DNA of 36,055 bases from Myxococcota bacterium (GTDB lineage: Bacteria; Myxococcota; Myxococcia; Myxococcales; Myxococcaceae). The position numbers and the translations under genes were made by a program. The DNA lies in NCBI GenBank assembly GCA_049322255.1, contig JBMORE010000015.1, positions 1-36,055 on the forward strand, given 5' to 3'. Under the pieces are notes generated by a model. It was not told where the DNA came from and ran no database searches. It saw only the letters and a program-made list of their open reading frames with translations. Positions 1 through 36,055 of the stretch are shown here, in pieces. The first letter of the stretch is position 1; each line of letters begins with the position of its first letter.

Positions 1-2
1 GG

Positions 3-239
3 GTGGACTGGGCGGTGTACGAGGCCGCGCGCGACTTGGTGGAGGGCAAGCTCTCCGGGGGAGACATCGCCTTGGGCCTGGCTGAAGGCGCGGTGACCTA
101 CGCCGACGTCACCGTGGACTTTCCCGGCAAGACCGAGGCGCTCGCGAAGGTCGAGGCGCTCGAGAAGCGAATCATCGCCAAAGAAATCTCCGTTCCTTCC
201 AACCCGGCGGCGCTCGAAGCATTCGAGTTCTCGCCCTGA
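3..239 (+). CDS. BMP-family (basic membrane lipoprotein) ABC transporter substrate-binding protein, C-terminal part (5' truncated by window)
   Basis: Ends ...LGLAEGAVTY...KRIIAKEISVP, typical of the BMP/PnrA C-terminus; directly precedes a CUT2-type ATPase and two permeases. Confidence 0.8.
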   Translation: MDWAVYEAARDLVEGKLSGGDIALGLAEGAVTYADVTVDFPGKTEALAKVEALEKRIIAKEISVPSNPAALEAFEFSP

Positions 240-1741
240 TCTCCCTCTCCCACATCTCCAAGCGCTTCGGCGGTGTGGTCGCGCTCGACGACGTCTGCCT
301 CGACCTCCACCCCGGCGAGCGGTTGGCGCTGGTGGGTGAGAACGGCGCCGGCAAGTCGTCGCTGATGAATGTGCTCTACGGCCTCTATCAGCCGGACGCG
401 GGTGAGCTCTTCTTCGACGGTATGCCAGTGCGCCTTCGCAGCCCACGCGATGCGATCGCCCGCGGAGTGGGAATGGTGCACCAGCACTTCATGCTCGTAC
501 CCACGCTCTCCGTGGCGGAGAACGTGGTGCTGGGCATGGAGCCCACCCGACGCGGCCTTTTCGACCTCGACGCGGCGAACGCGCAAGTCGAAAAGACCTG
601 CCGGCGCTTCGGCTTCCGGCTCGATCCGCGCGCGAAGGTGGAGTCGCTCACCGTGGGCTCGCAGCAGAAGGTGGAGATCGTCAAGGCGCTGCACCGGGGA
701 GCGAAGACGCTCATCCTCGACGAGCCGACGGCGGTGCTCACGCCGCAGGAGGCCGACGAGCTCTTCGCCGTCACCCGTGAGCTCTCCGCCACCGGGCACA
801 CCGTGGTCTTCATCACCCACAAGCTCAAGGAGGTGCTCTCGGTCGCCACCCGCATCGCTGTGATGCGCCGCGGAAAGAGGGTGGGAGAAAGACAGCCCAC
901 CCAGGTGTCTGCCGAAGCCCTCGCAGAGCTGATGGTGGGTGACAGCGGCCCCCTCTCCCCCTGGGAGAGGGCGGGGGTGAGGGGCGTCAGTACACCTGGT
1001 ACCCCTGTCCTTTCCTTGGAAGAGCTTTCGAGCGCCCCGCTTCAGCAGATCTCGCTCGAGGTCCACTCAGGCGAAATCGTCGGCATCGCCGGTGTCGACG
1101 GCAACGGGCAGCGCGAGCTCGCCGAGGTGGTGACCGGCCTGCGTCCCTGGACGAGCGGGCGGCTGACGCTCTCGGGCGAAGCGCTCTCGTCGCTGACTCC
1201 GGGCGAGGCGCGGCGGCGCGGGGTGGCCCACGTCCCCGAGGATCGGCTCTTGCGCGCGGTGGTGGGCGCGATGACGGTGGAGGAGAATTTTTCCCTCGGC
1301 CGGCAAGCTTCGCCGCCGTTCGCCCGCCACGGGCTCATCGATTTTCCCTCCCGCCGTGCCCGCGCGCAGGCGTTGATCGCCGACTATGACATCCGCCCGG
1401 CCAACCCGGGCGCGCAGCTCAAGGATCTCTCCGGCGGCAACCAGCAGAAGGTGGTGGTGGCGCGCGAGCTCGACACCCAGCCGCGGTTGTTGGTGGTGGT
1501 GCAGCCCACCCGCGGGCTGGACATCGCGGCGGTGGCGCAAGTGCACGCGAGGCTGCGTGAGGCGCGGCACCGAGGCACCGCGGTGCTGCTCGTCTCCCTG
1601 GACCTCGAGGAGGTCTTCGCCCTCTGCGACCGCGTCTACGTCCTCTATGACGGGCGCGCCTCGAGTCCCTTGTCCCGCGCCGAGCTCGACGAGCGCAAAG
1701 TGGGCCGCATGATGCTCGGCACCGAGGCCACCCATGGTTGA
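236..1741 (+). CDS. Nucleoside/sugar ABC transporter ATP-binding protein (two fused ABC domains, CUT2 type)
   Basis: Walker A GENGAGKS, MVHQHFML, ILDEPT, second signature LSGGNQQK, QPTRGLD. The conserved N-terminus ISLSHISKRFGGVVALD extends upstream of the ORF-track start (275) to a CTG at 236 overlapping the upstream TGA. Confidence 0.92.
   Translation: MISLSHISKRFGGVVALDDVCLDLHPGERLALVGENGAGKSSLMNVLYGLYQPDAGELFFDGMPVRLRSPRDAIARGVGMVHQHFMLVPTLSVAENVVLGMEPTRRGLFDLDAANAQVEKTCRRFGFRLDPRAKVESLTVGSQQKVEIVKALHRGAKTLILDEPTAVLTPQEADELFAVTRELSATGHTVVFITHKLKEVLSVATRIAVMRRGKRVGERQPTQVSAEALAELMVGDSGPLSPWERAGVRGVSTPGTPVLSLEELSSAPLQQISLEVHSGEIVGIAGVDGNGQRELAEVVTGLRPWTSGRLTLSGEALSSLTPGEARRRGVAHVPEDRLLRAVVGAMTVEENFSLGRQASPPFARHGLIDFPSRRARAQALIADYDIRPANPGAQLKDLSGGNQQKVVVARELDTQPRLLVVVQPTRGLDIAAVAQVHARLREARHRGTAVLLVSLDLEEVFALCDRVYVLYDGRASSPLSRAELDERKVGRMMLGTEATHG
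951..985 (+). repeat. REP-like palindromic element in frame inside the ABC ATPase gene
   Basis: CCCTCTCCCCCTGGGAGAGGGCGGGGGTGAGGGGC matches the intergenic copy at 17296-17330 at 33/35 nt; translated as (P)LSPWERAGVRG in the inter-domain linker. Confidence 0.8.
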
Positions 1742-2912
1742 GCCGGCCGTCGCGACCACGCCTGCCAGCGCCCCGCCTCCGCCCCGCCCGGCGCCGGCCG
1801 CCGACACTTGTCCGCCGCGCCGAGGTCTCTTCCACCCCGCGCTCCCCTCCCTTCTCTCCGTCAGTCTCTCGCTCCTTTTGTGCTTCGTCGCCATCGCCCT
1901 CACCCGCGGAAGCTTCTTCACCGCCCTCGAGGCCTACGCGGCGATGCTCTGGGGTGGGCTGGGCGACTTTCCGCGCCTGTTCGCTGGAGCTGGCGCCGAC
2001 GTCCTCTTCCGTCCCTGGGGAGAGTCGGCGGCCAAGGCGTCCATCCTCGCCCTCACCGGGCTTTCGGTGGCGGTGGCCTTCCAGGTGGGGCTGTTCAACA
2101 TCGGTGCCCAGGGGCAAATGACGGTGGGTGCCCTCGCCGCGGCGGTGGTGGGCGCGCAGCTGTCCTGGCCCGCTCCTCTGCATGTGGGAGCGTGCCTCGC
2201 CGCCGCCGGCGTGGCCGGAGCCCTCTGGGGCCTTCTTCCCGCCACGCTCAAGCTACGGCGCGGGGTGCACGAGGTCATCTCCACCATCATGCTCAACTGG
2301 ATCGCCGTCAGCCTGGTGGAGAACTGGCTGGTGGTGGGCCCTTTGCGCGCCACCGCCGGCCAAGACCTCTCCCTCGCCGGCACCGCGCAGATCCACGACA
2401 GCGCGCAATTGCCGCGCCTTCTGGGCGACGTTTCCAGGCTGCACGGTGGTTTCCTCCTCGCCCTCCTCCTGGCCGTCGTCGTCTGGTTCTGGCTCACCCG
2501 CACCCGCTTGGGCTTCGAGACACGCGCGGTGGGCCTGGGCCGCGAAGCCGCCAGGACCGCGGGCATGCCGACGTCGGCGAGGGTGCTGCAAGCGATGGCC
2601 GTCGCCGGAGCCCTCGCCGGCTTGGCGGGGGCGGTGTTGGTGCTGGGCACCGAATTCAAGTACCCGGCCACCCTCGGAGCGCCCTACGGCTTCGACGGCA
2701 TCGCCATCGCCCTCATCGGGCAGACCCACCCCTTGGGCGTCTTTCTCACCGCCTGCTTCTTCGGCGTCTTGCGCGCCGGCGGCACGCGCATGCAGCTGTT
2801 CGGCGTACACAAGAGCTTCCCCGAGCTCATCCAAGGGCTGGCCCTGCTCTTCATCGCCGGGCGGATGATTTGGACCTGGCTCCTCACCCGGAAAAAGGCA
2901 CGCCGTGCTTGA
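1734..2912 (+). CDS. Nucleoside ABC transporter permease 1
   Basis: Multi-TM; GLFNIGAQGQ, GVHEVISTIMLNW and YGFDGIAIAL motifs of the BPD_transp_2 nucleoside permeases. Confidence 0.92.
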   Translation: MVEPAVATTPASAPPPPRPAPAADTCPPRRGLFHPALPSLLSVSLSLLLCFVAIALTRGSFFTALEAYAAMLWGGLGDFPRLFAGAGADVLFRPWGESAAKASILALTGLSVAVAFQVGLFNIGAQGQMTVGALAAAVVGAQLSWPAPLHVGACLAAAGVAGALWGLLPATLKLRRGVHEVISTIMLNWIAVSLVENWLVVGPLRATAGQDLSLAGTAQIHDSAQLPRLLGDVSRLHGGFLLALLLAVVVWFWLTRTRLGFETRAVGLGREAARTAGMPTSARVLQAMAVAGALAGLAGAVLVLGTEFKYPATLGAPYGFDGIAIALIGQTHPLGVFLTACFFGVLRAGGTRMQLFGVHKSFPELIQGLALLFIAGRMIWTWLLTRKKARRA

Positions 2913-3834
2913 GCTCATCGAGGCGCTGGTTTTCTCCACCTTCGAGTACGCCCCCGCGCTGGTGTTCGCGGCGTTGGGCGCCGTCCTCTCCGAGCGCGCG
3001 GGGGTCATCAACGTGGGGGTGGAAGGCATGATGCGCGCCGGCGCCTTCGTCGCCGCCGTGGCCGCCTTGGGTCTGCCCACTCCCTTGGGCGTGCTCGCCG
3101 GCATGCTCGCCGGCGCCGCCCTGGCCGCGGTGCACGCTTACCTGTGCATTCGCTGGAAAAGCGAACAGGTCGTCTCCGGCATGGCCATCAACCTGGTGGC
3201 GCTCGCCGCCGGCACCTTCCTCCTCGAGGTGCTCTTTTCGCCCACCGGCACGCCCTCCATCCCCCAGCTGTCTCGCTGGAGCTTGGGGCCCATCGCCCAG
3301 GTGCCCCTTTTGCGCGCGGCCGCGGGGCACTCGGCGCTCAGCTACCTCGCGCTCGTGCTTCCCTTCCTCTTCCATCTCGTCTTGTGGCGCACCCCGGTGG
3401 GCCTGCGCATTCGCGCAGTGGGAGAGAAGCCGGCGGCGGCGGCGACGCTGGGGGTGGGGGTGGCTCGCCTACGCTACGCCTGCGTCTTGGGCAGCGGCCT
3501 TCTTTCCGGCCTGGGAGGGGCGGCGCTCTCCACCTCTACCCTCGACCGTTTCGAGCACCACATGCCCGCCGGGTTGGGCTTCATGGCGGTGGCGGCGATG
3601 GTCTTCGGCCGCTGGACGCCCCTGGGCGCGTTCGGCGCGGCGGCCTTCTTCGCCTTCGGCAACGCCCTGCGCATCGGGCTCGCCTCTTCGGCCCCCGTGG
3701 TGCTGGAGGTCCTTCCCCAGGGGTTTCTGCTCGCCCTCCCCTACGCCCTCACCCTGCTCCTGCTCACCCTGTGGGGCAAACGCAGCGCGGCACCAGCGGC
3801 CTTGGGAGCTCCGTACGATCCAGAAACCCGTTAG
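2905..3834 (+). CDS. Nucleoside ABC transporter permease 2
   Basis: SERAGVINVGVEGMM, GLRIRAVGE, AGLGFMAVAAMVFGRW, LPY and the C-terminal APAALGAPY motif. Confidence 0.92.
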   Translation: MLELIEALVFSTFEYAPALVFAALGAVLSERAGVINVGVEGMMRAGAFVAAVAALGLPTPLGVLAGMLAGAALAAVHAYLCIRWKSEQVVSGMAINLVALAAGTFLLEVLFSPTGTPSIPQLSRWSLGPIAQVPLLRAAAGHSALSYLALVLPFLFHLVLWRTPVGLRIRAVGEKPAAAATLGVGVARLRYACVLGSGLLSGLGGAALSTSTLDRFEHHMPAGLGFMAVAAMVFGRWTPLGAFGAAAFFAFGNALRIGLASSAPVVLEVLPQGFLLALPYALTLLLLTLWGKRSAAPAALGAPYDPETR

Positions 3835-3858
3835 CAGGGTATCGTTCGAGTCGCGAAC

Positions 3859-5187
3859 GTGACCCTCCCTCCCCAACGCCCGGGTCAGGCCGAGCTCCTT
3901 CCCCGGTACCTCTTGATCGCTCCCCTCATCGCGGGCAAGCGGGTGCTCGAGATGGGCGCCGTCGCCACCACGGCCGGGCTGACCGCTCACTTCCTTTCGC
4001 TGCGGGGTGCCAAGCACGTGCTCGCGCTCGACCCTGACTCTGACGCGATTTTTCGCGCCTCGAAGACGGTCGGCAGCCCCACGGTGCAGTTTCGCGTCGA
4101 CAACGTCTCCCTCGTCGAGCCGGGCACCTTCGATTTCGCGCTGGTCGCCGACCTCACCTCCCTCGACGAGCCGATGGTTCTGGCCCTGCGCCGCGCCCTC
4201 ACCAAGTCAGGCCGCCTTTTGGGAGGCATTCCCCACGCCAAGGGCATCGGCCGTCCCTTGCGCGCGGGCGCCTACCCCACCCGCGGGCGCATGGCGACGT
4301 TGTTCTCCCCTCACTTCGCCAGCGTGCAGGTGCTCAAACAGCGGCCGGTGGCCGGCTACCAGCTCTCCCTGGATGACGGCAGCACACCCACTCTCGATGA
4401 CAGCCTGGCTGGCACCATCGAGCCGGCGTATTTCGTGCTCATCGCCGGGCCCACCCCCGTACAACTCGCCGCGCGCACCTGGGTACAGCTGTCTTCCGAG
4501 GTTCTCGACCGCGGCGACACCTCGACCGCCGCCGTGGACCCCAAGCTTCGACGACTCGAAGCCGAGCTGCAGGAAGCGCGCATCGCCCTGGTCGACCGCC
4601 AAGCCGAGGTGCACGAGCTGCAGCGCAAGCTGGCCTGGACCGAGCAGCCCACCCGCGTCGAGAACAGCCGCGGCAATGACAAGGAGCTCGCCGGTCTGCT
4701 TCAGAGCACCCACGAGCAGCTGCGGCGGGCTGCCGACGAGCTCAAGGCTTCACGCGCTGCCGAGGCCAAAGCCAGAAACGAGGCCGCCGCCTTGCGGGTG
4801 CAGCTCGAGCACCAGAACGCCGCCGCGGCCAACGCGCTCGACAAGGAGCGCGCCCGCCGCAAGGAGCTCGAGGCGTTGGTGACCGCCTTGGAGAACGACC
4901 GTGCGCGCTCTGGGGAGCTGACCAAAGCGCTGGAGGCGGAACGGTCGAAGTCCTCCCAGCTCAGCTCGGCGCTCAACGCCGACCGTGCCCGGCTCAAGGT
5001 GATGGAAGCCGCCAAGAGCGCCGCCTCCTCCGCGATGGAGAAGACCGCCGCCAAAGTCAAGGAGCTCGAATCGCAGCTCGAGCAAGAGCGCAACGAAGCG
5101 AAAGGCCGCCGTGCAGGCCTGGAGCTACAGCTGTCCCACCTCACCACCCAACTCGACGAATTGCGCGCCGCCCTCGCCGAGAAGTAA
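3859..5187 (+). CDS. Class I SAM methyltransferase-like domain fused to a long C-terminal coiled coil
   Basis: GKRVLEMG...GAKHVLALD...FDFALV...LRRALTKSGRL is a degenerate Rossmann MTase pattern; about the last 210 aa are Ala/Glu/Leu/Arg heptad-rich. Confidence 0.65.
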   Translation: MTLPPQRPGQAELLPRYLLIAPLIAGKRVLEMGAVATTAGLTAHFLSLRGAKHVLALDPDSDAIFRASKTVGSPTVQFRVDNVSLVEPGTFDFALVADLTSLDEPMVLALRRALTKSGRLLGGIPHAKGIGRPLRAGAYPTRGRMATLFSPHFASVQVLKQRPVAGYQLSLDDGSTPTLDDSLAGTIEPAYFVLIAGPTPVQLAARTWVQLSSEVLDRGDTSTAAVDPKLRRLEAELQEARIALVDRQAEVHELQRKLAWTEQPTRVENSRGNDKELAGLLQSTHEQLRRAADELKASRAAEAKARNEAAALRVQLEHQNAAAANALDKERARRKELEALVTALENDRARSGELTKALEAERSKSSQLSSALNADRARLKVMEAAKSAASSAMEKTAAKVKELESQLEQERNEAKGRRAGLELQLSHLTTQLDELRAALAEK

Positions 5188-5196
5188 TTTGCCTCC

Positions 5197-5967
5197 ATGG
5201 CCATCGACAAGCTCAAACCCCGGCCGGTCATTCCCCAAACCGCGAGGGTGAAAGACGTCGCGCTGCCTACCCCGCCGCCGAACGCGACCTCCATCGTCCC
5301 CGACATCTTCGCCAAGAAAGTGCAGCCGGCGAATTTGCAGCTCGATGGCGCGCGTGCCCCCGACGCGGGTCGCAAGGAGCTGGCGCACCTGCAAGCCAGC
5401 CGCCCCCTGTGGGGCGTGTCGGACAACGCCGAGCTGACTGCGGTGGGCAACCCCTTCCTCATCATTCCCTTTTCCACCGCGGCCGAGGTGGCGGCGACGG
5501 TGTTCAAGCGCGACTTGAGCGCGGGCTACGACCTGGCCGTGCCGCAAAACGCGGTCGCCTTGGGCGAAGACCGGGTGTTCGTCGCTTCCTTACGCCGCCG
5601 CGACGGGGCCGAGGCGCCGCAGTCGCGCGCGCTTCTGGTCGACTCGCAAGGCGCGCTGCGGGGGGCGGAGTGCCGCACCCCCGAAGAGGTGAAAGACCTC
5701 TTCACCCGCGCCGGCTCTCTGGGCGACCGCGTGAAGATCGACGCCTTCGGAGCCGACACCTTTCAAAAAAGCGGCGAGCGCATTTCGTTGGTGAGCGTCA
5801 AGCGGGGCAAGGAGAGCGCTTTCGAAGCGACCCTCTCTTTGGGCAAACAAGAGGCCACCGTTCGTCTCAACAACTTCGGGCTCGCGGTGCCGCCGGCGAA
5901 GAACCCCTCCGCGCTGGACATCGTGCTCGCTCGTCTCCGGCTCGACGCGTTCGAGGCCGTGGCTTAA
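5197..5967 (+). CDS. Hypothetical protein
   Basis: 256-aa ORF with GC-rich third positions, packed between neighbours (9 and 10 bp gaps); no family recognised. Confidence 0.7.
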   Translation: MAIDKLKPRPVIPQTARVKDVALPTPPPNATSIVPDIFAKKVQPANLQLDGARAPDAGRKELAHLQASRPLWGVSDNAELTAVGNPFLIIPFSTAAEVAATVFKRDLSAGYDLAVPQNAVALGEDRVFVASLRRRDGAEAPQSRALLVDSQGALRGAECRTPEEVKDLFTRAGSLGDRVKIDAFGADTFQKSGERISLVSVKRGKESAFEATLSLGKQEATVRLNNFGLAVPPAKNPSALDIVLARLRLDAFEAVA

Positions 5968-5977
5968 GAAGCGCGCG

Positions 5978-7315
5978 ATGGCGACGGTCTGGTTGGTCGA
6001 CGTCGACGAGCCGGTGCTGGCGGCGAGCTTGACGGCAGCGGGACACGTGGTGTCGCGCCACTCGGTCAAGAGCGCTCTTTCCGACACCGGCCCCAGCGCC
6101 GACGTCGCCTTGGTGCGGCCCAACGGCCAGCCACCTCCTCTCTTGGCGCGCCAGCTGGCCGCTCACGCGCCCGCCACCGCATGGGTGATGGTGCTCGGCG
6201 AGGTCACCGCGCAGAAGGCAGGCGCCATTCTCGACGCGGGCGCGGCCGACGTGTGCCTCGAGCCGCTTTCGCCGCCCACGGTGGAAGTGCAAATCGCCCG
6301 CCTGGTGCGCGCACAAAAGAGCCGCGCCCGCTTGGGCCACTGGGAGGAAAGCGCCGCCCGCGAAGGGCAGCTCACCGAGGTGATTGGCCAGTCGGCGCCG
6401 ATGCGGGAGCTGCTCGAGCGCGTCTCCCGGGTGTCGCGGCGCAGCGCCCAGGGGCCGCCGCTCTCGGTGATGCTCACCGGCGAGACCGGCACCGGCAAGG
6501 GGCTGTTGGCGCGGGTGCTGCACTACTCCAGCCGCCGCCGCGAGGGGCCTTTCGTGGAGCTCAACTGCGCGGCCCTCCCCGCCACCCTGCTCGAGGCGGA
6601 GCTGTTCGGCCACGAGCGCGGCGCTTTCACCGACGCCAAGACCGCGCGCATGGGCCTTTTGGAGGCCGCCGACGGGGGCACGCTCTTTCTCGACGAGGTG
6701 AGCTACCTCCCTCCCGAGGGACAGGCGAAGCTGCTCACCGTGCTGGAGACGCGCCGGCTGCGCCGCCTGGGCAGCTCGGTGGAGCGCCAGGTCGACGTGC
6801 AGATCGTCGCCGCCTCCAGCCACGACTTGAACCAGCGGGTGACGCAAGGACAGTTCAAACCCGAGCTGCTCCACCGGTTGACGGCACTGTGGTTCCAGCT
6901 CCCACCGTTGCGCGCGCGGGGCGACGACGCGGTGCTCCTGGCCGAGCGTTTCCTGACGCGCATCACCCAGAGCTACCAGTTGCCTCCCAAGCGGCTTTCC
7001 GACGAGGCGCGGGAGGCGATTCGCACCCATGCCTGGCCGGGCAACGTGCGTGAGCTGTACCACGCGCTCGAGCGGGCCGTGCTCTACGAGGAGCGCGCCG
7101 AGGTGGCGGCTTCCGACCTGGCGCTGCACCCGCAGCCTTTACCGGCGCCTGCGGAGGAGCTTCCGCCCGAAGGGCTGGCGGCGATCGAGCGGGCCGAGCG
7201 CGCCCTCATCGAGCGCGCCCTCGCCCAGGAGAAGGGCAATGTCTCGCGTGCCGCCGCGCTGCTCAAGGTGACCCGCGACGTCTTGCGCACGCGCATCGAG
7301 AAGTACGGGCTGTAG
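5978..7315 (+). CDS. Sigma-54-dependent enhancer-binding protein (degenerate receiver, AAA+, Fis HTH)
   Basis: GETGTGK, ELFGHERGAFTDA, LFLDEV, WPGNVREL; C-terminal GNVSRAAALLKVTRDVLRTRIEKYGL. Confidence 0.92.
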   Translation: MATVWLVDVDEPVLAASLTAAGHVVSRHSVKSALSDTGPSADVALVRPNGQPPPLLARQLAAHAPATAWVMVLGEVTAQKAGAILDAGAADVCLEPLSPPTVEVQIARLVRAQKSRARLGHWEESAAREGQLTEVIGQSAPMRELLERVSRVSRRSAQGPPLSVMLTGETGTGKGLLARVLHYSSRRREGPFVELNCAALPATLLEAELFGHERGAFTDAKTARMGLLEAADGGTLFLDEVSYLPPEGQAKLLTVLETRRLRRLGSSVERQVDVQIVAASSHDLNQRVTQGQFKPELLHRLTALWFQLPPLRARGDDAVLLAERFLTRITQSYQLPPKRLSDEAREAIRTHAWPGNVRELYHALERAVLYEERAEVAASDLALHPQPLPAPAEELPPEGLAAIERAERALIERALAQEKGNVSRAAALLKVTRDVLRTRIEKYGL

Positions 7316-7390
7316 GCCTTACGGCTTTACAAGCTCTTCGCGCCGGCACTAAAGGAGTCGGCTCTTCAATAGGGACACGGAGAGCAAAAC

Positions 7391-9562
7391 GTGCAGCGTC
7401 ACCACCTGGTTCTCGTTTCTTTTGCCGCCTTCGGGTGGCTGATGCTCGGCTGTGGTTCCGCCATCAACAATCGATGCCAAAACGTCGTCTGTGACGTCCC
7501 GGGGACGGTGTGCGACCCCGCCGACGGGCTGTGCAAAGCGAGCGGCGGAGCAACGGACGCGGGCAGCGGCTGCAACCCGGCCTGCCAGGCTCCTACAGCG
7601 GTGTGTGTGGGCAACACCTGCAAGACGTGCTCGGCGAGCGCGGGGTGCCAGTCACCCACTCCCATTTGCAGCACGGCGGCCAACGGCGGGCTGGGCGCCT
7701 GCGTGCAGTGTCTGGCCAACATTCACTGCTCGGCCCCGACCCCGGTCTGCAACCTGAGCACCTCCACCTGCGAATCGGGCGGCGCCGTCGACGGCGGCGC
7801 AGACGGTGGCACCGACGGCGGGCTGGTGGTCATCCCCGACGGAGGCACCGCCATTGTCTCGGACAGCTGCGCCAACGTGACCGACATCACCTCGATGGTC
7901 GGCCAGCCCTTCACCGTCGATACCACGCTGGCGACGAATGATTTCGCCGGCAGCTGCACCAGCTCCGACACGCACCGGGACGTGGTGTACAAGCTGACCC
8001 TCACCACTCCGCGCGACGTCACCGTCACCGCGGCGGCCGCTGCCGGCAGCACCACCGTCGATCCCGTCATCTACCTGCGCCGCTCCCCCTGCGGCTCGAC
8101 CACCGCCGGCGATGAGTTGGCCTGCCAGGACGAAGGAGCAGGCGGTGACACCGAGACGTTCCGCGTGCTCAACCTCCCCGCCGGCGACTACTTCGTTTAC
8201 GTGGAAGGTTTCGGCTCCATAGGAGCCGGTCCCACCGAAGTGACCGTCTCCCTCAGCGGGCCGACGCCTCCTCCGGCCAATGACACCTGCGCCTCACCGC
8301 AAGCGCTCGCCTTCACCAACAACGTCGCCACCACCTCGGGGGACACCACCGCCGCCCTCAACGACAACACCTCCACCGATGCCTCGCCCAGCTGCTCGTT
8401 GGATGCGCGCAGCACCGGCCGGGACGTCGTCTTCACCTACGAGCTCACCCAAGCGCAGGACGTGGAAATCACCGTCACCCCCACCGGCGCTTCACCCACC
8501 TTCAAGCCGGTGGTGTACGTGCGCAAGCCGGGCATGTGCACCAGCTCTTCCTTGGCCGACCAGGTGACGTGTGTGACGACCTTCAACGCGACCGCGCAGG
8601 TGGTTTCCCTCACCAACCAGCTCCCTGGCATCTACTCGGTATGGGTGGACGGCTACGACGACACCTCGGGGCCGTTCTCGATACAGGTGCGCCTGTCGCC
8701 GCCCACCCCCGCGCCGACGAACGACACCTGCGCAACGGTTGCCAACGCCATCGTCGACGGGGGGACGAGCGCCACCTTCACCGTCAACCCAGGCGCAGCC
8801 GGAGACCATTACGCGGGCAGCTGCGCCGGCCGTGGAGCCCCCGAGGTGGTGTATCGGGTGGACGTGGCGCAGAGCTCCGACCTGTTGTTCACCTCCACCG
8901 GGGCTGCGGGGGTCGACCCCGTTCTCTACGTGGGCGCCGCTCCCTGTGAGGGTGCCGACGCCGGGGTGGGACGGGAGCTGGCCTGCCGCGATTCGACTTT
9001 CACCGGCGGAACCGAGTCCATTCTTCTCGGCGGGCTGGACGCCGGCACCTACTACTTGTTCGTCGATGCCTTCGGGGTGACGACCTCCGGGCTGCAAACG
9101 GTGACGGTGAAGACCCTGCCTGCTCCCACGCCGGGCACCAACGACACCTGCGCGAGCGCCGCGGCCTTGAGCTTCCCAGGGGGTGGAGGCTCGACCACCT
9201 TCCAGGTCGACACGTCCGCTTCGGCCGACGACTACAAGCTGAGCTGCAGCGCCGCCGGGGTCGGAGGAAAGGACGTGGTTTACCAAGTCACCCTCAGCGC
9301 TCCCTCGAGCCTCGTCTTCAGGGCGGTCGGGGCCGCGGGGGTCGACCCGGTGATTGCCGTGGGAGATACACCGTGCCAGGGCGCCGACGCCGGCGTGGGC
9401 AACTCGCTGGAATGCAAAGACCTCACCGGCATGGGCGGGCTCGAGTCCATCACTCTGAACCGGCTCGACGCGGGGACGTACTACCTGTTCGTCGACGGCT
9501 ACAGCACGGTCACCTCGGGAGTGCAGGCGGTGACCGTCACCGTGGGCGCTCCCATTCCCTAG
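7391..9562 (+). CDS. Cys-rich surface lipoprotein with four tandem PPC-like beta-sandwich repeats
   Basis: Lipobox MLGC; Cys-rich N-region; DAG/DGG linkers; four ~145-aa repeats with (N)D[ST]C...[DE]VV[YF]...PV[ILV]...G[DTI]Y; GGAGAG RBS upstream. Confidence 0.8.
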   Translation: MQRHHLVLVSFAAFGWLMLGCGSAINNRCQNVVCDVPGTVCDPADGLCKASGGATDAGSGCNPACQAPTAVCVGNTCKTCSASAGCQSPTPICSTAANGGLGACVQCLANIHCSAPTPVCNLSTSTCESGGAVDGGADGGTDGGLVVIPDGGTAIVSDSCANVTDITSMVGQPFTVDTTLATNDFAGSCTSSDTHRDVVYKLTLTTPRDVTVTAAAAAGSTTVDPVIYLRRSPCGSTTAGDELACQDEGAGGDTETFRVLNLPAGDYFVYVEGFGSIGAGPTEVTVSLSGPTPPPANDTCASPQALAFTNNVATTSGDTTAALNDNTSTDASPSCSLDARSTGRDVVFTYELTQAQDVEITVTPTGASPTFKPVVYVRKPGMCTSSSLADQVTCVTTFNATAQVVSLTNQLPGIYSVWVDGYDDTSGPFSIQVRLSPPTPAPTNDTCATVANAIVDGGTSATFTVNPGAAGDHYAGSCAGRGAPEVVYRVDVAQSSDLLFTSTGAAGVDPVLYVGAAPCEGADAGVGRELACRDSTFTGGTESILLGGLDAGTYYLFVDAFGVTTSGLQTVTVKTLPAPTPGTNDTCASAAALSFPGGGGSTTFQVDTSASADDYKLSCSAAGVGGKDVVYQVTLSAPSSLVFRAVGAAGVDPVIAVGDTPCQGADAGVGNSLECKDLTGMGGLESITLNRLDAGTYYLFVDGYSTVTSGVQAVTVTVGAPIP

Positions 9563-11823
9563 TCCGCGAAGGGGTCGAGCGTCGACTCATCGCTCACCGC
9601 CTTCTTCGGGCCCTGCTTCTTGGGCCTCTTCGGAGGACGGCGCACCTCGGCCGCCGGCTTGGGCTTTTCCGCCAGCACGACCTCGAGAACGGTGTCGGCA
9701 CTGGGGGTCACCTCACGGCTGGCCACCTCGTAGCCGTCGAGCTCCAGTCGGAACGTCAGGGGCTGGTCGGACTTGTCTAGATGGGTGCGCAGCGGGGTCA
9801 GCCCCACTTGTTCGTTGGTGTCGCTGCGCAGCACGCGCGCCCCTTCGGGCTTCGAGTCGAGCGTGAGCTGCACTTGCGCGGGCGGCGCAGGATGGTTCGG
9901 TTCCACCGGGGCCGCCACCGGTTCGGGCGCGCGGTTCTCCGCGCCATTGAAGACGAGGAAGGCTCCTCCTCCTCCGAGGGCAGCGAGCACACCCAAAACT
10001 GCGACCATGGGCGCCTTCGAGCGGCGCGGCCGTTCGATGACCTCCACGTCGGACGCCACAACGCCTTTGGTGCTCGAAGCATCGGCGGCGATCGAGGCCA
10101 GCGCCTGCTCGAGCGCCTCCATCGACGGGGGCCGCCCTTGCGGCTCCTTGGAGAGACAGCGCATCACCCACTGCTCGAGCTCTTTGGGAATCGGCTCGCC
10201 CCCCACGGTCCGCTCCCCCATGGGTGGCGGAGGCTTGGTCATGATCTGCACCACCAGCTTGCCGAACACCTCGCCCTCGAAGGGCACTCGTCCGGTGAGC
10301 AACTCGTAGAGCACCACTCCCACCGCGTAGATGTCGGCGCGAAAGTCGGTGCCTGCCCCCGAGGCCTGCTCTGGAGCCATGTAGGCGGGAGTACCGATGA
10401 TCGCCCCGGCCATGGTGCCCACCTTGGGCGCATCGGCCAGCGGCACCACCAGCTTGGCCACCCCGAAGTCGAGCACCTTCACGTAGTCGGATACCCCGCT
10501 GCGCTCAGTGATGAAGATGTTGTCGGGCTTGATGTCGCGGTGCACCACCCCCACCCGATGCGCGGCGGCGAGCGCGCTGCACAACTGCTGCCCGATGCGG
10601 GCGACGCGCCTGACCGAGAGCGGTTCGACGCGAGCCAGCGCGGAGAGGGAAGCCCCGGTGAGCAGCTCGAGCACGCAGTACACACGCTGCTCACCGTTGG
10701 GCCCCGCCTCTTCCTTGAAGTCGAAAATCTCCACGATGTGCTCATGGTTGATTTCGTTGACGGTGCGGGCCTCCTGGAAGAAGCGCTGCACCAGCTGGGA
10801 ATTTCTGGCGTGCTCGGGCAGCAGCACCTTGATCGCCACCTGTCGGCCGATTTTGGTGTGCTTGGCGAGGTAGACGCGGCCCATCGCGCCCTCACCGAGC
10901 AGACGCACCGTCTTGTAGTCCCCGAAGAGCTCTCCAGCCCCTTCCGCGTGCAGCTCGGCGGTGGCGCTCTTGGTGCCGGGGCGGCTAATGAAGGTGCTCC
11001 CCACGGGTGCTTCGCTGACGCCGGTCAGCGCGGCGGCCACCTCGCTGGCGGAGGCGAAACGCTCTTGCGGCCGCTTGGCCAGGCAGCGGTGGATGACCGG
11101 CTGCAGCTCGGCGGCGGTTTCGGGCAGGTCGGCGGGCCGCTCGTTCAAGTGCTTGAGGAGCAGCTCGCCGTAGTTCGAGGCGACGAAGGGAGGCGCGCCG
11201 GTGAGCGCCTCGAAGAGCAACACCCCCAGCGCGTAGATGTCGCTGTAGGGGCCGGCCTTGTGCCCTTCGATGCACTCGGGCGGGGTGTACTCCGGAGAGG
11301 CGAGGATGACGCCCGTGGCCGTCTTCACCGACTTGGGCCCCTGAATGTTGGCCAGCCCGAAGTCGAGCAGCTTGGGGCGAAAGGCACGCAGGCCGCCCGG
11401 GAGAAAGACGTTGTCCGGCTTCAAGTCGCGGTGCACCACCCCGCGCTGGTGCACATAGTCGAGGGCCTCACACAACGGCACCGCGAGCTGCACCAAGTCA
11501 GCCGGCGCCAAAGGCCCGTTCTTGCGTAGATAGGAGCCTAAGTCCTCGCCTTGGAGCAGCTCGTTGACCAGATAGACACGCCCGTCGGCGAGGCGGCCCG
11601 ATGCCAGGTGACGAACCACCCCGGCGTGCTCGAGCGTCTGGCAAATCTTCGCCTCGTCGAGGAAACGGCCCACCACCGAGGGGTCGGTGGTGAGCTCCTT
11701 GCGCAACACCTTCAGCACCACCTCGGCGCCGCCGCTGCCGCGATCTCGGGAGAGGAAGACTTCGGCGACGGCGCCGTCGGCGAGCTTGCGCACGACTTCG
11801 TACCGCGGTGCAGATTCGTTCAA
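9559..11823 (-). CDS. Membrane Ser/Thr protein kinase with two tandem kinase domains and a C-terminal PEGA-like domain
   Basis: Domain 1: HRDLKPDN/DFG. Domain 2: GEGAMG/VAIK/HRDIKPDN/DFG/GTPAYMAPE. One TM; LDSKPEGARV...VGLTPL...LELDGY PEGA-like region; ends LDPF. Confidence 0.93.
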   Translation of the reverse strand: MNESAPRYEVVRKLADGAVAEVFLSRDRGSGGAEVVLKVLRKELTTDPSVVGRFLDEAKICQTLEHAGVVRHLASGRLADGRVYLVNELLQGEDLGSYLRKNGPLAPADLVQLAVPLCEALDYVHQRGVVHRDLKPDNVFLPGGLRAFRPKLLDFGLANIQGPKSVKTATGVILASPEYTPPECIEGHKAGPYSDIYALGVLLFEALTGAPPFVASNYGELLLKHLNERPADLPETAAELQPVIHRCLAKRPQERFASASEVAAALTGVSEAPVGSTFISRPGTKSATAELHAEGAGELFGDYKTVRLLGEGAMGRVYLAKHTKIGRQVAIKVLLPEHARNSQLVQRFFQEARTVNEINHEHIVEIFDFKEEAGPNGEQRVYCVLELLTGASLSALARVEPLSVRRVARIGQQLCSALAAAHRVGVVHRDIKPDNIFITERSGVSDYVKVLDFGVAKLVVPLADAPKVGTMAGAIIGTPAYMAPEQASGAGTDFRADIYAVGVVLYELLTGRVPFEGEVFGKLVVQIMTKPPPPMGERTVGGEPIPKELEQWVMRCLSKEPQGRPPSMEALEQALASIAADASSTKGVVASDVEVIERPRRSKAPMVAVLGVLAALGGGGAFLVFNGAENRAPEPVAAPVEPNHPAPPAQVQLTLDSKPEGARVLRSDTNEQVGLTPLRTHLDKSDQPLTFRLELDGYEVASREVTPSADTVLEVVLAEKPKPAAEVRRPPKRPKKQGPKKAVSDESTLDPFAD

Positions 11824-11854
11824 GGGTCAGCGCCTCTTTCTTTGGGTGCCAGAC

Positions 11855-14050
11855 CTACCGCTTGCGCAAGATGGTGCCACCTTCGCCGACCACCAGCCCC
11901 TCGGCAGTCACGCCGAAGAGGGTGTTGGCAGTGCCACTGATGGAGAGGGAGCCACCGCTGCTGCCGGGAGGAACGAGCACGATGAGCCCGCCGTGCCCGA
12001 CCGCCCACGCGGCCCCGGTGGCGGCATCACCGCGTACGCCGTTCACGGGAGGCAGATAGGTTGCAGGCGTCGTGACGGCTCCCCCTAAGTTGTTCGCCCG
12101 GCCGAATGCTGCCTGCAGATCCCCACCCACGACGACCATGTCATTGGGTCGCCCCCACACCGCGCGCAGGGTGGGCGGAACGGAAAAGTCCTGTGACGAC
12201 ATCGCCACCGGCTGCCACCTCGTGCCATCGAAGCGAAGCACGATGGTCCGATCACCGACCGCCCAGACGTCCGTGCTGGAGGTGCCATGGAGCCCGTTGA
12301 GCGCCGCTCCAGGGGTGTAGGGATCCAGCAGGCAGCTTCGGTTCCGACAGCGAACCAACCGACCGCCGGCGGCGGCGGAGCCACCCACCACCCACACATC
12401 GTCAGGGCTGGCGCCCCACACCGCATTGAACGGACCGGAAAGCCCGCCGTCATTCGCGTCGACCCACCGGTCGCGTTCCCAGTAACGAATGAGGTTTCCG
12501 CCCGTCACCCATACCGTTCCGGCGTCGGGAAAGCCCCACACGCCCTCCAAGTCGACATTGGTCGTCGAGCTTTCTCTCTTCCAGGGCCCCTTCTGTACCG
12601 AACGCAACACCGTACCGCCCGCGCCGACCACCCACTCCTCTTGCGGGCCAGACCAGGCGGCGTGGAGGTTGCTCATGGAGACCTCGTGGAGCACCGACCA
12701 CACTTGGTTCACCCGACGCGCGAGCAAGCCACGCTCGCCCACCGCCCACACCTCGCTCTCGTTGGCGCCGAAGAGGCCCAGCAGGCCGCGGGCGCTTCCG
12801 CTGGCGGACGTCGTCCAGCCGCTGGAGGTGGCCGTGCGCCTGGCGAGCTGTCCGTTGCTGCCGGCGACGAGCACCTCTCCTTCGACCGACCCCCACACGT
12901 CGCGCGCGTCGAAAGAAAGGGGGAGGTTCTGCTGCACCCAGGCGGTGCCGTTGAAATGAAGCGTCGCCGAGCCCCCCACCACCCAAACGTCGTTGGGCCC
13001 CAGCGCCCACACCGCATTGAAGCCTCGAAGCGGCCCGCCCAGCGGAAGCGACTGCGCTTGCCAGCTGGTACCGTTTCCACGGCGGTAAACAGCACCGTCC
13101 TTAGAGACCACCCATACGTCCGTCCCCACGCCGTGCACCGCTGTGAACGCACCCGACGAAAACGCCGAGGGAGAGCTCCACCCCGCACTGGTTTTTTCGA
13201 GAATGACTCCGCTGTTGGTGCCAGCGGCGGTGGCCGCGCCCACCACGACGATTCGATCGGCGCTCTCTGCCCAGACGCCGAGCAGATCGGCGGGCAGATT
13301 GGAAGGACCTTCCGGGGCGAACGTACGCCCGTCGGTGCTGTGGAGAATGGTGCCGCCATTCCCCATGACCCAGATGTCGTTGGCCGCGCGCGCCCACACC
13401 GCGTTCAATTGAACATCCTTCACCGGGCTGACCAGCGCCTGCCACACGCGTCCATCGAAGTGGAGAATCAGACCCAGCTGACCCACCGCGTAGACGTTGT
13501 TCGCCGCCGTGCCATGAACGGCCAAGATGTGGTTGCCGGTGGGCAGCGGGTTCTCCCAACACCAGCCTTCGGAGCTGCACACCGGGCGAAGCTCGATTCC
13601 GCCATCCCCGGCGCCACCGTCGGTTCCGGGGCCTCCGTCGCCTCCGCCGGCGTCGGTGCCTCCATCCGTCCCCCCCGCTCCGCCTAGCCGAACGGTCACC
13701 GTGACTTCGCGCTTGGCGATGATGGTCGACTCCGCGGCGCCAAAGGCCACCACCTGTCCGTCGCGCAACGCCTCGACCTCGATGCGCACCACCTTCCCGT
13801 CGAGCGCGTCCTCGAGCAGCACCCGCAGGCTCTGCTGGCCCGAGAGGTTTCCCTTCACCACCTCCGGGCGGGTGGCACCCACCAGCTGTTCACCCCCGGC
13901 GCTGCCCAAAAACCGCAGCTGCGTGGCCTGCACCTCGCCCATGTCCACCACGATGAACAAGGCAGTGCCGACCCCGCAGCCTGGCGCGCCCACGGCACCG
14001 GCAACCGCCAGTGCGGCGGTGACCAGAGACAACATGCGTGCGCGTCTCAT
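11855..14050 (-). CDS. Lipoprotein with WD40/YVTN/BNR-like beta-propeller repeats
   Basis: Signal ending APGC; DGG/DAG linker; CSSEGWCWENPLP; about 13 repeats of L.AVWG....DVWAVG..G..L.[FW]DG..W. Confidence 0.82.
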   Translation of the reverse strand: MRRARMLSLVTAALAVAGAVGAPGCGVGTALFIVVDMGEVQATQLRFLGSAGGEQLVGATRPEVVKGNLSGQQSLRVLLEDALDGKVVRIEVEALRDGQVVAFGAAESTIIAKREVTVTVRLGGAGGTDGGTDAGGGDGGPGTDGGAGDGGIELRPVCSSEGWCWENPLPTGNHILAVHGTAANNVYAVGQLGLILHFDGRVWQALVSPVKDVQLNAVWARAANDIWVMGNGGTILHSTDGRTFAPEGPSNLPADLLGVWAESADRIVVVGAATAAGTNSGVILEKTSAGWSSPSAFSSGAFTAVHGVGTDVWVVSKDGAVYRRGNGTSWQAQSLPLGGPLRGFNAVWALGPNDVWVVGGSATLHFNGTAWVQQNLPLSFDARDVWGSVEGEVLVAGSNGQLARRTATSSGWTTSASGSARGLLGLFGANESEVWAVGERGLLARRVNQVWSVLHEVSMSNLHAAWSGPQEEWVVGAGGTVLRSVQKGPWKRESSTTNVDLEGVWGFPDAGTVWVTGGNLIRYWERDRWVDANDGGLSGPFNAVWGASPDDVWVVGGSAAAGGRLVRCRNRSCLLDPYTPGAALNGLHGTSSTDVWAVGDRTIVLRFDGTRWQPVAMSSQDFSVPPTLRAVWGRPNDMVVVGGDLQAAFGRANNLGGAVTTPATYLPPVNGVRGDAATGAAWAVGHGGLIVLVPPGSSGGSLSISGTANTLFGVTAEGLVVGEGGTILRKR

Positions 14051-14748
14051 CGGGCTGCCCTCCGCACGTTCAAGTCACCCAGGCTGGCCGGAGGCGGACG
14101 AGTCGCCACCGCCGCCACCGTCCCCGCGGCCACCACGCCCACACCGGTCCAAAACCACCAGGTGGTGAAAATTGATTTCTTCTCTTCCGGACGCGGGCCG
14201 GAGGTAACCAACGGCGGCGAAGCGCCGAGCTGACTGGGCTGAAGCTGCGCATTCTTGGGTGCATCGGCGACCGCCTTCTCCGCTTCGCCGATCCGTTTCA
14301 GCTCCGTTTCTGCCTCGACGGGGGCCTTGGGCGGCGCCCCCTTCGCTGGCTCGAGCTCTTTTTGCCGCTCGGTGTCCGCGCGGGCCAGGCGCTCCTTCGC
14401 TTCATTCTTGGTCTGCATCTCGACGATGAGCCCCTCGACCGTGTCGGCGTTGGCAGGCCGCTGGGGGCTGGTGTCGAGGTAGCGGCGATAGAAGAACGCC
14501 GCGCGCTCGTAGTTGCCCATCTGGCGGTGGCACTGGGCGATGTTGAAGAGAAAGGCCGGCAGCGGCTTGAGGCGGTACGCTTCGCCGTAGCCCGCCAGCG
14601 CGGCGGTGAATTCGCCCAAGTCGTACTCCTTCTGCGCCTTGTCGAAGGCGGCCTTGGCTTGGGTGTCCGCGGGGCTCTTCTTCGCCGCCAGAGAGGGCGC
14701 GGCGACGGTCAACAGGAGCACGGCGACTGCAGGGTGCACGGAGGGCAT
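14047..14748 (-). CDS. Secreted/membrane tetratricopeptide-repeat protein
   Basis: Signal peptide; TPR pattern YDLGEF..AL..Y.EAY..KP.PAFLFNIAQCHR; C-terminal WWFWTGVGVV TM segment; ATGA overlap with next gene. Confidence 0.85.
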   Translation of the reverse strand: MPSVHPAVAVLLLTVAAPSLAAKKSPADTQAKAAFDKAQKEYDLGEFTAALAGYGEAYRLKPLPAFLFNIAQCHRQMGNYERAAFFYRRYLDTSPQRPANADTVEGLIVEMQTKNEAKERLARADTERQKELEPAKGAPPKAPVEAETELKRIGEAEKAVADAPKNAQLQPSQLGASPPLVTSGPRPEEKKSIFTTWWFWTGVGVVAAGTVAAVATRPPPASLGDLNVRRAAR

Positions 14749-14866
14749 AGGGAAAGTCCGTGCAACCCCAGCGCCAAGCTTCGCCCACGTCGAACTGCGT
14801 GGTTACCGTCTTCTCCAAGAGCGCGATGGGGCAAAAGACCCAGCCCGGTGGGGCAATCAGCCCAGC

Positions 14867-15538
14867 TCACAACCGATAGGCGACGCCGAAGAGAACCTCG
14901 AGGGTGAAGCGGGCGTTGCCGGTAGTGAGAGTCGGCCCCATGCGAGTGTTGAGGGTGAGCGCCAGCTTCTGGTCGATGTAGTACTCGGCGCCCGCTCCCA
15001 CCAGGATGGGGAATTGGAAGCCGCCGGACGGACCGAACACCACGTACATCGGAAGCTCCAACCCCACGTTGACCAGAATCGCGCTGCTGGCAAAGACGCC
15101 CAGGCTGAGCGCCAGCGGCATCACCAGCCCCGCTTCGGTGCGCGAAGCGCCACGACCGGCAGAGAAGAAATAAAAAAAAGGCCCCGGCGCGAATTCCAGC
15201 CCCAGGTTGATGCGGTCGCGCTCCAGAAGCATCACCCGGAGCACGCCCTGCAGCTTGAGACCGGGGGCGACGGTGTCGACGCGGCCTTCGTAGCCGTAGT
15301 TGAGGTTGAATCGCCCGCCCACGTCGAGCTTGGGAGTCACCCCGTGTAACAGGCTCGCCGACAACCCCGGCCAGCCCAGCTCGGCGTGCACCACGGTGTT
15401 GCCCTGGTCCACCGTCTGGCCGCTCAGCACCGACCAACCTTGCCCGCGTCGGAAAGTCGTCGGCTCGGCCTCTTGCGCGCGCGCGCTTCCGCACCACAAG
15501 AGCGCCACGGCGAGGACCCATCCCACAGTCTGGTGCAT
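14867..15538 (-). CDS. Putative outer-membrane beta-barrel protein
   Basis: Signal peptide (ARA/Q), alternating amphipathic strands, C-terminal beta-signal-like FGVAYRL; AGGAGG RBS. Confidence 0.7.
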   Translation of the reverse strand: MHQTVGWVLAVALLWCGSARAQEAEPTTFRRGQGWSVLSGQTVDQGNTVVHAELGWPGLSASLLHGVTPKLDVGGRFNLNYGYEGRVDTVAPGLKLQGVLRVMLLERDRINLGLEFAPGPFFYFFSAGRGASRTEAGLVMPLALSLGVFASSAILVNVGLELPMYVVFGPSGGFQFPILVGAGAEYYIDQKLALTLNTRMGPTLTTGNARFTLEVLFGVAYRL

Positions 15539-15561
15539 CGTCCCTCCTGCAAAAGGAAAGG

Positions 15562-17280
15562 CTACGGCTGTCCCCGCTCCTTGGCCAGCGCGAGGAAGGC
15601 GTGCTCCAGCGCGGCCAAGCGCTCCGTTGCGCGGTGATGGGCAGCCGGCAGGGGCTCCTGCGCGAGGAGACGCTCTTTGAGCTCGAAGTAGTATTTGATT
15701 TTCGGCTCGGTGCCGCTGGGGCGCAGCGTCACCCGCCCGCCGTCCAAGACGTAGGCGATGACGTTCGATGGGGGCAGCCCGCGCGCGCCGGCCTGGTAGT
15801 CGAGCACCTCGCGTACGGTCATCTCGCCGATGCGCGAAGGGGGACGGACGCGAAAACCCTCCATGATGCCGCGGATGACCGCCTGCCCTGAGGCGCCGGG
15901 GAAGGTGAAGTTGGCCTGCTGGGCGACGAAGAGCCCGTGCCGGCGTTGAATCTCCTCCAGGTAACCGAAGACGGTGGTGCCGCGCGCGTGCGCCCAGGCG
16001 GCGAGGTCGGCGAACACCAAGGCGGCCCCCACCCCGTCTTTGTCACGCGCCACCGTGCCCACCGTGTAGCCCAGCGCCTCCTCATAGCCGAAGACGAAGG
16101 TGGCGCCCTCGCCGGCCTCACGCTCCAGGGCGCGGTTGGCGATCCATTTGAAGCCGGTAAGAGTCTCCTCGTAAAGCGCGCCCAGCTCGGCGGCGATCTC
16201 TCCCAGCTGTGCCGAGGAGACGATGGTGGTGATGACCAGCGGCTTGGGCGGGCGGGGCATTTTCTGGGTGAGCAGGTAGTGCCCGAGCAAGACACCCACC
16301 TCGTTGCCGGTGAGCGCGCGCAAGCGTCCGGCTCCATCACGCGCGAGCACCGCCAGCCGGTCGGCGTCGGGGTCGTTGGCGAGCACCAGCGGCGCCTTCA
16401 CCTTCTCGGCGAGGGCGAAGGCCAGATCCATGGCGCCCTTCTCCTCCGGGTTGGGGAAGCGCACCGTGGGAAAGTTGCCGTCGGGCTGGTGCTGCTCGGG
16501 AACTGGATGGACGCGAAACCCCGCCTCGCGCATCGCCGCGTCGACGAAGCGGCCTCCGACTCCGTGCATCGCGGTGTAGACCAGCTCGAGGTGGTGGGCG
16601 TCCTGGTGCACACGTAAGGCGAGGATGGCGTCGAGGTACGCGCGCTCCACCGCCGGTGGCACCTCCCGCCATAGCTTCTTCGTTCGCGCCTCGGCCTGGG
16701 GCACAAGCTTCACCTGGTCGGCCGGCTCCACCGCCTCGATGGCCGCAGCGATGCCCACATCGTGCGGGGGCACAATCTGCGCCCCGTTTCCCCAGTAGAC
16801 CTTGTAGCCGTTGTACTCGGGCGGATTGTGGCTGGCGGTCACCATCACCGCGGCGGCGGCGCCTAAGCGCAAGGTGGCGAAGGCGGTCACCGGAGTGGGA
16901 ACCAACTGGGGGAACACCCAGGCGGGAATGCCTTCGGCAGCGAGCACGCACGCGGTGTCCTCGGCGAATTCGGCGCTCATCCGGCGCCCGTCGCGGCCCA
17001 CCACCACGCCACGCGTCGCCACCTCGGGCACCTGACGCTTGAGGTATCGCGCCAGGCCGGCAGTCGTGCGGCGCACCACCGCGCGGTTCATGCGGTTGGA
17101 GCCAGCGCCCAGGACACCGCGCAGCCCGGCGGTGCCGAACTCCAGACTGCCGGTGAAACGGTCGGCCAGCTCGGCCTCGTCGTTTCGGGCGAGCAGCTTC
17201 TCCAGCTCGGCGGCGGTGACCGGGTCGGGGTCGCTCTTCTGCCAATTCTGAGCGCGGCGGCGAATCTCAGCGGGGTCCAT
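15562..17280 (-). CDS. Alpha-D-phosphohexomutase superfamily phospho-sugar mutase (PGM2/PMM type, possibly acting as phosphopentomutase)
   Basis: LEFGTAGLRG, catalytic TASHNP, metal loop DPDADR, GYEEALG, RPSGTEPKIKYY. Start set at ATG 17280 (GGAG RBS) because the upstream extension runs through a REP element. Confidence 0.93.
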   Translation of the reverse strand: MDPAEIRRRAQNWQKSDPDPVTAAELEKLLARNDEAELADRFTGSLEFGTAGLRGVLGAGSNRMNRAVVRRTTAGLARYLKRQVPEVATRGVVVGRDGRRMSAEFAEDTACVLAAEGIPAWVFPQLVPTPVTAFATLRLGAAAAVMVTASHNPPEYNGYKVYWGNGAQIVPPHDVGIAAAIEAVEPADQVKLVPQAEARTKKLWREVPPAVERAYLDAILALRVHQDAHHLELVYTAMHGVGGRFVDAAMREAGFRVHPVPEQHQPDGNFPTVRFPNPEEKGAMDLAFALAEKVKAPLVLANDPDADRLAVLARDGAGRLRALTGNEVGVLLGHYLLTQKMPRPPKPLVITTIVSSAQLGEIAAELGALYEETLTGFKWIANRALEREAGEGATFVFGYEEALGYTVGTVARDKDGVGAALVFADLAAWAHARGTTVFGYLEEIQRRHGLFVAQQANFTFPGASGQAVIRGIMEGFRVRPPSRIGEMTVREVLDYQAGARGLPPSNVIAYVLDGGRVTLRPSGTEPKIKYYFELKERLLAQEPLPAAHHRATERLAALEHAFLALAKERGQP

Positions 17281-17295
17281 GTTTGCTCCATGCAT

Positions 17296-17376
17296 CCCTC
17301 TCCCCCTGGGAGAGGGCAAGGGTGAGGGGCGGGGGTTGACGTTCCCTCACCCCACCCCTCTCCCACGGGGAGAGGG
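17296..17376. repeat. Inverted pair of REP-like palindromes (BIME-like)
   Basis: CCCTCTCCC-cct-GGGAGAGGG...GGGTGAGGGG at 17296-17330 and an inverted copy CCCTCACCCC-a-CCCCTCTCCC-acg-GGGAGAGGG at 17344-17376. Confidence 0.85.
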
Positions 17377-17380
17377 AGTT

Positions 17381-17773
17381 TTACTTGTACTCCGTCAGCT
17401 TCCTGCGGGTGGGTCCGCTTTTCGGCCCATCGCGGCGTGTCTGACAGTCGACGCACAGCTCGGCGTAGGGCATCGCCGTGAGCCGCCCGAACGCAATCTC
17501 CTCGCCGCACTCCAGGCACAGCCCGAGCTCTTCGGGCGTCTCGCGCAACCGGCCGATGGCGCGGTCGACCATCGCAACAAGCCGTGCGTCGTTTCGGTTC
17601 CGGTCGGAGGCGATCGCCTGCAGCATCTCGTTGAGCGGCTGCTCGTCCTCGTCGCCACCCACCTCGGCCTCGGAGGTGCGATTGGGGTCGAGCTTGCGCA
17701 AGGGTTTGCCTGACAGCCCACGGGCGAGCGCGAGCAAAAGCTTCTGAATCTTGGCGCGCTGCGCGGCGGTCAA
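17381..17773 (-). CDS. TraR/DksA C4-type zinc finger protein
   Basis: Helical hairpin followed by GLCLECGEEIAFGRLTAMPYAELCVDCQ. Confidence 0.88.
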   Translation of the reverse strand: MTAAQRAKIQKLLLALARGLSGKPLRKLDPNRTSEAEVGGDEDEQPLNEMLQAIASDRNRNDARLVAMVDRAIGRLRETPEELGLCLECGEEIAFGRLTAMPYAELCVDCQTRRDGPKSGPTRRKLTEYK

Positions 17774-17782
17774 CCCTCGACC

Positions 17783-18688
<906 letters not shown>

Positions 18689-18731
18689 GCGAAGGCGGTC
18701 TACCTCAAACCCGGGCTAATCTCCACGCGCG

Positions 18732-19784
18732 ATGACCCGTCTCACTGCTTGGTTCGCGCTCCTTCTCACCGCCGCCGCGCAAGGAGCGCCGCTCACCGTG
18801 CGCTTCTTCGACGTCGGCCAGGGCGACGCCGCGCTGGTGACCACCCCCTTGGGCAAGACGGTGCTCATCGACGGAGGGCCTCCCGACGCCGGGCCCCGCT
18901 TGACCTCCCGGGTGCGCGCGCTGACCCAAGGACCGCTCGACCTGGTGGTGCTCTCCCACGCACACTTGGATCATCTGGGCGGTCTCACCGACGTGCTTCG
19001 CGCCGTGGGAGCACGCCGCTACCTGGAGCCGGACTTCGACCACCCCAGCACCGCCTACTTGAGCTTCCTTCGCTTCCTGGGCACTTTGGAGGTGACCAAG
19101 CTTCCCACCGGCGATCCCACCCAGCCGCTGGTGCCCGTGCGCTACCCACTGGAGCCTGAGGTGGAGCTGACGCTTTTGTGGCCACGGGTGGATGGCGAGG
19201 GAAAACCGCTCGAGCCGTTCTTGGGAAACACGCGCTCCGACGTGAACGCCAACTCGGTGGTGGCGCGCCTGACCTACCGCAAGACCAGCTTCCTCTTCGT
19301 GGGCGACGCCGAGGCGGACACCGAGGCGCTCTTGGTGAAGAAGAACCTTCCGCTGGCCTCCACCGTGCTCAAGGTGGCGCACCACGGCAGCCGGCACTCC
19401 TCCACCGCCTCCTTCCTCGAGAAGGTGAAGCCCACCGCGGCGGTGATTTCCTGCGCGGCGAAGAACGACTACGGGCACCCCGCGGCGGAGACGCTCGTGC
19501 GCCTTTCGGCTGCGGGGGCGAAGGTGTATCGAACCGACCTGCACGGAGAGGTGACCGCCCTAAGCGACGGAGAGGTGGTGCGCCTGCGTACCGAGCGCGC
19601 CGGCGTGGTGCCAGCATCTCCCACGTCCACCCAGGGCCCCTACGTGGCGAGCAAGCGCTCGCAAGTGTTTCATCTGGCAAGCTGCGCGGCGGTGGCCACA
19701 ATCAAACCGCACAACCGCCTGGAGTTTTCCGAACGCACCGCGGCAGCCAAGGAGCGCCGGCCCGCGGGAGACTGCCGCCCATGA
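18732..19784 (+). CDS. Secreted ComEC/Rec2-like metallo-beta-lactamase-fold hydrolase with C-terminal Ada-like metal-binding domain
   Basis: Signal peptide; FDVGQGDA, LIDGG, SHAHLDHLGG, GDAE, LKVAHHGS, NDYGHP, YRTDLHG; C-terminal YVASKRSQVFH..SC...RRPAGDCRP. Confidence 0.9.
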   Translation: MTRLTAWFALLLTAAAQGAPLTVRFFDVGQGDAALVTTPLGKTVLIDGGPPDAGPRLTSRVRALTQGPLDLVVLSHAHLDHLGGLTDVLRAVGARRYLEPDFDHPSTAYLSFLRFLGTLEVTKLPTGDPTQPLVPVRYPLEPEVELTLLWPRVDGEGKPLEPFLGNTRSDVNANSVVARLTYRKTSFLFVGDAEADTEALLVKKNLPLASTVLKVAHHGSRHSSTASFLEKVKPTAAVISCAAKNDYGHPAAETLVRLSAAGAKVYRTDLHGEVTALSDGEVVRLRTERAGVVPASPTSTQGPYVASKRSQVFHLASCAAVATIKPHNRLEFSERTAAAKERRPAGDCRP

Positions 19785-20905
19785 CCTTGCTCACCTTTTG
19801 CGCGGCCGCTTGGCTTTCCCTCAGCTCCGCCTCCCCGTCGCTCACCGTGCTCGAGCCAGCGGGGAAAGACGCTCCCAAAGGCGACGGGAAGCTGCACCTG
19901 TATTTCTTCGACGTGGGCGAGGGCGACGCGTGCCTCTTGGTCTCTCCCACCGGCCGCACGGTGCTGGTCGATGCGGGACCACCGCAGGCCGGCTCGCACC
20001 TCGCCCACCGCCTCCCCGCGCTCACCCGGGGGCCCATCGATTTGGTCCTGCTCACCCACCCGCACGACGACCACTTTGGAGGCCTGGCCCAGGCCACCTC
20101 TGCCACCGGGGTGAGCCGCTTCGCCGACGTCGACATGCCCCAGGCGAGCGCGGCGCACTTGCGCGCGTTGCCGGCGAAAGCCGTGTCGCTCTCGCCGGAC
20201 TCCGATCGTCCGGCCGAGCCGGTGCGAGTCGCGCTCGGCGGGGGAGCGGAGCTCGTCGTGCTCTGGCCGCGCGCACCGCTGGAGGCGCCGCTCAAGGGCA
20301 ACCCCGAGCACAACTCGGTGGTGGCGCGGGTGAGCTTGGGAACGACCTCGGCGCTCTTGACCGGCGATGCGCGGGCGGAGACCGAGGGCTACCTCTTGAG
20401 CAAGCGGTTCGACCTGTCCGCCACGCTGCTCAAGGTGGCCGCGCACGGGCGTGACATCGCCACCACTCCCGCCTGGCTCGCCGCGGTGAAGCCGCAAGCG
20501 GCCATCCTCTCGGTGGGAGCGGGCAACGCGCTGGGCGCCCCTGCGAAGGCGGTGCTCGAGCGCCTGGAGGGTGCGGGCGCCCGCATCTTCCGTACCGACC
20601 TCGACGGAGAGATTCACGCGGTGAGCGACGGCAAGCGCTTCACCCTCACCACCGAGCGCCTGGCTGCGGGCGAGACTCCGGGCACCGCGCACCTCTTCCC
20701 CGCCAAGGCGGCCGCACGGCCTCCCAAGGCTTCTCCTAAGGTGCAGGAGCCGCCGGCGGCGTTCGTGGCGAGCAAGCACGGCAAGGTGTTTCACCTGCCC
20801 AGCTGCAAGGCCGCCCAGCGCATCGCTCCCCACAACCTCATCGTCTACCCGTCGCGCGAAGAGGCGGAGAAGTCGCGCCGCCCAGCGGAGGACTGCAAGC
20901 CTTAG
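19781..20905 (+). CDS. Second ComEC/Rec2-like MBL-fold paralog with partly degenerate metal ligands and an Ada-like C-terminal domain
   Basis: ATG at 19781 overlaps the upstream TGA; signal peptide; FDVGEGDA, THPHDDHFGG, LKVAAHG, FRTDLDG; FVASKHGKVFH.PSC...RRPAEDCKP. Confidence 0.88.
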   Translation: MTLLTFCAAAWLSLSSASPSLTVLEPAGKDAPKGDGKLHLYFFDVGEGDACLLVSPTGRTVLVDAGPPQAGSHLAHRLPALTRGPIDLVLLTHPHDDHFGGLAQATSATGVSRFADVDMPQASAAHLRALPAKAVSLSPDSDRPAEPVRVALGGGAELVVLWPRAPLEAPLKGNPEHNSVVARVSLGTTSALLTGDARAETEGYLLSKRFDLSATLLKVAAHGRDIATTPAWLAAVKPQAAILSVGAGNALGAPAKAVLERLEGAGARIFRTDLDGEIHAVSDGKRFTLTTERLAAGETPGTAHLFPAKAAARPPKASPKVQEPPAAFVASKHGKVFHLPSCKAAQRIAPHNLIVYPSREEAEKSRRPAEDCKP

Positions 20906-20908
20906 ACC

Positions 20909-21142
20909 ATGGCCCGCGCGACCATCGATCGCTTCGAAGGCGAGCTGGCAGTGCTCCTCGTCGACGGCGGCGAAGTGACCCGCCCGCGCTCCTCTCTTCC
21001 CGCCGAAGCGAAAGAAGGCGACGTGGTCGACCTGGACACCGGCCAAGTCGACACCGAGGCCACGGAGCGGCTGCTCGCCGATGTCCGCTCCGCACGCGCG
21101 CAGGCGTTTGGCAAGAAGGCCAAGCCGGGCAGCTTCGACTGA
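20909..21142 (+). CDS. DUF3006-family small protein
   Basis: IDRFEGELAVL...LPAEAKEGDVV...DTEATE. Confidence 0.85.
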   Translation: MARATIDRFEGELAVLLVDGGEVTRPRSSLPAEAKEGDVVDLDTGQVDTEATERLLADVRSARAQAFGKKAKPGSFD

Positions 21143-21144
21143 CT

Positions 21145-21657
21145 TCAGCCACCCTGGAAGAGCTTCTCTATGACCCGGATGGGCAAATAGAGGTGGAGCT
21201 CGTCATCCTCAAGGGTCTCGAAGCCGAAATGCGCGTAGAAACGCTTTGCTTCCTCATTCTTCGCAATGACTTCAACTGCGTGGATGCCCAGTTGCGCGGA
21301 AACCACCCAGGCGCGGCGGAGGGCGTCAATGAGCAGATGGGCACCAAGCCCCCGCCCTCGCACGCTTGAATCGACCGCCAATCTGCCTAGGTGAACGACC
21401 GGAACAGGGTACTGCGGCAGATGCTTGCGCTTCGATTCCGGAAGGTGCGGGAGCTCAATGATGCCGCTTCGAAGTGTGTAGTATCCCAACACCTGCTTCT
21501 CTCCGGGACGGGTAGCGACAAAGGTCCTCCCCAATCCACGTTGGTCATTCTGCCGCGCATATTTGCGAAGGTATTCGTCGAGCGCAGCCGTGCCACACGA
21601 GAAATCCGCTCGATCATGCGCCTTGGTGATGGCCTCGACACGCCACAGGTCAGCCAC
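21145..21657 (-). CDS. GNAT acetyltransferase toxin (TacT/AtaT type)
   Basis: HDRADFSCG..ALDEYL, VLGYYTL, PVVHLGRLAVD, RGRGLG, AKNEEAKRFY; directly downstream of a DUF1778 gene. Confidence 0.9.
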   Translation of the reverse strand: MADLWRVEAITKAHDRADFSCGTAALDEYLRKYARQNDQRGLGRTFVATRPGEKQVLGYYTLRSGIIELPHLPESKRKHLPQYPVPVVHLGRLAVDSSVRGRGLGAHLLIDALRRAWVVSAQLGIHAVEVIAKNEEAKRFYAHFGFETLEDDELHLYLPIRVIEKLFQGG

Positions 21658-21919
21658 GGCGTGCTTTGTACCGCTTGGCAGCAGCTTTCAGCGCCTCGAC
21701 AGGCTCGCGTTTCTCATCGAGCATGGCCAAGAAACGCGCTTGATCTCGTCGCGTCAGCACGGTCTTCGTGTGCTTTTCGATTGCCAGCTGCGCTCCCTCC
21801 GCGAGCAAGGCGCGCACGAACGCGGTCATTGCTTGGCCGGTGAGTGCCGCCGCCTGCTCGAGGAGCTCCTTGAGCTCCGGGGACAGGCGCATCTCCAATC
21901 GTTCTGTCTTGGTCGCCAT
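21650..21919 (-). CDS. DUF1778 ribbon-helix-helix antitoxin (TacA/AtaR type)
   Basis: MATKTERLEMRLSPELKELLEQAAALTGQ..TAFV...L...DQARFLAMLD...P.EALK.A. Confidence 0.9.
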   Translation of the reverse strand: MATKTERLEMRLSPELKELLEQAAALTGQAMTAFVRALLAEGAQLAIEKHTKTVLTRRDQARFLAMLDEKREPVEALKAAAKRYKARRG

Positions 21920-21928
21920 GGTGGAAAT

Positions 21929-21957
21929 ACCGTACGGCATTTTTACGTACAATTCAA
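21929..21957 (-). promoter_or_regulatory. Putative sigma-70 promoter and operator of the GNAT/DUF1778 TA module
   Basis: Minus strand reads TTGAAT-N17-TACGGT-N9-ATG; overlapping inverted repeat GTACG-N9-CGTAC at 21932-21950. Confidence 0.55.
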
Positions 21958-21958
21958 C

Positions 21959-23128
21959 TCACGCGGCACGGGCTTTGGGGAGCCAGAGCAGGAGAAAGCC
22001 GAAGGCCAGCGCCGAGAGCCCCGCTGCGGCGAGGAATGCCACTTTGCTCCCGCCGAGCATCCACAAACCACCGAAGAGCAGACCTGCCGCCAATGAGCCG
22101 ATGCCGGTGAGCGCGTGGTACAGGCCGAACGCCCGCCCCCGCGCCTCGAGAGGCGACAGCTCGACCAAGAGCGCCCGCTCGGCTCCTTCGGACATCGCAT
22201 GGTACAGCCCGTAGAAGGCGATGGCTCCCAAGGTGAAGGAAAGCGAGGGCGAGAGCGCCAGCGCCACGTAGCTGACTCCGTACAGCGCCCAGGCGAACCC
22301 CACCAGGCGCGCGCTCCCCAGGCGATCGGCGAGCGCTCCGGCGGGGAAGGAGACCGCCGCCTTCACCGCGTGCAACGAAAGCCAGGCCAAAGGGAGCAAC
22401 GCCGGCGAGGCGCCTTGCTCGGTCAGCCGCAAAAGCAAGAACGCATCGGTGGAGTTGGCCAGCGCAAACAGCGCCACCGGCCCCAGGTAGAACCCCAGAC
22501 GGCGCGGCACCGGGGCGAGCGGCTGGCCGGCCTTCGCGCGCGGGTGCTCGGGGGGCTCGCGGGAGAAGAAGATGGCCACCACCGCCAGCGCTCCGGGAAT
22601 CGCGGCGAGAAGAAACACCCTCTCCACCGAAAGCCCCCGAGCCACCAGCACGGCGGCGACGAGCGCCCCCAGCGCGGCGCCGGCGTGGTCCATCGCCCGG
22701 TTGAGCCCGAACGCCCGCGCGCGCATGCTCGGGTCGGCCCACCCGGCAATCATCACATCGCGCGGAGCCCCGCGCAGGCCCTTGCCCACCCGATCGATGC
22801 TGCGCACCAAGAGCGGTTGCCACCATGAGGTCACCAGCGCCATCAGCGGGCGGGCGAGCGAGGAGAGCGCGTAGCCGGAAAAGACCATCGGGCGCAGGCG
22901 GCGCGCTCGGTCCACCCAGTGACCCGCCCACCACTTGCAGCCCGCGGAGACCAAGTCGGCCAACCCTTCCATCGCTCCCAAAACCAGCGGGGCCGAAGCC
23001 ACCCGCGCAGCGAGGAACGCGGGCAGGAGGGGAAAAATCATCTCGCTGGAGACGTCGGTGAGAAGGCTCACCACCCCCAGCGCGAGGACCGAGGCCGGTA
23101 GCCGCCTGCGTTCAGCGCCTGGGCCCAA
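21959..23128 (-). CDS. MFS transporter
   Basis: About 12 hydrophobic segments; SLLTDVSSEMIFPLLP, DRVGKGLRGAPRD, GALADRLG. Confidence 0.9.
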   Translation of the reverse strand: MGPGAERRRLPASVLALGVVSLLTDVSSEMIFPLLPAFLAARVASAPLVLGAMEGLADLVSAGCKWWAGHWVDRARRLRPMVFSGYALSSLARPLMALVTSWWQPLLVRSIDRVGKGLRGAPRDVMIAGWADPSMRARAFGLNRAMDHAGAALGALVAAVLVARGLSVERVFLLAAIPGALAVVAIFFSREPPEHPRAKAGQPLAPVPRRLGFYLGPVALFALANSTDAFLLLRLTEQGASPALLPLAWLSLHAVKAAVSFPAGALADRLGSARLVGFAWALYGVSYVALALSPSLSFTLGAIAFYGLYHAMSEGAERALLVELSPLEARGRAFGLYHALTGIGSLAAGLLFGGLWMLGGSKVAFLAAAGLSALAFGFLLLWLPKARAA

Positions 23129-23774
23129 GGCCTGCCTTCTGGCGCGCCTCGAGGAGCTTGGCCACGTCGGCCTCGGCCAAGGGCGCTACCTTTCCCAGCG
23201 TGCGCGCGACGGAAAGAATCTTCGCGTAGTGCTCGACCAGCTCCATGCGCAAAAGCGCCTGGGTGAGGTCGGCGCCCAGGGTGAGAGCGCCGTTGCCGGC
23301 GAGGACGAAGGCGTCGTGCTCGCTCGCCGCCGCCTCCACCTGTTGAAGCCCTTGCGCGTCCTTGGGCAGAAACCTCGGCACGGTGGGAATACGGTGCCCC
23401 AAGGAGACGACGACTTCCGGCATCGCGATGGGGAAAAGCTCCTCGCCCACCAGCCCGAACGCCGTCGCGTGCGGAGGGTGCGCGTGCAAGACCACCTCCA
23501 CCTCCGGCCGGGCGCGGTAGGCGGCCAGGTGCAGCTCGAGCTCGGAGAAGGGCCGATGCCGCCCCTCGAGCACCCTGCCGCTCATGTCCACCACCAGCAG
23601 CGAAGCGTCCTCGATGTCGCGCTTGGAGACCGCGGTGCAGGTGATGAGCAGCCGCTCTCCTTTGAGCCGCGCCGAGACGTTGCCGTCGTGGTTGGCCACC
23701 CACCCGTTGTGGTGCAGCCGGCGGGAGAGCTCCACCATCTGCGAGCGCAGCTTGGGCAGCGGCGCGAACGGCAT
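23112..23774 (-). CDS. Class II aldolase/adducin family protein (FucA/AraD fold)
   Basis: DGNVSAR, RPFSE..LH...YRARP, VLHAHPP.ATAF, MELVEHYAKI. Confidence 0.9.
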   Translation of the reverse strand: MPFAPLPKLRSQMVELSRRLHHNGWVANHDGNVSARLKGERLLITCTAVSKRDIEDASLLVVDMSGRVLEGRHRPFSELELHLAAYRARPEVEVVLHAHPPHATAFGLVGEELFPIAMPEVVVSLGHRIPTVPRFLPKDAQGLQQVEAAASEHDAFVLAGNGALTLGADLTQALLRMELVEHYAKILSVARTLGKVAPLAEADVAKLLEARQKAGLGPRR

Positions 23775-23776
23775 GG

Positions 23777-24043
23777 TCAGGCCACCTCGTCCACCACGCC
23801 GACGATGAGCGAGCGGATGGGGAGCTGTTTGTCCCCCAGCACCTGCCGCACCCCGTTGCCCTCGCGCATCACCAGCACCACGTCGCCCTTCCCCGCCGAC
23901 GAGGTGTGGTCGACGGCGAGGAAGCTCTTGCCCAGTGGCTCTTTTCTTTCGTCGAGCGGCTGCACCACCAAGAGCTTGCGCCCGTGGAAGGCGGGGTGCT
24001 TCTCGGTGGCGACCACCGTGCCCAACACGCGGCAGAGGTTCAC
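23777..24043 (-). CDS. EutN/CcmL bacterial microcompartment vertex protein (BMC-P)
   Basis: GTG start at 24043 overlapping the upstream TGA; MNLCRVLGTVVATEKH....GRKLLVVQP...AVD...AGKGDVVLV..EG...PI...IVGVVD. Confidence 0.92.
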   Translation of the reverse strand: MNLCRVLGTVVATEKHPAFHGRKLLVVQPLDERKEPLGKSFLAVDHTSSAGKGDVVLVMREGNGVRQVLGDKQLPIRSLIVGVVDEVA

Positions 24044-24303
24044 GCGTCCACCTCGTCGACCAGGCCGACGATCGCCGCGTCCACCGGCACGAACCAGGGG
24101 TCGCAGGCCAGCGCCGCCTCCCGGCTGCCCACCAGGTACACCAGGCTCTGAGGCGAGGCCGACACCGTGTCCACCGCCACCTCGGCGGAACCGACCGGCG
24201 CTTGCCGATGGTCGAGCGGCTGCACCAAAAGGAGGCGCTTGCCCTCGAGCCCCTCGTACTTGCGCTCGCACACCACGGTGCCGATGACCCTCCCTAGGTA
24301 CAT
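24040..24303 (-). CDS. EutN/CcmL bacterial microcompartment vertex protein (BMC-P)
   Basis: MYLGRVIGTVV..RK...LEGKRLLLVQP...VAVDTV...GSREA...PVDAAIVGLVD. Confidence 0.92.
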   Translation of the reverse strand: MYLGRVIGTVVCERKYEGLEGKRLLLVQPLDHRQAPVGSAEVAVDTVSASPQSLVYLVGSREAALACDPWFVPVDAAIVGLVDEVDA

Positions 24304-24318
24304 GGGCCGAGCGGTCTA

Positions 24319-25830
24319 CTACAGCGAGGGCGCGGTTCCCAGAATGAGCGGAATCTGCACCTCGGTCTCCGAGTCCTCTCCGCTGGTGGGGAACTTCATG
24401 TTCTTCGCCCGTAGCTTCAGACAGCCGCCGAGCTCAGACAGCTCGATGTCCTTGCGGCTGATGGAGACGGCAGTGACGATGCCCGAACTGCCCACGGTGG
24501 CGTTGAGGCTCACCTTGCCGCCCTTGAAGTTGGGGTTTCGCTTCAGCTCCGTCTCCACGCAGTTGAGGAACGAGGGCTGGTACTGCGCCACCACCTTGGC
24601 CACGTCCTCGTCCTTGAGGCCGCCGCCGGAACTGACGGGCTTGACCTCCTCGGGCTTGCGCGCGATGGGGCCTTTGTCTGCTTTCTCGCCGTAGAGCTTC
24701 CGCATGTCCTCCTCGGTCATGCCCGTAGGCAACGAGGGCTCCTTGGGGGGTGGTGCCGGCTCCACCTTGGCGACCACTGTTTTGGGCTTGGTGGCGACGG
24801 GAGCGGAAACTGCCTTTTTCTTGTTCTTTCCGGTGAGCAGGTCGCGCAACCCGGCGACACCCTCGGCGGAGAAGACCGACTCCTGAACTTCCTCGCCGTT
24901 CTCGGTCACCCGGGTCACCTGGAGGAGGGGGATGTGCAGCGTCGACAAGAGGTAGAGCAGACCCACGGGCAAAAAGACGCTCAGCCCGATGAAGAGGCCG
25001 ATCTTCCACGGAGGGTTGCGCTTGTTGACCCCCGCCTGGGCAATGAAGAACTGGGTCGACTCCCCAGGGGGGGGTAAGTCCTTGGGGTCGAGCGCGCCCA
25101 GCGCGGCGAACGGGTCGTCCGCAGGCGCCGGCGCTTCTGTCTGCTTGTGGGGCGCCTTCTCCACCACCAACTCGGGCTCGGACGAAGGCAACTGCGCGTC
25201 GGAGAAGAGCTCGTTCAAGGCATCGTTCGAGCGGCCCTGGGTGATTTCCGGCGCGGGGAGCTGCGGTGCAATCGCCACGTCGCGACCGGGCTCCTCGCGT
25301 ACCGGGGCCATCGGCTGAGCGACGCGCAGCTGCGCGGTGGTGCTCCGGGCCAAGGGAGGAGCGGGCGGCGGTGCCACCTTGGGCGCGGCGCTGCCACCGG
25401 CGAACAGACGCGACAGCTCGGGTAGCTCGCTCGCCCTCTTCCAGTCGGCCATGCCCTGCTTCCACACGAAGGTACGTAAGGACACCTCGCCCGCCTTCAC
25501 CTTCGCCTCCAGCCCGAGCACATCCATGGGGCCTGTCTGCTTGCCCTTGACCATGGCGAACCACACCGAGGCCAAGTCGAGCGCAGGCATCGCCGTGGTG
25601 CGCTCCTCCTCCCACGCCGGTTTGGGGCCAGCGGTGGCGGCACCGGTGGCCTGGGCGCGCAGCTGGGCCATGTCACCTAAGTTGATCGCCCGGGTCGGAG
25701 GGTCGTCGGGCGGGCCACGCACCGAGATGACGTTTTGACAGTGCTTGCACTTGACCTTGACGGTCTTGCCGCGAACCTTCTCGTCGGCGATCGAGTACCG
25801 CTTCTGACACTTGTCGCAGGTGACGTTCAA
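24319..25830 (-). CDS. AgmX/GltJ/PglI-like protein: zinc ribbon, GYF_2, TM and AgmX/PglI C-terminal domain
   Basis: CDKC...KVKCKHC zinc ribbon; WFAMVKGKQTGPM...VWKQGMADW GYF_2; Pro-rich linker; one TM; C-terminal CVETELKRNP..KGGKV...GC TonB-like domain. Confidence 0.85.
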   Translation of the reverse strand: MNVTCDKCQKRYSIADEKVRGKTVKVKCKHCQNVISVRGPPDDPPTRAINLGDMAQLRAQATGAATAGPKPAWEEERTTAMPALDLASVWFAMVKGKQTGPMDVLGLEAKVKAGEVSLRTFVWKQGMADWKRASELPELSRLFAGGSAAPKVAPPPAPPLARSTTAQLRVAQPMAPVREEPGRDVAIAPQLPAPEITQGRSNDALNELFSDAQLPSSEPELVVEKAPHKQTEAPAPADDPFAALGALDPKDLPPPGESTQFFIAQAGVNKRNPPWKIGLFIGLSVFLPVGLLYLLSTLHIPLLQVTRVTENGEEVQESVFSAEGVAGLRDLLTGKNKKKAVSAPVATKPKTVVAKVEPAPPPKEPSLPTGMTEEDMRKLYGEKADKGPIARKPEEVKPVSSGGGLKDEDVAKVVAQYQPSFLNCVETELKRNPNFKGGKVSLNATVGSSGIVTAVSISRKDIELSELGGCLKLRAKNMKFPTSGEDSETEVQIPLILGTAPSL

Positions 25831-25978
25831 AAAGGCCGCCGAGCTGAAAAGGGCGACCTGATGGTAACCCGAAACCCTACCGAAACGACATGTAGGCCTT
25901 CATCCTCCCGTTGACTTGGTCGGCCGCGGCAACTAAGGAGGCGGCGCTTTCGAGCCCCCCTTCGAGGTGAACATCCAC

Positions 25979-26263
25979 ATGCCCGCCAAGGATCTCGGCA
26001 CGAAGTACATCTGTTTCAAGTGCGCGACCAAGTTCTACGACTTGAAGAAACCCGACCCGCTCTGTCCCAAGTGCGGCACCGACCAGCGGGAGAGCCCGGC
26101 CAACAAACCCGTCTCCGAAGGCCGCCGAGGCCGCCTGGCGGCGGTGCCTAAAGTGGTCGAGCCGGTCGAACCCGTCGAGGAAACGGCCGAAGTCGAGGAA
26201 GCCGAAGAGGAGCTGGAGAGCCTCGAGGACGAAGAAGTCCCATCCGACGACGAAGAGGTGTAG
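25979..26263 (+). CDS. FYDLN acid domain (TIGR02300-type) protein
   Basis: LGTKYICFKCATKFYDLKKPDPLCPKCG followed by an acidic tail; GAGGTGA RBS before ATG 25979. Confidence 0.88.
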   Translation: MPAKDLGTKYICFKCATKFYDLKKPDPLCPKCGTDQRESPANKPVSEGRRGRLAAVPKVVEPVEPVEETAEVEEAEEELESLEDEEVPSDDEEV

Positions 26264-26264
26264 G

Positions 26265-26753
26265 TCAGGCGGCTTTGTCGGCGGCCTCGCGCTCGAAGTA
26301 GAGCGGCATGTTGGCGCGCAACCAGTCGGGGATTTGGTCCTTGCGGTAGACGAAGATGGCGTCGTACGGGCAGGCCTTCTCGCACTCCCGGCAGCCGGTG
26401 CACTTGCTCTCGTCCACCGTCATCAGGCTGAAGAAGGGTGACTGCGGATCGTCGACGTCCTGCAGGTGGAGGCAGTCGAACGGGCAGCGCTCGGCGCACT
26501 TGTCGCAGCCGGTGCACGCCTTCTCGTCGACGAAGGAGAAGGGTCGCTGGTTCTTCTTCAGCATCTCGGTGAGGTTGCCGAGGTTGTCGTAGATCGCCTC
26601 GGCCGGGCAAACCACGCCGCAGGCGCCGCAGTCGATGCACAGGTCAGGGTCGATGACGTGGAGCGTCTTGCGATCGCCGGTGATGGCATCGGTGGGACAG
26701 CGGTTGGTGCAAGCGGTGCAGCCGATGCAAGTCTCGATGATGTGGAACGCCAT
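26265..26753 (-). CDS. Polyferredoxin with four [4Fe-4S] motifs
   Basis: Four CxxCxxCxxxCP motifs: CIGCTAC, CIDCGAC, CTGCDKC, CTGCREC. Confidence 0.92.
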   Translation of the reverse strand: MAFHIIETCIGCTACTNRCPTDAITGDRKTLHVIDPDLCIDCGACGVVCPAEAIYDNLGNLTEMLKKNQRPFSFVDEKACTGCDKCAERCPFDCLHLQDVDDPQSPFFSLMTVDESKCTGCRECEKACPYDAIFVYRKDQIPDWLRANMPLYFEREAADKAA

Positions 26754-26809
26754 CGCTCGTGGGTTCTAACTTAGGTTTCACGGCCCGACAACGACTTCCA
26801 AAGCGCTCC

Positions 26810-27535
26810 TCAAAGCTCGGCTGCCTGCCAAGACCCGTCGACCTTCGCCGTCCCGCCGGCGGGGACTTCGACCTCCATCGTCTGCACCGGCAGCCGCTCA
26901 CCCCTTTCCAAACGAAAAGCTCCGGAGGCGTCGGTGACGGCGAAGGAGTCGTGCGTGAAGAGCACCACGGTGGCCCTCATCCACGGGTGGAGGTCGCAGC
27001 GAATGTCGACCGCCCCGGGTGTCGTCGGCAGCGGCTTGTTCAGAGTCATGTGCTCGATGGGCATCGCCACGTTGAAGAGCGGCGCGGAGCCCTGGGCGGC
27101 GCGCACGTTGTGGAGGAGCGGGTCGGAGCTCTTCACCCTCAAGGTGGAGCCCGCACGCGCGGCGAGGACGGGCGGCTCGTAGGCGCAGCGCCGTTGATCG
27201 AGCTCGGGAATGGGAGGCGGGCTCGCCGACGTCGGCGTGTCTTCGACCGAAACGACGGCGTAGGCGAGCGCGCCGTCTTCGCCCACGACCAAGGAGCGAT
27301 CGGCGATCGATTCTCCACAGACGCGCCGCACTGACTCCGGCAGCAAGAGCGGCTTTGGCGCCGGCACCTTTCCTACGAGGCGCACCGTGCCCTCGATGGC
27401 GCCTCGTGCTGTCACCACGGCGGAAGGCGCGGCGACCACCACGAAAGGAGGGTGCTCGGGAGCTTTCGACTCTTGGCAGGCGAAAAGAAGCGCGGAGGAA
27501 AACAGCGCGGCGCGAAGTGCGTTCTTGGATCCCAC
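26810..27535 (-). CDS. Lipoprotein with cupredoxin-like / carboxypeptidase-regulatory-like domains
   Basis: Lipobox LFAC; LDQRRCAYEP, DPLLHNV, CDLHPWM, FAVTDASGAF; start uncertain (GTG 27535 chosen). Confidence 0.75.
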   Translation of the reverse strand: MGSKNALRAALFSSALLFACQESKAPEHPPFVVVAAPSAVVTARGAIEGTVRLVGKVPAPKPLLLPESVRRVCGESIADRSLVVGEDGALAYAVVSVEDTPTSASPPPIPELDQRRCAYEPPVLAARAGSTLRVKSSDPLLHNVRAAQGSAPLFNVAMPIEHMTLNKPLPTTPGAVDIRCDLHPWMRATVVLFTHDSFAVTDASGAFRLERGERLPVQTMEVEVPAGGTAKVDGSWQAAEL

Positions 27536-27619
27536 GGGAGCTTGTTGGTAGAAGGGCCGGCAGCTGCGCTTCATCATTCGAACCATCATCATCGAAGGCG
27601 TATTCGGAGGCTGTCCAAC

Positions 27620-28348
27620 TTGCGGGAGAAATTGAAGGCCCTGGTCGAGCTGCAGAAGGTCGACATGGAGATCGCTGCGCTCCGGAAGGCCGCCGAGGTC
27701 TACCCCAAGCAGCTTGCCGAGCTGGACAAGGAGCTGGCGGCAGCCAAGAGTGCGGTCGACGCCGAGCGGGCCAAGCTTGCGGACCTCGAGGTGCAAAAGC
27801 GCACGCTCGAGCAGAACATCTCCGACGAGAAGGACAAGGTGAAGAAGTGGGAGGCGCGGCTGACCGAGCAGCGCTCCACCCGCGAGTACGCCGCGCTGGC
27901 GCGTGAAATCGACATCGCCAAGAAGACCAACCAGAACATGGCCGAGGAGGTCGTGGAGCTGGGCAAGCAAGCCACCGCGCAGCGCGAGGTGCTCAAGGGC
28001 AAAGACGGAGAATTCGCCGCCCGCCAGGACCAAATCGGCGGGAAGATGGCCGACCTCAAGTCCAAGCTGGGCGGGGTGGAGACGCAGGCCAAGGAGCTGG
28101 AGGGAAAGCGCGCTTCGGCGGCGGCAGGTGTCGATGCCAACCTCCTGCGGCGCTACGAGTCGGTGAAGAAGAAGAAGTTGCCCGGGCTGGTGTCGGTGTT
28201 GGCGCCGGGTACCTGTCAGGGCTGCAACATGAACGTGCCCCCGCAGCTGTACAACACGCTGCGCTCGACGCTGGGCACCGACGTCTGCCCCTCGTGCCAC
28301 CGCATCATCTGCGCAGCCGAGGCCCTCGAGGCTCCGCCCGCCAAGTAG
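27620..28348 (+). CDS. C4-type zinc-ribbon coiled-coil protein (DUF164 type)
   Basis: TTG start after GGAGG; L..LVELQKVD, long coiled coil, REYAALAREI, CQGCNM...CPSCHRI. Confidence 0.9.
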   Translation: MREKLKALVELQKVDMEIAALRKAAEVYPKQLAELDKELAAAKSAVDAERAKLADLEVQKRTLEQNISDEKDKVKKWEARLTEQRSTREYAALAREIDIAKKTNQNMAEEVVELGKQATAQREVLKGKDGEFAARQDQIGGKMADLKSKLGGVETQAKELEGKRASAAAGVDANLLRRYESVKKKKLPGLVSVLAPGTCQGCNMNVPPQLYNTLRSTLGTDVCPSCHRIICAAEALEAPPAK

Positions 28349-28360
28349 CGCCCATCGTCG

Positions 28361-28978
28361 ATGGCACCCAAGACCACAAGCGGCGTGGGCAAGAGCATGC
28401 GTCCGGTGGCCTCCGACGCGGAGGTTTTGCGGCACATCGCGCGGGAAGAACCGCTCTCCTCCACGGTGAAGGCGTTCTCCGGGCTGACCCGCGACAAGCT
28501 GACCAAGCTGCTCGAGCGGGTGGCCTCTTTGGCCGAGGAGACGCCACGGCCCGCCGCCGAGCTGGTGGCCGCCCTGCCCCGCCTGCGCGTGTACTCCGAC
28601 GGGGCCGCGCGTGGAAACCCCGGGCCTTCGGGCGCAGGTGCGGTGCTCGTCGAGCCCAGCGGGCAGGTGGTGGACCGGCTGGGCAAGTACTTGGGCGTGC
28701 AGACCAACAACTATGCCGAGTACATGGGGCTGCTCTTGGGCCTCAAGCGTGCCCGCGAGCTGGGGGTGCGCGAGGTCGAGGTCTTCGCCGACAGCGAGCT
28801 GATGATTCGCCAGCTCGGCGGGCGCTACCAGGTGAAAAGCCCCACCTTACGGCCGCTGTACGAAGAGGCGTTGCGCCTGCTCAACGACTTTTCCCGGGTG
28901 AAGCTCGTGCACGTGCCGCGGGAGATGAACACCGCCGCCGACGAGATGAGCAACCGGGCGATCGACGAGCGGTTATGA
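28361..28978 (+). CDS. rnhA: Ribonuclease HI family protein with N-terminal extension
   Basis: [48 protein letters not shown]. Confidence 0.92.
   Translation: MAPKTTSGVGKSMRPVASDAEVLRHIAREEPLSSTVKAFSGLTRDKLTKLLERVASLAEETPRPAAELVAALPRLRVYSDGAARGNPGPSGAGAVLVEPSGQVVDRLGKYLGVQTNNYAEYMGLLLGLKRARELGVREVEVFADSELMIRQLGGRYQVKSPTLRPLYEEALRLLNDFSRVKLVHVPREMNTAADEMSNRAIDERL
28708..28974 (+). repeat. 267-bp direct repeat, copy 1 (3' part of the RNase H gene)
   Basis: Identical on base-by-base reading to 31248-31514 (offset 2540). Confidence 0.95.
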
Positions 28979-29063
28979 CCGGTTGCTCATCCGACAGGTT
29001 GCTCGCCCCTTCGCGGTGAGGGGTGGGTGAATTTCTTGCAGGCGCGGCCGTCGGCAGAGCCCC

Positions 29064-30362
29064 GTGGTGGCCCCTCTCATACTTCTTTCGCTCTTGGTCT
29101 CAGCCGATCTTGCCGACGCCGGCCGCGGGGCCTGGGAGTGCGTACCCGGTGAGTGGGCCGGCATCCGATGCTCCGAGCATTTGATGTGTCCCTTCGATGC
29201 GGGAGTGCTCGAGGTTGTGGCTCGTCGTGACGTCGGGTGTGGAAATCATGCTTGCTTTGGCTACGATCAGCTCGTCCAGCTGCGCGGGTCGCGCGAGGCG
29301 ATCTTTGCCGAAGTGCCCGTCGAAGACCCTTACGCGGAGCGCCAACTTTCGGCTGAGTGCGCGATCTCGCCGGGCACGCTCGCCGTTCGCGGGCACGGCA
29401 CTGCAACACTGACATTCGAGGTGGAATCGAACGGGAACCTCGCGCCCGCGCAAAGTCTCCAAGCGGAGGTCGCCGTGCTCGAGACCGAACCGATTGCTGA
29501 GGCTCGATTATCGCAGCTGCTGGCCAGCATCTCGCTGTTGCCCGTCGGTCACGCGCTGCGCGCGCACGTGCAGGCGGCCGTGGCTCGTGTGGCCATCAGT
29601 GAGGCTCGTTTTCTTAGCGCCGAGAAGATCATTGCATTCGAGCTGTCGACGCAGCCTGGGCTACAGAGCGCGTTGCTCCGAGAGCTCATCGCGCGACGCG
29701 CCCAGACCGCACCGCTCATCGTGGGCGAGCGGCTGCATATCGGCTACGTCACCCGTGACTTCGAATTCCCCGACCTGTCGCTCTTCTGGAAGAGAGGCAG
29801 CCTGTGCGTCGTTCAAGCTGCTCCTGACATAGTACGCTGCTTCGACACGGTCACGCGCACATGGGGCAAGGCGCGCCATCACACCGCTGGAGGCGAGTGG
29901 AGTTGCCATGAGGCCGTTCGGGGGCTCCCGCGTCAGTGCAGCCTCGAGCCGGACCAAGGCGACAATTTAGACGCCTACATTGATGCGAGCAGGATCGTGG
30001 TGGCTGACGGCGACAAGTTCGTGGTGCTGGATACCAATGGTTCGTTCGAGCGCTTCGATGCGAGCGGGCGCTCGACGTTGACTCCGCAGCAAGCCGGCCT
30101 TCAAGCAGCCACCAGCAAAGGCTCGCGCCTGCTCGGAGCCGGTCGCTACACTCTCTCAGCCACCGGTAGCGGTCTGACGTTTTTTTGGGCGAACACACCC
30201 GAGGCGAGCTGGTATCTGGAGGGGGCCTTCGACCCCAACGACACTGGAGGAAAGCGCACCGGCGCGCTGGCCTCACCTGACGGCAAGTGGGTCGCCGTAA
30301 CGACGCGTCCCATCGGCGCTCGCCGCACCGAGTTGCTGCTGCTTCGCGTGCGGCCCCGCTGA
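29064..30362 (+). CDS. Hypothetical secreted protein with atypical codon usage
   Basis: 432-aa ORF with signal-like N-terminus; more A/T-ending codons than flanking genes; C-terminal SPDGKWVA TolB/WD40-like motif. Confidence 0.55.
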   Translation: MVAPLILLSLLVSADLADAGRGAWECVPGEWAGIRCSEHLMCPFDAGVLEVVARRDVGCGNHACFGYDQLVQLRGSREAIFAEVPVEDPYAERQLSAECAISPGTLAVRGHGTATLTFEVESNGNLAPAQSLQAEVAVLETEPIAEARLSQLLASISLLPVGHALRAHVQAAVARVAISEARFLSAEKIIAFELSTQPGLQSALLRELIARRAQTAPLIVGERLHIGYVTRDFEFPDLSLFWKRGSLCVVQAAPDIVRCFDTVTRTWGKARHHTAGGEWSCHEAVRGLPRQCSLEPDQGDNLDAYIDASRIVVADGDKFVVLDTNGSFERFDASGRSTLTPQQAGLQAATSKGSRLLGAGRYTLSATGSGLTFFWANTPEASWYLEGAFDPNDTGGKRTGALASPDGKWVAVTTRPIGARRTELLLLRVRPR

Positions 30363-30489
30363 TGGAGGCGCGACCGACTCGCGCCCGGACGAACAGGTCT
30401 TGGAGGTGGTACTGGAAGCTCGGCGTTTCAACGCATCGCCAACGTCATCCAAGGTTGCGGTAGGGGGTCGTCACCGCTAGCGCTGCCGG

Positions 30490-30876
30490 TTATCGATTGG
30501 GGCTACCCACCGGGAAGACTACGCCCAAGTGGGTGGCGGCGGCCCGAAGGCTCGCGTCCAGCGTCCAGAGCGAGGCCGAGGTGACGAGCGCACTCGCCAA
30601 CAGATTCGCATCGACCCAACCCACGCCTCGGCGCGCCAGTCTGCGCCGGTGGATGAGCTCCACGACCTCGGAATAAGCCACGATGGGCGGCTGCGGTAGG
30701 CGTTCGAGCAACCGCTGTTCTCTTACCGAGAGCCCGCCCAGGATCAACTCCGCCAGCACCCACGGATGCACCAACACCTTCGCTGGCTCGTCCAAAAGCT
30801 CGCCCAGCGGCCTCGCCTCGGCATCCCCACCGAACCAGCGACGCCACACGGACGTGTCCACCAGCACCGAGGTCAT
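30490..30876 (-). CDS. vapC: VapC PIN-domain toxin
   Basis: [35 protein letters not shown]. Confidence 0.9.
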
Positions 30877-31058
30877 CTGCGCCTTGGAACTTCAGCGATC
30901 TTCGGCAGCTTGCCGAACAAGGCCTTCAGCCGTTTGCGCGCCTCTCGCTCCAGCAATGCCCGAAGGCCTTCCTCGATCACCGCGGTCTTCGACTTCGCCC
31001 CGGTTTGTTTGAGCGCCTCATCGAGCAGCTCCTCGTCCAAATCCAGCGTCGTTCTCAT
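30873..31058 (-). CDS. vapB: VapB antitoxin
   Basis: [44 protein letters not shown] overlap with vapC. Confidence 0.9.
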
Positions 31059-31094
31059 GCATATCAATATGCATAATATTTATGCGATCGGCAA
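31057..31094 (-). promoter_or_regulatory. vapBC promoter/operator palindromes
   Basis: ATGCATAT-CA-ATATGCAT (31057-31074) and GCATAA-TAT-TTATGC (31071-31085); minus strand reads TTGCCG-N17-CATATT-N7-ATG. Confidence 0.6.
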
Positions 31095-31158
31095 ATGCGC
31101 ATTGGTTCTTGCTGCTTCGGGGAAGAGTGGGCACTTTTTGCTCACCAGGGCTCCAACG

Positions 31159-31518
31159 CTGAAACAGAAGATCGTGCCGCACCTTTGGTACACGAAGGAG
31201 GTTGAGGAAGCCGCGCGCTTTTACGCGTCGATCTTTCCGGACTCCCGCAACTATGCCGAGTACATGGGGCTGCTCTTGGGCCTCAAGCGTGCCCGCGAGC
31301 TGGGGGTGCGCGAGGTCGAGGTCTTCGCCGACAGCGAGCTGATGATTCGCCAGCTCGGCGGGCGCTACCAGGTGAAAAGCCCCACCTTACGGCCGCTGTA
31401 CGAAGAGGCGTTGCGCCTGCTCAACGACTTTTCCCGGGTGAAGCTCGTGCACGTGCCGCGGGAGATGAACACCGCCGCCGACGAGATGAGCAACCGGGCG
31501 ATCGACGAGCGGTTGTAG
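31159..31518 (+). pseudogene. Chimera: VOC (PhnB/3-demethylubiquinone-9 3-methyltransferase family) N-terminal 30 aa fused in frame to the duplicated RNase H C-terminal part
   Basis: [30 protein letters not shown] followed by NYAEYMG...AIDERL; lacks the RNase H DGAARGNPG motif. Confidence 0.75.
31248..31514 (+). repeat. 267-bp direct repeat, copy 2
   Basis: Identical to 28708-28974; then TTG TAG here versus TTA TGA in copy 1. Confidence 0.95.
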
Positions 31519-32054
31519 ATGGATCGACCGGCTCGTTTCCCTGTGGGCCCAAGGGGTTATCCGGACCAGACGGATGTTCAGCGGGGGCGGGGAGCGTGCC
31601 GACGCCCTCGATGCGACCGTCGGGGTACGGGAGAGACTTGGCGCTCGCCGTCGTCCTGAACAGAGAACTGCCCGAGCTGACCGCGAAGAAACCTCGAACT
31701 GCGCAGAACCCACAGCGTCTGGCCCCGTAACCCTCGGAGTCCTCGAAGAGCTCCTGAGCTTCCCGAGCCGTGCGCGCCACCGCTTCACGAGCGTCGTTCA
31801 GCGCGGGTAGAATTGTACCTCGTGATCGAGACCCGGACCCTGGAGGTGCGTCCGGGTCCAAAGAGTCCATTCCTCGACCGAGACCTCGAGCGGATAGGAC
31901 GGCGACGAACGCGGGGATCTCGTCCCTCGCCCGGTACTCCGGCCCATAGTCTCATCCCCTCGCTCGTGAGGCGCCACGCCCTCCGGTCGACCTGGAACCC
32001 AGGTCGGTACCAATGGTCTGGCGGTTTTTACCACTCAAAGATAGTATTTAAAGT

Positions 32055-32318
32055 ATGGCACGTGAGAAGGCGACAGTGACGCTTGATCGGCGGAAGGCCG
32101 ACGCGGCCAGGGCGTTGGTTCGCGCCCGCTCCCTCTCCGAGACGTTGGACATCGCGCTCGATCGTCTCATCCGCAGCGAACGCCTGCGGCGCGACGTAGC
32201 GACCTACACACGCGAGCCGCTCGACTCGGCCGAGCGCGCGGTCGGCGATCTGCCCGTCGAGCTCGACCTGGGCGATGCCGACGTGGACTACGAGGCGCTC
32301 TACGGACGGCGCAAGTGA
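32055..32318 (+). CDS. Putative antitoxin (RHH-like N-terminus, acidic C-terminus) paired with MazF
   Basis: KATVTLD...SLSETLDIALDRLIRSERLRRD; its TGA overlaps the toxin ATG; preceded by AT-rich TAGTAT-N7-ATG. Confidence 0.75.
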   Translation: MAREKATVTLDRRKADAARALVRARSLSETLDIALDRLIRSERLRRDVATYTREPLDSAERAVGDLPVELDLGDADVDYEALYGRRK

Positions 32319-32641
32319 TGGGTCCAGTCGCACGCCGGGGCGAGGTGTGGTTCGCGGAGGTGCCGGGAGACAAGCGTCGGCCGGTGCTGGTGCTCTCGCG
32401 CGACCCGATGGGCGCATTGTTGCATTCGGTCATTTGCGCGCCGATCACCTCGAACGTGCGCGGTTTGGCGACCGAAGTCGCCGTGGGGAAAGAAGCCGGT
32501 CTGGCGCACAAGTCGGTCGCGAACTTCGACAACACCTTCCTGCTTTCGCGCCACCGCCTCGTTCGCCGGCTTGGCCGTGCCTCGCACGAGACGATGGAAG
32601 CGGCGTGCGCGGCGCTCGAAGTCGCCGCGGGCTGCTCCTGA
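32318..32641 (+). CDS. mazF: PemK/MazF family endoribonuclease toxin
   Basis: RRGEVWFA....DKRRPVLVLSRD, VICAPITS..RG..TEV, GL...SVANFDN. Confidence 0.9.
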   Translation: MGPVARRGEVWFAEVPGDKRRPVLVLSRDPMGALLHSVICAPITSNVRGLATEVAVGKEAGLAHKSVANFDNTFLLSRHRLVRRLGRASHETMEAACAALEVAAGCS

Positions 32642-32695
32642 CCGCACCACGCGCCTGCCCGGGCCGTGCTCCGCGACGCGAAGAGAGTCGATCTC

Positions 32696-32902
32696 GATCG
32701 CCTTATCGCCCTGGGAGGCAGCCCGGAACAGTGCGGCTGGCTCAAAGATCGCTTCGGCGTCTCGTGGCAAATCGTCCCCTCGGTGATGGACGAGATGATG
32801 CGAGATACGAACCAGAGCCGCATGCAGCGGGTGGTCGAAGCGATGTTGAAGATGGTCAAGCTCGACATCGAAAAGCTGCAAGCCGCATACGTTCAGCGCT
32901 GA
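32696..32902 (+). pseudogene. C-terminal fragment of the VOC/PhnB-like gene
   Basis: GGSPEQCGWLKDRFGVSWQIVP...AMLKMVKLDIEKLQAAY; N-terminal and central parts are missing here; left boundary approximate. Confidence 0.8.
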
Positions 32903-33015
32903 GCCGTGCCGCGCGCCGCCTCATGCACGCTGCCGTGATACCCTTTTGCGCTATGCGTCGAGCCGCTCGGATGTCAGAGACCACTGGTAGGTTGCCGCCC
33001 CGAGGGAGGACCGCG

Positions 33016-33222
33016 GTGGCGAAGGGGAACGGAAGAAACGGTGAGGCGCGCATCCCCGCATGGGTGCATCTGTGGTGGTCCCGTGCAAAGGAAGACTTCA
33101 AGGCAGAGTTGAAGGCCGAGCTCGAGCCACGTTTTCAGTCGATCGAGACGAAGCTCGTCGTCATGGACGTGAAGCTCGACGCTCTCGACAAGCGCGTGAC
33201 CCGCATCGAAAGTCGAGACTGA
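33016..33222 (+). CDS. Small hypothetical coiled-coil protein (68 aa)
   Basis: GGGAGGA RBS then GTG; MAKGNGRNG...RFQSIETKLVVMDVKLDALDKRVTRIESRD heptad pattern. Confidence 0.55.
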   Translation: MAKGNGRNGEARIPAWVHLWWSRAKEDFKAELKAELEPRFQSIETKLVVMDVKLDALDKRVTRIESRD

Positions 33223-33315
33223 ATCGGAAGTCTGGGTGGAAGGAAGCTGCGAGGCGTTTCGCTCGCAGAACAATCGGCTTGCCTCGGCCGGCGGTTTCAT
33301 CTTGAACACGGCCTC

Positions 33316-33888
33316 ATGTGCCGCCTCGCCATGCTGGTCGTTCTCCTCTCCGTTCCCGTCCACGCCTCCTCCGCTCGACTGCTCCCGGCGGATGGAGCTG
33401 TCTCCACGGCCCTCACCCCCACGCCGTGGACCTTGCACCTAGGCATTTCGACGGCGGCGAGTGTCCTGGCCGTGCCAGCCGGCTTGTATCTGGCCAGCGT
33501 GGTGGGCTCGCTCTCCAACGCGCTCCTCTGGTCGGCGCTGCCCTCCCTTTTGGTGATGGGCCTGTTCGCTCCGACCGTCACCACCCTCACCGCTTGGCTC
33601 TATGGAAACTGGGAAGGCGGAAACCGCTTCCCCTTCCTCTCCGCTTGGGGAGCCTCGGTGCTGGTCAACGCGCTCGCGCTCATCGCCGGCGGCTTTTTAG
33701 GACTCTCGGTGGGGTTGCCGCTGGGCGTGCTCGCCTTCGGGGTCGTCAACGGGGCGCTCCTCGGGGCGGCCTCGGTGGGTACGATGCGCTCCTTGGCAAG
33801 ACCGCCACCCACTCCCCTCGCCCTCCCCTCCTTCCTCCCCGGCGTCGGCGACACCCACGTCGTGCCGCTGGCGCGGGCTTCTTTCTAG
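33316..33888 (+). CDS. Hypothetical membrane protein
   Basis: Signal-like N-terminus and about 4 hydrophobic helices; 12 bp upstream of the hydrolase. Confidence 0.65.
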   Translation: MCRLAMLVVLLSVPVHASSARLLPADGAVSTALTPTPWTLHLGISTAASVLAVPAGLYLASVVGSLSNALLWSALPSLLVMGLFAPTVTTLTAWLYGNWEGGNRFPFLSAWGASVLVNALALIAGGFLGLSVGLPLGVLAFGVVNGALLGAASVGTMRSLARPPPTPLALPSFLPGVGDTHVVPLARASF

Positions 33889-33900
33889 GAGACACCGCGA

Positions 33901-35046
33901 ATGCGTCTTTTCGCCCTCCTCGCGCTCGCCCTATTCCTTTCCACTCCCACGCTGGCGCAAAGCTGCCCTTCGCGTGACGTGTGGCCCCAAGACGACTGGG
34001 CGGTGAACCTGGTCGACCCGCAGGCCAAGGCCGCCGAAATCCAGGCGCTCGAGGAATTCGCTTTCACCCTCACGGGCGAAGACGGCGAGCGGTTGGGCCT
34101 TCGCACCAACGCGTTGCTCATCATCAAGGGTGGGCGCATCGTCTACGAGAAATACGCGCGTGGCTTCGACGCCTCCAAGCGGCACCTGTCGTGGTCGGTC
34201 GCCAAGAGCGTCACCAGCGCGCTCGCCGGGGTCGCGGTGGCCGAGGGAGCACTCTCCCTCGAGGACTCGATCTGCAAGCATTTCCCTGAATACGCAGGCC
34301 TCACCGAGCATACCGGCGAGGTCTGCCGCATTCGCGTAAAGGATGTGCTCACCTTCACCACCGGCCTCGATTGGACCGAGGAATACGAAGACAAGACGTA
34401 CCAAGTCTCCAGCGTCATCGCGATGCTCTTCGGGGTGGGGCACAAAGACATGCTGGGCCACATTCTTTCGCACCCGCTGGTGGCGACTCCGGGCGAGAAA
34501 TGGCTCTACTCCACCGGCGACGGGCAGCTGCTCTCGGCGGTGGTCAAACGCGCGCTGGAGAAGGACCACGGCCGCGACGCTTTCTGGAAGTACCTTTTCG
34601 AGCCCATTGGCATGAAGCGGGTGGTGCTCGAGGAGGACTTGAAGGGCACGCCCTTGGGCGGCTCGATGGTCTACGCCACTCCGCGCGACTTCGCTCGCTT
34701 CGGCTACCTCTACCTGAACGACGGCTGCTGGAACGGCACACGCATTCTTCCGCAAGGGTGGGTGACCGCCTCGCGCACCATCTCCGAGGCGTACCCGCGC
34801 TCGCCTGTCGAGGAGGATACGCCTTGTGGCTACATGTGGTGGCTCAACCAGGCGGTGCCCGAAAAGAGCCAGGAGAAACCCTGGCCCGACGCTCCCGACG
34901 ACACCTATGCCGCCATGGGACACTGGGGTCAGCGGGTGGTGGTGATTCCTTCGGAGGACGTGGTCATCGTACGCACCGCGGACGACCGCGAGGGCTCCGT
35001 TCCCTTAAACGAGCTCATCAAGCTCTCCCTGGGAGTGGCGCGATGA
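33901..35046 (+). CDS. Secreted serine hydrolase, beta-lactamase-related (AmpC/NylB-like) family
   Basis: Signal peptide; catalytic SxxK in SWSVAKS; PGEKWLYS; TPRDFARFGYLYLNDG.W.G.RILP..WV; AMGHWGQ; AGGAGA RBS. Confidence 0.92.
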   Translation: MRLFALLALALFLSTPTLAQSCPSRDVWPQDDWAVNLVDPQAKAAEIQALEEFAFTLTGEDGERLGLRTNALLIIKGGRIVYEKYARGFDASKRHLSWSVAKSVTSALAGVAVAEGALSLEDSICKHFPEYAGLTEHTGEVCRIRVKDVLTFTTGLDWTEEYEDKTYQVSSVIAMLFGVGHKDMLGHILSHPLVATPGEKWLYSTGDGQLLSAVVKRALEKDHGRDAFWKYLFEPIGMKRVVLEEDLKGTPLGGSMVYATPRDFARFGYLYLNDGCWNGTRILPQGWVTASRTISEAYPRSPVEEDTPCGYMWWLNQAVPEKSQEKPWPDAPDDTYAAMGHWGQRVVVIPSEDVVIVRTADDREGSVPLNELIKLSLGVAR

Positions 35047-35339
35047 GAAGCCTCGCCGCCGTCGGGATGCTCTGGTGCCTGGCCTGCGCCAGTCCGCCGC
35101 GCACCTACGACAACAACGACCTCGAGCTGGCCGTGGCCAACGCCGCCCGCATGTCTTGCTCCTGCCTGTTCGTGATGGAGATGCCCGACGACTACTGCAA
35201 GGCATGGGTGAAGGCTTCGCCTGACGTCGCCCGCTTCTCGGTGGACAAAAAGAACAAGACCGTCGAAGCATCGGCCTTCATCTCTTGGGCCGCCAAGGCG
35301 CACTATGTCGATGACCAGCGCGGCTGCGTGCTCGAGTAG
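35043..35339 (+). CDS. Small Cys-containing lipoprotein coupled to the serine hydrolase
   Basis: ATGA overlap; lipobox CLAC; AARMSCSCLFV...VDKKNKTVEAS...A.Y....GCVL. Confidence 0.75.
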   Translation: MRSLAAVGMLWCLACASPPRTYDNNDLELAVANAARMSCSCLFVMEMPDDYCKAWVKASPDVARFSVDKKNKTVEASAFISWAAKAHYVDDQRGCVLE

Positions 35340-35390
35340 CGAGCCGCCAGGATGACCGCCGCCCGTCCCTGAGTTATATGGCTTGACGCC

Positions 35391-35780
<390 letters not shown>

Positions 35781-35958
35781 GGCTTTTTGTTTCTGGATGA
35801 CGCCTCCAGCGGGGTCACTCGTCTTTGGCCCTGGCAGTCCTCTCCCGCCGTCGGGCGTGGAGAAGCTCTTCCATCGGTTCGCGACGCCCGTCTTCGTCGT
35901 GTTGCGGCTGCGCCCTGAAAGACCTGGTGCCCTCGACGCTTACCCGAAGGGGCCGGCG

Positions 35959-36054
35959 TTACCGCTCGTAGGCTCCGATATCCCACTGTCCTTGGGGACG
36001 CTGGATTCCGTCCAAGTCGTAGGCGATCGAACGTCCGTAACGTGACTCGAACAC
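35959..36054 (-). CDS. 3' end of a secreted protein with a choice-of-anchor Q-like C-terminus (5' truncated by window; not in ORF track)
   Basis: Minus strand reads VFESRYGRSIAYDLDGIQRPQGQWDIGAYER*, matching the D..G..RP.G..DIGAYE motif. Confidence 0.7.
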   Translation of the reverse strand: MFESRYGRSIAYDLDGIQRPQGQWDIGAYER

Positions 36055-36055
36055 G

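Follow-up and report, generated by a model that had tools for sequence, protein, structure and literature searches.

The window (the whole stretch of DNA analysed, 36,055 nucleotides) contains the satellite locus of a bacterial microcompartment of the Haliangium type (HO), type I, and the host genome is that of a myxobacterium close to Hyalangium. The HO compartment probably works as a sugar-phosphate-utilisation (SPU) metabolosome whose genes are split between loci, with DeoC as the signature enzyme (probability about 0.7), a view based on gene identities, gene order and co-occurrence. The window appears to combine two parts with one ancestral operon, namely the HO satellite (two BMC-P genes, a class II aldolase gene and, here, an MFS gene), with its main locus on contig C54, and a set of neighbouring nucleoside catabolism genes (importer, mutase, deoC and MBL genes) that is ordinary and found throughout the family. 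The earlier note on this DNA treated these as one system spanning 24 kb. The genes that it named (importer, mutase, deoC, MBLs, BMC-P pair, aldolase and MFS) were each confirmed using Pfam and a reading of the DNA, and the window genes are real and correctly named. However, the 24-kb system was overdrawn, as seven genes unrelated to the pathway (3859-14748) interrupt the span. These were rejected as pathway members, and a similar insert was found only in G020 among the mapped relatives.

In the satellite, the first gene of the BMC-P vertex protein pair (24040..24303, minus strand; PF03319, EutN_CcmL) lies 15 bp behind a conserved GYF/AgmX-like gene, and is followed by the second (23777..24043, minus strand; PF03319, EutN_CcmL), which has a GTG start. 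The gene for a class II aldolase-fold protein (23112..23774, minus strand; PF00596) starts 2 bp behind the pair, and an MFS transporter gene (21959..23128, minus strand; PF07690) is coupled to it. A GNAT toxin/TacA antitoxin pair (21145..21952, minus strand; PF00583 and PF08681) is inserted behind the MFS gene in a region with a GC content of 0.61 (positions 21001-22000) versus about 0.68 around it, and was rejected as part of the pathway. A promoter scan returned 0 sites against 0.6 expected, which is uninformative at 68 % GC.

The main shell locus, C54:157498-161121, includes genes for BMC-T, BMC-H, BMC-P, a small ORF (67 aa, of no family), an acylating aldehyde dehydrogenase (AldDH) and BMC-T. 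The BMC-H/T genes and the AldDH with an encapsulation peptide (EP), for which the earlier note proposed a genome search, are thus both present. The AldDH (NF011927, 661 bits; cut-off 403) has an EP-like amphipathic N-terminus and is 71-78 % identical to those of the main loci of three relatives, but 49-60 % or 32-39 % identical to those of two sets of SPU-like loci. The genome encodes one stand-alone BMC-H (best PDB match HO-5815, 158.7 bits) and three BMC-P, one on C54 and two in the window. Two BMC-T genes were found rather than the type I set of two BMC-Tdp and one BMC-Ts. A satellite (second) BMC-T was not found in the assembly (99.6 % complete, 196 contigs), where the extra BMC-T of G009 used as query matched nothing, and G028 likewise lacks it. 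No PTAC was found in a search of the genome and no RpiB or alcohol dehydrogenase is linked, leaving cofactor recycling unexplained; the RpiB that was also to be sought is encoded by one 157-codon frame on C43, unlinked to the BMC loci.

Across the phylum, deoC shows physical linkage to the satellite of BMC-P and aldolase genes. An uninterrupted run of BMC-P, BMC-P, class II aldolase and deoC genes occurs in 12/85 shell-bearing genomes, representing nine families, and continues into pdp and pnp in four genomes (G262, G237, G245 and G253). A distance of ≤10 kb between deoC and a BMC-P gene was recorded in at least 33 of the 85 shell-bearing genomes with a listed deoC, or at least 25 of 76 with family f12 excluded, and in 52/85 no BMC-P gene was seen close to deoC. 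In the window, the distance between deoC and the satellite is 5.1 kb and six genes, and the main locus is on another contig. The MBL operon on the opposite strand separates deoC from the satellite, so that they cannot share a transcript. In the SPU loci of named genomes (e.g. L131, L134, L147, L151 and L155), deoC precedes a gene order corresponding to the main locus plus satellite. As far as gene order can show, this repeated placement supports the published idea of deoxyribose breakdown for the HO organelle. The conservation of the neighbourhood across Myxococcota, put forward in the earlier note as a test, was therefore borne out for deoC with the BMC-P and aldolase genes, but linkage of the importer, mutase and MBL genes is independent of the shell.

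DeoC (DERA; 17783..18688, minus strand) scores 256.7 bits for TIGR00126 (cut-off 117.3). Its catalytic residues D170, K232 and K261 are invariant across 60 aligned DeoCs, its predicted fold is 1.1 Å from solved DERAs, and a fold search gave DERAs only. It carries a leader of 82 residues with an amphipathic helix (residues 2-30; pLDDT 78-92 in the predicted structure), a Cys cluster (C47-x3-C51-x2-C54-x5-C60) and a GAxRI segment. The hydrophobic moment is 0.78, versus 0.68 for the AldDH N-terminus. In the AlphaFold2 model, residues 43-60 have pLDDT <50 and the model is therefore silent on a metal site at the Cys cluster. Of the EP-like leader described previously, the amphipathic helix holds, but this DeoC scored 0.0 (shuffle threshold 2.2) with an EP profile derived from 21 SPU leaders. 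That profile passed 30/67 shell-bearing and 4/40 shell-less leaders and was rejected as too weak a test.

The Cys cluster was found in the leader in 64/67 shell-bearing versus 1/40 shell-less genomes. Within the order the counts were 42/43 versus 1/34, and outside it 22/24 versus 0/6 using a looser rule (≥3 Cys in the last 65 residues) chosen after the sequences had been seen; the strict pattern, derived within the order, matched 0/30 leaders from beyond it, whose cysteines are spaced differently. Shell-bearing G055, G239 and G247 have the leader helix only. Among the shell-less genomes, G059 stands out by a leader rich in Cys and Asp, which falls outside the strict rule, and G058 and G045, nested among shell-bearing f8 genomes, have no leader. 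Many genomes without a shell keep a Cys-free leader helix (e.g. G007, G012, G015, G017, G021, G026 and G041), and the helix is therefore not an exclusive marker of the shell.

The proposed pathway draws on family knowledge for its cytosolic steps. Nucleosides would enter via the BMP-type importer, Pdp and Pnp would free deoxyribose-1-P, and the PGM-family mutase would convert this to deoxyribose-5-P. The leader would pack DeoC into the shell, where DeoC would cleave deoxyribose-5-P to G3P and acetaldehyde, and the co-packed AldDH would convert acetaldehyde to acetyl-CoA with formation of NADH. Membership of the organelle would be limited to DeoC, AldDH and the shell proteins, perhaps with the aldolase, and the upstream supply genes would work with or without it.

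The importer comprises a PF02608 binding protein, partly assembled, an ATPase and two PF02653 permeases. It was placed at 3-3834 in the earlier note, and this holds for the ABC ATPase (275-1741, plus strand; PF00005) and the two BPD_transp_2 permeases (1734-2912 and 2905-3834, plus strand), but the gene for the BMP/PnrA-like substrate-binding lipoprotein (3..239, plus strand) is cut by the contig end and only its C-terminal 78 codons are present. This fragment is 57 % identical to residues 319-393 of the BMP of G017 (PF02608), and the remainder of the gene is not in the assembly. The BMP of a relative matches the structures of TmpC, BmpA and BmpD, which bind nucleosides, and the importer substrate is probably also nucleosides. 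In relatives, pdp is divergently oriented beside the BMP gene and here it probably lies just beyond the contig end at position 1; reads from the DNA run stop at position 1, and we therefore infer the join to pdp on C171. Of the nucleoside phosphorylase genes that were to be sought, pdp and pnp are in the genome, as is cda. The PGM/PMM-family mutase (15562..17319, minus strand; PF02878/79/80/00408) is probably a phosphopentomutase. DeoB (TIGR01696) was not found in the genome. The mutase reaches no NCBIfam cut-off, and its PDB matches are weak and about equal for several mutases, a phosphopentomutase among them; its gene has a constant position behind deoC. A DksA/TraR-type C4 zinc-finger protein (17381..17773, minus strand; PF01258) is encoded between deoC and the mutase gene, as is frequent in relatives, and an outer-membrane beta-barrel (14867..15538, minus strand; OMP_b-brl-like by ESM Atlas features and structure) is encoded directly behind the mutase, a conserved arrangement that the earlier note did not mention.

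A fuller version of the split SPU metabolosome, in which the leader Cys cluster is a shell-only metal site lost with the shell and the aldolase is a degenerate DeoC partner, is unlikely when taken whole; its first part alone retains the probability given at the outset. It would have BMC-P, BMC-P, class II aldolase, deoC, pdp and pnp as the ancestral satellite operon. The satellite aldolase keeps E78, H97 and H99, but Asn161 replaces the His of solved aldolases and there is no C-terminal EP. In alignment A2, Asn takes the place of the third His in 16/16 copies from the order, and the tail is ≤13 residues in 15/16. This version likens the Asn-bearing, EP-less aldolase to the inactive RpiB of SPU6.

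The next possibility is a single system under common regulation, with prey DNA digested extracellularly by the two MBL proteins and the compartment supplied by the importer, mutase and MFS transporter. MBL1 (18732..19784, plus strand), a stand-alone ComEC-CTD-like metallo-hydrolase (Lactamase_B), is separated from deoC on the opposite strand by 43 bp, the distance originally given. It overlaps its paralogue MBL2 (19781..20905, plus strand; Lactamase_B) at ATGA, and the third gene of the operon, for a DUF3006 protein (20909..21142, plus strand; PF11213), is kept behind the MBL genes in relatives; a literature search on DUF3006 found nothing. MBL1 has intact HxHxDH and KVAHHG motifs and a small Cys/His C-terminal domain, and all metal motifs are kept in most relatives. 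In MBL2, motif V is altered (AH for HH), and the N-terminus is lipoprotein-like in many relatives. The description of the MBLs as ComEC-like is upheld by the closest solved structures of MBL1, the ComEC nuclease domains 9IC4 and 30BT (E 1e-34), and by the motif III Asn (DVNANS aligns with DSNNNS of 9IC4). It fails for motif II and for the membrane domain. Motif II is the canonical HxHxDH (HAHLDH and HPHDDH in the window; T/SHPHLDH in 29/53 relative rows), whereas the ComEC form described in the available text of PMC8579336 has an aspartate replacing the second histidine. ComEC also has an attached membrane domain, which by the TIGR00361 profile is absent from both MBLs (350 and 374 aa; 103 and 88 bits against a cut-off of 190, C-terminal part only), and the nearest solved homologue named in that text is a phosphorylcholine esterase. 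A separate long ComEC-like frame is on C152. All beta-lactamase models were far under cut-off, and the MBLs were rejected as beta-lactamases.

A signal peptide in a cell with two membranes implies the periplasm unless shown otherwise. For the claim that the MBLs are secreted, a signal-peptide-like N-terminus of MBL1 was seen by eye only, and it would place them in the periplasm rather than outside the cell. In families f1, f3 and f10, MBL1 and deoC are divergent neighbours, and the importer, near deoC in f1 and f8, is a conserved deoC neighbour with or without the shell. However, an MBL gene is beside deoC in 10/24 shell-bearing versus 18/21 shell-less family relatives, the mutase gene in 22/24 versus 22/22, and the beta-barrel gene is behind deoC and the mutase gene in 21/23 versus 22/22. 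That the MBLs, importer and mutase are parts of a BMC system is therefore not supported, since in relatives without a shell they occur beside deoC at least as often. BMC-P was found in 0/18 and 0/28 genomes of g13 and g45, the two large-genome genera with the heaviest sampling. The MFS gene is behind the aldolase gene in only 5/16 satellites fetched from the order, and was rejected as a fixed satellite member. The wider idea of a system that digests prey DNA finds no support here, and we consider it improbable.

Somewhat more improbable is that the adjacency reflects inherited gene order, with DeoC cytosolic, the Cys cluster serving another role and the HO compartment handling another aldehyde. 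The order from the GYF gene to deoC is indeed kept in shell-less G026, G033, G014, G030 and G036, and shell-less genomes can retain the leader helix. The Cys cluster and shell contrasts comprise only three independent pairs on strong branches in a 77-row tree and two in a 103-row tree (both quick trees, with four long-branch rows dropped from the latter, in which the 20 shell-less family rows are one clade). The co-occurrence rests on few independent events, sign tests therefore cannot reach significance, and it was not significant on either tree. Against this, the Cys cluster and shell are jointly missing in several separate lineages, the same leader architecture is found in DERAs of SPU operons from other phyla, and no other EP-bearing aldehyde-forming enzyme was seen in the main or satellite locus. 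Least probable is that the aldolase is the signature enzyme and DeoC a mere neighbour, for example with cleavage of 5-deoxyribulose-1-P to DHAP and acetaldehyde (DrdA-like) or of a methylpentulose phosphate to lactaldehyde: it is the sole enzyme catalogued in HO satellites (PMC8217296, supplement 4, as available), several copies outside the order have a C-terminal EP-like helix and the His, MtnA and an MTAP-like gene are in the genome and DrdA (6BTD; PMC6079011) is among the PDB matches, but the Asn and short tails within the order argue against it, as do G055 (shell and AldDH without the aldolase), G003 (aldolase without a shell gene) and a second class II aldolase on C152.

The core idea behind the split SPU metabolosome is already published as a conjecture. 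In the parts of PMC8217296 (Sutter 2021) available, the native function of HO is called enigmatic, Hyalangium is listed as HO, and an unlinked DeoC with an EP-like extension is conjectured to be HO cargo, with nucleic acid catabolism as the function. The contiguity of deoC and the leader Cys pattern add new support, though the per-locus diagrams of that paper may already show deoC in some HO satellites. For structural work on microcompartments and for their engineering, the HO shell serves as the main model. What had been a conjecture of one sentence can, with the gene order and leader pattern, be put to the test for a specific cargo (DeoC and its leader) and substrate (deoxyribose-5-P), with natural shell-bearing/shell-less sister pairs and the four leader cysteines as handles. 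If native, the DeoC leader would add a second native tag for loading HO shells.

A literature search found nothing closer to this gene set, and the available text of PMC9548883 is silent on these genes. A 2025 preprint (Du et al., PMC12747264), as far as its available text goes, proposes that Myxococcota SPU BMCs use deoxyribose-5-P from scavenged DNA, and reports EP-dependent loading of an archaeal Flav+DERA; its main text contains neither 'Haliangium' nor 'cysteine'. That BMC is a single complete operon from deep lineages, with PduS-like and other enzymes and a flavoprotein-DERA fusion, and resembles family f12, whereas the window belongs to a split HO locus. The nearest SPU types, judged from the parts of PMC4207490 and PMC11585597 available, are SPU5 and SPU3, which share a DERA with a leader of 70-90 residues, an EP-bearing AldDH, a BMC-P triplet and the same inferred chemistry; SPU5 resembles the present case further in having a class II aldolase and no RpiB. 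The text of PMC11585597, figures and supplements apart, mentions cysteine four times, never for the DERA leader, and records that an SPU DERA with such a leader cleaves deoxyribose-5-P once the leader is removed. In SPU types, DERA is encoded in the BMC locus, whereas here deoC is outside the main locus, RpiB, PTAC and PduS are not linked, and the genes are spread over two or more places; deoC is within the satellite in 12 relatives but not in the window. HO type I, as described in PMC8217296, agrees with this genome in having one BMC-H, three BMC-P split 1+2, a main locus with shell genes and an AldDH with an N-terminal EP, and a satellite that combines two BMC-P genes with one for a PF00596 aldolase. 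It differs in that deoC is unlinked, while here it is 5.1 kb from the satellite and in 12 other genomes it is contiguous with it.

The window corresponds to contig C15 in a 4.85 Mb assembly (G000) that is 99.6 % complete. The closest named relative of its DeoC (76 % identical) comes from a Hyalangium sp. record, on which basis the organism is taken to be a myxobacterium. Pfam searches and the DNA placed every gene listed in the earlier note where it had been reported, and the 43 bp spacing between deoC (17783-18688, - strand) and MBL1 was also correct. The BMP gene of the ABC importer (3-3834, + strand) is truncated by the contig end, and seven unrelated genes occupy 3859-14748.

The BMC-H/T shell genes, aldehyde dehydrogenase (AldDH) and nucleoside phosphorylases that the note listed as lacking in the window were found elsewhere in the genome. 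The main locus of the Haliangium-type (HO) microcompartment, on C54, consists of BMC-T, BMC-H, BMC-P, a 67 aa ORF, an acylating AldDH whose N-terminus is amphipathic, and another BMC-T. The best solved relative of the BMC-H is HO-5815. The 67 aa ORF (C54:158815-159018), between BMC-P and AldDH, belongs to no Pfam family; a 93 aa ORF occupies the same place in G009. The phosphorylase genes are pdp on C171 and pnp on C127, the latter contig also carrying cda and a deaminase-like gene. As C171 ends 182 bp from the start of pdp, which is oriented away from that end, and the BMP gene and pdp are adjacent and divergent in relatives, C171 probably abuts position 1 of the window, though this junction is not bridged by reads. 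RpiB and iron alcohol dehydrogenase each occur as one unlinked copy, and the genome search found neither DeoB nor PTAC.

Gene order was mapped in 40 fetched stretches and 80 named loci, then in 40 and finally 20 more stretches. The arrangement that recurs in the family is FYDLN, GYF, [BMC-P, BMC-P, aldolase, sometimes MFS], [DUF3006, MBL2, MBL1 on the opposite strand], deoC, a dksA-like gene, the mutase, an outer-membrane barrel, the importer and a divergent pdp. BMC-P, BMC-P, aldolase and deoC are contiguous in 12 genomes of nine families, in 4 of which pdp and pnp follow. G263 shares the arrangement of the window, with an MBL gene between aldolase and deoC, then pdp and pnp. In several named sugar-phosphate-utilisation (SPU) loci, the genes after deoC stand in the same order as the main locus plus satellite of G000. 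BMC-P lies within 10 kb of deoC in at least 33 of the 85 shell-bearing genomes having a listed deoC (family, at least 11/35; rest of the taxonomic order, at least 3/22; outside it, at least 19/28), these counts being lower bounds because many contigs are short and BMC-P was counted among the matches listed. Family f12, whose SPU-like locus is a single operon encoding a DeoC fusion, supplies 9 of the 28 genomes from outside the order, and without it the count is at least 25/76. One f12 locus (L236, G222:C100) includes a PduS-type gene and a DeoC fusion of 495 aa, whose N-terminal domain matches no Pfam family and looks like a flavoprotein; beside this operon, on the opposite strand, are pdp, pnp and cda.

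From these gene orders we infer that the satellite and deoC of the window descend from one operon, the genomes compared being kin rather than independent cases. In the window, this ancestral operon would have been broken by the MBL cassette, the MFS gene and a toxin-antitoxin pair, GNAT/TacA (21145-21952), which stands between the MBL operon and the MFS gene. A gap of 15 bp separates the end of a zinc-ribbon/GYF/AgmX-like gene (24319-25830, - strand) from the first BMC-P, and transcription of that gene may continue into the satellite. Genes of this type precede the satellite, or deoC where the shell is absent, in many families. A DksA/TraR-type zinc-finger gene (17381-17773, - strand) lies between deoC and the mutase, as in many family members. 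In G003, a 96 % complete genome in which no shell gene was found, GYF and aldolase adjoin a deoC that lacks the leader, and BMC-P is missing from between them (L047, G003:C120), possibly a relic of shell loss.

In the three-part DeoC leader, an amphipathic helix is accompanied by a C-x3-C-x2-C-x5-C cluster and by a GAxRI segment. BMC-P was present in 24/41, 53/201 and 68/201 genomes of three overlapping samples, and PF00936 was present in none of 17 genomes lacking BMC-P vs 3/3 controls. Among 105 genomes of the family, the 29 with a shell (G154 included) were exactly those with the 29 best DeoC matches (at least 438 bits; the next scored 394). Within the order, the leaders of 77 genomes were inspected one by one; 37 of these genomes came from one sample, and the other 40 were picked by hand and enriched for possible exceptions. 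Shell and Cys cluster were both present in 42 and both absent in 33; one genome (G010, 80 % complete) has the cluster and no shell, and one (G055) the reverse. Outside the order, in the best 30 of 51 matches, at least three leader cysteines, differently spaced, were found in 22/24 shell-bearing vs 0/6 shell-less genomes; of the 21 matches left unread, 4 come from shell-bearing genomes and begin at query residues 33-41, and the other 17, from shell-less genomes, begin at residue 66 or later. Independent pairs with good tree support number only 3 and 2 in two trees, none contrary, which is too few for significance, and the 20 shell-less family rows form a single clade. The helix without cysteines is kept in many shell-less genomes, and an independent encapsulation peptide (EP) profile did not recognize the leader helix of the window DeoC. 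The cluster is missing from some DERAs (DeoC) in SPU-like loci (L151, L158, L159 and L162), and the predicted structure of the window DeoC does not resolve its own cluster. In one shell-less genome (L182, G059:C76), the DeoC helix leads into a Cys/Asp-rich stretch that contains eight cysteines, unlike the usual cluster.

The note had combined these genes into a 24 kb dispersed system for prey-DNA digestion, nucleoside import and deoxyribose breakdown in a microcompartment. As drawn, this mixes the organelle with a family-wide nucleoside neighbourhood that works without a shell: in 47 family relatives, importer, mutase and MBL genes keep their linkage to deoC in shell-less genomes and are not BMC-dependent parts. 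Omitting rows with too little flank, an MBL gene is beside deoC in 10/24 shell-bearing vs 18/21 shell-less genomes, the mutase (15562-17319, - strand) in 22/24 vs 22/22, and the barrel is in the deoC flank in 21/23 vs 22/22; the permease is within the fetched stretch in 10/25 vs 19/22. G002 retains MBL, mutase, importer, pdp and pnp, and neither deoC nor shell genes were found there. The barrel (14867-15538, - strand), a Myxococcota-specific outer-membrane protein, is a candidate nucleoside or small-solute channel; its gene lies behind that of the mutase in 43 of the 45 family relatives that could be scored, and a paralogue (47 %) is on C170. MBL1, MBL2 and DUF3006 form a conserved cassette (18732-21142, + strand) of one intact and one degenerate MBL. 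MBL1 is nearest to the ComEC nuclease domain and has the motif III Asn, but in motif II it carries the canonical HxHxDH instead of the aspartate form. In MBL2, motif V is altered, and the protein is lipoprotein-like, by eye, in many relatives. Plausibly, the MBL is a putative periplasmic phosphodiesterase supplying nucleoside uptake. Both MBLs of the cassette have a small C-terminal Cys/His domain that weakly resembles Ada_Zn_binding (E 0.03), and a literature search for DUF3006 returned nothing.

The satellite aldolase (23112-23774, - strand) keeps E78, H97 and H99 but has Asn at position 161. The residue there is His, which binds the metal in FucA, in the five best solved aldolases. Of 32 aligned copies, 21 have the Asn, among them every one of the 16 from the order; 15 of these 16 end no more than 13 residues beyond the core. 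Outside the order the tail is longer in most copies and often carries an EP-like helix. Shell and AldDH are present in G055, which lacks the satellite aldolase; G003 has the aldolase without a shell. The aldolase may be a weakened or non-catalytic partner. Alternatively, it may be an active DrdA-like enzyme (PMC6079011), and MtnA is present in the genome.

The window further contains a PIN-domain gene (30490-30876) and a PemK/MazF gene preceded by a small ORF (32055-32641), both toxin-antitoxin-type modules like GNAT/TacA, an RNase H gene (28361-28978) and a class A bacterial RNase P RNA (35391-35784, + strand, 278.5 bits). A second, partial RVT_3 match 2.3 kb downstream of the RNase H gene (about 31240-31518), in a frame that also matches 3-dmu-9_3-mt, possibly reflects partial duplication.

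The central idea of the earlier note is already in print as a conjecture. Sutter et al. 2021 (PMC8217296) conjectured that an unlinked DeoC with an EP-like extension is HO cargo, with nucleic acid catabolism as the function; the text of the HO paragraph in its supplement does not mention a satellite DeoC, and the supplement catalogues four-cysteine extensions for other BMC proteins. Dwyer et al. 2024 (PMC11585597) describe an SPU DERA with a leader of roughly 70 residues and activity on deoxyribose-5-P, and an RpiB partner that is nearly inactive yet binds DERA. Du et al. 2025 (PMC12747264) regard the BMCs of deep Myxococcota lineages as SPU. New relative to the searchable literature are the contiguous satellite-deoC-pdp-pnp order, the Cys cluster that tracks the shell in HO-type DeoC and the Asn for His substitution in the aldolase. 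We consider it likely (probability about 0.7) that the HO compartment here functions as a split SPU metabolosome and that DeoC is its signature enzyme. By membership, however, the genome falls outside the SPU type, and the features tested mark the window as a type I HO satellite, with the second BMC-Tdp as the one exception.
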